Position numbers and translations under genes: made by a program. 64,000 nt of DNA from Candidatus Methylomirabilota bacterium (GTDB taxonomy: Bacteria; Acidobacteriota; Terriglobia; Acidiferrales; UBA7541): positions 4,017 through 68,016 of the forward strand of contig DATMMG010000184.1 of NCBI GenBank assembly GCA_035569815.1, in the 5' to 3' direction. Positions 1 through 64,000 of this stretch are shown piece by piece (position 1 is the stretch's first letter; each line of letters starts with the position of its first letter). Below the pieces are notes generated by a model, which saw only the letters and a list, made by a program, of their open reading frames with translations, was not told where the DNA came from and ran no database searches.

Positions 1-310
1 GAGTTTTGGCCATGAGTTGGGCCAGGTAGGCGAGGGTGCGTGCGGTTTTGAGGTCGTAGTCACCGCGGGCGACAGAGATGAAGGTGCGGCAAAGGGCGGC
101 GGTGAGGGAGCAGTTGCTGACGAAATCGGCGGTTAAACAGGAAGAGATGTGTTCGCCGGCTCGGATGGTGTCATCGACCACATCCGCGTTATGTTGGTGA
201 AAGTAACAGAACGGAGAGGTTTTGTTTTTCTTGAGCATGCGGCACTGGCGGCCGTCGGCAAAGAGGAACGAACACAGGGACGCGCGGTCCTGAGCGATTT
301 TCGAGGGCAT
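1..310 (-). CDS. Hypothetical Cys/His-motif protein, partial (runs off the window start; absent from the ORF track)
   Basis: Manual translation from ATG at 310: MPSKIAQDRASLCSFLFADGRQCRMLKKNKTSPFCYFHQH...LAYLAQLMAKT, open to base 1. GGAGA RBS upstream and a consensus sigma70 promoter at 394-422. Confidence 0.75.
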   Translation of the reverse strand, partial: MPSKIAQDRASLCSFLFADGRQCRMLKKNKTSPFCYFHQHNADVVDDTIRAGEHISSCLTADFVSNCSLTAALCRTFISVARGDYDLKTARTLAYLAQLMAKT

Positions 311-393
311 GGAAATCTCCACAATTTAATTTAGATATTTGGGAAACCTTGCGGGAGGAAAAGATTCCGCGAGGCGCACTTCTCTACGGGAGG

Positions 394-422
394 AGTATGG
401 GGGAAGTGTATCGGTTTGTCAA
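394..422 (-). promoter_or_regulatory. sigma70 promoter TTGACA-N17-CATACT for the gene at <1..310
   Basis: Exact -35, 17-nt spacer, near-consensus -10 on the minus strand. Confidence 0.7.
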
Positions 423-430
423 GAGCGAAA

Positions 431-469
431 GAGGTTAAGGAGGTAGATGAAGTAAAGGAGGTAAAGGAT
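431..469 (+). repeat. 9-mer tandem repeat (GAGGTAAAG-like x4)
   Basis: gaggttaag gaggtagat gaagtaaag gaggtaaag; the same unit recurs inside cheA at 1262-1291. Confidence 0.6.
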
Positions 470-880
470 TGCGCGGTGCGGCGCGGTTGGATGGGAGGTC
501 CGCTTAGAAAAGGCTCATTAGAGGAATGAGAAGGGGGTGTGCCGGAATGAAGCGAAGCCGCCGAGTTGAAAAGATTGGGAGCGAGGACATGGAGAAAGAG
601 AGGAGGCGGAGAGAACAGAAGGGAGATGCGAAGGGAGTTGAATTGAACAAAAGAGGAGGGATGGCGGGAGAAGAAAGTTGGGATGCAAATTGAAGAACTT
701 TCGGGAACCGAACTGGCGGGAAAGATTGTGCTGGAAGGTCAGGTGCACGGTGAAAGTGGGCGCGGGCGCGTTTGCGAGAAGCCAAGTATGGGCACAAAGG
801 AAAAAAACAGGAAAAACGGGGCCGAAGGGAAGAAGCAGGCGGTTGCACGTCCCGAAGCGGAACAAGTGAAGGAAGAGGGG

Positions 881-3253
881 ATGGGCGACGAAATCGTCCG
901 CGAATTCCTGTTGGAGAGCAACGAGAATCTGGACCGGTTGGACCGCGAGTTGGTGAGTCTGGAAAAGGACCCGAGGAACCGGGAGACGCTCTCGAGCATT
1001 TTCCGGACGATCCACACGATCAAGGGGACATGCGGATTTTTGGCTTTCGGGAAGCTGGAAAGCGTGGCGCATGCGGGGGAGAGTCTGCTGAGTTTGTTGC
1101 GCGACGGGGCGATTGAATTGACGCCGGAGCGGACGACGGCGCTGCTGAGCCTGGTGGATGCAGTGCGGCAGATGCTGGGGAGCATCGAGAGGAGCGGGAA
1201 TGAAGGGGGGCGGAATGATGGGGAGTTGATCGAAACGTTGAAACGATTGCAGAAGGATTCTGAGGTAAAGGAAGTAAATGAAGTAAAGGAGAAAAAAAGT
1301 CCGGTTAGGGTTGCGGTTTCGAAAACGGAAAACGGAGAGGACGCGGAGCACGCTGAGAAGAGGGAAGAGGCGGCCGGGCCGCCGAAGCAGTTGGGGAAGA
1401 TTCTGGTGGAGATGGGGACGGTGACGCCGGAAGACGTGGCGTACGCGGTGCAGAAGCAACTGGAAGGGGACAAGCGGTCGATCGGGGAAATCCTGGTGGA
1501 GCGCGGGATGCTGAAGTCGCAGGACCTGATGGCGGCGGTGCAGGTGCAACTGGCGGCGAGAAGCGCGGTGAGCGAATCTTCGATTCGGGTGGATGTGGTG
1601 TTGTTGGATCGGCTGATGAACCTGGTGGGAGAGTTGGTGCTGGCGAGGAACCAGATATTGCTGCACACGCAGGGAGTGCAGGACGCGGGACTGGCGGCGA
1701 GCGGACAACGGTTGAACCTGATCACTTCGGAGTTGCAGGAAGGGGTAATGAAGACGAGGATGCAGCCGATCGGGAATATCTGGAGCAAATTCCCGAGGAC
1801 GGTGCGGGACGTGGCGATGAGCTGCGGGAAATCTGTGCGAATCGAGATGGAAGGGAAAGAGACGGAGCTGGACAAGACGATCATCGAGGCGATCAAGGAT
1901 CCCCTGACGCACCTGGTCAGGAATTCGGTGGACCACGGGATTGAGACGCCGGAAAAGCGCGTGCAGGCGGGAAAAAGCGAGGAGGGATTACTGCTGTTGC
2001 GGGCGTACCACGAGGGCGGGCAGGTGAACATCGAGATCCGGGACGACGGCGCGGGACTGAACACAGAGAAGATCAAGAAAAAGGCAGTGCAGCGGCGATT
2101 GATTACCACGGAACAAGCAGAGCGAATGAGCGAGGACGAAGCCTGCAACCTGATATTCCTGGCGGGGTTTTCGACGGCGGAGGCGGTGACGAACGTGTCC
2201 GGCCGAGGCGTGGGCATGGACGTGGTGAAAACAAACATCGAGAAGATCGGCGGAACGGTGCAAGTGCAGACGCGGGCGGGATCCGGGACGACGGTGAAGA
2301 TGAAGATACCCCTGACGGTGGCGATTATTCCGGCGCTGCTGGTGACGAGCGGGGGGGAGCGGTTCGCGATTCCGCAGGTGAACCTGCTGGAGCTGGTGCG
2401 GATCAAAGAGCAGAACGTAGAGAAGAGACTGGAGCGTGTGCAGGGCGCGCCGGTCTACCGGTTGCGCGGGCAATTGCTGCCGCTAGTGAATTTGAACGAC
2501 GAGTTGCGGCTGGAAGGAGGGAAAACGAAGGAAGACGGGGGAGTGAACATCATCGTGTTGCAAGCGGACGCGCGGCATTTCGGGCTGGTGGTGGACCAGG
2601 TGAACGACACGGAGGAGATCGTGGTGAAGCCGCTGAACAAGCAGTTGAAGAGCATTCGCTCGTTTGCGGGAGCGACGATTCTGGGCGACGGAAGAGTTGC
2701 GCTGATCCTGGATGTGCGGGGGCTGGCGGAATCGGCGGGAATCCTGGACGTGCGGCACGAGGAGGAAGCGGAACACGAATTGAAGAGTGAGATGACGGAC
2801 ATGGGAAGTCCGGAAAAGCAGTCGCTGCTGGTGTTTGAAAACAGGGCGGGGAGCCGGATGGCGATCGAACTTTCGATGGTGGCGCGGCTGGAAGAGTTTC
2901 CGAGGGAAAGCGTTGAGAAGACGGGGGAACTGGAGGTGGTGCAATACCGCGGGAAGATTATGCCGCTGATTCGCGTGGAAGGGATGCTGGAAACGGAAAA
3001 TGCGGGGACAAAAAACGCGGCGGGCGAGAGACCCGTGCAGGTGGTGGTGTATACGGACGGAGAGCTCACGGTGGGCCTGGTGGTGGAACAGATCCTGGAC
3101 ATCGTGGAAGAGAAGGTGGTGCTGCAACAGCCGGCGAAGCGGCCGGGAGTACGGGGAACGATGGTGATCCAGAAGAAGGTGACGGATTTGCTGGACGTGA
3201 TGGAGCTGATACGGATGAATCGCGGCAAAGAAAGCGTTGTGGGAGAGGGATAA
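881..3253 (+). CDS. cheA: Chemotaxis histidine kinase CheA (HPt, MshEN-like insert, dimerisation, HATPase, two CheW domains)
   Basis: FRTIHTIKG HPt His; IRVDVVLLDRLMNLVGELVLARNQ; HLVRNSVDHG; SGRGVGMDVV. Start moved to ATG 881 (MGDEIVREF). Confidence 0.97.
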   Translation: MGDEIVREFLLESNENLDRLDRELVSLEKDPRNRETLSSIFRTIHTIKGTCGFLAFGKLESVAHAGESLLSLLRDGAIELTPERTTALLSLVDAVRQMLGSIERSGNEGGRNDGELIETLKRLQKDSEVKEVNEVKEKKSPVRVAVSKTENGEDAEHAEKREEAAGPPKQLGKILVEMGTVTPEDVAYAVQKQLEGDKRSIGEILVERGMLKSQDLMAAVQVQLAARSAVSESSIRVDVVLLDRLMNLVGELVLARNQILLHTQGVQDAGLAASGQRLNLITSELQEGVMKTRMQPIGNIWSKFPRTVRDVAMSCGKSVRIEMEGKETELDKTIIEAIKDPLTHLVRNSVDHGIETPEKRVQAGKSEEGLLLLRAYHEGGQVNIEIRDDGAGLNTEKIKKKAVQRRLITTEQAERMSEDEACNLIFLAGFSTAEAVTNVSGRGVGMDVVKTNIEKIGGTVQVQTRAGSGTTVKMKIPLTVAIIPALLVTSGGERFAIPQVNLLELVRIKEQNVEKRLERVQGAPVYRLRGQLLPLVNLNDELRLEGGKTKEDGGVNIIVLQADARHFGLVVDQVNDTEEIVVKPLNKQLKSIRSFAGATILGDGRVALILDVRGLAESAGILDVRHEEEAEHELKSEMTDMGSPEKQSLLVFENRAGSRMAIELSMVARLEEFPRESVEKTGELEVVQYRGKIMPLIRVEGMLETENAGTKNAAGERPVQVVVYTDGELTVGLVVEQILDIVEEKVVLQQPAKRPGVRGTMVIQKKVTDLLDVMELIRMNRGKESVVGEG

Positions 3254-3257
3254 AGGC

Positions 3258-3713
3258 GTGAGCGAGCGGCGGCAGTTCTGCACATTCTGGATGGGGCAAC
3301 GGCTGTATGGAGTGCCGGTGGAAGAGGTGCAGGAAGTGATGCGGGGGCAGGCGATGACGCGAGTGCCACTGGCGGGAAGCGCTGTGCGCGGGCTGATTAA
3401 CTTGCGCGGAAAGATCGTGACCGCGATCGATTTGCGGAAAGGGCTGGGGCTCGGCGAGGAGAGGATCAAGGGGCCGCTGATGAACGTGGTGGTGAGCAAC
3501 AAGGCGTACACGGTGAGCTTCCTGGTGGACGCGATCGGGGATGTGCTGGAAGTGAGCGAGGAAGCATTTGAGGATGTGCCGGAGACGCTGCAGGGCGAAG
3601 CGCGAAAGCTGGTGGCGGGTGTGTACAAGCTGCCGAACGGATTGCTGCACGTGCTGGACGCGGAGAAATGCGTGCAGACCGGGGATTCCGGAAGAAAAGA
3701 AGCGGCGGAATGA
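3258..3713 (+). CDS. cheW: CheW adaptor
   Basis: TRVPLAGSAVRGLINLRGKIVTAIDL; GTG start just after the cheA stop. Confidence 0.95.
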   Translation: MSERRQFCTFWMGQRLYGVPVEEVQEVMRGQAMTRVPLAGSAVRGLINLRGKIVTAIDLRKGLGLGEERIKGPLMNVVVSNKAYTVSFLVDAIGDVLEVSEEAFEDVPETLQGEARKLVAGVYKLPNGLLHVLDAEKCVQTGDSGRKEAAE

Positions 3714-3770
3714 GACGAGCCCGAGGCCGGTGGGGAAACGAGTTTGATCGAGAGGCGGAGGAAACCAAGT

Positions 3771-5792
3771 ATGCCAAGCGCGCATGACTTAAAGGAAAGC
3801 GAAGAGAAGCAGGAGGGACAGAGCGAGTCCCGCGGCCGAAATCACCGAGGCGACCGCGAGGGGCTTCGGGGAATGGGTGAAGGGCGTGGAGGCCGTAAAT
3901 CAGCGGAGGCCGAAGCCGGCCAAGCGAGGCCAAAGGCGAATTGGATCGGTCGGGCGCTCGCAGATATGCGCATAGGGAAGCGGCTGGCGCTGGGTTTTGG
4001 CGTATTGATTGCGCTGTTGGTGTGCGTGGCCGGAGCGGGGTATTGGGGGGCGCAAACGATTACCAACACGATGATGGACCTGCTGCAGACCGATTCAAAG
4101 GCACAGCAGATGTACACGAACGGCGCATTGTATTCGCTGGAGCTGCGGCGCTACGAAAAAGACGCGATTCTGGCGTTGGAGAGCCGGAACGGTCTGGCGA
4201 AAGCGATGGAGAACTGGAAGGGAATCGACGAGCGGATGAACGAAAGCATGGATGAGCTGGGAAAGCTTCCGGCGAGCAGCGAAGAGAAGGACACGTTCAA
4301 TTCCGTCCGCGCGGCACTGAAGGATTACGAGCAGGGATTCCAAGGAGTGATGCAGAAGATGGAATCGGAGAACGGCGGCCCCGGCCGAGGGAACGCGGTC
4401 GCGGCGAACCGGTCCACGCAGGCCAACGAAGAGTTGAAATCCGCGAAAGACGCGATCCACTTCGTGGAAGATCACCTGCGGCAGGAATCGGCGGAGCGGG
4501 TTTCGCGAATTGCCGACCGGCAAAAGGCCACCGAAAAGCTGACGCAGCGCGTCGGCCTGATGATTTTCGGGGTTGTGTTAGTCGCGCTTTTCACCGCGGG
4601 GGGCATTAGTACGTTGACGACGCGGAGCATCACACAGCCCGTTCATGAAGCGGTGGAAGCGACGCATAGGATTCTGAGGGGAGATCACAACGTCGAAGTG
4701 GCCACGGAGCGGAAGGATGAGATGGGGCAGTTGATGGACTCGGTGAACCAGATGGCGAGAGAGTTCACTGGCCGAGTCGAAGCAATGAAGAAAGCGGTGG
4801 CCGAGAACCAGAAAGCCGCGGAGAAGGAGCAGCAAGCACAGGCGGAATTGCGGGAGAAGGTGAATCGGATCCTGAGCGTGGTGCAAGCGGCGGCGAAGGG
4901 TGACCTGACGCAGGAAGTGACCGTGAAGGGCGAGGACGCAATCGGCCAGATGGGCGAAGGGCTGGGGAACTTCATCAGCAATTTGCGGGAGAGTGTGGCG
5001 GCGATCGCGCGGAATTCACAGGGGCTGGCGTCGGCTTCGGAAGAGCTGAGCGCGGTGAGCCAGCAGATGAGCGTGGCGGCGGAGGAGACGTCGAGCCAGG
5101 CAAACGTGGTGAGCGCGGCGGCGGAGCAGGTGGACAAAAATCTGCAGACGGTGGCCACGGGCGCGGAAGAGATGGGCGCGAGTATTAAGGAGATTGCGAA
5201 AAACGCGACGGAAGCCGCAAAGGTGGCGAACTCGGCGGTGAGCGTGGCGGACAGGACGAATCAGACGGTGATGAAGCTGGGGGAATCGAGCGCGGAGATC
5301 GGGGAAGTGATCAAGGTGATTACGTCGATTGCGCAACAGACGAACCTGCTGGCGCTGAACGCGACAATTGAGGCGGCGCGCGCGGGAGAAGCCGGGAAGG
5401 GGTTCGCGGTTGTGGCGAATGAGGTGAAGGAACTGGCGAAGGAAACGGCGAAGGCGACGGAGGACATCAGCCGGAAGATCGAGAGCATCCAGAAGGACAC
5501 GAACGAAGCAGTGGAGGCGATCGGCTCGATCAGCACGATCATCAACAAGGTGAACGATATTTCGTCGACGATCGCTTCGGCGGTGGAAGAACAGAATGCG
5601 ACTACGAACGAGATGACGAGGAACGTTTCGGATGCGGCGCGGGGCTCGGGCGAAATTACCAAGAACATCGCTGGAGTTGCCGAAGCGGCGCAGAGCACGA
5701 CACATGGAGCGAGCGATTCGCAGAAGGCGGCGGAGCAACTGGCGAAGATGGCGAATGAGATGAAGGAGTTGACGGGGAGGTTTAGGTATTAG
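3771..5792 (+). CDS. Methyl-accepting chemotaxis protein (2 TM, four-helix periplasmic sensor, tandem HAMP, signalling domain)
   Basis: [34 protein letters not shown] hairpin tip; two hydrophobic helices; GGAGGA before ATG 3771. Confidence 0.96.
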
Positions 5793-5828
5793 GGGAAGTG
5801 GCCAGCGGCAAGTGAAGAGAGACAGGAG

Positions 5829-6058
5829 TTAACACAGAGAGAGCAGAGTAAGAGCACAGAGGGCACAGAGAAACCCAAGAGCACAGCCAGGAATGGCTGT
5901 GCTACAGGAGTGGAGACGGACGGGATGAGGTGGAGTTTGGGTGAAGGGGATTAGACCGTAAAAGCGGAAGCTGCGCTTCCGCACTCAGAGGCGCCCGCCT
6001 CGGAAGGTGGCCGCTACGGGGAAGGAAGAGGGCTGGGCCACCTGAAGGTGGCCGCTAC
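5829..6058. repeat. Composite intergenic repeat cluster (CAGAG purine repeat plus four REP-like hairpins)
   Basis: aacacagagagagcagag...; gcacagccaggaatggctgtgctac (5881-5905); gcggaagctgcgcttccgc; gcgcccgcctcggaaggtggccgctac (5991-6017); ggccacctgaaggtggccgctac (6036-6058). Confidence 0.85.
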
Positions 6059-6075
6059 GGGAAGGGACGCGGGGG

Positions 6076-7206
6076 ATGCGGGCGATACGAATTTTGGTGG
6101 TGGATGATTCGGTGGTGGTTCGGAAGGTGCTGGCCGAGGCGTTGGCTACGGATGCGTCCATCGAGGTGGCGGGCACGGCGGCGGATGGAAACATCGCGCT
6201 GGCGAAGATACCGCAGGTGAACCCGGACCTGATCACGCTGGACGTGGAGATGCCGGGGAAATCGGGAATTGAAACGCTGGTGGAGATCCGAAAACTTTAT
6301 CCGAAATTGCCGGTGATCATGTTCAGTACGCTGACGGAACGAGGGGCGGCGGTGACGCTGGACGCGTTATCGCTGGGCGCGAGCGATTACGTTACGAAGC
6401 CGAGCAACTCGGGAAGCCTGGAGCAGACGCGGGCGAAGATCCAGGCGGAATTGATCCCGAAGATCAAGGAGCTTTGCCGGAAGGCAACGGGTCAACCGCA
6501 ATTCGGGGCGCCGCCAAAAGGGGCGGCGCCGCGGATGGCGAGTCGCAGGCTGGGAACCGCGGCGAGGGTGGATGTGCTGGCGGTAGGAACTTCGACGGGC
6601 GGGCCGAACGCACTGGCAGTGGTGTTGCCGGGGCTGGCGAAAGAGTTTCCTGTGCCGATCGTGATCGTGCAACACATGCCTCCGGTGTTCACGCGGCTGC
6701 TGGCGGAGAGATTGAACAAGCAATCGAAGGTGGAGATCCGTGAAGGGGAAGAGGGCGGACTGCTGAAGCCGGGCCTGGCGTGGATTGCGCCGGGTGATTT
6801 TCACATGCAAGTGGCGAGAACGGGAGGCAAGGCGGTGCAACTGAAGATGGGGCAGGAGCCGCCTGAGAATTCGTGCCGCCCGGCGGCGGACGTGCTGTTT
6901 CGTTCGGTGGCGCAGGCATACGGACCGAATGTGCTGGCGGTGGTGCTGACGGGAATGGGAAGCGACGGAGTGCGTGGTTCGGAAGAAATAAAAGCCGCCG
7001 GAGGCCAGGTGATCGTGCAGGACGAAGCGAGTTCGGTGGTTTGGGGAATGCCGGGACAGACGGCAGCGGCGGGATGGGCGGATGGAATTTTTCCGCTTGC
7101 GGAGATGGCGAGCGAGATAGAGCGGCGCGTGCAGGCGAGCCGGTTGGGGTTGGATTGGCGGGAAAGAGTGCCTGGAGAGCGGCCCGCGGTGAAAATTCAT
7201 AATTGA
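6076..7206 (+). CDS. cheB: Chemotaxis response regulator methylesterase CheB
   Basis: REC (ILVVDDS, LDVEMP) plus catalytic GTSTGG, HMP and GMGSDG motifs. Confidence 0.97.
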   Translation: MRAIRILVVDDSVVVRKVLAEALATDASIEVAGTAADGNIALAKIPQVNPDLITLDVEMPGKSGIETLVEIRKLYPKLPVIMFSTLTERGAAVTLDALSLGASDYVTKPSNSGSLEQTRAKIQAELIPKIKELCRKATGQPQFGAPPKGAAPRMASRRLGTAARVDVLAVGTSTGGPNALAVVLPGLAKEFPVPIVIVQHMPPVFTRLLAERLNKQSKVEIREGEEGGLLKPGLAWIAPGDFHMQVARTGGKAVQLKMGQEPPENSCRPAADVLFRSVAQAYGPNVLAVVLTGMGSDGVRGSEEIKAAGGQVIVQDEASSVVWGMPGQTAAAGWADGIFPLAEMASEIERRVQASRLGLDWRERVPGERPAVKIHN

Positions 7207-7226
7207 AGAATGAAACGAGGAGCGCG

Positions 7227-8165
7227 ATGGCGGGTGAGGTGCTGAACGCGACGTTGAGCGGGACACCGGCTGGAACGGCGGCGAAGGAGCGAGAAGAAGC
7301 AATCGATCCGGTGTATTTGCGGATTCGCAATCTGGTGTATCAGACCTGCGGAATTTATCACTCGGACGAAAAATTGTACCTGCTGGTGGCAGCTTGCAAG
7401 CGTCGGCTGGCGAGCGGGGGAGTGAAGGCGGCGAGCGCGAAGGAGTACCTGGATGCGCTGACGAGCATTGCGTACAAAGAGACGGAGACGCGTGCGCTGC
7501 TGAACGAGATTACGATCGGCGAGACTTGCCTGTTCCGAAGCATGCCGCAGGTGAATGCGTTGAAAAATGTGCTGCTTCCGGAGATCGCGACGGAGCGGGC
7601 AAAGATCGGATTGAAAAAATTGAAGTTATGGAGCGCGGGATGCTCGACGGGGGAAGAGCCGTACACAATGGCAATGTTTCTGATGGAGCAGCAGGACACG
7701 TTGCTGAAGGGGTGGACGTTTGATATTCAGGCGACGGATTTGAACGACCGGTCTGTGGAAACGGCGAAAGCGGGAGTCTACGGCGATTACGCGCTGCGGA
7801 ATACGCCGGACAATTACAAGCGAAAATATTTTGGGGTGGCGGATGGTGGCAAGCTGAAGGTGAAGGATGAAGTGAAAGCGAAAATCACGTTTCAGCGGCT
7901 GAACCTGAACGACGACAGCCGGATGGTGTTTATGAAGGGGATGGACCTGATCTTCTGCTGCAACGTGCTGATTTATTTCGATATGACGTCGAAGAAACGG
8001 GTGGTGCAGCACTTTTTTTCGAACCTGATGCCGAACGGCTGCTTTTTCCTGGGGCACGCGGAGTCGCTGTACCAGGTGAACGACCAATTTCGGCTGGTGC
8101 ACCTGCCGGGAACGACCGCGTACCGGAAGCCGGGACCGGATGCGGGGAGAGCGGTCAAGCCATGA
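7227..8165 (+). CDS. cheR: Chemotaxis methyltransferase CheR
   Basis: WSAGCSTGEEPYT, DLIFCCNVLIYFD, LGHAES; GAGGAG before ATG 7227. Confidence 0.95.
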   Translation: MAGEVLNATLSGTPAGTAAKEREEAIDPVYLRIRNLVYQTCGIYHSDEKLYLLVAACKRRLASGGVKAASAKEYLDALTSIAYKETETRALLNEITIGETCLFRSMPQVNALKNVLLPEIATERAKIGLKKLKLWSAGCSTGEEPYTMAMFLMEQQDTLLKGWTFDIQATDLNDRSVETAKAGVYGDYALRNTPDNYKRKYFGVADGGKLKVKDEVKAKITFQRLNLNDDSRMVFMKGMDLIFCCNVLIYFDMTSKKRVVQHFFSNLMPNGCFFLGHAESLYQVNDQFRLVHLPGTTAYRKPGPDAGRAVKP

Positions 8166-9088
8166 GCGAAAGTGTGCGGGATGGATTGCGGAAGAGAATC
8201 GAGAAGGTGCGGACGCTGCCGTCGTCACCGGCGGTGCTGAAACCGCTGCTGGAACTTTTGCGGTTGGAGCCGGAGCAGATCAATTTGAAGAAAGTGGTGG
8301 AGCTGGTTTCCTACGACAAGACGATTGCGGCGCAGTGCCTGCGGATTGCGAACTCGCCGCTGTACGGGAGGTCGCGGGAGACGGAGTCGATCCAGGCGGC
8401 GATTGTGACCCTGGGAATCCAGCGGGTGGAAGATATTCTGCTGACGTGTTGCCTGCACAAGTTCAGCGCAGGAACCAAGTGGGCGACGGATCCGGAAGTG
8501 TATTGGAGGCATTCGCTGGGTTGCGCGACGGTGTGCCGGGAACTTGCGGAGAGGATCGATTTCCGGGATCCCGAGAAAGCGTACCTGGCGGGATTGCTGC
8601 ACGACCTGGGGATACTGGTGAATTCGCTGGCGTATCCGGAGGAATATCACAAGGTGGTTGCCGAAGCGCAGGAAGGGGGCGTGCCGCTGGCGGAACAGGA
8701 GATGAAGGATCTGGGCTTCACGCACGCTGAAAGCGGAAGCATTCTGGGGACGATGTGGCAACTGCCGACGGTGATCATTGACGTGATCGCGGATCACCAT
8801 GATGTGGAGCGTGCGCCAGAGGACAATCCACTGGTGGCACTGGTGCACATTGGAGATTTGTTATGCAGGTGTCGCGGATTGGGATATGGATATGAGGAGT
8901 GGAGAAGCGTGGAGCTGGCGTCAGATCCGGCGTGGGAGCGATTGATGAAGTACGGGCCGCGACTGGCGAGCATGGATCTGGCGCGATTCACGATGGATCT
9001 GGACGCGTTTCTGCCGAAGGTGCAGCACTTGGTGGACGCGGTGTTCTCTTCCAAGGTGGAACATCCCGCTGTTGAAATTTTGCGCTAG
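8162..9088 (+). CDS. Stand-alone HDOD domain protein
   Basis: LRIANSPLYG, YWRHSL, AYLAGLLHDLG, GFTHAE; ATGA overlap with cheR. Confidence 0.9.
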   Translation: MSESVRDGLRKRIEKVRTLPSSPAVLKPLLELLRLEPEQINLKKVVELVSYDKTIAAQCLRIANSPLYGRSRETESIQAAIVTLGIQRVEDILLTCCLHKFSAGTKWATDPEVYWRHSLGCATVCRELAERIDFRDPEKAYLAGLLHDLGILVNSLAYPEEYHKVVAEAQEGGVPLAEQEMKDLGFTHAESGSILGTMWQLPTVIIDVIADHHDVERAPEDNPLVALVHIGDLLCRCRGLGYGYEEWRSVELASDPAWERLMKYGPRLASMDLARFTMDLDAFLPKVQHLVDAVFSSKVEHPAVEILR

Positions 9089-9104
9089 CGGGGGTATCAA
9101 GACG

Positions 9105-9283
9105 GCGCCCGCCGCAGACCTTTCGGCTTCGCTCAGGGCAGGCGGCGAACGCTACAAAAGCAAGACAACCCAAGACAACCCAAGAGCGGACCGCCTCGGA
9201 AGGTGGTCCCTACGAAGGCAAGAAAAACCCAAGAGCACGGGCCTTTCGGCAAAGCTCAGGGCAAGCAGGAGTGACTGTGCCAC
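9105..9283. repeat. REP-like hairpin cluster with two nested 24-nt insertions
   Basis: Hairpins at 9105-9155, 9186-9213 and 9235-9283; inserts at 9120-9143 and 9243-9266. Confidence 0.8.
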
Positions 9284-9343
9284 TTTGGCGATGCCCCCAC
9301 TGGAAACGCATGAAGAATTAAGCGCGTTGGGAGAAATGAGGAC

Positions 9344-9370
9344 TAAAGTTCCTGAAGGACCTGCCGATAG
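9344..9370 (+). promoter_or_regulatory. sigma28 (FliA) promoter TAAA-N15-GCCGATAG
   Basis: taaagttcctgaaggacctgccgatag matches the consensus with exact spacing. Confidence 0.75.
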
Positions 9371-9504
9371 ACCAAGCGAGAGCTCAGGAGACGCAAACGA
9401 GCGTCTTTGCGGCCTGGCAATGCTGCGTTGAACGCGTCCTGCATTGGAGAATAGGCAGAAAGTGCGTAGTACTTTTTGTGTTTATACCGCATGGTGTGCC
9501 TGTG

Positions 9505-9520
9505 TGGCGCAGTGCGTGCA
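9505..9520 (+). promoter_or_regulatory. Candidate sigma54 -24/-12 promoter TGGCGC-N5-GTGCA
   Basis: GG-N10-GC spacing, upstream of the activator/kinase/flgB operon. Confidence 0.4.
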
Positions 9521-9690
9521 TTCCTCGTTTGTGTAACTTCTGATTTTTCAATCAACTCCACAATTTATATATGGCTATGAACACGCAATTGCAGAAGTGT
9601 GCACGGCGAGGGAAGAGTTTTCCCAGTGGCAGGAGTTTGCAAGCGGGAACTTGCCGGGTTCGAAGAGAAGGAAACGAACGGGGTGACGCG

Positions 9691-10875
9691 ATGGCAGCCG
9701 GAGCGACAGCGGGTTGGTCGGGAATAGGAACAACGGGGCGATTTCTGGTGGCGAGTTCGGACCCGGTGGTGAGGCGGCGGGTGTTGGATGCCCCGGAATT
9801 TTCAGGGCGGGAAGGAATGGAAGTCTGCGGCGGCGCGGCGGCGCTGGCGAAGCTGCGGGAAGTGACGTGCGACGGAGTGATGCTGGACCGGAACCTGGCA
9901 GACCTGGACGCGGGAGAGGTGGCGGCGATGATCCAGCGGGAGCATCCGGACATTGAAGTGTTGTGGATCGAGGCCGAGGGTAGCGAAGGCAGGGACGAAG
10001 GCGAAGGAAGGGTTACGAATGGCACGAAACCGAAGATTGTGGAGTGGAAAACCGAACGCGAGGCGCCGGGGCAGGAGACGCTGCCGGGAATGATTGGGAC
10101 GAGCGCGGCGATGCAGGAAGTGTACCGGTTGACGCGAATGGTGGCGAAGCGGGATACAACGGTACTCATTACGGGAGAGACAGGAACGGGGAAAGAGCTG
10201 GTGGCGGAGGCGGTGCACAAGCTAAGTCCGCGAGTGAAGCAGCCGTTCGTGGTGGTGAACTGCGCGGCGATTCCGGAGGCGCTGCTGGAGGCGGAGTTGT
10301 TCGGGCATGCGCGCGGAGCGTTTACGGGAGCGGTGCAATCGCGGTTGGGGAAGATTCACACGGCGCAGGGCGGGACACTATTTCTGGATGAGATTGGGGA
10401 ATTGCCATTGGGGATGCAGGCGAAATTGCTGCGATTCCTGCAGAGCGGAGAAGTGCAGCGGCTGGGCAGTGCAGACCTGCACCGGGTGGATGTGCGGGTG
10501 ATTTGCGCGACGAATGTGAACCTGAGCGCGCTGGTGGAAGCGAAACAGTTCCGGATGGATTTGTATTACCGGCTGGAAGTGTTTCCGATCGGGCTACCGT
10601 CGCTGCAGGTGCGCGAGGACGATATCGAGAAGCTGGCGGGGCACTTTTTGGGGTTGCTGAGCGAAGAGAGCGGGATGCCAGCGAAGCGGTTGAGCGAAGA
10701 AGCGCAGGTGCTGCTGAAGAGGCGGGCGTGGCCGGGAAACGTGCGGGAACTGCAGCACGCGATGGAGCGGGCATTCATTTTGAGCGGCGAGGATGAATTG
10801 CTGGAAGCGAAGCATTTTCCGCGGCCTGCGATGGAAGCAGCCCATCGGGAGTGGGTGCGGCGGGATGTGCGGTAG
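9691..10875 (+). CDS. sigma54-dependent activator (FleQ/FlrA position) with degenerate receiver and no evident C-terminal HTH
   Basis: GETGTGKE, GAFTGA, LFLDEIGE, WPGNVREL; the protein ends about 45 aa after WPGN. Start taken as ATG 9691. Confidence 0.9.
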   Translation: MAAGATAGWSGIGTTGRFLVASSDPVVRRRVLDAPEFSGREGMEVCGGAAALAKLREVTCDGVMLDRNLADLDAGEVAAMIQREHPDIEVLWIEAEGSEGRDEGEGRVTNGTKPKIVEWKTEREAPGQETLPGMIGTSAAMQEVYRLTRMVAKRDTTVLITGETGTGKELVAEAVHKLSPRVKQPFVVVNCAAIPEALLEAELFGHARGAFTGAVQSRLGKIHTAQGGTLFLDEIGELPLGMQAKLLRFLQSGEVQRLGSADLHRVDVRVICATNVNLSALVEAKQFRMDLYYRLEVFPIGLPSLQVREDDIEKLAGHFLGLLSEESGMPAKRLSEEAQVLLKRRAWPGNVRELQHAMERAFILSGEDELLEAKHFPRPAMEAAHREWVRRDVR

Positions 10876-10892
10876 GGAGAGTAACACGGAGT

Positions 10893-10933
10893 AACCCAAG
10901 ACCCCCACGCAAGGGCGGCGTGTGGGGCACTCG
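10893..10933. repeat. REP-like hairpin
   Basis: aacccaag lead-in shared with other clusters, then ccccacgc...gcgtgtgggg stem. Confidence 0.55.
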
Positions 10934-10987
10934 GAAGTGTGGGGGACCCTGAAGCAACGATTCGAGGAATGTGAAGCGAGGGATACG

Positions 10988-12289
10988 GTGACCTATCTGA
11001 TCATGAAGTCGGGAAAAAGAATGCCGGCGGTCCAGCGGAAAGCGATCGAAAGCGGACTGGCGCAGGCGTTCGAAACATTCACACAGGCGGCGGGCTCGCT
11101 GGAGAAATCGTACACGCTGCTGCAGAGCGAAGTGGAGAGGTTGCGGGGAGAGTTGGAAAAAGCGAACACGGATCTGGACCGGAGCCTGGAAGAAAACGCG
11201 CGTTGGCGGGATTACCTTTCGCAGGTGCTGCAAAATTTGCCGTGCGGGGTGGTGGTGATCGGGGGAGCGGCGCAAACGGTACAAGTGATGAATCCGCAGG
11301 CGCGGAGACTGCTGCAGATTCCACCGGAGTGGAATGAAAACGGCGGCGTGGCGGAGCCGGAACTGCTGGGGAAATTGAAGGGCGAAGGGGCAAAGGAAGA
11401 GGCGGCTTGCGAGCAGGAATGGACCGAGAGCGGAAGAGGCGGCAATCGGTATATCGGCATTTTGCGTGCGAACTTGAATGGAAAGAACGCGGGAAACGGT
11501 TCGACGGACCGGATCTGGATCGTGCGGGATGTGACAGAAGAGAAGCGACTGGCGATGGAGCGAGAGGCGGCGCGGGAATCGGGGGCGCTGGCGGAAATTG
11601 CGACGTTGCTGGCACACGAGATCCGGAATCCACTGGGCAGCATGGAATTGTTTACGGGATTGCTGACGGAGGCGGTGGCGGCGATGCCGGAGGCGCGTCA
11701 ATGGGCGACACACCTGCAAGCGGGGTTGAGATCGCTTTCGGCGACAGTGAACAACGTGTTGCAGTTTCATGCGAAAGCCGGCGTGCAGCTGGCGCCGGTG
11801 GATCTGGAGAGATTGTTGGGCGAGTTGGCCGAATTTCTTTTGCCTGTGGCGAGGCAGCGCGGGCAAGAGATCAAGTTTGAAAATGGAATCGGAAAAGTGT
11901 TGGCGCAGGCGGACGCGAACCGTTTGAAGCAGGTGTTTTTGAACCTGGCGATCAATGGATTTCGGGCGATGCCGCCGGGCGGGGCGTTGCGAGTTCGGTT
12001 GAAGTGGGCGGATCAATTCCCAGGCGGGCTGGCACAAATCGAAGTGCAAGACGAAGGGCGCGGGATTCCGAAGGAATTGCAGGAGCGGATCTTCGAGGCG
12101 GGATTCACGACGACGCCGGGAAGCCCGGGGCTGGGACTGGCGGTCTGCAAGCGGATAGTGGAGCAGCACGGCGGAGAGATTACGGTGCAGAGCCGGCAAA
12201 AAGAAGGCACGCGATTCACAATCGTGTTACCAGTGACGGGCGGGTTGGCGACGACGGGCCAGATGCAGGCCACGGGAGCGAAAGCATGA
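10988..12289 (+). CDS. Cytoplasmic sensor histidine kinase, FlrB/FleS-like
   Basis: LAHEIRNPL H-box, KQVFLNLAING N-box, DEGRG, GLGL; N-terminal coiled coil and PAS-like segment, no TM. Start uncertain (10988 or 11003). Confidence 0.9.
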   Translation: MTYLIMKSGKRMPAVQRKAIESGLAQAFETFTQAAGSLEKSYTLLQSEVERLRGELEKANTDLDRSLEENARWRDYLSQVLQNLPCGVVVIGGAAQTVQVMNPQARRLLQIPPEWNENGGVAEPELLGKLKGEGAKEEAACEQEWTESGRGGNRYIGILRANLNGKNAGNGSTDRIWIVRDVTEEKRLAMEREAARESGALAEIATLLAHEIRNPLGSMELFTGLLTEAVAAMPEARQWATHLQAGLRSLSATVNNVLQFHAKAGVQLAPVDLERLLGELAEFLLPVARQRGQEIKFENGIGKVLAQADANRLKQVFLNLAINGFRAMPPGGALRVRLKWADQFPGGLAQIEVQDEGRGIPKELQERIFEAGFTTTPGSPGLGLAVCKRIVEQHGGEITVQSRQKEGTRFTIVLPVTGGLATTGQMQATGAKA

Positions 12290-13611
12290 AAGAAGTGCTG
12301 ATTGTGGATGACGAAACGGGAATGCGGACGGCACTGGCGGCGAATTTTCAGCGGCGGGGCTGGCGAGTGCAGAGCGCGAGCGGCGTAGGAGAAGCGCTCG
12401 CTACGTTCCGACAAACGCCGAGCCGACTGGTGATTACAGACATGCGGATGGCGGACGGAGACGGATGGCAGGTGATGGAGGGCGTGCGGCAGTATCTGCC
12501 GGAGACGCCGGTGATTTTGCTGACGGCGTATGGAAGCGTGCCGGATGCGGTGCAGGCGATGAAAGGAGGGGCTTGCGACTACCTGGAGAAGCCGATTTCG
12601 TTTGAAGAGCTGGAGAGCGCGGCGGAGAGATTTTTGGTGGACGTGGAACTGCCGGCGAGAAGCAAGACGGTGGAAGCGGTGGGTGAGTCGACGAGCTTCC
12701 GGCGGGTGATGGAGCAGGCGCGCCGGGTGGCGCGAAGCGAAGCAGACATTTTAATTGAAGCGGAGAGTGGAACGGGGAAAGAGGTGATGGCGCGGCTGAT
12801 TCATGAGAACAGCCGACGGAATACCGGGCCGTTCGTAGCGGTGAACTGCTCCGCGTTTCCGGAGAATTTGCTGGAGAACGAACTTTTTGGCCACGTACGA
12901 GGAGCGTTTACAGGAGCACAGAACGCGAGGGCGGGAAAGTTTGAGCTGGCACAGGGCGGGACGCTGCTGTTGGACGAGATTTCGGAGATGCCGCTGAACT
13001 TGCAGCCGAAACTGCTGAGGGTGCTGCAAGAGCGCGAAGTGGACCGGCTGGGGGACACGAAGTCGATGCGGGTGGATGTGCGGATTATCGCCACGACGAA
13101 CCGATCGCTCTCGCAACTGGTGAAGAATGGCGGGTTCCGCGCCGATTTGTTTTACAGGTTGCACGTGGTGCCGCTTTCGATTCCGCCGCTGCGCGAAAGG
13201 CGGGAAGACATTCTGGCGCTGGCGGATTATTTCCTGAAGAAGTATGAGCCGAATGACGCGCGGGGGAAGTTCCGCATCGGGGCGCAACTTGCGGACCAGT
13301 TACGGCTTTATGACTGGCCGGGGAATGTGCGGGAACTGGAGAACACGATTCGAAGGGAACTGGCATTCGCGGTGGGAACGACGCTGGAGGGATCCGGAGC
13401 GACCCTGGGATGCGATATGGAGACGCCAGTCACGAGCGAGAAGATGAAACCGGGGACGACGCTGGAAGAGGTCGAGAAGCAATTGCTGGAATCGACGCTG
13501 CAGGCGACGGGCGGAAACCGAACGCGGGCGGCGGCGCTGATGGGAGTGAGCTTGCGGACAGTGCGGAACAAGATTCGCGAATATGGATTGGCAGCGAGGG
13601 GGACGGCATGA
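12286..13611 (+). CDS. sigma54-dependent response regulator, FlrC/FleR-like (REC-AAA+-Fis HTH)
   Basis: LIVDDE, ITDMRM, ESGTGKE, GAFTGA, GNRTRAAALMGVSLRTVRNK; ATGA overlap with the kinase. Confidence 0.93.
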   Translation: MKEVLIVDDETGMRTALAANFQRRGWRVQSASGVGEALATFRQTPSRLVITDMRMADGDGWQVMEGVRQYLPETPVILLTAYGSVPDAVQAMKGGACDYLEKPISFEELESAAERFLVDVELPARSKTVEAVGESTSFRRVMEQARRVARSEADILIEAESGTGKEVMARLIHENSRRNTGPFVAVNCSAFPENLLENELFGHVRGAFTGAQNARAGKFELAQGGTLLLDEISEMPLNLQPKLLRVLQEREVDRLGDTKSMRVDVRIIATTNRSLSQLVKNGGFRADLFYRLHVVPLSIPPLRERREDILALADYFLKKYEPNDARGKFRIGAQLADQLRLYDWPGNVRELENTIRRELAFAVGTTLEGSGATLGCDMETPVTSEKMKPGTTLEEVEKQLLESTLQATGGNRTRAAALMGVSLRTVRNKIREYGLAARGTA

Positions 13612-13964
13612 GCTGGCTGAACGGGGGGGATTTGCGAATGCTGGAAAGGTTCCTGGACGTGGCGGCGATGCGGCAGACGCTAGTGAGCACGAACGTGGCG
13701 AACGTGGACACGCCGGGCTATCACACGCGGGACGTTGACTTCCGCGGAGAAATGGCGCGGGCGATGAATGGGGATGCGCATGACGGGATGAGCCCGTTTG
13801 TGATGCCGGTTCGCGGGCTGCTGGCGCGGCCAGACGGAAACAATGTGAGTGTGGACAGGGAATCGATGTTGCTGGCCGAGGTTCAGTTGCAGTTCAAGGC
13901 GGCGACGGCAATCTTGCGGTCAAGTTTCGCCGAGATTCACTCGGCGATCCATGAGGGGGCGTAA
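13608..13964 (+). CDS. flgB: Flagellar basal body rod protein FlgB
   Basis: NVANVDTPGY, RPDGNNVSVDRE; ATGA overlap with the upstream gene. Confidence 0.93.
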   Translation: MSWLNGGDLRMLERFLDVAAMRQTLVSTNVANVDTPGYHTRDVDFRGEMARAMNGDAHDGMSPFVMPVRGLLARPDGNNVSVDRESMLLAEVQLQFKAATAILRSSFAEIHSAIHEGA

Positions 13965-13966
13965 TC

Positions 13967-14410
13967 ATGAATCTTTTTCGAGTGATGGAAATTAGCGGAT
14001 CGGCGTTGCTGGCGGAGCGAATTCGCGCAGAAGTGACGGCGGCGAATATGGCGAACGCAGAAACGACGAAGACGGAAACTGGCGGGCCGTATCAACGGAT
14101 GAATGTGGTTTTTGGCGCCCGGCCGGTGGGAATTAACGGGTTCAACGGCATGATGCTGGCTTCCGTGGCGGACATGCATGCGGAAGATGTGCGCGTGGTT
14201 GGGTTGGCAGCGGACGCGACGCCGCCGATTCAGCGATTTGAGCCGGGGCATCCCGATGCGGATGCACAGGGGTATGTGGCGTATCCGGCGATCAATCCTG
14301 CGGAGGAGATGGTGAATCTGATGGGAGCGGCGCGGGCGTATGAGATGAATGCGTCGGCAGTGGCCAGCACAAAGAACATGATCCAGGCGTCGATTACGAT
14401 TTTGAGTTAG
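13967..14410 (+). CDS. flgC: Flagellar basal body rod protein FlgC
   Basis: NMANAETT...GGPYQR, PGHPDAD..GYV.YP, RAYEMN. Confidence 0.96.
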   Translation: MNLFRVMEISGSALLAERIRAEVTAANMANAETTKTETGGPYQRMNVVFGARPVGINGFNGMMLASVADMHAEDVRVVGLAADATPPIQRFEPGHPDADAQGYVAYPAINPAEEMVNLMGAARAYEMNASAVASTKNMIQASITILS

Positions 14411-14460
14411 GAAGAGACAGCGGGCAGGAGAACGGTGGGAATTAGCAAGTAAGAATGCGT

Positions 14461-14483
14461 GGCCACCTGAAGGTGGCCGCTAC
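14461..14483. repeat. GTAG-type REP hairpin
   Basis: ggccacctgaaggtggccgctac, identical to 6036-6058 and 28590-28612. Confidence 0.9.
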
Positions 14484-14497
14484 GGGAGGCGGAGGAA

Positions 14498-14806
14498 ATG
14501 AGCAATCCGATACAGGGTTTGCAGGGCGGGGTAGCGGATTTTGGCGTGACGTCGACGTTATCGCACGGCGGCGAGGAGAAAGGCTCCGGAAATTTTGTGA
14601 AATCACTGCAGGACGCAATGTCCGAGGTGGGCGATCTGCAGAACCAAGCGGACACGCGGGTGAATCAACTGCTGACGGGGAACGGGCAGGACGTGCATTC
14701 GGCGATGATCGCGGTGGAGAAGGCGAGCCTGGCGTTCGACATGATGGTGCAGGTGAGGAACAAGATTGTGCAGGCGTACCAGCAGGTTTCGGGGATGCAG
14801 TTTTAG
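14498..14806 (+). CDS. fliE: Flagellar hook-basal body protein FliE
   Basis: DVHSAMIAVEKA...QVRNKIVQAYQQVSGMQF. Confidence 0.95.
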   Translation: MSNPIQGLQGGVADFGVTSTLSHGGEEKGSGNFVKSLQDAMSEVGDLQNQADTRVNQLLTGNGQDVHSAMIAVEKASLAFDMMVQVRNKIVQAYQQVSGMQF

Positions 14807-14828
14807 TCGTGGAGTGATTGCAAAGACC

Positions 14829-14862
14829 AACCCAAGAGCACAGCCAGGAATGGCTGTGCCAC
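14829..14862. repeat. REP-like hairpin
   Basis: aacccaagagcacagccaggaatggctgtgccac, near-identical to 5872-5905. Confidence 0.88.
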
Positions 14863-14892
14863 CTTAAAAAGAGAGATGACAGCGGATAGGGA

Positions 14893-16530
14893 ATGGATAA
14901 ATTTCTCGATCAGATATTGAGTTTTGCGCGGGGGTTGACGGCGCGGCAGCGGGTGGTGCTGGTGGGCGGCACGCTGCTGGTGGGTGCGATTATTTGGGGA
15001 TTCGTAGCGTTCACCGCGCGGAGCGAATACAAGCCGCTGTATTCAGGGATGGCGCCGGCGGATGCGCAGGCGTTGTCGCAACGGCTGATGAGCGCAAACA
15101 TAATGGCGGAGGTTTCTAGCGACGGGACGGTGCTGCTGGTAAGAGCGGATGAAGTGGACAAGGCCCGGCTGGCATCCACGGCGGCGGGGCCAATTTCGAG
15201 CGGGCGAATGGGATTTGAACTTTTTGACAAGCCGAACTGGTCGGGGAGCGATTTTTCGGAGAAGGTGAATTATCAGAGGGCGGTGGAAGCGGAACTGGAG
15301 CGCACGATTCAATCGATGAACGGGGTGGAGTCGGTGCGGGTTCACCTGGTGCTGCCGCGGGATTCGTTGTTCCTGGAGCGAGAACGGCCGGCGAAGGCGT
15401 CGGTGGTGCTGAAGCTGCGGGGGACACGACTGACGGAACAAGTGGCGATGCCTGTGGCGAACCTGGTGGCGAGTTCGTGGGACGGGCTGACGCCGCAAAA
15501 TGTGACGGTGGTGACGACGGATGGGCAGATTCCCTCCATGGGGCAAGGGCATCTGGCGATGGGCGGCGGAACGAGCGGGGACCTGGAGACACTGCTGGCG
15601 GAGAGATTGGTGCAGACATTGTCACCGGTGGTGGGAGGCGAACACATCAAGTCCAGCATCACGCTGGACTACGATCCCACGTCGGGAGAGAGCACGCAGG
15701 AATTGTATGACCCGGACAAGACGGCGGTGCTGAGTTTGCAGAGTTCGCAGGAGACCGTGGGCGATCTGGAGCCGGCGGGAATTCCGGGGACGCCGAGCAA
15801 TACGCCAAATTCACAGTCAAATCCGACGGCGGCAGCGCAGGCGAAGACGAACAGCACGACGCAGGGAATTCGCAGCGAGAGCAAAACATTCGCGGTGAGC
15901 CATACGACGCGGCACCTGCTGGAGCCGGCGGGACGCGTGAAGAAGATGGCTGCGGCGATCCTGGTAGATGATTTCATCGAAAACAAAACCGACGGCGGGA
16001 AGACGCAGGAAACGCGGAGAAAGCGCACCCCGGAAGAGATGAAGCAGATCGAGGAGTTGGCGAAGGCGGCCATTGGATTTGACGCGCAACGCCGGGACTT
16101 GTTTTCGCTGCAAAACATTTCGTTCGTCCAGGCGCCGCCGGAAGTGGTGGCGCCGGTTGGAAAAGTGCAGAAGGTGATGGGATTCGTAGAACGGTGGACG
16201 GGAGTGCTGCGGTATGCGGCGCTGCTGCTGATCTTCCTGCTGGTTTACGCGCTGGTGTTGCGCCCGGTGCAGAAACAGGTGATGGGAATTTTGAAGAGCC
16301 CGGGAAACGCAGCGTTGGGCGGGGGGCAGACGGCAGGACTCCTGACAGCGGGCGCGGGTGGAACGCAAGGACTGGTTGGAGGTGGATCGGCTGACGAGGT
16401 GGCTGCCGGAGAGGTTTCCGATACCATCCGATTAAAAAAACAGCTGGTGAGCAAAGTGAAGGCTGATCCCGAATCGGCAAGCAAGCTGCTGCAGAACTGG
16501 GTTCGCGAGACAGGGCCGAAGACACAATGA
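14893..16530 (+). CDS. fliF: Flagellar M-ring protein FliF
   Basis: GFELFD, YQRAVEAELERTI, RVHLVLP, two TM segments. Confidence 0.96.
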   Translation: MDKFLDQILSFARGLTARQRVVLVGGTLLVGAIIWGFVAFTARSEYKPLYSGMAPADAQALSQRLMSANIMAEVSSDGTVLLVRADEVDKARLASTAAGPISSGRMGFELFDKPNWSGSDFSEKVNYQRAVEAELERTIQSMNGVESVRVHLVLPRDSLFLERERPAKASVVLKLRGTRLTEQVAMPVANLVASSWDGLTPQNVTVVTTDGQIPSMGQGHLAMGGGTSGDLETLLAERLVQTLSPVVGGEHIKSSITLDYDPTSGESTQELYDPDKTAVLSLQSSQETVGDLEPAGIPGTPSNTPNSQSNPTAAAQAKTNSTTQGIRSESKTFAVSHTTRHLLEPAGRVKKMAAAILVDDFIENKTDGGKTQETRRKRTPEEMKQIEELAKAAIGFDAQRRDLFSLQNISFVQAPPEVVAPVGKVQKVMGFVERWTGVLRYAALLLIFLLVYALVLRPVQKQVMGILKSPGNAALGGGQTAGLLTAGAGGTQGLVGGGSADEVAAGEVSDTIRLKKQLVSKVKADPESASKLLQNWVRETGPKTQ

Positions 16531-17543
16531 TGGAAGAGCAGAGCATACCGGGGAAACGGAAAGCGGCCATCTTGATGGTGCTGCTGGGAGACGAGGTGGC
16601 GGCGTCGGTGTATAAATCGCTGCCAGAGGGGGACATCCGGCTTATCACGGAAGAGATTGCGGACCTTGAATACATTTCGCCGGAACTGGCGTCGACCGTG
16701 CTACACGAGTATCAGCGGCTGACCCTAACGCAGGAGTATCTGGCGCAGGGCGGGCAGGAATACGCAAACAAATTGCTGGTGAAGGCATTTGGAAAGGAAG
16801 CCGCGCAGGAGTTGCTGGATGAAGTGGGCAAGACGCAAGAAGCGAACGCACAGAACCTGGACACACTGCAGAAGACGGACCCGACGCAGCTGGCGAAGTT
16901 CATTCAGGGCGAACATCCGCAGACGATCGCGCTGGTGCTCGCGCATTTGAACACCAAGGTGGCAAGGGCGGTGCTGATGATGCTGCCGGAAAAAGTGCGC
17001 GGGCAGGCGGTGAAGCGTCTGGCGCAGATGCAACAGTTTTCGCCGGAGATGGTGAAGAAGATTTCGATGGTGCTGCACAAGCGGCTGCTTACGCTGGGAT
17101 CGCAAAGCCGGCGGGCGTACGGCGGCGTGAAAGCTGTGGCGGACCTGCTGAATCAGGTGGACCAGGAAGCACAGGGAACGATTCTGGAAGCGATCGAGCA
17201 GGACAACGCCCAACTGGCGACAACGATTCGAAACCTGATGTTCACGTTCGACGATTTCCTGGAAGTGCCGGAGACGGGAATTCGCGAACTGCTGGGGCAA
17301 GTGGACAAGAAGACGCTGGCGACGGCATTGAAGGGTGCCTCGGAGGATTTGAAGAATCATATTTTCAAGAGCATGTCTTCGCGCGCGGTGGAAATGCTGA
17401 AAGAAGACATGGACGTGCTTGGACCGGTGCGTGGAAAGGACGTACAGACCGCGAAACACGAGATTGTGGCGGTGGCGCGCCGACTGGAAGGCGAAGGAAA
17501 GCTGGTGCTGAAACAGGAGCAGGAGGATTCGTATGTCGTCTGA
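16527..17543 (+). CDS. fliG: Flagellar motor switch protein FliG
   Basis: KAAILM, EHPQTIALVLAHL, MFTFDD, MSSRA. Confidence 0.97.
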   Translation: MMEEQSIPGKRKAAILMVLLGDEVAASVYKSLPEGDIRLITEEIADLEYISPELASTVLHEYQRLTLTQEYLAQGGQEYANKLLVKAFGKEAAQELLDEVGKTQEANAQNLDTLQKTDPTQLAKFIQGEHPQTIALVLAHLNTKVARAVLMMLPEKVRGQAVKRLAQMQQFSPEMVKKISMVLHKRLLTLGSQSRRAYGGVKAVADLLNQVDQEAQGTILEAIEQDNAQLATTIRNLMFTFDDFLEVPETGIRELLGQVDKKTLATALKGASEDLKNHIFKSMSSRAVEMLKEDMDVLGPVRGKDVQTAKHEIVAVARRLEGEGKLVLKQEQEDSYVV

Positions 17544-18183
17544 GTTGTCGGTGAAAGGGAGCGCGGCGTTGCAGTCGGAGCCATTTTTGTACGTGCCGAC
17601 GAGCGAGAATGGCGGAGCAACCGGGGCGAGCGGCGGCGTGCCGTGGAACGCCCAGGAGTCGAAGACCCGCGCCGAACAGGCCGAGCGGGAAATATACGAG
17701 CGTGGAGCGCGAGAGGGAGAGGCCCGGCTGCGGGCGGCGTTTGAGGCGAAGGAGGCGGCGCTGCAGGAGGGAATCGGACAGGCGGTGGCGGGCTTTCAGA
17801 AGGAGCGCGACGAATATTTTGAACGGATTGAGACGGAAGTAGTTCAATTGGCGCTGGCGATCGCGCGGAAGATTCTGCACCGGGAATCGGAGATTGATCC
17901 AATGCTACTGGCGGGACTGGTGCATGTGGCGCTGGAAAAGCTGGATGGGGGAACGCACGTGCGGCTGAAGGCGAATCCCGCAGACATGGAGTTCTGGAAT
18001 GAATATTTCGCACAGCGCGGCGGCGAAGGGAATCCGGAACTGATTGGAGACGCGGCACTGAAGCCCGGGGAATGCGCGCTGGAAGCTGAAGTGGGGACGA
18101 CGCAGATCAGCCTGGAGACGCAGTTGAAAGAGATCGAACAGGGATTTTTTGATCTGCTGGAGCAGCGGCCAAGGGTGGGGTGA
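17533..18183 (+). CDS. fliH: Flagellar assembly protein FliH
   Basis: YERGAREG repeat, LALAIARKIL; position between fliG and fliI. Confidence 0.88.
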   Translation: MSSELSVKGSAALQSEPFLYVPTSENGGATGASGGVPWNAQESKTRAEQAEREIYERGAREGEARLRAAFEAKEAALQEGIGQAVAGFQKERDEYFERIETEVVQLALAIARKILHRESEIDPMLLAGLVHVALEKLDGGTHVRLKANPADMEFWNEYFAQRGGEGNPELIGDAALKPGECALEAEVGTTQISLETQLKEIEQGFFDLLEQRPRVG

Positions 18184-19496
18184 TGGCGGAAAGGCGCGAT
18201 TTAAAGGCGTATTTGCGCAGACTGGAAGATTTCTCGACGCTGCGGTGGACCGGGCACGTCACCAAAGCGGTGGGGCACCTGGTGGAATCGGAAGGGCCGT
18301 TCTGCAGCGTGGGCGAAGGCTGTGCGATCCTGACGGAAGAAGGAAAAGTCTTCTCGGGAGAGATTGTGGGGTTTCGCGGGCGATCGGTACTTTCGATGCC
18401 GCTGGAGCGACCGAGCGGCATCCGGTACGGCGATCGAATCGTTTCCCGCGGGACGCATCCGTCGTTGCGGGTGGGGCCGGAGTTGCTTGGCAGGGTGATT
18501 GACGGTTCGGGAAAACCACTAGATGAATTTCTAAATTATCGCGCGCGGGAATATTGGCCGCTGCATGGAGACCCGCCGCTGCCGCTGGATCGGCAACCGA
18601 TTCGAGAGCCGCTAGGATGCGGGATCCGGGCGATCGACGGGATGTTGACGTGCGGGCGCGGGCAGCGGGTGGGAATATTCGGCGGCAGCGGAGTGGGCAA
18701 GAGCACGCTGATCGGAATGATGACGCGGGGGACGAGCGCGGATATGACGGTGCTGGCACTGGTGGGAGAACGCGGGAGGGAAGTTCGCGAGTTCCTGGAA
18801 GACGCGATTGGAAAAGAAGGATTGAAGCGGTCGGTGGTGGTGGTTTCCACTTCGGACCAATCGCCGTTGTTACGAATACGGGCGGCGCTGGCGGCGACGA
18901 CGGTGGCGGAATATTTCAGCGCGCAGGGAAAAAATGTCTTGCTGGTGGTGGATTCGCTGACGCGATTTGCGATGGCGCAGAGAGAAATTGGATTGGCGGC
19001 GGGAGAGCCGCCGACGGCGAAAGGGTACACGCCGTCGGTGTTCACGCTGTTGGCGAGGTTGATCGAACGCGCGGGAAATTTCGGGAAGGGAAGCATCACG
19101 GCGTTTTACACGGTGCTGATGGAGGGGGATGACCAGCAGGACCCGCTGGTGGACGCAGTGCGCGCGCTTTTGGACGGGCACGTCATGCTGGAACGGAAAT
19201 TGAATTCGCGCGGACATTATCCGCCGATTTCGGTGCTGGACAGCTTGAGCCGGTTGATGTCCTCGGTATGCACGAAGGAACATCTGGAAAAGGCGAGGAA
19301 TTTACGGGAATTACTGGCGGCATACGCGGCGTCGGAGGATCTGGTTCGGATCGGCGCGTATCAAAAGGGAGCAGACCCGACGCTGGATAGGGCACTAGCG
19401 GCACTGCCGGCGATCACAGCGTTTCTGCAGCAGAAAAAGGGCGAGAGCGCGCAATTTCAGCAGTCGGTGAAGGCGCTGCTGGCTCTGCCGGGGTGA
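18183..19496 (+). CDS. fliI: Flagellar export ATPase FliI
   Basis: GGSGVGKS, GERGREV, DSLTRFAMAQREI, LDGH. Confidence 0.97.
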   Translation: MAERRDLKAYLRRLEDFSTLRWTGHVTKAVGHLVESEGPFCSVGEGCAILTEEGKVFSGEIVGFRGRSVLSMPLERPSGIRYGDRIVSRGTHPSLRVGPELLGRVIDGSGKPLDEFLNYRAREYWPLHGDPPLPLDRQPIREPLGCGIRAIDGMLTCGRGQRVGIFGGSGVGKSTLIGMMTRGTSADMTVLALVGERGREVREFLEDAIGKEGLKRSVVVVSTSDQSPLLRIRAALAATTVAEYFSAQGKNVLLVVDSLTRFAMAQREIGLAAGEPPTAKGYTPSVFTLLARLIERAGNFGKGSITAFYTVLMEGDDQQDPLVDAVRALLDGHVMLERKLNSRGHYPPISVLDSLSRLMSSVCTKEHLEKARNLRELLAAYAASEDLVRIGAYQKGADPTLDRALAALPAITAFLQQKKGESAQFQQSVKALLALPG

Positions 19497-19500
19497 ACCG

Positions 19501-19944
19501 ATGGCGTTTCATTACCGGCTGGAATCCCTATTAAGGTTGCAACGGAGCATCGAGAAGCAGCAGGAAAACCTGCTGATGGGGTGTGCGGCGCGCGTCACTG
19601 CTTTGAAGAATGAGATAGCGGAGTGGGAAGAACAGCGGCGACACAGGAAGAACCGCGGGTCGGAAGAGTTGAAAGAAGGAAGCACAGGGGCGGCGCTGAG
19701 CATGGCTGCGGAGTGGGATGCGACGGCCCGGCGGAAGCAGAAAGAGATCGCGTTACAACTGGTGCAAGCGGAAACAGCCCGGAACGAGCAGGTGGCGAAA
19801 GTGCGGGGGGAACGGCAGAAGCGGGAAGTGCTGGAAGGATTGAAGGAGAAGCTGAAAAGCACTTATGAGCTGGAAGAATTGCGGAAGACGCAGCGGGTGA
19901 TGGACGACATGTACCTGACGCGGTCATTTTACTGGAAGGGTTGA
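19501..19944 (+). CDS. fliJ: Flagellar export protein FliJ
   Basis: FHYRLESLLRL N-terminus, coiled coil, position after fliI. Confidence 0.85.
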   Translation: MAFHYRLESLLRLQRSIEKQQENLLMGCAARVTALKNEIAEWEEQRRHRKNRGSEELKEGSTGAALSMAAEWDATARRKQKEIALQLVQAETARNEQVAKVRGERQKREVLEGLKEKLKSTYELEELRKTQRVMDDMYLTRSFYWKG

Positions 19945-19977
19945 CAGAAGTTGCCGGACGAATGGGCAAAACTTGCC
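19943..19977. promoter_or_regulatory. Candidate activator binding sites G(G/A/T)CA-N4-TTGCC x2
   Basis: gacagaagttgcc (19943-19955) and ggcaaaacttgcc (19965-19977), about 110-140 bp upstream of a sigma54 site. Confidence 0.55.
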
Positions 19978-20084
19978 GGGCAAAAAAGTGAGCGAGCGGT
20001 GCGGCGAGATGAGTTGGTCCTCAGAGTTCCTCTCAAGTGACGGATTGAAAAGCAGATAAGCGAAGAAGGTTCCCCGGAAAAATT

Positions 20085-20100
20085 TGGCCAGCGTTGTGCA
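20085..20100 (+). promoter_or_regulatory. sigma54 promoter TGGCCA-N5-GTGCA for fliK-flgD-flgE
   Basis: GG-N10-GC spacing, 30 nt before the fliK ATG. Confidence 0.6.
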
Positions 20101-20129
20101 TGGGTAGCGTTGGAGTGTGAACAGGCGCG

Positions 20130-22211
20130 ATGGACGCGGAACCCATATCGGTGAACGCAGCGGTGGGCGGAAACGGAAGCAGCGGCGTGAGCGCAGCAAC
20201 TGCAAAAGCTTCGACGTTGCCGGCGTTTGCGCAGGTAATGGCGGAGAAGCAGGCAGCGGTGAGCGCACCGAAGGAAACTGCGACGGCGAGCGGAGCGGAA
20301 CAAGCTCGAGCCGCGAGTGGAACTGCTGATGCTGTTAGGCAGAAGAGTTCGGATAGAGCGCCAGCGGATGCGAACGGCCAGGCCGGCGGAGCTGCGGATT
20401 CACCGAAGAAGGGCAGCGCGAAGGGGAAGAGTTCGGCCGACGCAAGCGCCGCGAAGACCGCGGTGCAAGTTGCCGCACAAGTTCCGGTCCAGGCAGCGGC
20501 ACAAATTCCGGGGATTCTCCCGGGGTTGAATGGGACGATGCCATGGGTGACGACAGCGGATCCGCGGAATGCGGCGCCGCAGGAAATGGCAACGACGAGC
20601 AGTGGAGGGGCGAATATCGGGCAAGCGGCAGTAACAGCGGCGAATGCCGCGGGAGCGAAGGCGGAGACAACGAACACCGCGACGACCAGCGTGGCGACGG
20701 TAGGACAACAGAGAACTGTAACGGGCAACCTGGCAAGCCCGAATGCGGCGGATTCGCAAAACTTGCCGGTAAGTGTGGCGGTCCCGCAGGCGATTCCAAC
20801 GACAGAAAGCGCGAGTAATGCAACGTCCGCACCAGCGACGGCCCCTACGAGTAGCGCGACGCCTCTGGTTCCTACACCGACTGCAGCAACGAGTGCGACA
20901 GAGGGCCAGAAGAATGCGCAGGCGACAGGGCTGGTGGAGGCTCCAAATTCTGCGAGCGTAATGACCGCGGCGAACGTCGCAGATGCGGCGGCGGTGGTGG
21001 ATCAGAGTTTGCCTGTTGCGGGGAATGATTTGGCGGCTCCGAACGCGGCGATGAATGCTGGAAACGCGACGGGGAACCAGGCTACTCCGGTGGCGAGCGG
21101 AGCGAAGCCGGGGGACTTGAGCGCGGCGACTGTAGCAACGGCGGCGACGTTGCCGGTGGCGATTGCGGAGGGTGGCGCAACAAACATGCAAACCACGCCG
21201 AAGAATCAGGGAAAGCGCGGCGCGCAGGAAATTTTGCGGGGAGCGGCGGCGCTCGCGGGGAAAGAGGCGCAGGCCGTGGCGCGGGTGAGCGCGAACGCGG
21301 CGAAGGATTTTGTGGGTGCGATTAAGGGGAAGAGCGGAGCGAACGATACCGGGGCGCCGATTGCATCACAACCGGCGGCGAACGGAAAAAATGAAGCGAC
21401 AGCGAATGTGAAGGCCGAAGCGGTGACGCCGGAGGTTGCGCAGGCTCCCGCGAATCCCGGAAGTGTGAAGAGCGAGAGCAACGTCAGGGGAAATTCGAGC
21501 TTGGAAGAGAGTTCGAGCGGGAATAGCAGCGGCAGTGCGGGAGCCGCGGCGAACGGCAAAGATTCCGCGGCAGGTGGGGATTCGAATGGGGTGCATGGGG
21601 TAATACCGGCGGGACAGAACGTTCCATTGAATCTGGCGGCGGGCGCGGCGAATGCAGTTGCCGCTCAGAGCGGAACGATCGGCAAGGATTCGGAAAGCGC
21701 GATGCCAGCAAAAGCGGGCGACGCTTCTAACAACGCGGCACCAACCACCGCGGATGCCGACGATGCGGCGCAGCAACCGACTGAATCGCGTGTTGTGAAC
21801 GTGGCGCAGTTGGCGGGAGACCAGGGACATTCGCAAGTGCGGATAGCGATGCAGGCGGATCAATTGGGCCAAGTGGAACTGCATGCGACGGTGCACGGGG
21901 AACAGGTAGGGGCTGCGATCACGGTGGAGAAGAAGGAAGCGCATGCGGCGATGGCGGCGGAGATGCCTTCGTTGCAGCAAGCGCTGCAGGACCAGCAGCT
22001 ACGCGTGGGAGAGGTGGTGCTTGTGCAAGGGGCAATACATTCAACGGCAGGGGATGCGGGAAATGCGGCGGCGGAGCAGCAGCGGCGCGGGCAGGCGGGG
22101 TCGACGTACCAGCAGGCGGAAAACGAGACCACCTACGAGGCCGGCGTTGGCGCGAATTTCGAGGGCAGCGGAATTTTTGATGATTCCGGAAGACTGAGCG
22201 TAAGGGCGTAG
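20130..22211 (+). CDS. fliK: Flagellar hook-length control protein FliK
   Basis: Long Ala/Thr/Ser-rich region plus C-terminal LGQVELH...LQQALQDQQL domain; precedes flgD. Confidence 0.85.
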   Translation: MDAEPISVNAAVGGNGSSGVSAATAKASTLPAFAQVMAEKQAAVSAPKETATASGAEQARAASGTADAVRQKSSDRAPADANGQAGGAADSPKKGSAKGKSSADASAAKTAVQVAAQVPVQAAAQIPGILPGLNGTMPWVTTADPRNAAPQEMATTSSGGANIGQAAVTAANAAGAKAETTNTATTSVATVGQQRTVTGNLASPNAADSQNLPVSVAVPQAIPTTESASNATSAPATAPTSSATPLVPTPTAATSATEGQKNAQATGLVEAPNSASVMTAANVADAAAVVDQSLPVAGNDLAAPNAAMNAGNATGNQATPVASGAKPGDLSAATVATAATLPVAIAEGGATNMQTTPKNQGKRGAQEILRGAAALAGKEAQAVARVSANAAKDFVGAIKGKSGANDTGAPIASQPAANGKNEATANVKAEAVTPEVAQAPANPGSVKSESNVRGNSSLEESSSGNSSGSAGAAANGKDSAAGGDSNGVHGVIPAGQNVPLNLAAGAANAVAAQSGTIGKDSESAMPAKAGDASNNAAPTTADADDAAQQPTESRVVNVAQLAGDQGHSQVRIAMQADQLGQVELHATVHGEQVGAAITVEKKEAHAAMAAEMPSLQQALQDQQLRVGEVVLVQGAIHSTAGDAGNAAAEQQRRGQAGSTYQQAENETTYEAGVGANFEGSGIFDDSGRLSVRA

Positions 22212-22223
22212 GGGAGGAAAGTT

Positions 22224-22682
22224 ATGGGAAGCGTATCAGGACCATTGTTCGGGACAACGCAGCCGACGGGAAGTTCGAGCGCGAACTCATCAAGCTCGTC
22301 GAGCGGATCGAACTCGGTGTTGGGAACGAATTCGTTCATCACACTGCTTGCGGCGCAATTGCAGTCGCAGGATCCGACGAGCCCGATGGACCCGAGCCAG
22401 ATGATGAACGAACTGGTATCGATGAACACGTTGCAGACGCTGACGAACATCCAGCAGATCCTGCAGGTAGCGACAGGCGTGAATCCGGGACAGAGCAGCA
22501 CAACGGGTAGCGGGACGGGCACAGGGACTGGCACCGGAACGGGTAACAGCGGGGCGAGCCCGAACGCAGTACCGAACGCACAGGCAGCGGCGTCAAGAAT
22601 GGTAAGCGGGCCGAGTGCAGCAAATCACGACGCAATTTTTCAAAGTAAATTAAACGCCACCTCCGGGTCGGCGAATCAATAA
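22224..22682 (+). CDS. flgD: Flagellar hook capping protein FlgD (short form)
   Basis: FITLLAAQLQSQDPTSPMD. Confidence 0.9.
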   Translation: MGSVSGPLFGTTQPTGSSSANSSSSSSGSNSVLGTNSFITLLAAQLQSQDPTSPMDPSQMMNELVSMNTLQTLTNIQQILQVATGVNPGQSSTTGSGTGTGTGTGTGNSGASPNAVPNAQAAASRMVSGPSAANHDAIFQSKLNATSGSANQ

Positions 22683-22694
22683 AAGGAGAAGGTC

Positions 22695-24239
22695 ATGCCA
22701 TCATTTTCGATTCCATTGTCGGGCTTGGACGCAAGTTCAACAGGATTGTCGGTGATCGCGAACAATCTTGCGAACTTGAACACGGTAGGTTTCAAAGGGC
22801 AAACCGCGACGTTTCAGGATTTGTTTTATCAGCAGATCGGGACAAGCGGGGACGGCAACGCGGTGCAGGAAGGAGTTGGAGCGTCGGTTTCAGGTATCAG
22901 CTCCATCCAAACGCAAGGCAGCATCCAGACGACAGGTGTGCCGACGGACGTGGCGATCCAGGGTGACGGGTATTTTGTGGTGAACCTGGGCGGCGAAGCG
23001 CTGTATACGCGCGCCGGGAATTTCAGCACCGGCCCGAACGGCGACTTGCTCACGCAAGACGGAGCGACGGTACAGGGATATAACGCAGTGAACGGAGTGG
23101 TTCAGGCGAATGCCACGCTTGGCGCGCTGTCGATACCGACAGGACTTATTAATCCACCGAAGGCGACCACAAACCTTCAACTGGCGTTGAACCTCGATGC
23201 GACGAGCGGATTGCCGGTTAGCCCGGCGTCGCAGCAGACAGGCGTGGGAATTGCGGCAGGGACGGTGTTGGCGACGGGAAGTCAATTGTCGTTCACAGAT
23301 GGAACGAATGCGTTCACGTATACGACGGTGGCGGGCGATACTTTAGCGAGCGTGGCGACGGCCATTGATGCAAATCCGAGTTACACGGCGTCGTTGAACG
23401 GCAACAACCTGGTGATAAACGCAGCGAGCGGAACGCCAGTGACGTTTAGCGCAAACACTCTGACGGACGCGGCGACAGGCACGCAGGCGGTGACGTTCAC
23501 CCCAACAGGGACGCCCGTAGTGCCGGGAACGTTCAGCACTTCGATCGTGGTGCATGATTCGCTGGGAGCGAGCCACGTGCTGACGTACAACTTCACGAAG
23601 AGCGCGGCGAACACCTGGCAATATCAAATCACGGTGCCGGCGGCGGATCTTGCGGCCGGCGGGAATCCCGTGGTGGGCACGGGGACGCTCGCGTTTAATG
23701 GCAGCGGGCAGCTGATTTCGCCAACGGGAAGCGTGCCGGGATTGACGATTTCGAATTTTGCGAACGGAGCGAATCCACTGACGTTTGCATGGAACCTTTC
23801 CGGGGCGAATGGCGGCGGGCTGGTGACGCAGAACGCAGCGCCGTCGGCAACTTCCTCGACGCAACAGGATGGGTATGCGAGCGGTTCGTTGCTGAGCTTT
23901 ACGATCGGCAGCGACGGCGTGATTCAGGGAATATTCAGCAATGGACAAACGAGTCCACTGGGGCAGATTGCGCTGGCAACGTTTGCGAACGGGCAGGGGC
24001 TGGTTCGGAACGGGTCGAATGAGTTTTTGGCAAGTCTGGCTTCGGGCGCGGCGAACGTGGGAATTCCGGGGACCGGAGGACGCGGAAGCCTGAGCGGGGG
24101 CGCGCTGGAGCAATCGAACGTGGACATCGCGACGGAATTTGCGCAGCTGATTCTGGCGGAACGGAGTTACCAGGCCAATGCGAAGGCGGTGACGACGTTT
24201 GACGAAGTGACGCAGACGGCGATTAATTTGAAGCAATAG
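22695..24239 (+). CDS. flgE: Flagellar hook protein FlgE
   Basis: IANNLANLNTVGFK, DVAIQGDGYF, YTRAGNF, LEQSNVD, RSYQAN. Confidence 0.96.
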   Translation: MPSFSIPLSGLDASSTGLSVIANNLANLNTVGFKGQTATFQDLFYQQIGTSGDGNAVQEGVGASVSGISSIQTQGSIQTTGVPTDVAIQGDGYFVVNLGGEALYTRAGNFSTGPNGDLLTQDGATVQGYNAVNGVVQANATLGALSIPTGLINPPKATTNLQLALNLDATSGLPVSPASQQTGVGIAAGTVLATGSQLSFTDGTNAFTYTTVAGDTLASVATAIDANPSYTASLNGNNLVINAASGTPVTFSANTLTDAATGTQAVTFTPTGTPVVPGTFSTSIVVHDSLGASHVLTYNFTKSAANTWQYQITVPAADLAAGGNPVVGTGTLAFNGSGQLISPTGSVPGLTISNFANGANPLTFAWNLSGANGGGLVTQNAAPSATSSTQQDGYASGSLLSFTIGSDGVIQGIFSNGQTSPLGQIALATFANGQGLVRNGSNEFLASLASGAANVGIPGTGGRGSLSGGALEQSNVDIATEFAQLILAERSYQANAKAVTTFDEVTQTAINLKQ

Positions 24240-24258
24240 GTTACGCGAAAAAGCAAGA

Positions 24259-24317
24259 GGGCGGGGCAAGCCCCGTCCCTACAAGGGTAGTAGCGTCCAC
24301 CTGAAGGTGGACGCTAC
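24259..24317. repeat. Two GTAG-type REP hairpins
   Basis: gggcggggcaagccccgtccctac and the perfect inverted repeat gtagcgtccacc-tgaa-ggtggacgctac (24290-24317). Confidence 0.85.
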
Positions 24318-24415
24318 AGCTTTGTTAGAACATCTTCATGAGTTGATTCGGAAACGAAGGGGTGTTCCAAAGCTGCACGAGCGGAAACCAAGCGAGAAAT
24401 TCTTCAAAAACTAAC

Positions 24416-24443
24416 TCAACCTTTTGCAGCGACTTGCCGATAG
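24416..24443 (+). promoter_or_regulatory. Candidate sigma28 promoter TCAA-N16-GCCGATAG upstream of fliL
   Basis: Good -10 element; variant -35 and spacer. Confidence 0.4.
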
Positions 24444-24512
24444 CGAGAAACGGGAAGAGAGCGCCGAAGAGCCGATTGGACGGTTCTTAAATTGCAAGTA
24501 TGTGTTCTTGGC

Positions 24513-25034
24513 ATGGCTGAGAACACTGTACCGACGTCTGTAACTAACAACAACGCGGGGGCACCGCCGCGAACCGCTATCGTGGCGGAGAATCGATCCT
24601 TGTTGCCGATGATGGCGGCATTCCTGTTTCTAACCGTATTGGGAGGCGGAGGCGCAGCGTGGTTTGTTGCGCAGCGCGACACCGCGGGCGCAGCAGGGAA
24701 GCAGACCTACAGTCCTGGGCAAGTGGTGCACCTGGAAGGATTCACGGTAAACCTTGCCGACGCGGAAGAGGGCCATTTTGTTCGCGTGACGATAGACCTG
24801 GATCTGGAGCGGACGCCGCCGCCTTTGGACAAGGACAAGCCGGCGAGCGGGCTTCCCGTGGCCAGGATTCGCGACACGATCATCGGGGTGCTTGCGGCGA
24901 GCAAGGCCGATGTGCTGTTGAGCCCCGACGGAAAAATTCAACTGAAAAAGAATTTGGTAAACGCGCTTAACCAGAAAGTTCCGGAGATGAGCGTGCGCGA
25001 GATTTATTTCACGGAATTTCTGGTGCAACGGTGA
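24513..25034 (+). CDS. fliL: Flagellar basal body-associated FliL
   Basis: Single TM, FTVNLAD, IRDTII, IYFTEFLVQ. Confidence 0.93.
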   Translation: MAENTVPTSVTNNNAGAPPRTAIVAENRSLLPMMAAFLFLTVLGGGGAAWFVAQRDTAGAAGKQTYSPGQVVHLEGFTVNLADAEEGHFVRVTIDLDLERTPPPLDKDKPASGLPVARIRDTIIGVLAASKADVLLSPDGKIQLKKNLVNALNQKVPEMSVREIYFTEFLVQR

Positions 25035-25037
25035 ACG

Positions 25038-25316
25038 ATGGCGACCCTGCAGATGGCAACCACGGCGAAAAAGAGCGCATTCGGCGAGGAGCTTTGGCAG
25101 GAGGCGGCGCTGTTGCCGTGCCGATTGAGCGTGGACGTACCGCTGAAGGAGTTCACGGTGCGGGATTTGCTGCAATTGGAGCCCGGGTCGGTGGTGGAGT
25201 CGAAGAACGTGAATGGAGCGGACGTGCCGGTGATCGTGAACGCGCGGCTGGTGGGATGGGCGGAGTTTGAAGTGATGGGGCAGAGGCTGGCGCTGCGCGT
25301 GACCGAACTGGCGTAG
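25038..25316 (+). CDS. Small FliM/FliN C-terminal (SpoA) domain protein
   Basis: FTVRDLLQLEPGSVVE, VNARLVGWAEFEVMGQRLALRVTE. Confidence 0.85.
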   Translation: MATLQMATTAKKSAFGEELWQEAALLPCRLSVDVPLKEFTVRDLLQLEPGSVVESKNVNGADVPVIVNARLVGWAEFEVMGQRLALRVTELA

Positions 25317-25327
25317 GGGAAACGAAC

Positions 25328-25627
25328 GTGTGGACAGCGGAACAGAAAAATAGTGGCGCGCTGGTGATGACAGCAGGGAGGCCGTGGAAAGCCGCGTGGG
25401 AACGCGTGGCCGCGTTCTGGAAGAGCGTAAAGGTCAGACGGAAGACGCATACGCTGCACCTGGAAGAGACGCTGTCGCTGGGCGAGCGGCGAATGCTGGC
25501 GATCGTGGAATGGAAGGGCGAGAAGTTACTGCTGGGAGTGACGCCGCAACAGATCACATTGCTGGAGCCGAGGGGGGAAGCGCAATCAACAGAGGGCGGT
25601 TTGCACGACGAGGCGCGCCATCAATGA
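25328..25627 (+). CDS. fliO: Flagellar biosynthesis protein FliO (short)
   Basis: ETLSLGERRMLAIVE...LLLGVTPQQITLL. Confidence 0.85.
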   Translation: MWTAEQKNSGALVMTAGRPWKAAWERVAAFWKSVKVRRKTHTLHLEETLSLGERRMLAIVEWKGEKLLLGVTPQQITLLEPRGEAQSTEGGLHDEARHQ

Positions 25628-26385
25628 AAGTTTTTCGAGGCGGGGCGGTTCTGCGATGGATGGCGGGCGCGGCGCTCTGCCTGGCCGGGCCGGCGCTGTC
25701 CACTTTCGCATCGGGGCAGCAAAACGTTTTGCAGATGCCGGGAATCAATGTGCGGACGGAATCGACGCCAATCACGATCATTCTGCTGCTGACGTTTCTG
25801 ACATTGTTGCCGGCTATTTTGCTTTCGATGACGCCGTTTGTGCGGATTTTGATTATTTTCCATTTTCTCCGGCAGGCGCTGGGGACGCAGACGGCGCCAA
25901 CGAACCAGACGCTGATCGGGCTGGCACTGTTTCTGACTTATTTTTTGATGCAGCCGGTGATCGGCAGCGTGCGGAAAGAGGCGCTGACGCCGTACGAGCA
26001 CGGAAAGATCAATGCATGGCAAGCGCTGGACCGCTCGGCGGTGCCGATGCGGCAGTTCATGCTGCAGTACACGCGGGAAAAAGATCTGGCGCTGTTCCTG
26101 GAAATGAGCAAAGAGCCGCGGCCTACGAGGCCGGAAGATCTTTCGATGAGCATTGTGATTCCGGCGTACGTGATTTCCGAGCTGAAGACGGGATTCCAGA
26201 TCGGAGCGGTGCTGTTTCTGCCGTTTCTGGTGATTGACCTGGTGACGGCGTCGGTGACGACCTCGGTCGGAATGTTCCAGCTGCCGCCGGTGGTGATTTC
26301 GACACCGCTGAAGATATTGCTGTTTGTGGTGGTGGATGGCTGGAACCTGGTGATCGGATCGCTGCTGAGGAGTTTTCATGTTTGA
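25624..26385 (+). CDS. fliP: Flagellar export gate FliP
   Basis: LRQALGTQTAPTNQ, PAYVISELKTGFQIG, PLKILLFVVVDGW. Confidence 0.96.
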   Translation: MKVFRGGAVLRWMAGAALCLAGPALSTFASGQQNVLQMPGINVRTESTPITIILLLTFLTLLPAILLSMTPFVRILIIFHFLRQALGTQTAPTNQTLIGLALFLTYFLMQPVIGSVRKEALTPYEHGKINAWQALDRSAVPMRQFMLQYTREKDLALFLEMSKEPRPTRPEDLSMSIVIPAYVISELKTGFQIGAVLFLPFLVIDLVTASVTTSVGMFQLPPVVISTPLKILLFVVVDGWNLVIGSLLRSFHV

Positions 26386-26394
26386 GGCTTGGCG

Positions 26395-26664
26395 ATGACG
26401 CCGGAACAAGTGGTGCAACTGAGCCGGCAGACGATTGAGGCGGCGTTCTGGGTGGCGATGCCGATCCTGCTTTCGGCGATGGCGGTGGGGCTGGTGATCA
26501 ACGTGGCGCAGGTGCTGACGTCGATTCAGGACACGACGGTGTCCACGGTGCCGCGGCTGACGGCGGTGGGGATCATCGTGTTTTTATTGACGCCCTGGAT
26601 GCTGAATCACCTGGTGACGTTTACGCGGGCACTATTCAGCGATTTCCGGTTGTACACGCAGTGA
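26395..26664 (+). CDS. fliQ: Flagellar export gate FliQ
   Basis: VGLVINVAQVLTSIQDTTVSTVPRL. Confidence 0.94.
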   Translation: MTPEQVVQLSRQTIEAAFWVAMPILLSAMAVGLVINVAQVLTSIQDTTVSTVPRLTAVGIIVFLLTPWMLNHLVTFTRALFSDFRLYTQ

Positions 26665-26673
26665 GGAGATGAC

Positions 26674-27441
26674 GTGGCGGTACCACTCGAAATGATGGTG
26701 CTGCGCGGGGCGGCGATTGGGCTGCGGCTAAGCGCGGCGATATTATTCATGCCGTTTTTCGGGAGTGTGGCGATACCGGCGCAGGTGAAGGCGTTGCTGG
26801 TGCTGGTGTGCACGGCGGTGATGTACCCGGCGATTCATTTCGCGCCGCCAAGACTGACGGTGTTCACGGTGACGCAGATGGCTCTGAGCGAAGTGATGCT
26901 GGGGCTGGTGATGGGATTGTGCCTGCAGTTTGTGTTTGAAGCGGTGCAGATGGCGGGGCAGATCAGCGGATTCCAATTGTCGTTTTCATTGGTAAACGTA
27001 ATCGACCCGCAGACCAACGTGGACACGCCGGTGTTGGCGAACCTGCACCAGCTTTTCATGCTGATGATTTTCCTGCAACTGAACGTGCACCACTGGATGC
27101 TGCGCGCGGTGCAGGCAAGTTTCGAGCGAGTGCCGCCGGGAAGCGTGACGTTCGGGATCGAGCAGGTGCGGACATTGTTTCAGGCGGCGGGAGTGATGTT
27201 TGTGGCGGGAGTGCAGCTAGCCGCGCCGGTGATCCTGGCCACGATGATGCTGGACGTGACGGTGGGATTCATCAGCAAGGCCGCGCCACAACTGCCGGCG
27301 TTGTTTTTGAGCGTGCCGCTGAAAAGCATGCTTGGGTACGTGGTGCTGGCCATGGCATTCGGATTGTGGCCGGGATTTTTTGAGAAGCAGTTCGGGCACG
27401 CGCTGGGCTGGAGCTGGCGAATGCTGGAACTGGCGAAGTAA
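26674..27441 (+). CDS. fliR: Flagellar export gate FliR
   Basis: Hydrophobic; MPFFG, EAVQMAGQ, KAAPQL. Confidence 0.93.
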   Translation: MAVPLEMMVLRGAAIGLRLSAAILFMPFFGSVAIPAQVKALLVLVCTAVMYPAIHFAPPRLTVFTVTQMALSEVMLGLVMGLCLQFVFEAVQMAGQISGFQLSFSLVNVIDPQTNVDTPVLANLHQLFMLMIFLQLNVHHWMLRAVQASFERVPPGSVTFGIEQVRTLFQAAGVMFVAGVQLAAPVILATMMLDVTVGFISKAAPQLPALFLSVPLKSMLGYVVLAMAFGLWPGFFEKQFGHALGWSWRMLELAK

Positions 27442-27453
27442 GGGGAAAAGCGA

Positions 27454-28524
27454 TTGGCGGACAACCGCACAGAGAAGGCGACACCGAAGAGGCGGACAAA
27501 GGCCCGGGAACACGGGCAGGTGTTGCGCAGCCGCGACCTGGTGTCGGCGATTACGCTGCTGGGTGTTGTGTGTGCGATGGCGTGGTCGCCGGGAATCTGG
27601 GTGAACGACTGGCGGCGATATTTCAACAGCTTGCTGAATGTGGCGGAATCTTCGCGGTGGGACGCGGGAGGTATGCCGCTGCTTTCAGCGACCGGAAGCG
27701 TGGTGTTGCTGTGGGCCGGGCCGCTGCTGGCGGTGGGATTTGTGACCGCGGTCGCGGGCACGCTGGCGCAGGGTGTGCCGACGTTTGCTACGGAAGCGCT
27801 GGTGCCGAACTTCAACAAGCTGAACCCGGTCAACAATCTGAAGCAACTGTTTTCGATGGCAGGAGTGAGCCGGGTGCTGAAGTCGCTGCTGCCGACGTCG
27901 ATCATTTTGTATCTGGCGTTTGGGCTGATCCGGAGCCATGCGGAGGCGATTCTGCATGCGACGCGGCTGCACGGAGAAGGATTGATGGCGCTGCTCGGAT
28001 CACTGTGCGTGGGTCTGGCGTACCGCTCGGTGATGGTGTTTCTGGCATGGTCGGGGCTGGACTATTTCATGCAATGGAGAACGTATGAGAAGTCGCTGCG
28101 CATGACGAAGCAGGAAGTGCGCGACGAAGGAAGAGAGAACGAAGGCAATCCAGAAATCCGGAACAAGATCAAGCGGCTGCGGCGGGAACTGGCGCGGAAA
28201 TCACTGCGGAAGGCGATGGAGCGGGCGACGGCAGTGATCGTGAACCCGACGCACTATGCGGTGGCGCTGGAATACCGCGCGGCGACGATGGCGGCGCCGG
28301 TGGTGGTGGCGAAAGGGCGGAATTTGATAGCGCTGAAGATCAAGGAATTGGCGCGATGGAATGAAATTCCGATTGTGGAAAATCCTTCGCTGGCACAGGC
28401 GCTGTACAAGGCGACGGAAGTGGGGCAGACGATACCGCCGAAGCTGTATGCGGCGGTGGCGGAGTTGTTGGCTTTCCTGTATCGCGCCCAAATGAGGATG
28501 CGGGGAGCAGGGGTGAGGACGTAA
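27454..28524 (+). CDS. flhB: Flagellar export switch FlhB
   Basis: TEKATPKR, MTKQEVRDE, NPTH autocleavage motif. Confidence 0.97.
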   Translation: MADNRTEKATPKRRTKAREHGQVLRSRDLVSAITLLGVVCAMAWSPGIWVNDWRRYFNSLLNVAESSRWDAGGMPLLSATGSVVLLWAGPLLAVGFVTAVAGTLAQGVPTFATEALVPNFNKLNPVNNLKQLFSMAGVSRVLKSLLPTSIILYLAFGLIRSHAEAILHATRLHGEGLMALLGSLCVGLAYRSVMVFLAWSGLDYFMQWRTYEKSLRMTKQEVRDEGRENEGNPEIRNKIKRLRRELARKSLRKAMERATAVIVNPTHYAVALEYRAATMAAPVVVAKGRNLIALKIKELARWNEIPIVENPSLAQALYKATEVGQTIPPKLYAAVAELLAFLYRAQMRMRGAGVRT

Positions 28525-28527
28525 GGC

Positions 28528-28612
28528 GAAATTAGAAATTGGAAAATCGAAAATAGAAAATCGTGAGGCGTAAGTCGTGAGTTGTACTTGGCCACCTGAA
28601 GGTGGCCGCTAC
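28528..28612. repeat. 7-mer tandem repeats plus GTAG-type REP hairpin
   Basis: gaaatta gaaattg gaaaatc gaaaata gaaaatc; tcgtgag gcgtaag tcgtgag; ggccacctgaaggtggccgctac. Confidence 0.8.
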
Positions 28613-28622
28613 GGGAGAGCGG

Positions 28623-30686
28623 ATGGCGGCGGAAAACAGAAGCGGAGTGGGCGGGATCACGGAGATGCTGGTGCCGGTGTCGGCGGTGGCGCTGGTGTTT
28701 GTGATGTTGGTGCCGGTGCCGGCGATCGTGCTGGATATATTTCTGGCGCTGAGCATCACGCTGGGAGTGCTGGTGCTGCTGTCGGCCTTGTACATTCTGC
28801 GGCCGGTGCAGTTTTCGGTTTTTCCGACGTTGCTGCTGTTTTTAACGTTGTTCCGGATTTCGCTGAACGTGGCGAGCAGCCGGCGAATACTGCTGCACGG
28901 GAACGAAGGGATGAGCGCGGCGGGAAGCGTGATCCAGTCGTTCGGGCAGTTCGTGGTGGGTGGAAATTACGTGGTGGGTTTCGTGATTTTTCTGGCGCTG
29001 ATCGCGATTCAATACCTGGTGATCAACCACGGCGCGGTGAGAACGGCGGAAGTGGCCGCGCGTTTTACCCTGGATGCGATGCCGGGAAAGCAGATGGCGA
29101 TTGACGCGGAAATGAACGCCGGGCTGATCGACGAGCACCAGGCGCGGGCGCGGCGGGAAGTGATTGCGAAGGAAGCGGAATTTTACGGCGCGATGGATGG
29201 CGCGGCGCGGTTCAGCCAGCGGGACTCGCTGGCAACGATTCTGATAACAGCGATCAACATTATTGCCGGATTCCTGATCGGGGTGTTGCAACTGAACATG
29301 CCGATCGGCGATGCGGCGAAGACGTTTACGGTGCTGACGGTGGGGGACGGGCTGGTGACGTTGATTCCGTCGCTGCTGGTTTCGGTGGCGGGAGGCATCG
29401 TGGTGACGCGGACATCGAGCGAAACTACGGTGGGCGTGGAGTTTGGAAGGCAGCTGTTCGGGCGGAAGATTCCACTGCGGATTGCGGCGGGGGTGATGCT
29501 GCTGCTCGGGCTGATTCCCGGGCTGCCGAAGATGCCGTTCTTCCTGCTGGCGGGGTTGATGGCGTACCTGGCATCGCGCGCGTCGGCGAAGGCGTTTGAG
29601 GCAGTGAAGACAGCGGAAATTGTGGCGGATAAAAAGAAAGTGGATCCGCAGCAGCAGCTGGAAACCTTGCTGCGGCTGGACGAAATCAGTTTGGAAGTGG
29701 GTTACGCACTGGTGCCGCTGGTGGATGCGGGGCAGGGCGGGCAATTGCTGCAGCGGATCCGCGCGCTGCGAAAACACCTGGCGTTGCAACTGGGATTCCT
29801 GGTGCCTTCTGTGCACATCACGGACAACCTGAAGTTGAAGCCACGGGAATACATCGTGCTGCTGCGAGGAGTGGAAGTGGCGCGATGGGAATTGCAGCAG
29901 GACCGATTGCTGGCAATCAGTTCGGACCCGAGCGCGGGCCAACTGGACGGGCTGCCGACGCAAGAGCCGGCGTTCGGGGCATCGGCATTGTGGATCGTGC
30001 CGGGACTGCAGGAGCAGGCGCTGGCGAACGGATACGCGGTAGTGGACCAGACGTCGGTGCTGGCGACGCACCTGGCGGAAATTGTGCGGCAGTACGCGCA
30101 TGAACTTCTGACGAGGCAAGAGACGAAGCGATTGCTGGACGCGATGGCGGAAACGCAACCGAAGCTGGTGGACGAACTGGTGCCGCGGCTCTTGAGTTTG
30201 GGCGAAGTGCAGAAAGTCTTGCAGCAACTTTTGCGGGAGCAGGTTTCGATTCGCGACCTGACTACGATTCTGGAATCGATGCTGGATACGGCGGTGACGA
30301 ACAAGAGCCAGATCGCGCTGGTGGAAGCGGCGCGGCAGACGCTGGGCAGGTCTCTGGTGCAGCCTTTGCTTGGCGAGGATCGCAAGCTGAAGGTGCTGAC
30401 GCTCGACCCAATTATCGAGAACGAGTTGCAGAGACAGATTGAGCCGCAATCGGCGGGAGACAAGAGCGCGGGGGGAGTGGGCACGACACTGCGGCAGATT
30501 CTGGAAGGATTGCAGCGGATGGTGGGCGACAAGGTGGCGCTCAGCTCGACGATTGTGTTGTGCAGCAGCCCGTCGCGGTATCACCTGCGGCGGCTGCTGG
30601 AGCCGTTCGTGCCGCGGATTGTGGTGCTCTCCCCGGCGGAGATTCCGGCGAGCGTTTCGGTGCAGACACTTGGAGTGGTGCGATGA
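28623..30686 (+). CDS. flhA: Flagellar export protein FlhA
   Basis: AEVAARFTLDAMPGKQMAIDA, FYGAMDGA, TVGDGLV. Confidence 0.97.
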   Translation: MAAENRSGVGGITEMLVPVSAVALVFVMLVPVPAIVLDIFLALSITLGVLVLLSALYILRPVQFSVFPTLLLFLTLFRISLNVASSRRILLHGNEGMSAAGSVIQSFGQFVVGGNYVVGFVIFLALIAIQYLVINHGAVRTAEVAARFTLDAMPGKQMAIDAEMNAGLIDEHQARARREVIAKEAEFYGAMDGAARFSQRDSLATILITAINIIAGFLIGVLQLNMPIGDAAKTFTVLTVGDGLVTLIPSLLVSVAGGIVVTRTSSETTVGVEFGRQLFGRKIPLRIAAGVMLLLGLIPGLPKMPFFLLAGLMAYLASRASAKAFEAVKTAEIVADKKKVDPQQQLETLLRLDEISLEVGYALVPLVDAGQGGQLLQRIRALRKHLALQLGFLVPSVHITDNLKLKPREYIVLLRGVEVARWELQQDRLLAISSDPSAGQLDGLPTQEPAFGASALWIVPGLQEQALANGYAVVDQTSVLATHLAEIVRQYAHELLTRQETKRLLDAMAETQPKLVDELVPRLLSLGEVQKVLQQLLREQVSIRDLTTILESMLDTAVTNKSQIALVEAARQTLGRSLVQPLLGEDRKLKVLTLDPIIENELQRQIEPQSAGDKSAGGVGTTLRQILEGLQRMVGDKVALSSTIVLCSSPSRYHLRRLLEPFVPRIVVLSPAEIPASVSVQTLGVVR

Positions 30687-30726
30687 GTGAAGGGAGGAGA
30701 GAAAGAGGATCCCGGGAGAGCGAGCC

Positions 30727-31524
30727 ATGTTGACGACGACAACAAACAAAGAGGGGCGCGCGACCGCAAAGGATCCCCTGGAGCGGGAGAGGCTGCTGCA
30801 GGAGAATCTGCCGGAGGTGCGTTACATCGCGCGGCGGATTCACGACCGGATACCGTCGCACGTGCCGTTCGACGACCTGGTGCACGCGGGGATATTGGGA
30901 TTGATCGATGCGGTGGACAAATTCGACGCCAGTCGAAACGTGCAGTTGAAGTCATACGCCCAGTTCCGGATCCGGGGAGCGATTCTGGACAGCTTGCGAC
31001 AGATGGATTGGGGACCTCGGGCGCTGCGGCGGCAGGCGAGGAAGATTGAAGAAGCACAGAGAGAGCTGGCGGCGAAACTGGGTCGCGCCGGAAGCGAGCC
31101 GGAAATAGCCGGACAGATGGGAATCACGCTGGAAGAGTACCAGCAGCTGATCGGAGAACTGCGCGGGCTGGATCTGGGGAGCCTGCAGGCGGGCACGAGC
31201 GAAGAAAGCCCGGAGAATCCACATGTGTCGGTGACCGCAAAGGAAGAAGAGGACCCGTTCCACCAGTATGCGCGGACGGAGATGCGTGAGTTTCTGGCTA
31301 AAGCGATCGAAGAGCTGGATGAGAAAGAAAGGCACGTGCTGGGGCTGTATTACCTGGAAGAGCTGACGATGAAAGAAGTGGGGCTGATTCTTGATATCGG
31401 AGAATCGCGCGTATCGCAGATTCACACGGCAGCGATATTGCGGCTGCGGGTGCGGATGCGGGAGAAGATTGGGACGAAGGATCGGAATTCGCGGGATTCG
31501 AATCCCGTTTGGGGCGACGGATGA
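30727..31524 (+). CDS. fliA: RNA polymerase sigma28 FliA
   Basis: RIRGAILDSLRQMDW, EELTMKEVG, ESRVSQIH. Confidence 0.96.
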   Translation: MLTTTTNKEGRATAKDPLERERLLQENLPEVRYIARRIHDRIPSHVPFDDLVHAGILGLIDAVDKFDASRNVQLKSYAQFRIRGAILDSLRQMDWGPRALRRQARKIEEAQRELAAKLGRAGSEPEIAGQMGITLEEYQQLIGELRGLDLGSLQAGTSEESPENPHVSVTAKEEEDPFHQYARTEMREFLAKAIEELDEKERHVLGLYYLEELTMKEVGLILDIGESRVSQIHTAAILRLRVRMREKIGTKDRNSRDSNPVWGDG

Positions 31525-32498
31525 AGAAAATTCTGTCACAAGACGAAATTGACGCCCTGTTTGCGGCGGCAAAGCATTCACAGCGAAGCGTTTCTGGACG
31601 AAAGATGCAGGCGTGTGACTTGCGCAAACTGGGAGCGTTGAACGCGGACCAGGTGCGGGTGGTGACGACGCTGCACGAAACGTTCGCACGGCGTTTGGGC
31701 GGATCGCTGGGCGCTTACTTGCGTGTGGGATTCGACATGAACCTGGTGTCGGTGGAGCAGATTTTGTACTCGGAATTCCTGAGCCGGTTGCCGGAGCTGA
31801 CCTACCTGGCGTCGCTGCAGGTGTTGCCCCTGGATGCGCGGGCGACGATGCAGGCGGATCTGTCGCTGGTGTTCCCGATCGTAGACCTGGTACTGGGCGG
31901 ATCGGGCGCCGACCCCATCGAGCTGCGAGAAATGACGGAAATCGAAGAACAGATATTTGAAACGGTGGTACGAGTGATCGCGCGGGATTTGCAGACGACC
32001 TGGACGCCGGTGCTGCCGCTGGACATTCAATTCGACCAGCGCCAACAGCATACGCAAGTGCATGGATTAATGCTGCCAACCGAGAAAGTGATGTCGCTGA
32101 CGTTTGAGATCCGGCTGCCGGACGCGCGCGGGACGCTGAACCTGGCGTTCCCGGCGGTGATTTCGAACGCGCTGCTGAGGAAACTATCGGTGCAGTGGTC
32201 GTATGCGGAGAGAAGCCCGTCGCAGGAATTGAGGCGCCAGTTGCAGGATCGGCTGCTGGAAAGCCGGTTCGCGGTGGATCTCAGTTTGCCGCCGAGCCCG
32301 CTTTCGATCCGGGAAATCGTGGAGCTGGAGCCAGGGCGGGTGCTGGTGTTGCCCAAACGGGCGCAGGACCCGATTAATTTGAACGTGGCCGGCAAACCGA
32401 TGTTCCACGCGTATCCGATCCGGCAGGGATCGAATCGCGGGGCGCGAGTTGAAAGACGAGTGAGTTTGCGCGGGAGCGCGAAAGTGGAGGGAGCATGA
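31521..32498 (+). CDS. fliM: Flagellar motor switch FliM
   Basis: N-terminal CheY-binding LSQDEIDALF; CheC-like middle domain; C-terminal SpoA. Confidence 0.95.
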   Translation: MKKILSQDEIDALFAAAKHSQRSVSGRKMQACDLRKLGALNADQVRVVTTLHETFARRLGGSLGAYLRVGFDMNLVSVEQILYSEFLSRLPELTYLASLQVLPLDARATMQADLSLVFPIVDLVLGGSGADPIELREMTEIEEQIFETVVRVIARDLQTTWTPVLPLDIQFDQRQQHTQVHGLMLPTEKVMSLTFEIRLPDARGTLNLAFPAVISNALLRKLSVQWSYAERSPSQELRRQLQDRLLESRFAVDLSLPPSPLSIREIVELEPGRVLVLPKRAQDPINLNVAGKPMFHAYPIRQGSNRGARVERRVSLRGSAKVEGA

Positions 32499-33355
32499 GC
32501 GCCGCGTTGACGGGAGGGATAGCGGCATTCGTTGACGTGTGGAAGGCAACGTTCGTGAAGGTGCTGACGCCGTTGGGAGCCACGAATGCAGCGGCAGCGG
32601 AGGCCGATGGCACGGCGCTGCAGCCGGTGGGCGAGACGCAAGAAGGAATCCTGAGCGTGAAGTTCAGTGGGGGCGGCTGCCTGAAAGGCGAGATGCTGTG
32701 GACGTGCGAAAAAACAGCGGCAGTGCAGTGCGCACAATTGCTGATGTCGGAAGCACCGGATCCGGCAGCGGAATTCAGCGCGACGCATACGGATGGCTAC
32801 CTGGAATTTCTGCGGCAAGTAGCCGGGGAAGCCGCGATGGCCTGGAAACAAGAGCGAGGGGAGCCGACGGAGATTGTGTACCAGGCTGAAACAGGAGCGA
32901 AATTCGAAACGCATTCGACGGCGACGTTCAGCCTGGCGAGCGACAAATGCAAAGAGCTGAAGTTTCGTGTGGACATGGATGCAAGCATGGCGGAGTCGCT
33001 GGCGACGAAACCAGAAGCGGCGGAAAACGCGTCCGAGGAGCCTCAAAGTGAGGCGGAAGGGGCTGCTGGAGGAGGGACAACAGGATTGTCGTCCAACCTG
33101 GACCTGATTCTGGATGTGCAATTGGATGCGACGATCCGGTTCGGCGAAAGGGAGATGCTCTTGCAGGATGTATTTGGGTTGATGCCGGGTTCGGTAGTGG
33201 AGCTGAACCAATTGGTAAGCGAGCCGGCGGAATTGTTGGTGGCGGGCCGGCTGGTGGCCAAGGGGGAAGTGGTGGTGGTGGACGGAAATTTCGGGCTGCG
33301 GGTGACGGAAGTGGTGAGCCGGAACCAGCGGGCGGCGATGTTGGAGATTGCTTAA
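32495..33355 (+). CDS. fliN: Long FliN (N-terminal CheC/CheX-like domain plus SpoA domain)
   Basis: NLDLILDV...GEVVVVDGNFGLRVTE. Confidence 0.9.
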   Translation: MSAALTGGIAAFVDVWKATFVKVLTPLGATNAAAAEADGTALQPVGETQEGILSVKFSGGGCLKGEMLWTCEKTAAVQCAQLLMSEAPDPAAEFSATHTDGYLEFLRQVAGEAAMAWKQERGEPTEIVYQAETGAKFETHSTATFSLASDKCKELKFRVDMDASMAESLATKPEAAENASEEPQSEAEGAAGGGTTGLSSNLDLILDVQLDATIRFGEREMLLQDVFGLMPGSVVELNQLVSEPAELLVAGRLVAKGEVVVVDGNFGLRVTEVVSRNQRAAMLEIA

Positions 33356-33365
33356 GGACGTGGCC

Positions 33366-34355
33366 ATGATGCAAGAAGAGGCGGAAGAGTTCGAGGTCGC
33401 GTGGGACTGGCGGCGCATTCAGGACGCGGGGGAGCAGTTGTGGAAGCGGTGGACGGTGCGATGCGGAGCGCCGGAATGCAAACGAGGAGGGGCGGCGAAG
33501 CTGTTGTTGCTGGCGAAGTATTCGGGCGTGCAGTACAACAACCGGTGGTATCACGAAATGGAATGCCTGAGGACGGAGCTGACGGCGCGGCTGAGCGAGA
33601 TACTGCAGAGCTTCGCGAATCGACACGAGCGGGCGCACCGGCTGCCGTTCGGACTGTTGCTGGTGAACCGCGGAGCGATTTCTTCGCAACAATTAAAAGA
33701 GGGATTGCGGCTGCAACGGGAAGCGGGCTACGGGAAGCTAAGTTATTGGCTGGAGCAGATTGTACCCCTGGACGAAGCGGAAGTGACGGCGGCGCTGGGG
33801 CAACAGTGGAGTTGCCCGGTGTTCCGGCCGACGGGGCAGAGCTTATTTGTTGCGGCGGAAGGGAACGTGCCATTTCCGATTCTGGCGGCGGCGAAGGCGG
33901 TGCCGGTGCACTCGACGCTGGGCGGCAAACAGATGCACATCGCGTTTTCAGAACGCATTGACCACACGATGCTGTACGCGGTGGAAGAGATGTTGGGCTG
34001 CCGGACAATTGCGTGTGTTTCGGAAGATTCGATGGTGCGGGAAGCGTTGGAGACATTGCGGCGACGGGACACAGGCACGGAGATTTGTTTTGACACTGTG
34101 CGAGACGCCGGAGAAATGGCGGCGACGGTCTGCAGCTACGCGATGCAGATGGAAGCCCGGCGGATCAAGACGGTAAGGGCCGGGGCGTATATCTGGGTGG
34201 GATTTTACCGTAAGAATTCCCGGCGAGACCTGTTGTTTCGCGTGGCGGGCGCGGGCGGGGACGTTGCCGCCGCGAGCCGGGAGCGGGGTAAAGGAAATTC
34301 GCCTGCTGGCGATAGTCGAAAGGATGGCGTCCCGGACGCCGAGAAACTGGCATGA
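33366..34355 (+). CDS. Uncharacterised protein with Cys/His N-terminus and MshEN/T2SSE_N-like domain, no ATPase
   Basis: PFGLLLVNRGAISSQQLKEGLRLQ followed by a degenerate second repeat ending AALGQQ; AVPV...MHIAFSE segment; no Walker motifs. Confidence 0.75.
   Translation: MMQEEAEEFEVAWDWRRIQDAGEQLWKRWTVRCGAPECKRGGAAKLLLLAKYSGVQYNNRWYHEMECLRTELTARLSEILQSFANRHERAHRLPFGLLLVNRGAISSQQLKEGLRLQREAGYGKLSYWLEQIVPLDEAEVTAALGQQWSCPVFRPTGQSLFVAAEGNVPFPILAAAKAVPVHSTLGGKQMHIAFSERIDHTMLYAVEEMLGCRTIACVSEDSMVREALETLRRRDTGTEICFDTVRDAGEMAATVCSYAMQMEARRIKTVRAGAYIWVGFYRKNSRRDLLFRVAGAGGDVAAASRERGKGNSPAGDSRKDGVPDAEKLA
34289..34315 (+). promoter_or_regulatory. Internal sigma28 promoter TAAA-N15-GGCGATAG for HDOD-cheY-cheX
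   Basis: Exact spacing, one mismatch, 37 nt before the HDOD ATG. Confidence 0.55.
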
Positions 34356-35425
34356 ATGAACCAGTACGAAATGTGAAAGTGCCGGAGCGGCCGAGCGATC
34401 TGTTTGGCGAGCTGGCGGAGCGGCGCAAGAAACGGCTGATGGACCTGCTGAGCAAGGGACTGCCGACGTTGCCGGCTTATTTGCTGGACTTGAACGCGCT
34501 GCTGAGCAGTCCAACGGTGGATTTGAAAAAAGTGGGGAAAGTGATCCGCACGGATCCCAGCCTGACGGCGCAAGTGCTGCGGCTGTGCAATTCTGCCTTA
34601 TTCGGATTGCGGCGGCGAGTGCTGAGTATCGAGCAGGCGGCGGTGCTGCTGGGAACGGAGCGGTTGCGGACGCTGATGTTGACGTGTTCGGTGATGCAGT
34701 TTGCGGGAAAGACCGTTCCCGTAAAGCAGTTGCTGGGATTCTGGCAGCACAGTTTTCTTTCCGCGTTGTTGAGCGAACGAATCGCGCGGGTGGTGGAATA
34801 CCCGGAGAAAGAGCAGGCGTACCTGGGCGGGCTGTTGCACGACATCGGTCAACTGCCGCTTTGGATGCTGATCATGGAAGAGAGCGCGAAAGACCGGCCG
34901 CTGCCACCGGCCAACTGGGTGGACAACCTGAAACTGGAGCGAGAGTATTTCGGGACAGACCACGGAAAAATTGGGCGGTGGATGGCGGTGGCGTGGAACT
35001 TCATGCCGTCATTCATGGATGTGTTCGAACACCATCACGATCCGGAAAATGCGCAGCATGACCCGTACCTGGCGGGAGTGGTCTCCGCGGCGGATCAGTT
35101 TCTGCAGAAGCTGGTCCCGCCGGAAGAAGAGACGCAGGGTGGCGAGGCCACAGATGCGAACGCGGCTTCGAATGCGGCGCTGTCCGCGAACACCCATGAA
35201 CTAGAAGGGCCGGAACAAGAAGGGCCGGGATTCTTGCTGCAATGTTTTCCGCGCCTGACGGAAGAAGAACGCGGGGGATTACTGGAAATGCTGCAGACGG
35301 AGTACCTGCATGTTTTGCCTCTGGTGGAGCTGAGCATGGCCGCAATTGCGCCCGAGCAAGCCGGTGGAACAAATTTCCTGGAGGAGCGAAACCGTGGGCA
35401 AACTACGAGTACTTATCGTGGATGA
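34352..35425 (+). CDS. Stand-alone HDOD domain protein
   Basis: LPTLP, DPSLTAQVLRLCNSALFG, FWQHS, GLLHDIG, GTDH. Confidence 0.9.
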   Translation: MNEPVRNVKVPERPSDLFGELAERRKKRLMDLLSKGLPTLPAYLLDLNALLSSPTVDLKKVGKVIRTDPSLTAQVLRLCNSALFGLRRRVLSIEQAAVLLGTERLRTLMLTCSVMQFAGKTVPVKQLLGFWQHSFLSALLSERIARVVEYPEKEQAYLGGLLHDIGQLPLWMLIMEESAKDRPLPPANWVDNLKLEREYFGTDHGKIGRWMAVAWNFMPSFMDVFEHHHDPENAQHDPYLAGVVSAADQFLQKLVPPEEETQGGEATDANAASNAALSANTHELEGPEQEGPGFLLQCFPRLTEEERGGLLEMLQTEYLHVLPLVELSMAAIAPEQAGGTNFLEERNRGQTTSTYRG

Positions 35426-35780
35426 TTCGTCTGTGATGCGGAAAATCGTGGAACGGTCGTTGCGGCAGGCGGGGCTGGACCTGGGAGAAGTGCTGGAGGC
35501 CGGCAACGGTGCGGAGGCGCTGGCCGAAGTGAACAAGGGAAAGTTTGACCTGATCCTAAGCGACATCAACATGCCGGCGATGGACGGACTGGAATTCCTG
35601 AAGAACCTCGCGAAGGTGGAATCCGCAAAAGGAACGCCTGTGGTAATGATTACCACGGAGGGAAGCGAAGCGCGCGTGGTGGAAGCGCTTTCGGTGGGAG
35701 CGAAGGGATATATCCGCAAGCCGTTCACGCCCGAGCAGGTGAAGGAACGGGTGACGCCCCTGCTGAGAGGTGGACAATGA
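35394..35780 (+). CDS. cheY: Chemotaxis response regulator CheY
   Basis: LIVDDS, SDINMP, MITTE, YIRKPFT; GGAGGA before GTG 35394. Confidence 0.92.
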   Translation: MGKLRVLIVDDSSVMRKIVERSLRQAGLDLGEVLEAGNGAEALAEVNKGKFDLILSDINMPAMDGLEFLKNLAKVESAKGTPVVMITTEGSEARVVEALSVGAKGYIRKPFTPEQVKERVTPLLRGGQ

Positions 35781-36271
35781 GCTCGATGCTGGGGAGGCGG
35801 GCGGAGACGCAGACGCAACTGGATCCGCATTGGAAAGGAATCCTGGAATGCGCGGCAATTGAAGTTTTCGGAATGATGGCGAATGCGGAATTGCGGGTGC
35901 CGGCGGAGCAGCCGGAACAGCCACAAGGAGAGCAGACGGCGATGGTGGGCCTCGCGGGAGCGCTCTGCGGAATGATCACCGTGCGGTGCCGGAAAGAGGC
36001 GGCGGTAAAACTGGCGACACAAATGTTGGGAGAGGATGCCAAGTCAAATCCATCGATGGTGGGAGACGCGCTTGGGGAACTTTGCAACATGGTGGCGGGG
36101 AATTTCAAGTCGAAGATCACGTCGCTGGCGGACCACTGCATGATGAGCGTGCCAACGGTGATTTGGGGCGAAGATTACGTGATGCAGACGGTGCAGCCGA
36201 ACTCGGGGTTCCAGTTTGCCCTGGAGTATGAGGGCTTTCCGGTGTGGTTCTCGCTGGTGACGCACACGTAG
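35777..36271 (+). CDS. cheX: CheY-P phosphatase CheX
   Basis: DALGELCNMVAGNFK (ExxN), SVPTV. Confidence 0.92.
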   Translation: MSSMLGRRAETQTQLDPHWKGILECAAIEVFGMMANAELRVPAEQPEQPQGEQTAMVGLAGALCGMITVRCRKEAAVKLATQMLGEDAKSNPSMVGDALGELCNMVAGNFKSKITSLADHCMMSVPTVIWGEDYVMQTVQPNSGFQFALEYEGFPVWFSLVTHT

Positions 36272-36347
36272 GTTGCAGTTCGTTTTGAGAGTTGCGGAGT
36301 GATCCGGGGAAGGTCGGCCTGGATTTTCAAACTTGCAGATTGGCTGA

Positions 36348-36575
36348 GTTGAGATCCTTCGAGCCGCAAACTACGCGGCCCTCAGGATGACAGCGGGCGG
36401 GTGTGCGTGGGAGTAATGTGAAAGGCGAAAATGGAAATGGAAAATAGAATATGGAAATTCGAAAAGAAAGAAGAAAAATCTAACACAGAGAACACGGAGA
36501 AAGAACGGAGCGTTCACAGAGAGAGCGGCCCGCCTTCCGGGGCGCAAAGAACGCGCCTCGGAAGGCGGGCCCTAC
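36348..36575. repeat. Composite repeat cluster (GAGATCCT...CAGGATGACA hairpin, 7-mer repeat, CAGAG repeat, extended GTAG REP)
   Basis: 36348-36392; about 36426-36465; 36481-36523; ggcccgccttccggggcgcaaagaacgcgcctcggaaggcgggccctac. Confidence 0.8.
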
Positions 36576-36588
36576 GGCGTGCGGAAGG

Positions 36589-36660
36589 GGCAAGGTTTGC
36601 CTAGTGCGGGGACGGAGGTGGCAGAGATTGCCGGATTTGTTTGCGGCGTCAAAAATTGCC
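36589..36660. promoter_or_regulatory. Three candidate activator binding sites G(G/T)CA-N4-TTGCC
   Basis: ggcaaggtttgcc 36589-36601, ggcagagattgcc 36620-36632, gtcaaaaattgcc 36648-36660. Confidence 0.6.
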
Positions 36661-36720
36661 GCTGAGAGGGCGCTGAAGCATTGAATTGGAAGGAGATATC
36701 CGCGTGACAAAATCCTTATT

Positions 36721-36736
36721 TGGGCACTGCCTTGCA
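36721..36736 (+). promoter_or_regulatory. sigma54 promoter for the flgF operon (TGGGCACTGCCTTGCA)
   Basis: GG-N10-GC with TTGCA, 25 nt before the flgF ATG. Confidence 0.6.
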
Positions 36737-36760
36737 ATCTAAGTCCGCGGGAGAACACGA

Positions 36761-37492
36761 ATGGACAGCGGATTCTACTCAACATTCACCGGCTTTTCGA
36801 CGCGACTGGACGCGCTGGAAGTGGTGGCGAACAATTTGGCGAACGCGAACACCACGGGATACAAGGCGCAGGTTTCGTTTTACCGGGCGATGCCCGCATG
36901 GCTGCAGGAGTCACTGACGACGCCACTGAATCAAGTGGTGAACCGGTTTGGAGTGTTGGGCGGAGCGCAACTGGATCTAACACCGGGCAATCTGGAGAAG
37001 ACGGAGAATCCGACGGACGTGGCGCTACAGGGCGCGGGATTTTTCAACGTGCAGACAAAGGCCGGTGTGCGGTTCACACGGGACGGAAATTTTCAATTGA
37101 ATGCGAAACGGCAACTGGTGACGGGGACGGGAGACCCGGTGCTGGGCGAGCAGGGGCCGCTGCAGATTCCTTCGGGGCAAATCACGATCAGCGAGGACGG
37201 AACAATATCGGTGGACGGCGGCGTGGTGGCGAAGCTGAAAGTGACGGAATTTGTGTCGGCGACGGATTTGAAGCCCGAGGGCAACTCGTATTTCGCGTCG
37301 AAGTCGGCGGGAAAGCTTTCGCCGGATCCACGGGTGATGCAGGGGTCGCTGGAGACGTCGAATGCCAACCCGGTGAAGGCGACGGTGTCGCTGATCGAGT
37401 TGCAACGGACAGCGCAGATGATGGAGAAGGCGCTGTCGATATTTCACAACGAGTTCAACAAAACGGCTGCGCAGGATTTACCGAGAGATTAA
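36761..37492 (+). CDS. flgF: Flagellar basal body rod protein FlgF
   Basis: ANNLANANTTGYK, DVALQGAGFF, FTRDGNF, LETSN; precedes flgG. Confidence 0.92.
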   Translation: MDSGFYSTFTGFSTRLDALEVVANNLANANTTGYKAQVSFYRAMPAWLQESLTTPLNQVVNRFGVLGGAQLDLTPGNLEKTENPTDVALQGAGFFNVQTKAGVRFTRDGNFQLNAKRQLVTGTGDPVLGEQGPLQIPSGQITISEDGTISVDGGVVAKLKVTEFVSATDLKPEGNSYFASKSAGKLSPDPRVMQGSLETSNANPVKATVSLIELQRTAQMMEKALSIFHNEFNKTAAQDLPRD

Positions 37493-37519
37493 TCACGGGA
37501 TTACCAGGAGAAAAATAAA

Positions 37520-38311
37520 ATGTATCGAGCATTATATACAGCGGCCAGCGGGATGGAGACGCAGCAACTGAACCTGGAAAACGTGGCCAACAACCTGGCC
37601 AACGCGAGCACGGCGGGATTCCGCCGTCGTCGGCTGCAATTCCAGGACCTGGTGTACCAGAACCTGGTGATGCCGGGAGCGGCGAGCACGCAGCAGACGA
37701 CTTTTCCGACCGGGTTGCAGATCGGGTTGGGCGCGCGCACGGCGGCTTCGGAGATTATTCAAGCGCAGGGTGACTTTAATACTACGGGGAATCCGCTGGA
37801 CCTGACGATTCAGGGGCAGGGATTTTTCCAGGTGCAATTGCCGACGGGCGAGGTGGCGTACACGCGGTCGGGTGCGTTCCACCTGGATTCGACGGGCATC
37901 ATCGTGAATTCAGATGGAAACCAGCTACAGCCGGCGATCACCATTCCAGCGAGCGCGACGAACATTACGATCGGCACCGACGGTACGGTGAGCGTGACGC
38001 TTCCGGGCCAGCAGCAGGCACAGCAGGTAGGCAGCATACAACTGGCAACGTTTCCGAATCCGGGCGGGCTGAACAGCGTGGGAGGGAATTTGTCGCTGGA
38101 GACGACGGCGTCGGGCAATCCGATAGTCGGGACGCCAGGCGGCTCCGAAGGGCTGGGCACCATTCTGCAGGGGTCGCTAGAAAATTCGAACGTGGATGTG
38201 GTGGGAGAATTTATCCAAATGATTCTGGCGCAGAGGTCGTACGAGGCGAACTCGCGGGTTGTGCATGCCGCGGACCAGATGTTCCAGACGATCAACGGGC
38301 TGACGTCGTAA
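37520..38311 (+). CDS. flgG: Flagellar distal rod protein FlgG
   Basis: ALYTAASGM, FQDLVYQ, PTGLQIGLG, AQRSYEANS. Confidence 0.96.
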   Translation: MYRALYTAASGMETQQLNLENVANNLANASTAGFRRRRLQFQDLVYQNLVMPGAASTQQTTFPTGLQIGLGARTAASEIIQAQGDFNTTGNPLDLTIQGQGFFQVQLPTGEVAYTRSGAFHLDSTGIIVNSDGNQLQPAITIPASATNITIGTDGTVSVTLPGQQQAQQVGSIQLATFPNPGGLNSVGGNLSLETTASGNPIVGTPGGSEGLGTILQGSLENSNVDVVGEFIQMILAQRSYEANSRVVHAADQMFQTINGLTS

Positions 38312-38321
38312 GGACACGGGT

Positions 38322-38903
38322 ATGAGGAATAAAGGGAAATTCGCTGCGTGGCTGCTGCCGCTGATGCTGCTACCGCAATGCGCGGTGGCGGCGAACACTT
38401 CAAAGGCGGAAGTGCTGGCAGCGATTCAGACGGCGATGGGATCGCGCGGGTATGCGTTTCCGAAGGGCGTGTGCAGCGAGAAGCTGGAGCTGAACGTGAC
38501 GATTCCGGAGGGCAGTGGAACCGGGCTGATAGTTGCTTCGATGAAGTTCGACAACGGGCTGGGGCAGGCGCGATTCCTGTTGCGCTCGAGGGGGAATCGG
38601 AAGGCGCCGCCGTTTTATGCGTGGTGCACGTTTGCGGGAGCAGGTACGCGGGCGGCAGTTGGAGCCAAAAGCGATGAAACGGTGAGTGGCGGCAGCGGGG
38701 AGTCGGCGCTGGGACCAGTGCTGGTGGATGTGCACCGGATGGCAAATTTGTATTTGCACTCGGAGCATAGCGCGACGATGGTGCGAGTTCGGGCGCTGCA
38801 GAACGGGCACAAGGATGAGCGGATTCGCGTGAGGTTGCCGTTGCATGGGAAGACGGTGGAGGCGCGTGTGGTGGGAGCGGACGCGCTGGAGGCGACGTTT
38901 TAG
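38322..38903 (+). CDS. flgA: P-ring chaperone FlgA-like protein
   Basis: Signal peptide; RALQNG..ERIRVR...TVEARVVG C-terminus; position between flgG and flgH. Confidence 0.78.
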   Translation: MRNKGKFAAWLLPLMLLPQCAVAANTSKAEVLAAIQTAMGSRGYAFPKGVCSEKLELNVTIPEGSGTGLIVASMKFDNGLGQARFLLRSRGNRKAPPFYAWCTFAGAGTRAAVGAKSDETVSGGSGESALGPVLVDVHRMANLYLHSEHSATMVRVRALQNGHKDERIRVRLPLHGKTVEARVVGADALEATF

Positions 38904-38947
38904 AAAAAAGCGCCTGTCCGGTAGAGGCATTCGAGACAGTCAAAAAA

Positions 38948-39031
38948 GCGCCCGCCTCAGAAGGCGGCGGCTACGAAGGCAAGAGGGGCCACCCTTCCTT
39001 TGTCAGGGCAAGCACTGAACGTGGCCGCTAC
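38948..39031. repeat. Two GTAG-type REPs, the second interrupted by a 21-nt insert
   Basis: gcgcccgcctcagaaggcggcggctac; ggccac[ccttcctttgtcagggcaagc]actgaacgtggccgctac. Confidence 0.75.
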
Positions 39032-39045
39032 GCGAGGAGGATGGG

Positions 39046-39759
39046 GTGAGAAAAATTCTGGTGATTGCAGCGGTGGCCGTGGCCGGGAGCTTTTTTGCGG
39101 CTGCGGGCGAGGCTTTGCCGAAGTGGAAGAAGGACAAAGGGCCACAGACTTCAACCGTTTACGACGACTACATCAAACAGGTGCGCGAAATGAATCCGGC
39201 GGCGCCGAATACCACGGGAAGTTTGTGGGTGGACTCGAGTGCGTTGGCGCATATGGCCGGGGATTACAAAGCGAGACAGCCGGGGGACCTGGTAACAATT
39301 CACCTGGTGGACAATTTCACGGCGGGAACGAATGGGGAGAACAAACAATCGCGGCAGTTTTCGCTGCTCTCGGCGGTTTCGGGGCTGTTTGGAGCTTTAG
39401 GGACCAACAACCGGATGCAGAATCTGGCGAACGTGAACTCGAGCCATAGTCTGGACGGCAAGGGGCAGTCGTCGATGAGTTCGAACGTCACATTGAATCT
39501 GGCGGCGCAAGTGATGGAAACGCTGCCGAACGGGGTGCTGGTGGTGCAGGCGGCGAGGGATATCACGCTGGGGAACGACCGGCAGACGGTCTTTGTGCGG
39601 GGATTGGTGCGGCCGGGGGACCTGGCGCCGGATAATTCGGTGACGTCGACGCTGGTGTCTGATTTGCAGGTGGAGATCAAGGGCAAGGGTGCGGTGGCGG
39701 ATGCGTCGCGGCAGCCGAATTTTATTGTGAATGCGCTGGTGAAGTTGTTGTCGTTTTAG
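39046..39759 (+). CDS. flgH: Flagellar L-ring protein FlgH
   Basis: GSLW, KARQPGDLVTI, LPNGVL, GLVRPGDL..DNSV.S. Confidence 0.94.
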   Translation: MRKILVIAAVAVAGSFFAAAGEALPKWKKDKGPQTSTVYDDYIKQVREMNPAAPNTTGSLWVDSSALAHMAGDYKARQPGDLVTIHLVDNFTAGTNGENKQSRQFSLLSAVSGLFGALGTNNRMQNLANVNSSHSLDGKGQSSMSSNVTLNLAAQVMETLPNGVLVVQAARDITLGNDRQTVFVRGLVRPGDLAPDNSVTSTLVSDLQVEIKGKGAVADASRQPNFIVNALVKLLSF

Positions 39760-39775
39760 GAGAAAGAAAAATCAA

Positions 39776-39814
39776 AGCAGAGTTCGCTGAGAGCGCAGAG
39801 TTCGCAGAGAAGAG
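39776..39814 (+). repeat. CAGAG purine-rich 9-mer repeat
   Basis: gcagagttcgctgagagcgcagagttcgcagagaagag. Confidence 0.7.
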
Positions 39815-39832
39815 TAGATCAGGAGAAATCCA

Positions 39833-40975
39833 TTGTTCAGGAAAATCACGGCGGTGATTTTGGCGGGGGCGGCGGGAATGATGTCCGCGGGGACGTTCGC
39901 CGCGGATGAGCCGACGGCGCCGGTTACCCATTTGGCGCGGTTGAAGGATATCAGCAATTTTGAGGGGATACGCGACAACCAGTTGATCGGCTATGGGCTC
40001 GTGGTGGGCTTGAACGGGACGGGCGACAAGCAGCAGACGATTTTTTCGGTGCAGACGCTGGGGAATATGCTGCAGCGGATGGGCATCAGCATCCAGGGCC
40101 AGATTTCGACGATTCAGGTGCGGAATATCGCGGCAGTGTTCGTGACGGCTACGTTGCCGCCGTTTGCGCGGCCGGGGATGAAGATTGACGTGACGATTTC
40201 ATCGATTGGCGATGCGAAGAGCCTTTCTGGGGGAACGCTGTTAATGACGCCGCTGTCGGCGGCAGATGGAAAAATTTATGCGGCGGCGCAGGGGCCGCTG
40301 GTGATCGGCGGCTACAGCGCGGGACCGGCATCGAATGCGAAGGTGGTGAACCATCCGACGGTGGGGCGGATACCGGATGGAGCGCTGGTGGAGCGGGACG
40401 CTTCGCTGGACCTGACACAAATGAAGATGGTGGAAGTGCTTTTGCGCGACGCGGATTTTGAGACGGCGGAAGAGACCGCGGCGGTGATCAACGAGAAGCT
40501 GGGAGGAAATCTGGCGCGGGTGGTGAACAGCCGGAGGATTGAAATTGCGGATCTGCAGGCGGCGGGAGGGGAATTACCCGCACTGCTGGCAAAGATCGGG
40601 GAATTGCCGGTGCATACGAAGCCGGCGGCGAAAGTGGTGGTCAACGAGAGAACGGGGACGGTGGTGATGGGCGGAAACGTAACCATCAGCGCTTGCGCGA
40701 TATTGCATGGGAATCTGTCGATCCAGGTCACGACAGATTTCAAGGTGTCGCAGCCGGAGCCATTCTCGAAGAACGGCGATACGAAGGTGGTTCCGCAGAC
40801 AACGGTGCAGACGACGGAGTCGCCGGTGCAGGTGGTGCAGTTGAGGGAAGGCGCGACGGTGGAAGAGCTGGTGCGTGGGCTGCAGACAATGGGAGCGACG
40901 GCGCGAGACGTGGTGGCGATACTGCAGGGGATCAAACAGGCCGGGGCGTTGAACGCCGATCTGGAGGTTTTGTGA
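39833..40975 (+). CDS. flgI: Flagellar P-ring protein FlgI
   Basis: RLKDI, RDNQLIGYGLVVGLNGTGD, VVNERTGTVV, AGALNADL. Confidence 0.97.
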   Translation: MFRKITAVILAGAAGMMSAGTFAADEPTAPVTHLARLKDISNFEGIRDNQLIGYGLVVGLNGTGDKQQTIFSVQTLGNMLQRMGISIQGQISTIQVRNIAAVFVTATLPPFARPGMKIDVTISSIGDAKSLSGGTLLMTPLSAADGKIYAAAQGPLVIGGYSAGPASNAKVVNHPTVGRIPDGALVERDASLDLTQMKMVEVLLRDADFETAEETAAVINEKLGGNLARVVNSRRIEIADLQAAGGELPALLAKIGELPVHTKPAAKVVVNERTGTVVMGGNVTISACAILHGNLSIQVTTDFKVSQPEPFSKNGDTKVVPQTTVQTTESPVQVVQLREGATVEELVRGLQTMGATARDVVAILQGIKQAGALNADLEVL

Positions 40976-40980
40976 GTGGA

Positions 40981-41379
40981 ATGGCGGGAATCGATTTGGG
41001 CCAGGAGGCAGGTGCGGCACAGAAGCCGGAGGCGACCCCGACGGCTGGGACGGAGTCTGCCGCGAAGAAGCTTTCGCCGGTGCAGGAGGCGAAGCTGAAG
41101 AAGGCCGGGGCGGAGTTCGAATCGATAATGCTTTCCACATTTTGGAAATCGATGAAAGGGAGTTTTGGGGACGAGGACGAGGATTCGACTGACCCGGCGC
41201 ATGACACGCTGGAGGATATGGGGATCCAGGCGATGTCCACAGCAGTGGGAAGAGCGGGTGGATTGGGCTTGAGCAAGTTGATTCTAAGGCACTTAGACCC
41301 GGGAATGGGGCCGCAGCTGGTTGGCCAAGGGCAACTGAGAATTAAACCATTGAGGAGTTCTGCCGATAAGGAACAGTGA
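40981..41379 (+). CDS. flgJ: FlgJ rod-binding domain protein (no muramidase domain)
   Basis: LKKAGAEFESIML...GGLGLSKLI; follows flgI. Confidence 0.8.
   Translation: MAGIDLGQEAGAAQKPEATPTAGTESAAKKLSPVQEAKLKKAGAEFESIMLSTFWKSMKGSFGDEDEDSTDPAHDTLEDMGIQAMSTAVGRAGGLGLSKLILRHLDPGMGPQLVGQGQLRIKPLRSSADKEQ
41343..41369 (+). promoter_or_regulatory. sigma28 promoter TAAA-N15-GCCGATAA for flgM
   Basis: Perfect consensus; a weaker tandem copy TAAAGTTT-N11-ATCGATCG lies at 41407-41433. Confidence 0.82.
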
Positions 41380-41494
41380 GGTGCCAAGACAAGGGCCCTG
41401 GGGAATTAAAGTTTTCTCAGTTTTTATCGATCGGTACTTCAAAGGCAGGGAGAATCTATTGGTTCTCTCGTAACGAGAAGGCAAGGAGTTGGTT

Positions 41495-41818
41495 ATGAAA
41501 ATCGACCCCAAACTACCGGCGAACGGCGAACTGCAGAGCGACCGGGTAAAGAATTCGGCGGGTGCCGGAGTGCCGGCACAGGGCCAAGCCAAGAGTGCAG
41601 GCACGACCGCAGCCAAGACAGAGGATACATTCCAACCCTCGGGGCGTGGAGCGGAAGTGCAGAAACTGGCGGCGCAGGCGGCAACGTTGCCGGATGTGCG
41701 AGCGGAAAAGGTTGCGCCGCTGCAGGCGAAGGTGGAAAGCGGCCTGTACAACCCGGACAGCAAGAGAGTGGCCGACGCCCTGATCGCGGATGAGAGCGGC
41801 AAAGCCTCGAAGAGGTAA
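41495..41818 (+). CDS. flgM: Anti-sigma28 factor FlgM
   Basis: PDVRAEKVAPLQAKVESGLY.PD...VADAL. Confidence 0.92.
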   Translation: MKIDPKLPANGELQSDRVKNSAGAGVPAQGQAKSAGTTAAKTEDTFQPSGRGAEVQKLAAQAATLPDVRAEKVAPLQAKVESGLYNPDSKRVADALIADESGKASKR

Positions 41819-41839
41819 TTAGGAAAGCGGCGGGGTGGC

Positions 41840-42037
41840 GTGATGAACGGGATGGGACCAGCACCGACAGCGCGATTGGAGCCGGTTCGATCCGAGGACC
41901 GGGAGCAGCAAGGGAAGCAGCAGCGAAAGGAGAATCGCGAGGCGCACGAAAAGAAGATTCCCGGGAATGTTGAAGAAGATCGCGTGGAAGTGGCGACGGC
42001 GGAGCCGGAACAGCACGAACTGGATGAGCGAGCTTAG
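41840..42037 (+). CDS. Small charged hypothetical protein
   Basis: 65-aa ORF filling the flgM-flgN gap; its stop is 3 nt before the flgN start. Confidence 0.6.
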   Translation: MMNGMGPAPTARLEPVRSEDREQQGKQQRKENREAHEKKIPGNVEEDRVEVATAEPEQHELDERA

Positions 42038-42040
42038 GCG

Positions 42041-42472
42041 ATGAGCCCAGAGAAACCAACCTACCGGGGACTATTGGAGCAGGAGATTGGCCTATTGGAT
42101 GGGCTTGCGGCCGCACTGACGGCGGCGAAAGCGGCAATCGTTTCCTGCAAGATCGAAGAACTAGAGGAGAGCACGCTGATCCAACAGCATTTATGCGCGC
42201 AGTTGGAGACGGCTCACGCGGAAATGCGCCGCGTGTCGCCCCAGGCAGCAGGCGAGGGGCATGAAGAGGAAACGGTTGCGGAACTGCGCGCGAGGTGGCA
42301 AAAGGCGCAAGCGATATTGCAGCAACTGAACAAGGAAGTGCAGGGGGTGCTGTGGCGTTCCCAGAAAACGGTGAATGCGCTGGTGAATGCATTCCGCATG
42401 CTTGAAGGCAGTTATGCCGCGGAAGCATTGAAGCAGGCAGTGCGCAGCAGCGCGATACAGGAGCGCGCCTAG
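42041..42472 (+). CDS. flgN: FlgN-like export chaperone
   Basis: All-helical; LQQLN.....L and C-terminal GSY; position before flgK. Confidence 0.72.
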   Translation: MSPEKPTYRGLLEQEIGLLDGLAAALTAAKAAIVSCKIEELEESTLIQQHLCAQLETAHAEMRRVSPQAAGEGHEEETVAELRARWQKAQAILQQLNKEVQGVLWRSQKTVNALVNAFRMLEGSYAAEALKQAVRSSAIQERA

Positions 42473-42474
42473 AC

Positions 42475-43863
42475 ATGGGATCACTTTCCGCGAGTCTGAA
42501 TATCGCCGTAGGATCTTTGCTGGCCGAACAAGGGGCCATCGAAACGACGAGCAATAACATCGCGAACGTGACCACGCCCGGATATTCGAGGCAGCGGGCG
42601 GATCTGACGGAGACTTCGCCGATTGAGGTCGGAAACCTGACGCTAGGTACGGGCGTGCAACTGCAGGATGTGACGAGCCTGCGGGATTCGATTCTGGATT
42701 TACGAGTGAATCAGGAGACGCAACAGCAGGGGAAGCTGAACGCGTTCATCGGCGGCGGGCAACAAATTCAGTCGCTGTTCAATGAAACATCGGGCACAGG
42801 ATTGCAAGCGCCACTGACGGCATTGTTCAACAGTTTCCAGCAGTTGAGCGTGAATCCGAGCGACCTGACGACGCGGCAGAGCGTGATAACGTCGGCGCAA
42901 AATCTGGCGCAAGCGTTAAACCAGACTTCGAATAATCTGACGACACAGCAGCAGAACACAGACCTGGCGGTGAAGCAGTCCGTGGAGCAGATCAACAGCT
43001 TGACCACGCAGATTGCCCAGGTGAACCTGCAGGTGGCGGGTGCAGCGGGCACCGGCGCCAACGCAGGGCCGTTCATTGACCAGCGGCAACAGTTGATCAA
43101 CCAGCTGTCGAGTTATGTGGATGTCTCCACGGTGGATGCGGGCGGGGGAAGCGTGACGCTGACGACGAGCGCCGGCACGCCCCTGGTGGTTGGCGGACAG
43201 AGCTTTGCGTTGAGCACGCAGCCGAATGCGACAACGGGATTCCAGGACATTTATTCCGGGAGCACGAATATCACCTCGCAGATCACGGAAGGACAACTTG
43301 CGGGGCAGCTGCAACTGCGGGATCAGGAGATCCCCAGCATACGCAATTCGCTGGATACGCTGGCGTATAACCTATCGAACGCGGTGAACACGCAGCAGCA
43401 GGCGGGATATGACTTGAGTGGGACGGCTGGTGGGCCGTTGTTTACGCCCTTGACGCAGCAGGCGGGCGCCGCGGCTGCGTCGAAGGTGGCGATCACCGAT
43501 CCAAATAAAATTGCGGCCAGCGGCGGGCCTGCGCCAGGAAATTCCGGAGACAACACGAATGCGAATGCGCTGCTGGCGCTGCAGAACCAGCAGATTGTGA
43601 GCGGACAAACGCCGATTGGCTATTACGGCGGTTTGGTATTTCAGGTAGGCAACGACGTTTCGAGCGCGCAGACGCAGCAGCAATCGGGGAGCCTGGTGCT
43701 GCAACAGATCCAGAATTTACAGGGCGAAGTTTCGGGAGTGGATATCAACGAGGAAGCGGCGAACCTGGTGAGATACCAGAACGCGTACCAGGCTTCGGCG
43801 CAAGTGACGTCCATCATCAATACGTTGATGCTAGCGACGATCAATATGGCTTCGGGAGTTTAA
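42475..43863 (+). CDS. flgK: Hook-associated protein FlgK
   Basis: NNIANVTTPGYSRQ, SGVDINEEAANLVRYQNAYQASA. Confidence 0.96.
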   Translation: MGSLSASLNIAVGSLLAEQGAIETTSNNIANVTTPGYSRQRADLTETSPIEVGNLTLGTGVQLQDVTSLRDSILDLRVNQETQQQGKLNAFIGGGQQIQSLFNETSGTGLQAPLTALFNSFQQLSVNPSDLTTRQSVITSAQNLAQALNQTSNNLTTQQQNTDLAVKQSVEQINSLTTQIAQVNLQVAGAAGTGANAGPFIDQRQQLINQLSSYVDVSTVDAGGGSVTLTTSAGTPLVVGGQSFALSTQPNATTGFQDIYSGSTNITSQITEGQLAGQLQLRDQEIPSIRNSLDTLAYNLSNAVNTQQQAGYDLSGTAGGPLFTPLTQQAGAAAASKVAITDPNKIAASGGPAPGNSGDNTNANALLALQNQQIVSGQTPIGYYGGLVFQVGNDVSSAQTQQQSGSLVLQQIQNLQGEVSGVDINEEAANLVRYQNAYQASAQVTSIINTLMLATINMASGV

Positions 43864-43867
43864 GAAC

Positions 43868-44761
43868 ATGGCCATCCGACTGAATCCGGATCTATTGCCG
43901 AGCCTGCTGGCATCCATCCAGGAAAGCAAGCAGAGCGAGACGGTTGCGACGCAGGAACTAGCGAGCGGGCGGAGCGTGAACCAACTGTCGGATAACCCGA
44001 TTGCGGCCGCATCGCTGGTGCAGAATCACGATCAGGCCGGGGCGGACGGGCAATTTCTGCAGAACCTGAGCACGTTGCAATCGAAATATCAGGTGGCGGA
44101 CAGTACGCTGGGCGACGTGGTTTCCGCGCTGACGCGGGCGCTGAGCCTGGGAACCGAAGGGGCAAACGGGACATTGAACTCCGCGGACCGGCAGGCAATC
44201 GCGGGGGAAGTGCAGGGATTGCTAAACCAGACGGTTTCGCTGGCGAATGCGAATTACCAGGGAGCATTTTTGTTTGCGGGGACGAAGGTGAGCGCGCAGC
44301 CGTTTACGCTGGACCCGAACACCAACACAGTGACATACAACGGCAATTCGGCGACCACGAGCGTGGAGCTGTCGAACGGAGATTCGATCAGCGCGAATTT
44401 GCCGGGGAACCAGTTATTCCAGAATGCTTCGGGGAGCGTGACCGGTGCGTTGCAGGATCTGTACAGCGCGCTGACGACGGGCACGAATATTCCGGCGAGC
44501 GTGACGGAAGTGCAGAACGCGCTGAACCAGGTGAACCAGCAGCGAGTGTTCTACGGAAATAATCTGAACCAGATCAGCTTGAGCGAATCGTTTCTGAGCC
44601 AGGACCAATTGAATTTGAGCCAGCAGGAAAACAGTCTGGTGGGAGCGGACCTGGCGGCCGTGGCGACCAATTTTGCGCAGGCGCAGGTGGCGAACCAGGC
44701 GACGTTGAACGCGACGGCGCGAGTACTGGGATTGCCAACGTTGCTGGATTTCCTGAAGTAA
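43868..44761 (+). CDS. flgL: Hook-associated protein FlgL
   Basis: LASGRSVNQLSDNP, ANGT...DRQAIA, FLFAG, TLLDFLK. Confidence 0.94.
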   Translation: MAIRLNPDLLPSLLASIQESKQSETVATQELASGRSVNQLSDNPIAAASLVQNHDQAGADGQFLQNLSTLQSKYQVADSTLGDVVSALTRALSLGTEGANGTLNSADRQAIAGEVQGLLNQTVSLANANYQGAFLFAGTKVSAQPFTLDPNTNTVTYNGNSATTSVELSNGDSISANLPGNQLFQNASGSVTGALQDLYSALTTGTNIPASVTEVQNALNQVNQQRVFYGNNLNQISLSESFLSQDQLNLSQQENSLVGADLAAVATNFAQAQVANQATLNATARVLGLPTLLDFLK

Positions 44762-44886
44762 ATTCCCGATTCCGATTCCTCGGAATCCGTGAACAATCCT
44801 TTAAGCAATTCTTGAGTGATGCAGCCGGCTGGCGTTTGCCGGAAGCGTTGGGGGACGTGTGCGTCTGAATTTTGTGTGTCTGGGAA

Positions 44887-45051
44887 GTTGAGATCCTTCA
44901 GGTGCGAACGGCAAGCCTTCAGGATGGCAGTTTTTGGTTTGGCGTGGGTGAAACGTGGAGGACGGGGAGAACCTAATGGCGTGGGCGAAAATCACCCGCC
45001 CCGCAAAGGCATTCGGGGTCCAAAAACCGGACTTCAGAAGGCAGCCGCTAC
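44887..45051. repeat. Repeat cluster (GAGATCCT...CAGGATGGCA hairpin plus degenerate GTAG REP)
   Basis: gttgagatccttcaggtgcgaacggcaagccttcaggatggca; cagaaggcagccgctac. Confidence 0.65.
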
Positions 45052-45083
45052 AAAGTCCCGGAGGTAGCGGAAATTTCCATTGT

Positions 45084-45097
45084 TCTAATCGGTTATA
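45084..45097. promoter_or_regulatory. Candidate auxiliary LacI-family operator TCTAATCGGTTATA
   Basis: Two mismatches to the reverse complement of the 45297 site. Confidence 0.5.
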
Positions 45098-45256
45098 GGA
45101 ATGAAGGGTCACGGGGTGGTGATGCGGGCCAGCGGGCGCGTGCCGGCAACTGCCGGGCCGTGTAATGGCGAGCAGATATTACGGGGATTTAGGGGATATT
45201 GAAACGATTTGACAGTCGGATTTCGTCCGAGACAAAAGGCGAAGCGGCAAAACTTC

Positions 45257-45285
45257 TTGACAAAGCGGGGACGCTGAACTATAAC
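45257..45285 (+). promoter_or_regulatory. sigma70 promoter TTGACA-N17-TATAAC for the TonB receptor operon
   Basis: Near-perfect consensus. Confidence 0.82.
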
Positions 45286-45296
45286 GCGTGCCAAGC

Positions 45297-45310
45297 GATA
45301 ACCGGTTAGA
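45297..45310. promoter_or_regulatory. LacI-family operator GATAACCGGTTAGA
   Basis: CG-centred palindrome TAACCGGTTA just downstream of the -10. Confidence 0.68.
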
Positions 45311-45421
45311 ATCCGACGGCAAGCGGAAAAGGAACGGTGCGAACAGGTGCGCTGCCGGATGCCGGAGGGCCACGAGGCCGAAAACGGGGTTGGAGTCATA
45401 AGAGTTCACTCGGAGGGGAAA

Positions 45422-48400
45422 ATGCAAGTCACGCGACTTCGCACGTGTGTTTGGGTATTGGTGTTGGCGCTTGCGGTTTTGTTCTGTGGACGGCTGAACG
45501 CCGGTGTAACGGCGAGCATTTCCGGGACAGTGACGGATGCAAGCGGCGCGGCGGTGGTGGGAGCAGCGGTGATCGCGACGAATCTGGAGACCGGGCTCGC
45601 CACGACGCAGACGACAAACGGGCAGGGATATTACTCGTTCCAGTCACTGGCGCTGGGGAAATACACGATTGACGTGCAGCATAAGGGATTCAAGGCGTAC
45701 CAGAAAACGGGAATTGTTCTGGAAGTAAACGACGCGCAGGTGGTAGACGTCCCGTTGCAGGTTGGGCAGAGTACAGAGAAAGTGGTGGTGGAGAGCGACG
45801 CGCTGCACGTGGAAACATCGAATACGCAGATGGGTGAAGTGATTGAAGGAAAGCAGATGACGGATGTGCCGCTACTAACGCGGAGTTTCACGGACCTGCT
45901 GTTCCTGCAACCTGGAGTAATTAACACGGCGTCCGGGATGTCCGGCGCGTATGCGGGCAGCTTTATTTCGGCGGGGTTTGCGTTGCCGCAGATTTCCGGT
46001 GACCAGAATTCCGGGGCGCAATCGGTGAATGGGATGCGCGAAGCGGCGAACGGGTTCATCCTCAACGGGCTGCTGGCGCAGGAGTCCGGCTATTCGGGAG
46101 CGGGAGCGATTCCGAACCTGGACTCGCTTGCAGAGTTCCGGATTTTGACGAATAACGCGGATGCCGAGTACGGGAACTATGCGGGCGGGCTGATCAACGT
46201 GGTGACAAAATCGGGTTCGAACAATTTCCACGGGAATGCGTTCGAATTTTTCCGGAACACGGACCTGAACACCGCGAATTTTTTCGCGGCCGGGCAGCGA
46301 GGGGCGTATCACCAGAATCAGTTCGGAGGCACCGTGGGCGGGCCGATCAAGAAGGATAAGCTGTTTTTCTTCGCAGATTACCAAGGGAACCGGCAGGTCG
46401 TCGGAGAAACGCAGGTAATTTCGAATGCGCCGGCGGAGACGCTGCTGCAGAACGGGAATCTTTCGTCGGTGTCGAGCGCGCTCACGGGAACCGTGCAGGG
46501 AACGGCGTGGGCGAACGAACTGACGACCCAGCTTGCGAATCAATTGGGCGGACAGACGGTTACCCCCGGGGAAGCTTACTACGCCCCGGGATGCACGGCG
46601 GATGGGGCGGGAGGAACCACGAAGTGCGTGTTTCCGACGTTGACGTTGAACCCGGCGAATTTCAATGGTATCTCCTCCAAACTTTTGCCCTTCATTCTGC
46701 CGCCGAACAATGCGAACGGAACGTTTTCGACGAGCGCACAAAAGCTGGACCTGACGGACAACAAGTTCAGCGGGCGAGTGGATGCCAACACGCATTTCGG
46801 GCTGTTGACGGCGTACTACTATTTCGACAAATTCGACAGAGTGGATCCTTACTGGGCGTCGAACGCACCGCTGTATCCGGGATTCAGCGTAGACAGCAAC
46901 GGGCACACGCACACGATTGACCTCGGGAACACGAAGACCTTTTCCTCGGCGGCGGTGAACGAGTTCCGGCTAGGGTATTTCCGGCTGGACACGAAGTTCA
47001 ACCAGCCGCTGGGTGGAACGGGAACGACGCTGGCAAGCCTGGGATTCGCGCCGGGAGGGTCACCGACTTCGCCGGGAGTCACAGTGGGAGCACCCAGCGT
47101 GCAGGGAGTTCCGGAAATCGACTTCAACAACTGGGTGATCGGGGTGCCCAGCCGTCCGAACCGGATCACTGAAAACATTTACCAGGCGATGGACAACTAC
47201 ACCCGGGTATTCGGCAAGCATACGTTGAAGGTCGGGGTGCAATATCACTTCAACCAGTTGGAAGAAAACCTGTTCAATGTGGCGAACGGGAACTTTTTCT
47301 TCGGCAGCAATTTCAGCGGGCAGCCGAGCGAAACGGGAAGCGACATCGTGGACTTCTTGTTGGGAGCGCCGACGCAGTTCGTGCAAGGGCAGTCATACCC
47401 CTCCTATGGGCGGACCTATTACTTCGGCGCGTTCGCACAGGACAGCTGGCGCGTGAAGTCGAACCTGACGTTCAATTACGGATTGCGGTATGACGTGAGC
47501 GCGCCGTGGCGTGAAAAGTACAACGAGATCCAGACGCTGATTCCGGGGGAGCAGTCGGTGGTGTTTCCGGGATCGCCGATCGGCTGGGTATTTCCGGGAG
47601 ATCCCGGTGTGCCGCGGAGCCTTGCGCCGACGCGGTGGAACAATTTCGCGCCGAGGTTGGGGCTGGCATATTCCTTCGGGGAGCATGAAGGGATGCTGGG
47701 GAAGGTGGTGGGTAAGCCGGGGTCCACGAGCGTCCGCGTAGGATGGGGAATGTTCTACAACACGTTTGAGGGCGCGACGGACTTCAACGAAATCGGGGAT
47801 GCGCCGTTTGGGAATTACACAGGGCAAAATCAGCCGAGCTTCGCGTCGCCGTTCCTTCAGCGGGGCAGCGGGTCCCTGGTCTCAAATCCATTTCCTGTAG
47901 CGCCGCCGCCGAAGAATTTTTCAGCCAAAAATCCGGCGACAGGGTTCCCGTACGACAATCTGTTCGATTTCTTCAACGCGTTCGGAACGATCGGAAGCTC
48001 GCCGGCGTTCAACAATCATAACCGGCTGCCGTACGCGGAGCATTATGAATTGTCAATCCAGCGAGAACTCACACCCTCGGACCTGCTGACGGTGAGCTAC
48101 GTTGGCACGCAAGGTCACCGATTGCTGTCGTCGATATCGGCGAATCCGGGGATTCCGTCACTTTGCCTGCAACTGCAATCAGCGGGCTGCGGGCCGGGTG
48201 GGGAGAACAACATCTATACGCTAGGTGGGGTCACCTATGCAGGAACGCGGGGGCCGTTCAGCACGCCGTATATCAATACGCCGATACCGACGCCGACGGG
48301 GCCGCAGTTCATCGTGCCGTTTGGAAACGATTCGTACTTCAGCACCATCGGGAATTCGGTATACAACTCGGCGCAGATCAGCTGGAAACATACGGCAAAG

Positions 48401-49090
48401 TCGTTATATGTGCTGCTGGGATATACGTATAGCAAGTCGATGGACGATTCTTCAGGATACGGGGAGCAGATCAACCCGTACAATCCGAGGCTGAGCCGCG
48501 GGCTTTCGGCATTCGATAGCACGCACAATTTCGTGGCCAGCTACAACTACCGGCTGCCGTTCGACAAGATTCAAACAGCCAAGCTGCTGACGCACGGATG
48601 GGAAATCGCCGGAGTGACGACGTTCTCGACGGGGCTGCCGATCACCATCGTGGAGACGGATGACCGGGCACTGACGGGAACGGGATTTGGCGGACCGATC
48701 GTGCTGCCGGTGGACACGCCGAATTACAACGGGGCTCCGTTGGGGATTACCAATCCGCGGAACAACCCGAACCACTACTTCTTCAACATTGGGAATTTCA
48801 GCCAAAGCGCCCTGGGGGTAGAAGGAAACGCGAACCGGCGGTTCTTCCACGGTCCGGGGATCAATAACTGGAACATGACCTTCAAGAAGATAACGCCAAT
48901 TCGGGAAAGCATGGCGCTGGAATTCCGGGCGGAGTTTTACAACCTGTTCAACCACGCGCAGTTCGTGAACCCAAGTGGATTGGTTCCCGGGCCGTTGGGG
49001 ACCCCCGCGGCGCCGCTGACCAACTTCGGCCAAGTGACGGTGGCGCGCGATCCGCGGCTGGCGCAGCTTGGATTGAAATTGAATTTTTAG
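45422..49090 (+). CDS. Oar-like TonB-dependent receptor (N-terminal carboxypeptidase-regulatory-like domain)
   Basis: Signal peptide, ISGTVTDASGA, AEYG..AGGLINVVTKSGSN, QNQFGGTVGGPI, C-terminal QLGLKLNF. Confidence 0.93.
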   Translation: MQVTRLRTCVWVLVLALAVLFCGRLNAGVTASISGTVTDASGAAVVGAAVIATNLETGLATTQTTNGQGYYSFQSLALGKYTIDVQHKGFKAYQKTGIVLEVNDAQVVDVPLQVGQSTEKVVVESDALHVETSNTQMGEVIEGKQMTDVPLLTRSFTDLLFLQPGVINTASGMSGAYAGSFISAGFALPQISGDQNSGAQSVNGMREAANGFILNGLLAQESGYSGAGAIPNLDSLAEFRILTNNADAEYGNYAGGLINVVTKSGSNNFHGNAFEFFRNTDLNTANFFAAGQRGAYHQNQFGGTVGGPIKKDKLFFFADYQGNRQVVGETQVISNAPAETLLQNGNLSSVSSALTGTVQGTAWANELTTQLANQLGGQTVTPGEAYYAPGCTADGAGGTTKCVFPTLTLNPANFNGISSKLLPFILPPNNANGTFSTSAQKLDLTDNKFSGRVDANTHFGLLTAYYYFDKFDRVDPYWASNAPLYPGFSVDSNGHTHTIDLGNTKTFSSAAVNEFRLGYFRLDTKFNQPLGGTGTTLASLGFAPGGSPTSPGVTVGAPSVQGVPEIDFNNWVIGVPSRPNRITENIYQAMDNYTRVFGKHTLKVGVQYHFNQLEENLFNVANGNFFFGSNFSGQPSETGSDIVDFLLGAPTQFVQGQSYPSYGRTYYFGAFAQDSWRVKSNLTFNYGLRYDVSAPWREKYNEIQTLIPGEQSVVFPGSPIGWVFPGDPGVPRSLAPTRWNNFAPRLGLAYSFGEHEGMLGKVVGKPGSTSVRVGWGMFYNTFEGATDFNEIGDAPFGNYTGQNQPSFASPFLQRGSGSLVSNPFPVAPPPKNFSAKNPATGFPYDNLFDFFNAFGTIGSSPAFNNHNRLPYAEHYELSIQRELTPSDLLTVSYVGTQGHRLLSSISANPGIPSLCLQLQSAGCGPGGENNIYTLGGVTYAGTRGPFSTPYINTPIPTPTGPQFIVPFGNDSYFSTIGNSVYNSAQISWKHTAKSLYVLLGYTYSKSMDDSSGYGEQINPYNPRLSRGLSAFDSTHNFVASYNYRLPFDKIQTAKLLTHGWEIAGVTTFSTGLPITIVETDDRALTGTGFGGPIVLPVDTPNYNGAPLGITNPRNNPNHYFFNIGNFSQSALGVEGNANRRFFHGPGINNWNMTFKKITPIRESMALEFRAEFYNLFNHAQFVNPSGLVPGPLGTPAAPLTNFGQVTVARDPRLAQLGLKLNF

Positions 49091-49127
49091 CAGGTTGTTG
49101 ATGAGCGTTTAAGGGCAATAACCCCGA

Positions 49128-49166
49128 GCGGGGAATCCTGGCCCAGCCGATTCCCCGCGATTTTTT
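49128..49166 (+). terminator. Intrinsic terminator-like hairpin after the receptor gene
   Basis: gcggggaatc-N11-gattccccgc followed by gatttttt. Confidence 0.6.
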
Positions 49167-49220
49167 GAAGAAGTACGAGGCCTCCCGGCCAATTCCAATG
49201 GAAGCGAAAGAGACTCGGCA

Positions 49221-50369
49221 ATGTCGGCCCAAGGCGTACTCGCAGCAACACTGGTAAAACCTGGACAGTACGAATTGCGTGAGTACCCGCTGCCGGAGCC
49301 GCGGCCGGGGTGTGTGCTGGTGAAGATGGAGATGTCCGGGATTTGCGGGACGGACAAGCACACGTTTCAGGGATATGTGACGCAGTACGGCGACCGGAAA
49401 CTGGAATTCCCGATTATTCAGGGCCACGAGAATGTGGGAACGATCGAGGCGATTGGAGGAGAAGGGCAGTACGCGGATTTTGAGGGCGTGGCGTTGCGGG
49501 TGGGCGACCGCGTGGTGGTGGGCGCGAATGTTTCGTGCGGGGAGTGTTACTACTGCCGGCACGATTTTCCATACTACTGCTGCGAGAAGACGACGGATTA
49601 CGGGAATAATTTGAGCGCGAAGAATCCGCCGCATTTGTTCGGCGGGTGGTCGCAATACATTTATATCGTGCCGGGAAGTTTTCTGGTGAAGGTGCCGGAC
49701 GATCTGCCGTCGGAAGTGGCGGTGCTGACGGAGATTTTCGCGGTTTCGGTGGGGCTGGACCGGGCGAAGCAGATGTCGGCGTTTCCGAATGAATCTTTCC
49801 GGTTCGACGATACCGTGGTGGTGATGGGCGTCGGGCCGCTGGGGATGTGTTTTTTGATGAAGGCGCGGATGTTGGGGGCGGGAACGATTATTGCGGTGGA
49901 TTTGTCGGAGTACCGGCTGGATTTTGCGAAGCGGCTGGGAGCGGATTATACGATTCATGCGGGGAAGATGTCTCAGAAGGAACGTTTGGAGCTTGTGAGA
50001 TCGCTGACGAACGGGCGCGGTGCGGACATGGTGGTGGAGTGCGCGGGAGTGCCGCAGGCGGTGCCGGAAGCGCTTGAGATGTTGCGGGTGAGCGGGCTGC
50101 TGGTGGAAGCGGGGAATTTTTCGGATTTGGGCGAGGTGGCGATCAGTCCGCACCGGCATTTGTGCGCGAAGAATGCGCGGATATTGTCGGTGGGAGGGGA
50201 AGAGCCGGCGGCGTACGGGCCGAGCATGAGGCAGATGACGCGGTATATGAAGCAGTACCCGTTGCGGGAGTTTGTTACGCACCGGTATGGATTGCGGGAT
50301 GTGGATGCGGCGATGGCGAAGGCGATTGGTGCGGAGTCGATGAAGGTGGTGTTGGAGCCGTGGAAGTGA
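49221..50369 (+). CDS. Zn-dependent medium-chain dehydrogenase (polyol/cyclitol type)
   Basis: GICGTD.H, GHE, CGECYYC structural Zn site, GVGPLG. Confidence 0.9.
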   Translation: MSAQGVLAATLVKPGQYELREYPLPEPRPGCVLVKMEMSGICGTDKHTFQGYVTQYGDRKLEFPIIQGHENVGTIEAIGGEGQYADFEGVALRVGDRVVVGANVSCGECYYCRHDFPYYCCEKTTDYGNNLSAKNPPHLFGGWSQYIYIVPGSFLVKVPDDLPSEVAVLTEIFAVSVGLDRAKQMSAFPNESFRFDDTVVVMGVGPLGMCFLMKARMLGAGTIIAVDLSEYRLDFAKRLGADYTIHAGKMSQKERLELVRSLTNGRGADMVVECAGVPQAVPEALEMLRVSGLLVEAGNFSDLGEVAISPHRHLCAKNARILSVGGEEPAAYGPSMRQMTRYMKQYPLREFVTHRYGLRDVDAAMAKAIGAESMKVVLEPWK

Positions 50370-50394
50370 AGGAGAGGATTGTGCGGATGTGAAG

Positions 50395-50422
50395 GGCGGC
50401 CCCACCAGGTCGGGGCCGCCAC
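50395..50422. repeat. REP-like hairpin
   Basis: ggcggcccc-accaggtc-ggggccgcc-ac. Confidence 0.55.
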
Positions 50423-50430
50423 GGGAGAAG

Positions 50431-51375
50431 ATGATGAGCGGATTGAAGGAGAGGTTTTTGTTTGCGTGTGCGCCGGATAGCTGGGGCGTGCTGGATTATC
50501 CGGGGCCGTCTTGGGAGCAGTCGTACGAGAAGATGCTGGATGAGATGGTGGAGGCGGGATACACGGGGACGGAGCTTGGTCCTTACGGATTTTTTCCGAC
50601 GGATCCGGCGGTGCTGAAGCCTCAGCTGGAGAAGAGGAAGCTGAAGCTTTTGGGATCGTTTGTGCCGGTGAAGATGACGGACCCGGCGGCGGGGAAGGCG
50701 GCTATTGAGCGGATTCGGAAAGTGGGGGATCTGCTGGCGACACTGAAGGCGCCGTTTCTGGTGATGGCGGACGATCAATCGCCGGAGCGGAATGCGTATT
50801 CGGGGCGGGTGTATGAGGAGGGCTGTCCGACGTTGACGGCGGCGCAGTGGAAGCATGTGGGAAACATTGTGGCGGACGCGGAGAAGGTGGCGCAGGAGTT
50901 TGGGCTGGATTTGGTGTTTCATCCGCATGTGGCGACGTATGTGGAGACGCCCGAGGAGTGCGAGCGGTTTTACGATGCGACTTCGCACACGAAGATTGGG
51001 CTTTGCCTGGACACGGGCCACTGCGTGTATGGACATGGGGATTCGGTGAGAGAGGCCGAGAAGTATAAGGATAAGCTGCGGTTTGTGCATATAAAGGACT
51101 GCGCTAACGTGGTGCTGGAAGAGGCGCGGAAGAGGCAGTGGACCTTTGAAGAGGCGATTGAACACAAGGTGTTCACGGTGATCGGGAAGGGGAATATTGA
51201 TTTTCCGGCGTTCTTTCGGACTTTGATTAAGAACGGATATTCGGGGTGGTCGGTGATTGAACAGGATGTGAAGTTTGGGGCTACGGAGATACCGTCGAAG
51301 GACAGTGTGGCCGCGAGCTTGCGGTATTTGGAAGGTGTGATGGGGCAGTTGAGCGCGGCGGCGAAAGCGGGCTGA
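50431..51375 (+). CDS. iolE: IolE/MocC-like inosose dehydratase (xylose isomerase-like TIM barrel)
   Basis: APDSWG, GTELGP, FHPHVATYVET, CLDTGH, VHIKD, EQD. Confidence 0.8.
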   Translation: MMSGLKERFLFACAPDSWGVLDYPGPSWEQSYEKMLDEMVEAGYTGTELGPYGFFPTDPAVLKPQLEKRKLKLLGSFVPVKMTDPAAGKAAIERIRKVGDLLATLKAPFLVMADDQSPERNAYSGRVYEEGCPTLTAAQWKHVGNIVADAEKVAQEFGLDLVFHPHVATYVETPEECERFYDATSHTKIGLCLDTGHCVYGHGDSVREAEKYKDKLRFVHIKDCANVVLEEARKRQWTFEEAIEHKVFTVIGKGNIDFPAFFRTLIKNGYSGWSVIEQDVKFGATEIPSKDSVAASLRYLEGVMGQLSAAAKAG

Positions 51376-51484
51376 AATTAGAAATTGGAAAAGAGAAGAG
51401 AGAAAAGATAACGCAGAGGCGCAGAGTACGCAGAGGTTTCGCAGAGAAGAGAAAGACAAGAACACAGGCTGAAGCCTGTGCTAC
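51374..51484. repeat. 7-mer repeat, CAGAG repeat and REP hairpin
   Basis: gaaattagaaattgg; aacgcagaggcgcagagtacgcagag; cacaggctgaagcctgtgctac (51463-51484). Confidence 0.82.
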
Positions 51485-51495
51485 CGAGGAGCGGA

Positions 51496-52524
51496 ATGCG
51501 GAAGATTAGGATGGGCGTGTTGGGCGTCGGGGAAATGGGGAAGCGGCACGCGGAGAATTTGCGGCGGCTGGTGCCGGGAGCGGAGTTGGTGGCGATTGCG
51601 GATGTGGTGGAAGCGCGGGCGAAGCAGGTCGCGGAGGAGTTGGAGGTGGAGCACGCGTTTGGAAGCCTGGAGGCGATGCTGGCGTTGAAGGGATTGCAGG
51701 CGGTGTTGATCTCGACGCCGGACAAGTTTCACGCGCAAGCGCTGATTCAGGCGGCGAAGGCGGGGAAGGACATTTTGTGCGAGAAGCCGCTGGCACTGAC
51801 GATGACCGACGCGCACGCGGCGTTGGATGCAGTGGCCAAGGCGGGGGTGCGCCTGCAGGTGGGATTTATGCGGCGGTACGATCCGGCTTACGCAGCGGCG
51901 ATGAAGCGGATTGAGGCGGGGGAGATTGGGACGCCGCTGATTTTCAAGTCGGTGGGGCGGGACAAGGACGAGCCGCCGATGGCGGCGTATCACTCCGGCG
52001 TGAACGGGATGATTTTTTACACGAATACCATTCACGATTTCGATTTGGCGCGGTGGATGATGCGGGACGAGGTGATTGAAGTGCATTCGTATGGCACCTC
52101 GGTGACGCGGCCGGAAGTGGCGAAGTTCGGGGATGTGGTGGCGAGTTCAGTGAATCTGCAATATCGCGGCGGGGCGATTGGAAATGTCGAGTCGTATGCT
52201 TCGGCGATTTACGCGTATGACGTGCGGACGGAGATATTGGGAACGAAGGGCGCAGTTTTCGTGGGAACCATCGAGCAGGCGCCGGCGGTTTTTTTGAGCG
52301 CGAACGGAAGTGCGCAAAAACTGGCGGATCATTTTCTCACGCGGTTTGCGGGCGCGTATCTGGCCGAGGTGCGGGATTTTGTACAGAACGTGCTTGACGA
52401 CAGACCTGTGCGGGTGACGGGCGAGGATGGATTGAAGGCGCTGGCGACGGCGGTGGCGGCGGAGAGTTCGATGAAGCAGGGAAGAGGGGTGAAGGTGACG
52501 CTGGAACGCTCAGCGGCAACTTGA
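51496..52524 (+). CDS. iolG: Inositol 2-dehydrogenase-like Gfo/Idh/MocA oxidoreductase
   Basis: GVGEMG, CEKP, VGFMRRYDP, IHDFD, YAYDVRTE. Confidence 0.82.
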   Translation: MRKIRMGVLGVGEMGKRHAENLRRLVPGAELVAIADVVEARAKQVAEELEVEHAFGSLEAMLALKGLQAVLISTPDKFHAQALIQAAKAGKDILCEKPLALTMTDAHAALDAVAKAGVRLQVGFMRRYDPAYAAAMKRIEAGEIGTPLIFKSVGRDKDEPPMAAYHSGVNGMIFYTNTIHDFDLARWMMRDEVIEVHSYGTSVTRPEVAKFGDVVASSVNLQYRGGAIGNVESYASAIYAYDVRTEILGTKGAVFVGTIEQAPAVFLSANGSAQKLADHFLTRFAGAYLAEVRDFVQNVLDDRPVRVTGEDGLKALATAVAAESSMKQGRGVKVTLERSAAT

Positions 52525-52561
52525 GATTGGTTGGGCAAAGTTCGGTTGGCGGGAGGAGTTT

Positions 52562-53656
52562 ATGACCCAAGCGACCGCTACGGCATTCAAGAGTCCGCTG
52601 CACAAGATGACGCAGACTACGCAGACGTGTTTGTGGAACGACTCCGCGTCGATCGAGGAATTGAAGTATTCGATGGAGCATGGCGGCGTGGGGGCGACGT
52701 GCAATCCGGTGATCGTGCTGGGTGTGCTGAAGAAAGAACTCGTCAATTGGAAGACGCGGATTGAGGCGTTGCTGAAGGACTTTCCGAACGCAACGGAAGA
52801 CGAGATTGCGTGGAAGGTGGTGCGGGAGATTTCGGTGCGGGCGGCGGCTCTGCTCAAGCCGGTTTTCGATGCGCAAGGCGGGAAGAACGGAAGACTTTCG
52901 ATTCAAACCGACCCGCGGCTGTATCGGGATGCGAAGAGTATTGTGGAGCAGGCGGAAGAGTTCAGCCGATTAGCGCCGAACATGATTGTGAAGATTCCGG
53001 TGACTTCGGCGGGGATACCGGCGATTGAAGAAGCGACGTACCGGGGGATCAGCATTAATGCGACGGTGTGTTTCACGCTGCCGCAGTGCGTTGCAGTGGC
53101 GGAAGCGGTGGAACGCGGGCTGAAGCGGCGGGAAAAAGAGGGCAACGAAATCGCGAGCATGGGGCCGGTGTGCACGATTATGGTCGGGCGGCTGGATGAT
53201 TGGCTGAAGGTGCTGATCGAAAAAGAGAATGTGGCCATTGATCCGGGATATACGGAGTGGGCGGGCGTGGCGGTGTTCAAGAATACGTACAAACTTTTTC
53301 GGGAACGCGGATACCGAATCCGGCTGCTGTCTGCGGCGTTTCGAAATCACATGCATTGGAGCGAAATGATTGGCGGGGAGTGCGTGATTTCGCCGCCGTA
53401 TTCGTGGCAGGTGCGATTTAACCGGAGCGATATTGAGGTGGTTTCGAGAATCGATAAGCCCGTGGCTGGGGAAATTGTGGAGGAGTTGGGGCGGAAGTTT
53501 GCGGATTTTCGGCGGGCGTATTCGGAGAATGGGATTGCGATTGGAGAGTTTGATTCGTTTGGGCCTACCCGGCGGACGTTGAGGCAGTTTATTGGGGCTT
53601 GCCACGATTTGGATGGAGTGGTGAGGGACATTATGTTGCCGAATCCGGATGCGTAG
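52562..53656 (+). CDS. Transaldolase-family protein, divergent active site
   Basis: TCNP, NMIVKIP Schiff-base Lys, INATVCF, VGRLDD. Confidence 0.88.
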   Translation: MTQATATAFKSPLHKMTQTTQTCLWNDSASIEELKYSMEHGGVGATCNPVIVLGVLKKELVNWKTRIEALLKDFPNATEDEIAWKVVREISVRAAALLKPVFDAQGGKNGRLSIQTDPRLYRDAKSIVEQAEEFSRLAPNMIVKIPVTSAGIPAIEEATYRGISINATVCFTLPQCVAVAEAVERGLKRREKEGNEIASMGPVCTIMVGRLDDWLKVLIEKENVAIDPGYTEWAGVAVFKNTYKLFRERGYRIRLLSAAFRNHMHWSEMIGGECVISPPYSWQVRFNRSDIEVVSRIDKPVAGEIVEELGRKFADFRRAYSENGIAIGEFDSFGPTRRTLRQFIGACHDLDGVVRDIMLPNPDA

Positions 53657-53675
53657 CTAGAAAAAAAGAGAAAAC

Positions 53676-53789
53676 TAACGCAGAGACGCAGAGTACGCCG
53701 AGCCGGAGCAGAGGAGAGAAACCCAAGAGCGGCCCGCCCCGCAAAACCGTCCGGTGCGCAACGAACGCGCCTCGGAAGGCGGGCCCTAC
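53676..53789. repeat. CAGAG repeat plus composite GTAG REP
   Basis: taacgcagagacgcagag...; gagcggcccgcc...gcgcaacgaacgcgcctcggaaggcgggccctac. Confidence 0.8.
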
Positions 53790-53845
53790 AACGCACGCCG
53801 TTGGATTTGTGTTCAGTTTGAATTTTTGAATGGAGGAATGGGCTC

Positions 53846-55144
53846 GTGGGAAAACTTGCGATTACGGGTGGGAAAGTCCTAAGGAAGACGCCGTTTACGA
53901 GGTGGCCGATTCCCACGAAGGCGGAGACGGCGGCTTTGAAGGATGTGCTGGAGAGCACGCTGTGGGGCGGGCAGCCGTTTCCGGGAAAACATGCGGCGGC
54001 GTTCGCGGCGAAATTTGCGAAGGTACATACCGCGAAGTACGGGCAGTGCGTGAACACGGGGACGGTGGCGATCCAGGCGGCGCTTAAGGCGATCGGGATC
54101 AAGCCGGGAGACGAAGTGATTGTGCCGGCGTACACCTGGGAAGGAACGGTCGGGCCGGTGCTGCTGGTGAACGCGGTGCCTGTGTTCGTGGATGTGGATC
54201 CGGACACGTATTGCCTGGACGCGAAGCTGATTGAGAAAGCGATAACGCCGAAGACGAAGGCGATTTTGCCGGTGCATCTGGGGATGCGCTTCGCGGACAT
54301 GGATGAGATTTTGCGCGTGGCTTCCAAACACAATTTAAAAGTTGTGGAAGACTGCGCGCATGCGCATGGCGGAAAGTGGAAGGGGAAGGGCGCGGGGTCG
54401 ATGGGAGACTTGGGCGCGTTCAGTTTTCAGTCGAGCAAACTGATTACTTCGGGAGAGGGCGGGGCTGTTATTACCAACAACCTGGAGTACATGGAACTCG
54501 TGCAGAGTTACATCAATGCCGGGCGGGCGAGCCTGACGGACAAATATAAGAAACGGATCATCGGTTTCAATTACCGGCTGGGAGAATTTCAGGCGGCGGT
54601 GCTGGGAGCTCAGCTGGAACGTATGGCGAAGCAAAGCGCGATTCGCGAGAAGAATATGAAGCGGTTTGAGGCGCGGCTGGCGAAAACGCCGGGGATCGGC
54701 TTGCTGAAGCCGGATCCGCGGATTACGCGGCTGGCGCCGTATGGGTATGTGATCAAGTATTTTGCGGAGAAGGTGAAGGAGCTTCCGCGGGCGGCGTTTG
54801 TGGCGGCGATGCAACTTGAGGGAGTGCATTGCGACGGGTTGTTTTACGAGCCGGTTTACAAGAGTTCGCTGTTTCCGGTGGATGCGACGGATTTTCCGGC
54901 GTTGAGCTGGGGGCGGGAAAAGGCCTTGGATTTGCGTTCGATGTATTCGTGCCCGGAGTCGGAGAGGGCGGCGTATCAGGAGGCGGTGTGGTTTCCGCAC
55001 CAGCACTTTTTGGGAAGTACGAAGGATGTGGATGATATTGCGGATGCGGTGCACAAGGTGCTGGAGAATGTTGAGGAGCTGAGAGGGTTGGATCATAAGG
55101 CGATACGGAATCAGAGGCTGGGTAGGGCGGATCGGGAGAGTTGA
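53846..55144 (+). CDS. DegT/DnrJ/EryC1/StrS PLP aminotransferase, StsC/BtrR/RifK-like
   Basis: LAITGG..RWP N-terminus, PVFVDVDPDTYCLD, EDCAHAHG, FSFQSSKLITSGEGG. Confidence 0.9.
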   Translation: MGKLAITGGKVLRKTPFTRWPIPTKAETAALKDVLESTLWGGQPFPGKHAAAFAAKFAKVHTAKYGQCVNTGTVAIQAALKAIGIKPGDEVIVPAYTWEGTVGPVLLVNAVPVFVDVDPDTYCLDAKLIEKAITPKTKAILPVHLGMRFADMDEILRVASKHNLKVVEDCAHAHGGKWKGKGAGSMGDLGAFSFQSSKLITSGEGGAVITNNLEYMELVQSYINAGRASLTDKYKKRIIGFNYRLGEFQAAVLGAQLERMAKQSAIREKNMKRFEARLAKTPGIGLLKPDPRITRLAPYGYVIKYFAEKVKELPRAAFVAAMQLEGVHCDGLFYEPVYKSSLFPVDATDFPALSWGREKALDLRSMYSCPESERAAYQEAVWFPHQHFLGSTKDVDDIADAVHKVLENVEELRGLDHKAIRNQRLGRADRES

Positions 55145-55174
55145 GGGCAGCGTTTAAGAGAAGAGCGAATAGCT

Positions 55175-55250
55175 TAACGCAGAGACGCAGAGGGCGCAGA
55201 GCCGGAGCAGAGAAGAGTAAACCAAGAACACAGGCTGAAGCCTGTGCTAC
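55175..55250. repeat. CAGAG repeat plus REP hairpin
   Basis: ttaacgcagagacgcagagggcgcagag; cacaggctgaagcctgtgctac (55229-55250), identical to 51463-51484. Confidence 0.85.
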
Positions 55251-55287
55251 TGGCGGGGAATTGTCGTGGGGACGTGAATCTACAACT

Positions 55288-56319
55288 ATGAAAACTGGGA
55301 AAAAGGTGGGGTTTGCGGTGGTGGGGCTGGGGGCGATTGCGCAGGGGGCGGTGCTGCCCGCGTTTCGGAATGCGAAGAAGGCGAGGCTTGTAGCGTTGGT
55401 TGGCCGGGACAAGCGGAAGGCCGAAAAGCTGACACGAAAATTTGGGGCAGCGGCGGCTTACGGGGCGGAGGAGTTTGGCGCTTGCCTGAAGAACCCAGAG
55501 GTTGATGCAGTTTATCTGGCTACGCCGCAGAGCGAGCACTTGAGCGGCACAATTGCAGCGGCTCGGGCGGGGAAGCACGTGCTTTGCGAAAAGCCGCTGG
55601 CGGTGAGGGCGGAGCAGTCGGCGGAGATGGTGCGGGTCTGCGAAGAGTGCGGCGTGCAGTTGATGACCGCGTACCGGAAATATTACGAGCCGAGCGCGTT
55701 GTACCTGAAAAATTTGATTCAGAGCGGGAAGCTAGGGAAGATTGATGTAATCAACACTTCGTTCAGCGAGCTGCATGTGGCGGGGCGGTCGATTCCCTGG
55801 CTGCTGGATTCCAAAGTGGCGGGCGGCGGGCCGTTGATGGATTTGGGCGTCTATTGCGTGAACACGAGCCGGTGGCTGGTGGAAGAGGATCCGGTGGAGG
55901 TTAGCGCGCACGCATGGAGAAAAGATTTGGAACGATTTCGGGACGTAGAGGAAGGGATATCGTTCCGGATGCATTTTGCAAGCGGGCTGGTGGTGCAGGG
56001 GACATCGACGTACAGCTCGGCGATTTCGTCGTTTGTGTTTGTGCAAGGAACGAAGGGATGGGCTTGCCTGACGCCGGCGTTTCCGTTTGATGAGGAGCGG
56101 CGGTTGACGGGAAAGATTGGCGGGAAGTGGTTTGAGAAGGGCTTCAAGGTGGTGGATGAGTTTGCGCCGGAGCTGGATGCGTTTGCGACGGCGATTCAGA
56201 CGAAGAAGCGCGTTGAGGCTGATGGGCAGCAGGGGCATTGGGACATGATTATTCTGGAGGCGATTTATGCGTCGGCGAGGAGTGGGGCGCCGGTTAGCGT
56301 AAGATACGGAATTCGTTGA
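55288..56319 (+). CDS. Gfo/Idh/MocA oxidoreductase (GFOR-like)
   Basis: VGLGAIA, CEKP, GGGPLMDLGVY. Confidence 0.9.
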   Translation: MKTGKKVGFAVVGLGAIAQGAVLPAFRNAKKARLVALVGRDKRKAEKLTRKFGAAAAYGAEEFGACLKNPEVDAVYLATPQSEHLSGTIAAARAGKHVLCEKPLAVRAEQSAEMVRVCEECGVQLMTAYRKYYEPSALYLKNLIQSGKLGKIDVINTSFSELHVAGRSIPWLLDSKVAGGGPLMDLGVYCVNTSRWLVEEDPVEVSAHAWRKDLERFRDVEEGISFRMHFASGLVVQGTSTYSSAISSFVFVQGTKGWACLTPAFPFDEERRLTGKIGGKWFEKGFKVVDEFAPELDAFATAIQTKKRVEADGQQGHWDMIILEAIYASARSGAPVSVRYGIR

Positions 56320-56338
56320 CGATGGAAGAAGATAAGAT

Positions 56339-56369
56339 TTCACCACGGAGAGCACAGAGGGCACAGAGC
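56339..56369 (+). repeat. CAGAG purine repeat
   Basis: ttcaccacggagagcacagagggcacagag. Confidence 0.65.
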
Positions 56370-56374
56370 AGATC

Positions 56375-57454
56375 ATGAGCGTTGGGAAGAGTGCCGGACG
56401 GAAGAAGAGTGGAGGGGCCGCTAGTATTTATGATGTGGCGCGGGAGTCCGGGGTGTCTGTGTTTACCGTGTCGGCGGTGGTTAACAACAAGAGTCATGTG
56501 GGCAAGGGGCTACGGGAACGCGTGGAGGCAGCGATTCGGAAGCTGAATTACCGGCCGAACCTGATCGCGCGGAGTTTGGCGAAGCAGCGAACGCACACGA
56601 TCGGGATGATTGTGCCGGACATCGGGAATCCGTTTTTCCCTATAGTGGTGCGCGGAGCGGAGGATGCCGCGCAGAAGCACGGCTACAACTTGTTGCTCTG
56701 CAACAGCGACGACTCGCTGGACAAGGAAGAGAAGGCGATCGAGCTGCTACTTTCGAAGCGGGTGGATGGAATTTTGCTGACGAAGGCGGCGGGGGATTTC
56801 CGGCCGCCGCTGCGGCAAATGATCAAGGAAGTGGATATTCCGTTCGTGCTGGTGATGCGGACGTATCCGAAGCTAACAAAGGATGCGGTGATCACTGACG
56901 ATTACCACGGAGCATATGAAGCGGTGTCGCACCTGGCGCGCGCGGGACGGAAGCGGATTGCGCTGATCAGCGGACCGCTGAAGGTGAGCAATGCGAAAGA
57001 ACGCTGGCAGGGATTTCATGACGCGCTGAAGGCGGAGGGGTTGCCGTACGAAGAGGATCTGGTGATTGAAGGCGATTACCGGCTGGAGTCCGGATTTCGC
57101 GCGGGGCACGCGTTATTTTCGCGGCGACCGGATGGAATTTACGTGGCGAATCATTTGATGACGATAGGATTACTGCAGGCGGCGGAGGAGATGGGGTTGC
57201 GCTGCCCGGAGGATTATGGGCTGGTGAGCTTTGATGATTATCCGTGGCTGGGGATTTTCCGGCCGCGGCTCACCACGGTGGAATTGCCGAAGCATCAGCT
57301 GGGGACGGAGGCGGCGGAGCTTTTGATCAAGCGGATCACGGGAGACGCGAGTAAGCCGGTGCTGCGGAAATTGCAGCCGGAGTTGCGGATTCGGGAGTCG
57401 TGTGGATTTGGATTGCGGGCGGGTGGGGAAGCGAAAATAGAATTTGGAAAATAG
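56375..57454 (+). CDS. LacI-family transcriptional regulator
   Basis: SIYDVARESGVSVFTVSAV HTH, YRPN.IARSL hinge, SFDD, LTTV. Confidence 0.96.
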   Translation: MSVGKSAGRKKSGGAASIYDVARESGVSVFTVSAVVNNKSHVGKGLRERVEAAIRKLNYRPNLIARSLAKQRTHTIGMIVPDIGNPFFPIVVRGAEDAAQKHGYNLLLCNSDDSLDKEEKAIELLLSKRVDGILLTKAAGDFRPPLRQMIKEVDIPFVLVMRTYPKLTKDAVITDDYHGAYEAVSHLARAGRKRIALISGPLKVSNAKERWQGFHDALKAEGLPYEEDLVIEGDYRLESGFRAGHALFSRRPDGIYVANHLMTIGLLQAAEEMGLRCPEDYGLVSFDDYPWLGIFRPRLTTVELPKHQLGTEAAELLIKRITGDASKPVLRKLQPELRIRESCGFGLRAGGEAKIEFGK

Positions 57455-57548
57455 AAATTAGAAAAGAGAAAAGATTTAACACAGAAAACACAGAGGAAGA
57501 GCACGGAGTTCGCAGAGAAGAGCGGCATGCCTCGGAAGTCGGGCCTAC
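57431..57548. repeat. 7-mer repeat, CAGAG repeat and degenerate REP
   Basis: gaaaata gaatttg gaaaata gaaatta; aacacagaaaacacagaggaagagcacggag; gcctcggaagtcgggcctac. Confidence 0.75.
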
Positions 57549-57559
57549 AGATGGGGAAA

Positions 57560-58936
57560 TCAGGTTTCGCTGAAGTCGAAGAGTTTTGGTCGGAGTGTAA
57601 AACCTTTGGTTTTGTAGGCCGCGTAGAGAATTCCCGCCACTAGCCAGAGGATGCCGGCCCATTTGGTCCAGTTTTGCAGGCTGAATAACAATCCAAAACA
57701 GAAGACGAAACCGAAGCCGGGGACGAAGGCGTCCACGAAGAAGTTGCGTTTGCCGGCGTTTTCGGGGCCGAAGGAAAAGTGCAAGAGGGAGACGAGGTTG
57801 ACTCCCATGAAGGCGATCAGCGCGCCGAAGGTGACGATTTCGGCGGCGAGTTCCCACGGAATGGTGAGTACGCCAATGTAAGCGAGGACGCCGACGATCC
57901 AAACGTTGTAAATGGGATTGCCTTTTGTGGGGCTGATGTGGCCGAAGATTTTTTTGGGGAGAACATCGTCTCGGCCCATGCTGAAGAGAAGGCGGGAGGC
58001 GCCGACGTGTCCGGCGAGGCCGCAGGCGATGCTGGAGACGAGGAGCATGATGCCGTAGGCGTGAAACAGCCAGGGACCGCTGGCGGCGCGGGCGACGTCC
58101 ATGAATGCGGTTTCAGGATTCGCATACGTGGAGTAGTCGGGAAGAACGCGCTGCGCCATATATACCTGGAAGCCGCTGAAGAGACCAGTGAAGATGCAGA
58201 CGAGGACGGAAGCGAGGAGGACGTTGCGGCGCGGATTTTCGACCTCTTCCGCGAGGATGGATACGCCGTCGAAGCCGATGAAGACGAGAGCGGCGAGACC
58301 GGTGCCGGAAGCAACGAGGCGATAGTTGAAGGTTTCGGGATTGTAAAGGGGCTTCATAGAGATAAGGCCGGAGAAATGCTGGTGAAGGATGATGTAGCGG
58401 AAGGCCTCGATGAGGAATGCAGCGGTTACAATGACCATGAAGGAGAGGAGAACTTCGTTGGTTCGGGCGGTGAATTTGATGCCCTGGACGGTCATGAAGG
58501 TGATGAGGCCGACGGTGAGGGCGGCGAGGATGGCGAAGGGAATTTTTGGGGCCATGCGCTGGATGGCGAGAACGGCGTAGAGCGCGTTTTGGATGGGCTG
58601 AAAAAGATATTCGAGGAACATGGCCCATCCAACGACGAAGCCGACGTGAGGATTGAGTCCTTTGCTGATGTAGGTGTAGACGGAACCGGAGGAAGGATAG
58701 ACGGTGGCCATGCGGCCAAAGCTGACGGCGGTGACGGACATGGCGACCATGGCTAGCAGCAACGTGGTGACGGCGTGGCCATGGGAGAGGACTTGGGCTT
58801 CGCCGAAGAGCGGGACGGCGGCGATGGGGGACGTGAGGATGACGCCGTAGTAGATGAGGTCCCACAGGCCGAGGACGCGCTTCAGGCGGGGTTGCGCGGG
58901 GGGCGCCGCTTCGAGTGTCCCAGTCGTTGTTTCCAC
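57560..58936 (-). CDS. APC-family permease resembling PuuP/PlaP-type amine importers
   Basis: About 12 TM; LKRVLGLWDL, YPSSGSVYTY, FIGFDGVSILAEE. Confidence 0.88.
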   Translation of the reverse strand: METTTGTLEAAPPAQPRLKRVLGLWDLIYYGVILTSPIAAVPLFGEAQVLSHGHAVTTLLLAMVAMSVTAVSFGRMATVYPSSGSVYTYISKGLNPHVGFVVGWAMFLEYLFQPIQNALYAVLAIQRMAPKIPFAILAALTVGLITFMTVQGIKFTARTNEVLLSFMVIVTAAFLIEAFRYIILHQHFSGLISMKPLYNPETFNYRLVASGTGLAALVFIGFDGVSILAEEVENPRRNVLLASVLVCIFTGLFSGFQVYMAQRVLPDYSTYANPETAFMDVARAASGPWLFHAYGIMLLVSSIACGLAGHVGASRLLFSMGRDDVLPKKIFGHISPTKGNPIYNVWIVGVLAYIGVLTIPWELAAEIVTFGALIAFMGVNLVSLLHFSFGPENAGKRNFFVDAFVPGFGFVFCFGLLFSLQNWTKWAGILWLVAGILYAAYKTKGFTLRPKLFDFSET

Positions 58937-59016
58937 GGCGGCCTCTTTCGGATGCGAAAAGATTTCGGGGCCCGATTGCTTTTCCGAGCGAACAACATAC
59001 GCCGTTCAGGTGTGAC

Positions 59017-59098
59017 GAAGGATCTCGACGCTGGATTCGTGGTCGAATCTTAAGTTGAGATCCTGAGGGGCGCAAAAAACGCGCCCCTCAGGATGACA
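59017..59098. repeat. GAAGGATCTC...GAGATCCT...CAGGATGACA palindromic repeat
   Basis: gttgagatcctgaggggcgcaaaaaacgcgcccctcaggatgaca (59054-59098), same family as 36348 and 44887. Confidence 0.78.
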
Positions 59099-59112
59099 AG
59101 TCAGGGCACACC

Positions 59113-60966
59113 TCAAAAGAAAAAACGTTCCTTCTTGCGCGCGTCTTCGTAGTTTTTGCGGGCGGCGCGAACGGATTCGCGCTCGGAGACTTCGGCGATG
59201 GGGACGTCCCACCAGGATTCGTAGCCGGGGACACGTTCGTCGTAGGAGGTTTCGACGACGACCACGGAGGTGCGGTCCTGTTTGCGTGCCGCGGCGAGCG
59301 CATTGCGAAATTCGTCGTGAGTTTTGGCGCGCGCGGTCCAGGCGCCGAGGCTGGCGGCGTTGGCGGCGAAGTCCACGGGGATTGGGTCACCGTCGTATTT
59401 ATCACCGCGGCGATAGCGGTAGTTGGTGCCCATGCCTTCGTTGCCGCAGCCGCGGCTGAGGCCGCCAATGCTGGAGAAGCCGTGATTGTCGAGGAGGACG
59501 ATGTTGAGTTTGACGCCTTCTTGCAATGACGTGACGATTTCCTGGGCCATCATCAGGTAAGAGCCGTCGCCGACCATTACGTAGACTTCACGATTCGGAT
59601 TGGCCATTTTTGCGCCGAGGCCGCCGGCAATTTCGTAGCCCATGCAGGAGTAGCCGTACTCCATGTGGTAGCCGCCGGGTTGGCGGGTGCGCCAGAGTTT
59701 GTGGAGATCGCCGGGAAGGCTGCCAGCGGCGCAGAGGAGAATGTCGGAGGGTTCGGTGAAGGAGTTGAGTGCGCCGATGACTTCGCCCTGGGAGAGGGGA
59801 GGGGCTTTGCGGACGGCGTAGATGCGATCGACTTCTTTTTCCCAGTCGGCTCTGAAGGTGGCGATGCGGGCGGCGAAGTTTGTTTCGACCTTGTATCCAG
59901 CGACAGCGGATTGGAGTTCTTCGAGCGTGGCTCGGGCGTCGCCAGTTAGCGGTAGAGCTGCGTGTTTGTAGGCATCGAATTCGGCGACGTTGATATTGAT
60001 GAAGCGGACGGCGGGATTCTGGAAGGCGGTTTTGGAGGCGGTGGTGAAATCGGAGTAGCGGCTGCCGATGCCGATGACGAGGTCGGCTTCGCGGGCGGCG
60101 ATGTTTGCGCCGGGCGTGCCGGTGACGCCGACGGCGCCGAGTTGCTGCGGGTGATCGTAAGGGAGGGAACCTTTGCCGGCTTGGGTTTCGCAGACGGGGA
60201 TGCCGGTGGATTCAGCGAAACTTGCGAGGGCGCGGGAGGCTTCGGAATAGAGAACGCCGCCGCCGGCTACGATGAGAGGGCTTTTTGCGCGACGAATTAA
60301 AGCGGCGGCTTGAGCCAGGAGTTCCTTGTCGCAACGGGTGCGAGGAATGATCCAGACGCGCTTGCGGAAGAATTCTTCGGGAAAGTCGAAGGCTTCAGCT
60401 TGCACGTCCTGCGGGAGGCTGAGGGTAACGGCGCCGGTGTCGGCGGGAGAGGTGAGGACGCGCATGGCTTCGGGCAGGGAAGTGAGGAGTTGTTCGGGGC
60501 GCTGGATGCGATCCCAGTAGCGGGAGACGGGCTTGAAACAATCGTTGACGGAGATATCTTGCGTGGAGGGAGATTCGAGTTGCTGGAGAACGGGTGCGAC
60601 GTTGCGGCGGGCGAAGATGTCACCCGGGAGCAATAGAACGGGGACGCGGTTGATGGTTGCGGCGGCGGCGCCGGTGAGCATGTTGGTGGAGCCGGGGCCG
60701 ATGGAAGTGGTGCAGGCGAGGGTGCGAAGGCGGAAGGAAGATTTGGCGAAGGCGGCGGCGGTGTGGACCATAGCCTGTTCATTGCGGCAAAGGTAGTAGG
60801 GGAGGCCGGGGTCTTGTTCGAGGGCCTGGCCCATGCCGGCGACGTTGCCGTGGCCGAAGATGCCGAAGCAGCCTTCGATGAGGCGGTGCTCCTGGGAGTC
60901 ACGGCTGGAAAATTGAGACCGAAGGAAAGCGACGATGGCCTGGGCGACGGTGAGGCGGCGGGTCAT
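59113..60966 (-). CDS. iolD: 3D-(3,5/4)-trihydroxycyclohexane-1,2-dione acylhydrolase IolD
   Basis: GIFGHGN, LLPGDIFA, EYGYSCMGYE, GDGSY ThDP motif, SWWDVP. Confidence 0.96.
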   Translation of the reverse strand: MTRRLTVAQAIVAFLRSQFSSRDSQEHRLIEGCFGIFGHGNVAGMGQALEQDPGLPYYLCRNEQAMVHTAAAFAKSSFRLRTLACTTSIGPGSTNMLTGAAAATINRVPVLLLPGDIFARRNVAPVLQQLESPSTQDISVNDCFKPVSRYWDRIQRPEQLLTSLPEAMRVLTSPADTGAVTLSLPQDVQAEAFDFPEEFFRKRVWIIPRTRCDKELLAQAAALIRRAKSPLIVAGGGVLYSEASRALASFAESTGIPVCETQAGKGSLPYDHPQQLGAVGVTGTPGANIAAREADLVIGIGSRYSDFTTASKTAFQNPAVRFININVAEFDAYKHAALPLTGDARATLEELQSAVAGYKVETNFAARIATFRADWEKEVDRIYAVRKAPPLSQGEVIGALNSFTEPSDILLCAAGSLPGDLHKLWRTRQPGGYHMEYGYSCMGYEIAGGLGAKMANPNREVYVMVGDGSYLMMAQEIVTSLQEGVKLNIVLLDNHGFSSIGGLSRGCGNEGMGTNYRYRRGDKYDGDPIPVDFAANAASLGAWTARAKTHDEFRNALAAARKQDRTSVVVVETSYDERVPGYESWWDVPIAEVSERESVRAARKNYEDARKKERFFF

Positions 60967-61056
60967 GAAGAGATTCTCCTGAGAAGGGGAGCGCGGGACA
61001 GGGAACAAGCTTGAGCGTGAAGTGGCAGGAGAGACTCGGGGAAAAACGCAGGAATC

Positions 61057-61070
61057 TCTAAGCGCTTATC
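61057..61070. promoter_or_regulatory. LacI-family operator upstream of iolD (GATAAGCGCTTAGA on the minus strand)
   Basis: 12/14 identical to the 45297 site, with symmetric changes that keep the palindrome. Confidence 0.62.
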
Positions 61071-61147
61071 GAGTGACTTTCCGGTGAGCTTGCCTGGGTG
61101 GTTTGCGGCCATCGCCCGTCCTCTTGAATTGCGGGAAGTGTACAGCT

Positions 61148-61996
61148 TCAACGCACCAACGGCAATCGCGGATCGAGATCTTTCCAGGTGGATTTCAGCC
61201 AGACATGATTGGGGTCTTCGGTGACGGCCAGGGTGCGGGAAGTTCCCGCGAGGAAATTGAGGTAGTAGACGTCGTAGCCGGGACCGGCGACTACGGGATG
61301 AAAGCCGGAGCGGACGAGTACGGCGTCGCCGTCTTGAGCGCGGACAGTTGTGTCGTGAGAGAGATCGGGGGAATAGAGGCGCTGGAGAGCGAAGCCTTCG
61401 TTCGGACGATTGATGCGGTAGTAGTAGATTTCGTCGAGGTCGACCTCGGCGGGGGGATTGTGGACATCGTGCTTGTGTGGAGGAAAGCTGGACCAGTTGC
61501 CGCCGGGAGTGTAGACCTCGATGACAACGAGTTTGTCGGCGGGGAAGTCCGGGCGGATGATGTCGACGATCTGGCGGGAAGCGTTTCCACCGCCACGGAG
61601 GCCGCTAACGACGTCATTTGGAGTGATCAGCTTGGGCTGAAGTTTCGCATGGGAAGGGACGCGGCACTCGGCAATTTCGCAAACGGTTTCCGCCTGGAAT
61701 GTGACGGAATGATTCGTGGGGAGATACAGGCAATAAGGGAGGCCATCGAAAACATGTTTGCGCTGGCCGATGGAGTGGGGGCCTTCTCCCCAATTCGCGG
61801 TGCAGCGGCCGCCGAGGAGGACGAACGCGGCTTCTTCACCATTCGTGGAGGCGGAATACGTTTCGCCGGGATTCAGACGCCGAGCGGACATGCTCATCCA
61901 TTCCCACTGGACGGCGTCACGGGAGAAGTGCAGCAGTTCGCCGGAGTGGCCTTCGGGGAGAGAGCGAGAATGGACGATGTTCGGAGCTGTGGACAT
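61148..61996 (-). CDS. iolB: 5-deoxy-glucuronate isomerase IolB
   Basis: EVYTPGGNWSSFPPHKHD, EIYYY, GFHP, YYLNFLAG. Confidence 0.96.
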   Translation of the reverse strand: MSTAPNIVHSRSLPEGHSGELLHFSRDAVQWEWMSMSARRLNPGETYSASTNGEEAAFVLLGGRCTANWGEGPHSIGQRKHVFDGLPYCLYLPTNHSVTFQAETVCEIAECRVPSHAKLQPKLITPNDVVSGLRGGGNASRQIVDIIRPDFPADKLVVIEVYTPGGNWSSFPPHKHDVHNPPAEVDLDEIYYYRINRPNEGFALQRLYSPDLSHDTTVRAQDGDAVLVRSGFHPVVAGPGYDVYYLNFLAGTSRTLAVTEDPNHVWLKSTWKDLDPRLPLVR

Positions 61997-62156
61997 GAAG
62001 CACCCCAAGCTGCCCCGGCCGTACGGGAAAGTTAGGCAGCGGTAAAACGGCGGCAGTCGCCAGAGAGTCAAAGCGCTTTGCAGCCCTGAGCAACCGAAGC
62101 CGGACACCGTTCAGAAAGAGCGCTCAAATCAAGAGAAATCCGGGTACGGGCTGCTC

Positions 62157-62175
62157 GCTAACCGGCTAGATTGTA
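62157..62175 (-). promoter_or_regulatory. -10 element TACAAT abutting a candidate LacI operator (GCTAACCGGCTAGA on +) upstream of iolB
   Basis: Operator is 12/14 identical to the 45297 site; -35 is weak. Confidence 0.5.
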
Positions 62176-62252
62176 GCGCAGGTGGGGGAAGATTTGCCAA
62201 TGATCCCGGGGTGGCGGTGTGTATGCGCGGGAGACGGGGTAAGGGGAAGAGT

Positions 62253-62313
62253 TTAACGCTGAGACGCAGAGTTCGCAGAGAAGAGAAGCAACACAGGCTA
62301 AAGCCTGTGCCAC
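62253..62313. repeat. CAGAG repeat plus REP hairpin
   Basis: ttaacgctgagacgcagagttcgcagag; cacaggctaaagcctgtgccac. Confidence 0.8.
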
Positions 62314-62317
62314 TGGG

Positions 62318-62947
62318 TTAGTCGAAGGAGGTGGGCCATTCGGGGTGACGGTGGTGGTCGAACATGTGTTGGATTTGGGTTGGGGTTACGCGGGGGAGGG
62401 AGAGAGGCGGGATGGCGTTTTCGGGGAAGAAGTTCACGGCAGAGGTTTCGATGCTTAGCCTAGGAGCGCCGCCTGTGAGGGCGCAGATGAAGAAGAGTTT
62501 GTAGGCATGGAAAGGATACGGAGGGTGGTCGTGGAGGTTGTGATCGTAGACGGCGGCGAGTTTTTCGGCTTTGGCTTCGTAGCCGGATTCTTCGCGGACT
62601 TCGCGGAGGGCGGCGACGCTCGGCGGGTCGCCGATGTCGGCCCAGCCGCCGGGGAGGGTCCAGGCGCCGTCGTTACGTTCTTTGACGAGGAGGATGCGAT
62701 CGTTGTCGAAGACGGCGGCGCGGACGTCGACTTTCGGAGTGGCGTAGCCGAAATTTTTTTGGAAGAGTTCGATCACGGAATCGATGGATGCGGATTCGCC
62801 GGATGAGGAGAGAATTTCGGCGGCGACTTGGCGGATTTGGGAGAAGCGTTCGAGGTCGAATGGGTCTTTGGCGTAGGTGAGGCCGTTTTGGGAGATGGCC
62901 TGGAGACGTTGGGCCCATTGGAGCCAGAGGGGATTTTTTGTCGGCAT
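62318..62947 (-). CDS. NUDIX hydrolase with N-terminal helical domain (YjhB-like)
   Basis: GYATPKVDVR, LPGGWAD...AALREVREESG Nudix box. Confidence 0.92.
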   Translation of the reverse strand: MPTKNPLWLQWAQRLQAISQNGLTYAKDPFDLERFSQIRQVAAEILSSSGESASIDSVIELFQKNFGYATPKVDVRAAVFDNDRILLVKERNDGAWTLPGGWADIGDPPSVAALREVREESGYEAKAEKLAAVYDHNLHDHPPYPFHAYKLFFICALTGGAPRLSIETSAVNFFPENAIPPLSLPRVTPTQIQHMFDHHRHPEWPTSFD

Positions 62948-63009
62948 CAGTCTGGAGTTCTCACCTGAATCAACTTGCTATCGCGGAAGGAAGAGAAGAA
63001 GAAGGATTT

Positions 63010-63158
63010 TAACACAGAGGGCACGGAGGAAGAGCACCCTTCGGCTTCGCTCAGGGCAGGCAGAGAGCACAGAGAAGAGCGGCCCGCCACGGTCGGCGGG
63101 CCCTCCATCGGGCATTTGGAACGGCGCCGAGCGCCATTCGGGAGAATGGCGTTCCCAG
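63010..63158. repeat. CAGAG repeat with nested 24-nt insert plus two hairpins
   Basis: agagcac[ccttcggcttcgctcagggcaggc]agagagcacagag; ggcccgcc..ggcgggcc; gcgccattc-ggga-gaatggcgt. Confidence 0.78.
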
Positions 63159-63168
63159 CGGGCGCGCG

Positions 63169-63942
63169 TTACGGGGGTGCCATGGCGCGATTGAGGGCGG
63201 AAAGTTCAGCCGGGGTTAGGGGGCGGTTGGCGGATTTGGGGAGGTCGCCGAGGTGGAGAGGGCCGATGGAGACGCGGATTAGACGGAGGACTTCGATGCC
63301 AAGAGCGTCGAACATGCGGCGGATGTGGCGGTTTTTGCCTTGGTCGAGTGTGATTTCGAGCCAGGAATTTTTTTCGCCGGCGCGGAGGAGTGTGGCGCGT
63401 TTGCAGCGGAGGAATTCGTTGCGATCGGGTTCGACACCGCGTTCGAGCGATTCGAGAAGGGACGGATTGGCGAGAGTTGCGATTTGAACATGGTAGGTTT
63501 TGTCGAGATGTGTGGTGGGATCGGTGACGCGGGCGTTCCACTCGGAATCGTTGGTGAAAAGGAGGAGGCCTTCGCTGGCTTTGTCGAGGCGGCCGACGGG
63601 GGCAAGCCAGGTTAAATGCGGAGGCAAGAGGGTGTAAACGGTGTCGCGGCCTTTTTCATCGGCCGCGGTGGTGATGATGCCGCGCGGTTTGTTGAGCATC
63701 AGGTAGATTTTTTCGGCTGGCTTCAGTGCGTGGCCCTGCACCTCGAGGCGATCGGTGCCGAGGCGGACGGGAGTTTCCGGATTTTTCGGTGTGGCGCCGT
63801 TGAGGCGGACTTTCCCTTGGCGAACTAGTTCAAACGCCTGCTGGCGGGAGCAGTAGCCGAGTTTTGAAAGGGCGCGGGCCAATCCAATCTTGCGGGAGGA
63901 ATCGGATTTTGGAGGCGATTTGCGGGCGGGGCGGTGTGTCAC
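63169..63942 (-). CDS. RsuA/RluB-family rRNA pseudouridine synthase with S4 domain
   Basis: GYCSR, LNKPRG, VGRLDKASEGLLL catalytic Asp, GKNRHIRRM, LIRVSIG. Confidence 0.94.
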   Translation of the reverse strand: MTHRPARKSPPKSDSSRKIGLARALSKLGYCSRQQAFELVRQGKVRLNGATPKNPETPVRLGTDRLEVQGHALKPAEKIYLMLNKPRGIITTAADEKGRDTVYTLLPPHLTWLAPVGRLDKASEGLLLFTNDSEWNARVTDPTTHLDKTYHVQIATLANPSLLESLERGVEPDRNEFLRCKRATLLRAGEKNSWLEITLDQGKNRHIRRMFDALGIEVLRLIRVSIGPLHLGDLPKSANRPLTPAELSALNRAMAPP

Positions 63943-64000
63943 GGCTTCACTAGTGCTGCGAGCTAGGACTTTTTGTCGGGTGAAGCGGCATCGGGATGCT

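Follow-up and report, generated by a model that had tools for sequence, protein, structure and literature searches.

Gene Content and Layout of the Locus

In the genome of an uncultured member of Terriglobia (“Ca. Acidoferrales”), a soil acidobacterium, we found a real locus of eleven genes at positions 45422–61996 of the window, i.e., of the whole 64,000-nucleotide stretch of DNA analyzed here. The plus strand carries, in this order, a TonB-type outer-membrane receptor (45422–49090; CarboxypepD_reg domain and OMP_b-brl_4 barrel, Pfam, 575 bits), a Zn-dependent MDR dehydrogenase (Zn-ADH; 49221–50369, recognized by Pfam and NCBIfam), an IolE-like inosose dehydratase with a xylose-isomerase-like TIM barrel (50389–51375), an IolG-like inositol 2-dehydrogenase (51478–52524), a transaldolase/FSA-family enzyme (52562–53656; Pfam TAL_FSA), a DegT-family PLP aminotransferase of the (2-deoxy-)scyllo-inosose aminotransferase type (53846–55144; PF01041, 301 bits), a Gfo/Idh/MocA enzyme resembling GFOR and aldose-aldose oxidoreductase (55285–56319; profile and structure-relative matches), and a LacI-family repressor (56375–57454). 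The minus strand carries an APC-superfamily permease (57560–58936), which is a predicted inner-membrane importer and was identified, as was the repressor, with domain and family profiles, followed by IolD, the 3D-(3,5/4)-trihydroxycyclohexane-1,2-dione acylhydrolase (59113–61008), and IolB, the 5-deoxy-glucuronate isomerase (61148–61996, with the ATG at 61996).

The iolG-, iolE-, iolD- and iolB-like genes, the receptor, the Zn dehydrogenase, the second Gfo/Idh/MocA enzyme, the APC permease, and the DegT aminotransferase of the original prediction were hence each found and intact; the transaldolase/FSA-family gene and the LacI repressor were absent from that earlier list. The entire locus was seen again with other flanks at protein identities of 63–88%, and it is also present in rearranged gene orders in other Terriglobia, so that the arrangement is not due to chance.

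Uptake and Regulation

The TonB-type receptor is 64–70% identical in related loci. Upstream of its gene lies a candidate LacI operator (ATAACCGGTTAGA; 45298–45310, plus strand), and a second candidate copy (CTAACCGGCTAGA; 62158–62170, plus strand) lies 5′ of IolB. Both are pattern matches; indeed, the pattern YTAACCGGYTAGA with at most one mismatch matched only at 45298 and 62158, namely before the two operons, and 0.03 matches were expected by chance. Gene spacing and this shared operator-like motif suggest that the minus-strand genes of IolB, IolD, and the permease constitute a convergent operon and that LacI would control both operons through the two candidate sites. The permease had been described as “amine-type,” for which we found no support: its homologues elsewhere in the phylum adjoin an aminotransferase in none of 22 cases, and the transporter is therefore no pointer to an amine substrate.

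A Variant Inositol Pathway

In terms of catabolic enzymes, the locus resembles the canonical myo-inositol pathway of Bacillus subtilis and Salmonella (IolG-E-D-B-C-J-A). IolD scored 936 bits with TIGR04377, above the curated cut-off of 715, and IolB was recognized by the KduI/IolB family of Pfam (PF04962, 271 bits). The IolE-like protein scored 203 bits with TIGR04379 (cut-off 290) and has the IolE structures 3CNY and 9ZMU as its best solved relatives; the IolG-like protein scored 322 bits with TIGR04380 (cut-off 355) and is best matched by TM0414 (3EZY) and inositol dehydrogenases. IolA is encoded elsewhere in related genomes. IolC and IolJ are, however, absent from the locus, with the transaldolase/FSA-like enzyme in their place, and the aminotransferase, Zn-ADH, and TonB-type receptor are extra, while the APC permease stands where the canonical systems import inositol by an MFS or ABC transporter. 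In a survey of 193,757 genomes, IolBCDE was defined as the core, and no mention was made of an aminotransferase or a transaldolase (PMC9430895).

The transaldolase/FSA-like protein shares with E. coli FSA and transaldolase B the TAL_FSA fold and the Schiff-base lysine, which is kept in the alignment to 3R5E. The position of Glu96 in TalB is occupied by Gln, as it is in FSA, whereas Met replaces Phe178 of TalB (Tyr131 in FSA), and the protein scores far below the cut-offs of all the transaldolase and FSA models. Unlike E. coli FSA and transaldolase B, moreover, genes of this type occur in iol clusters without IolC; in related clusters, the transaldolase-like gene and the pair of IolC and a Cgl0159-like aldolase are mutually exclusive. 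The proposal of a variant iol pathway is thus well supported by these alternatives, and the transaldolase/FSA-like enzyme is likely to substitute for IolC and its aldolase.

Zn-ADH is weakly similar to IolM (150 bits; cut-off, 450), with 1VJ0 as its best solved relative; its gene always adjoins that of the IolE-like protein, and in one related cluster (G009), it encodes the sole dehydrogenase. The second Gfo/Idh/MocA enzyme was called at 55141–56319, but Met49 at 55285 is the likely true start. Its nearest relatives are glucose-fructose oxidoreductase, aldose-aldose oxidoreductase, and D-xylose 1-dehydrogenase. Its gene usually follows that of the aminotransferase directly; the two adjoin each other in the window, L003, L014, L015, L023, G023, G373, and G589.

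Type and Placement of the Aminotransferase

All four motifs on which a kinship with inosose aminotransferases had been proposed (LAITGG..RWP, VDVDPDTYCLD, EDCAHAHG, and FSFQSSKL.T.GEGG) are present in the aminotransferase translation, and the kinship was borne out by sequence, profile, and predicted fold, in all of which BtrR and RbmB are the nearest solved relatives, followed by AHBA synthase. In phmmer searches, BtrR and RbmB were aligned over the full length (241, 240, and 209 bits), and perosamine synthase (188 bits) and NtdA (120 bits) were weaker matches; solved nucleotide-sugar enzymes scored lower and were aligned to the N-terminal two thirds of the protein only. A profile of the aminotransferase family gave 418, 418, and 411 bits for BtrR/RbmB, 349 for AHBA synthase, and at most 304 for nucleotide-sugar enzymes. 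The AF2 model (pLDDT 91.7) was best matched by BtrR/RbmB, with a TM-score of 0.81–0.89 at 33–36% identity, and then by Fic25 and AHBA synthase; the substrates of these four enzymes are without a nucleotide in every case.

In the phylogenetic tree, the window aminotransferase does not group with nucleotide-sugar enzymes; the PseC and WbpE-like outgroups fall outside a clade that contains it with 100% support. A narrower clade (97% support) unites it with an aminotransferase of Sodalis pHS1, the gene of which adjoins that of a 2-deoxy-scyllo-inosose synthase, but the window protein is not the sister of the BtrR/RbmB/StsC-type enzymes. Sequence comparison and the structural model hence support its placement in the small-molecule, cyclitol-type branch of the DegT family, apart from the nucleotide-sugar enzymes.

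With the L-glutamine:(2-deoxy-)scyllo-inosose aminotransferases BtrR (Niallia circulans), RbmB (Streptomyces ribosidificus), and StsC, the window aminotransferase shares the DegT fold, a length of about 420–430 residues, and the catalytic residues, Lys198 and Asp169, which are invariant in the alignment; the identity is only about 35%. Its neighbors would imply the same class of substrate, namely an inosose from IolG. Those enzymes aminate in aminoglycoside biosynthetic clusters, whereas the window aminotransferase is in a repressor-controlled locus for uptake and ring cleavage, in which domain and family profile searches revealed no genes for biosynthesis, such as those of a glycosyltransferase, an amidinotransferase, or a cyclase. 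Aminotransferases of this family from other Acidobacteriota (L045, L049, and L079) are likewise found together with a receptor of the TonB type, an APC permease, and a regulator that is either LacI or ROK.

Linkage of the Aminotransferase to iol Genes

When orthologues were defined by at least 78% identity and linkage by a distance within 15 kb of IolD, 12 of the 14 aminotransferase orthologues were linked (the window, L003, L014–L017, L022, L023, G011, G023, G373, and G589), in at least five different gene orders. The enzyme was thus found to accompany iol genes elsewhere, as the original prediction expected. In G373 and G023, the aminotransferase gene sits between the receptor gene and those of the second Gfo/Idh/MocA enzyme, Zn-ADH, and the IolE-like protein, on one strand and with short gaps. 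Furthermore, the aminotransferase is found alongside either form of the lower pathway, transaldolase-type or IolC-type, and is thereby tied to the inosose end; together, the frequency of linkage, the variety of orders, and both lower pathways indicate a genuine link to inosose chemistry.

The aminotransferase is nonetheless an accessory that is dispensable for the iol locus: of the 11 genomes of its family in our class sample that have IolD, nine are without it, and clusters without it were found in G009, G001, G208, G248, and G577. Its sister clade (61–67% identity) occurs in a second family, in which 22 of 47 genomes carry a member; only four of these 22 encode IolD, in each case on a different contig, and the neighbors of the sister-clade genes are unrelated. 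Accordingly, the ancestral role of the aminotransferase lineage is not tied to iol genes.

Proposed Function and Alternatives

The best explanation of these data is a LacI-controlled system for uptake and catabolism of inositol-type cyclitols in which the aminotransferase deaminates an inosamine-type compound, and we would give this reading about an even chance. In the core, an inosose would be made by a dehydrogenase (IolG-like or Zn-ADH) and processed by IolE, IolD, IolB, and the transaldolase/FSA-like enzyme in place of the kinase IolC and its aldolase. To this core, a two-gene accessory module, namely the aminotransferase and usually the GFOR-like oxidoreductase, appears to have been joined in a minority of lineages. 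The aminotransferase, presumably a cytoplasmic PLP enzyme, would convert an imported amino-cyclitol (scyllo-inosamine or a close isomer) and a 2-oxo acid to an inosose and an amino acid, and the inosose might enter the IolE-IolD-IolB route directly or via redox epimerization by the neighboring oxidoreductase. The catabolic setting (the receptor, permease, ring-cleaving IolD and IolB, and LacI repressor) is consistent with this direction. The counterweights to this reading are that the characterized relatives are all biosynthetic, that the module is dispensable, that the sister clade is not iol-linked, and that the permease gives no hint of an amine. Also, the pairing of a dehydrogenase with an adjoining aminotransferase is the classic arrangement for making amines in two steps, as in StrI/StsC, NtdC/NtdA, and RifL/RifK, and counts against deamination.

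This layout and the biosynthetic roles of the relatives would instead fit a synthetic direction, in which part of the scyllo-inosose formed from imported inositol is aminated to an inosamine as a signal, compatible solute, nitrogen store, or building block (cf. mosB and idhA in rhizopine and StrI and StsC in streptidine synthesis). Indeed, amino-sugar synthesis by the ntd operon is likewise under a LacI-family regulator, and the lineage-conserved sister clade in IolD-less genomes is more suggestive of a housekeeping or biosynthetic role. We consider synthesis quite improbable, nevertheless, given that the aminotransferase gene lies within operons with the receptor, permease, dehydratase, and ring-cleavage genes that destroy the same inosose, and that tailoring, export, and resistance genes as well as an ω-amidase for glutamine-driven irreversible amination are absent from the locus.

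Alternatively, the aminotransferase and the GFOR-like oxidoreductase might act on another imported amino or keto sugar (e.g., kanosamine or another 3-amino/3-keto sugar, or an amino-deoxy aldose) and have only their regulon and transport genes in common with the inositol pathway. The closest relatives of the oxidoreductase use sugars, AHBA synthase and Fic25 in the wider clade have non-cyclitol substrates, clade members in other phyla often adjoin Gfo/Idh/MocA genes without iol genes, and the sister clade is independent of IolD. This possibility would, however, leave unexplained the association of close orthologues with IolD-type clusters across many gene orders and both lower-pathway variants, inososes are the substrates of the nearest characterized enzymes, and a sugar kinase, isomerase, or glycosidase to complete a sugar pathway is absent from the locus; we regard it as rather unlikely. 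An ordinary nucleotide-sugar aminotransferase for envelope polysaccharide, placed here by chance, is highly improbable. It would agree with automatic annotation and with the source annotation of close homologues (“dTDP-4-amino-4,6-dideoxygalactose transaminase”) and with NCBIfam nucleotide-sugar models matching at 150–185 bits, but these scores are far under the cut-offs of 375–650 bits, the partial alignments and the fully supported separation in the tree speak against it, and no nucleotidyltransferase, dehydratase, or glycosyltransferase for nucleotide sugars is present in the locus.

Deamination of an inosamine would have its closest counterpart in rhizopine (scyllo-inosamine and 3-O-methyl-scyllo-inosamine) metabolism by mos/moc of Sinorhizobium meliloti L5-30, the only bacterial pathway on record in which an inosamine serves as a source of both carbon and nitrogen and is channeled into inositol breakdown. 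Both systems have a Gfo/Idh/MocA enzyme (MocA) and an IolE-like protein (MocC), and the synthetic enzyme MosB belongs to the DegT family and interconverts scyllo-inosose and scyllo-inosamine with glutamate (PMC6668481). The ABC binding protein MocB, the MocR/GntR regulator, and the MocDEF oxygenase have, in contrast, no equivalent in the acidobacterial locus, no aminotransferase is assigned to moc catabolism, and the host is a rhizobium rather than a free-living soil acidobacterium. We found no paper in the literature on aminotransferases located within iol clusters. If the deaminating role is true, the cell would obtain both carbon and nitrogen from an amino-cyclitol, the ring of which is consumed.

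Organization of the locus

The window lies on contig C184 of a metagenome-assembled genome of 2.2 Mb and 57% completeness, and close homologues of its proteins carry the names 'Candidatus Acidoferrales' or Terriglobia (phylum Acidobacteriota). As the original prediction had described, genes resembling those of inositol (iol) catabolism stand together with an aminotransferase gene at positions 45422–61996. They form two convergent operons between flagellar genes (flgI to flgL) and a Nudix gene. The plus-strand operon encodes, in this order, a TonB-type receptor (45422–49090), Zn-ADH, an IolE-like protein, an IolG-like protein, a transaldolase/FSA-family protein (TAL; 52562–53656), a DegT-family aminotransferase (AT; 53846–55144), a GFOR-like oxidoreductase of the Gfo/Idh/MocA type (Gfo2), and a LacI repressor, while the minus-strand operon encodes IolB (61148–61996), IolD, and an APC permease. 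With 936 bits vs a cut-off of 715, IolD is clearly an equivalog, and IolB matches PF04962 with 271 bits. The IolG-like and IolE-like proteins score 322 and 203 bits against curated cut-offs of 355 and 290, respectively, and their best solved relatives are inositol dehydrogenases and IolE. On a 2.85-Mb metagenomic contig, the same 11 genes were found in the same order, with 63–88% protein identity and other flanking genes. Because this 11-gene unit recurs with different flanks, we take the receptor gene and IolB as the borders of the locus.

A 13-nt motif, YTAACCGGYTAGA, has only two sites in the 64-kb window, namely 5' of the receptor gene and 5' of IolB, and 0.03 matches would be expected there by chance; this is in line with an operator noted separately in the original prediction. 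A scan for consensus promoters and terminators performed no better than shuffles (5 sites vs 5.4 expected); TTGACA-17-TATAAC, read by eye only, precedes the receptor gene. In the gap between the receptor and Zn-ADH genes (49100–49180), furthermore, a GC-rich hairpin is followed by a T run (GGGGAATC...GATTCCCCGCGATTTTTT), which may act as a partial terminator uncoupling the receptor from the expression of the enzymes. No RNA run was found among the listed holders of the locus, which are soil metagenomes.

We also noticed a repeat family (TAACGCAGAGACGCAGAG..., often with the terminal hairpin CACAGGCTGAAGCCTGTG) that occupies six or more of the gaps between genes of the locus, always in the same orientation (51400–51480, 53670–53790, 55170–55250, 56340–56370, 57470–57540, and 62250–62320) and gives rise to spurious ORF extensions. 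The AT and Gfo2 genes overlap by 4 bp only in appearance, owing to a spurious upstream TTG within the repeat; the Gfo2 orthologue is called from the Met equivalent to position 55285, and the longer ORF of the window crosses the repeat. The GC skew of the whole window is unusually strong (0.11–0.39). A genome of the same genus carries a decaying copy of the locus (L097; G001:C1:29000–48900) with IolD split and bearing an in-frame TGA, the APC permease in two pieces, a truncated IolB, and neither AT nor Zn-ADH.

Classification of the aminotransferase

AT matches Pfam PF01041 (DegT/DnrJ/EryC1/StrS) with 300.6 bits over residues 28–346 (cut-off, 19.8 bits), and all four motifs quoted for it in the original prediction are present in the translation. 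In an alignment of 25 diverse relatives, neither the PLP-binding K198 (in FSFQSSK) nor D169 (in EDCAHAHG), the partner of the pyridine nitrogen, varies. When all solved structures were searched with phmmer, 2-deoxy-scyllo-inosose aminotransferases came out on top (241, 240, and 209 bits; residues 15–403), followed by perosamine synthases with 188 bits and an alignment reaching only to about residue 294. The gap to other enzymes was wider with a profile of the 25 relatives: 2-deoxy-scyllo-inosose aminotransferases scored 418, 418, and 411 bits, AHBA synthase 349 bits, and nucleotide-sugar enzymes at most 304 bits. Also, the best Foldseek matches of an AlphaFold model of AT (pLDDT 91.7) were BtrR (5W71, 2C7T, and 2C81) and RbmB (5W70), with Fic25 and AHBA synthase next; none of these four enzymes uses a nucleotide-linked substrate. 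Both in sequence and in fold (top five Foldseek matches), AT is nearer to the characterised inosose aminotransferases than to the nucleotide-sugar aminotransferases.

A maximum-likelihood tree was built from 80 sequences, with StsC, MosB, and the BtrR/PDB sequences themselves left out. PseC and a WbpE-like enzyme fell outside a 76-row clade with 100% SH-aLRT, so that the expected sign of a nucleotide-sugar enzyme, a grouping with such proteins, was not seen. In this tree without StsC, MosB, and BtrR, AT shares a 33-row clade (97% SH-aLRT), though not as a sister, with an enzyme encoded on the plasmid pHS1 of Sodalis praecaptivus, the gene of which adjoins that of a 2-deoxy-scyllo-inosose synthase. 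A different sub-clade contains an AHBA-synthase-like enzyme that is encoded next to a polyketide synthase. Given the results of phmmer, profile, fold, and tree, we reject a grouping of AT with the nucleotide-sugar enzymes, and the originally proposed class, an inosose-type aminotransferase, holds. As judged from sequence, the placement with cyclitol enzymes is supported, if not tight (~35% identity).

Close homologues of AT exist in thousands. A contig search for a 67%-identity paralogue and a 55% representative returned nothing or one 1.9-kb contig. Matches on rhizobial plasmids were considered as MosB, the relative from rhizopine synthesis, and could not be identified as such, these being WbpE-like enzymes in sugar clusters. 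The plasmid of the cultured S. praecaptivus (L100; pHS1, 384009–395412) encodes the 2-deoxy-scyllo-inosose synthase, the DegT aminotransferase, a PIG-L deacetylase, and a glycosyltransferase, which is likely a 2-deoxystreptamine-type biosynthetic cluster. On a haloarchaeal megaplasmid (L101; Natrononativus amylolyticus NZ_CP101459.1, 261841–281055), a related DegT aminotransferase lies beside a PIG-L deacetylase and an AAC(3)-family acetyltransferase, together with a class III aminotransferase, a TIM-barrel protein, an FAD oxidoreductase, and a Rid protein; this looks like a cluster for amino-sugar or aminoglycoside-like conversion.

Linkage of the aminotransferase to iol genes

AT orthologues down to 78% identity group together in a fully supported (100%) clade, and in 12 of 14 cases IolD lies no more than 15 kb away (the window, L003, L014, L015, L016, L017, L022, L023, G011, G023, G373, and G589; the distance is 15 kb in L023). 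The other two (G017 and G485) sit on contig fragments, and all orthologues with readable context are hence IolD-linked. The order of genes varies in at least five ways, with AT following the TAL-like gene, directly the receptor gene, or IolG, for example; the linkage between AT and IolD has therefore been kept through rearrangement. The expectation that AT would travel with iol genes in other genomes is thus borne out for its close orthologues.

In a class-wide sample with 50 genomes from the window's family, 11 have IolD and only two of these 11 also have AT, and iol clusters without AT were seen in G009, G001 (the decaying copy), G208, G248, and G577. AT is an accessory of the iol locus. Of 47 genomes from another family, 22 encode a member of the AT sister clade (61–67% identity); IolD occurs in only four of these 22, never on the contig of the aminotransferase, and the neighbours are unrelated (MurB-like, acyl-CoA ligase, and MarR). 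Since AT is dispensable and its sister clade has unrelated neighbours and no linkage to IolD, the iol-linked AT seems to have been recruited recently from a lineage that serves another role. In two Terriglobia genomes without IolD (L018, 10001–12669; L020, 9971–14167), a sister-clade aminotransferase with 63–67% identity has a MurB-like reductase within one or two genes downstream.

A transaldolase-like gene and the lower pathway

IolC scoring over the cut-off was found neither in the 57%-complete genome of the window nor in five related IolD-positive genomes (80–97% complete), and IolA is present elsewhere in the genome in four of those five. The TAL-family gene retains the Schiff-base lysine and has an FSA-like Gln at the position of TalB Glu96 and Met at that of Phe178/Tyr131. 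Its orthologues also occur in iol clusters without AT (IolD, TAL, IolE, IolB, and receptor) of other acidobacterial families. Within the window's family, TAL was found in 9 of the 11 IolD-positive genomes of the class sample, and in the remaining two (G373 and G577) the cluster contains a true IolC (323 and 345 bits; cut-off, 300), next to which G373 has a Cgl0159-like aldolase gene. The loci in which this exclusivity was seen are the window (52562–53656), L143/L146 (G373), L147 (G577), and L115/L116. Because the two genomes without TAL carry IolC and TAL-positive ones have none over the cut-off, we consider the TAL-like enzyme and the kinase-plus-aldolase pair to be alternatives; in the TAL-positive genomes, the inositol pathway presumably ends without the kinase. 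If a Schiff-base aldolase attacked 2-deoxy-5-keto-gluconate at its C5 ketone, we infer that malonate semialdehyde would be formed and dihydroxyacetone released or transferred. The replacement of IolC and its aldolase by the TAL-like enzyme is a well-supported, separate variant of the pathway. G373 has AT together with the IolC version, and AT is thus tied to the upper, inosose part and not to the TAL step.

Compared with the canonical core (IolB, IolC, IolD, and IolE), the locus has IolD and IolB but lacks IolC. A survey of 193,757 genomes, in which IolBCDE is the core, mentions no aminotransferase, transaldolase, or Acidobacteria (PMC9430895), and our literature search turned up no report of iol catabolic clusters that contain an aminotransferase or a transaldolase. 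We regard the locus as a variant of the inositol catabolic loci, to which an inosose-type aminotransferase has been added as an accessory and whose lower branch does without the kinase. Rhizopine catabolism involves mocRABCDEF, in which the function of MocC is still unknown and no catabolic aminotransferase is assigned (PMC10107442); the MocB binding protein, a MocR-type regulator, and the MocDEF oxygenase are absent among the proteins of the locus, which instead has a LacI-type regulator and an APC permease as transporter.

Direction and substrate of the reaction

IolG-type enzymes produce scyllo-inosose. The IolG-like protein and other dehydrogenases share the operon of AT, a neighbourhood that is able to supply inosose and is catabolic, with no cyclase or biosynthetic cluster. 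Furthermore, MosB, a member of the DegT family, converts scyllo-inosose and scyllo-inosamine into each other with glutamate (PMC6668481). In the most economical reading, AT would link an inosamine pool to the inosose that is degraded by IolE, IolD, and IolB. The locus holds receptor, permease, repressor, and ring-cleavage genes and has no biosynthetic tailoring genes, and in some variants the AT gene lies between the receptor and dehydratase genes; deamination is favoured on these grounds. An aminotransferase of the AT family is also found together with a TonB-type receptor, an APC permease, and LacI or ROK at three other loci from Acidobacteriota. L045 (7177–13811) and L049 (5113–16366), loci with a more distant member of the AT clade, a TonB-type receptor, an APC permease, ROK/LacI, and no iol genes, may be further uptake-and-deamination systems for amines.

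Several points speak against deamination, nonetheless: all characterised relatives of AT are biosynthetic, an oxidoreductase next to an aminotransferase is the classic arrangement for an oxidation followed by an amination, and the sister clade occurs independently of iol genes. We put the chance that AT deaminates an inosamine-type compound at about even. It is unlikely, if conceivable, that the substrate is a different amino or keto sugar, and the synthesis of an inosamine by AT appears improbable. A nucleotide-sugar role, the sense in which AT-type genes are at present labelled dTDP-sugar transaminases, is scarcely credible with profile scores of at most 304 vs 418 bits and with PseC and the WbpE-like enzyme outside the fully supported clade. 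As for the original view of an aminocyclitol uptake and catabolism locus with AT run in reverse, it is supported in part: the enzyme class and the iol linkage stand, but the argument from an 'amine-type' permease fails. Among 22 homologues of the APC permease elsewhere in the phylum (35–47% identity), none adjoins an aminotransferase gene, and the neighbours are LacI (3 of 22), Zn-ADH, or receptor genes; we thus discarded the permease as an indicator of amines.

In a broader and rather doubtful reading, reversed 'aminoglycoside-type' inosose aminotransferases would feed soil Acidobacteriota, and convergently other phyla, on aminocyclitols, including streptamine/2-deoxystreptamine cores from aminoglycoside antibiotics or rhizopine-like signals, with the carbon then taking an inositol pathway that needs no kinase and ends with an FSA-like aldolase; this would constitute an undescribed soil sink for aminocyclitols. 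Our literature search found no description of aminocyclitol degradation pathways, and we know of no catabolic route for free aminocyclitols, rhizopine moc included, with an assigned deaminating enzyme. If AT deaminates inosamines, it would add a first catabolic enzyme to a group whose known members all take part in the biosynthesis of antibiotics or rhizopine, and would serve as a gene marker of aminocyclitol turnover in soil metagenomes, and it would explain how abundant, hard-to-culture soil Acidobacteriota gain carbon and nitrogen from such compounds.
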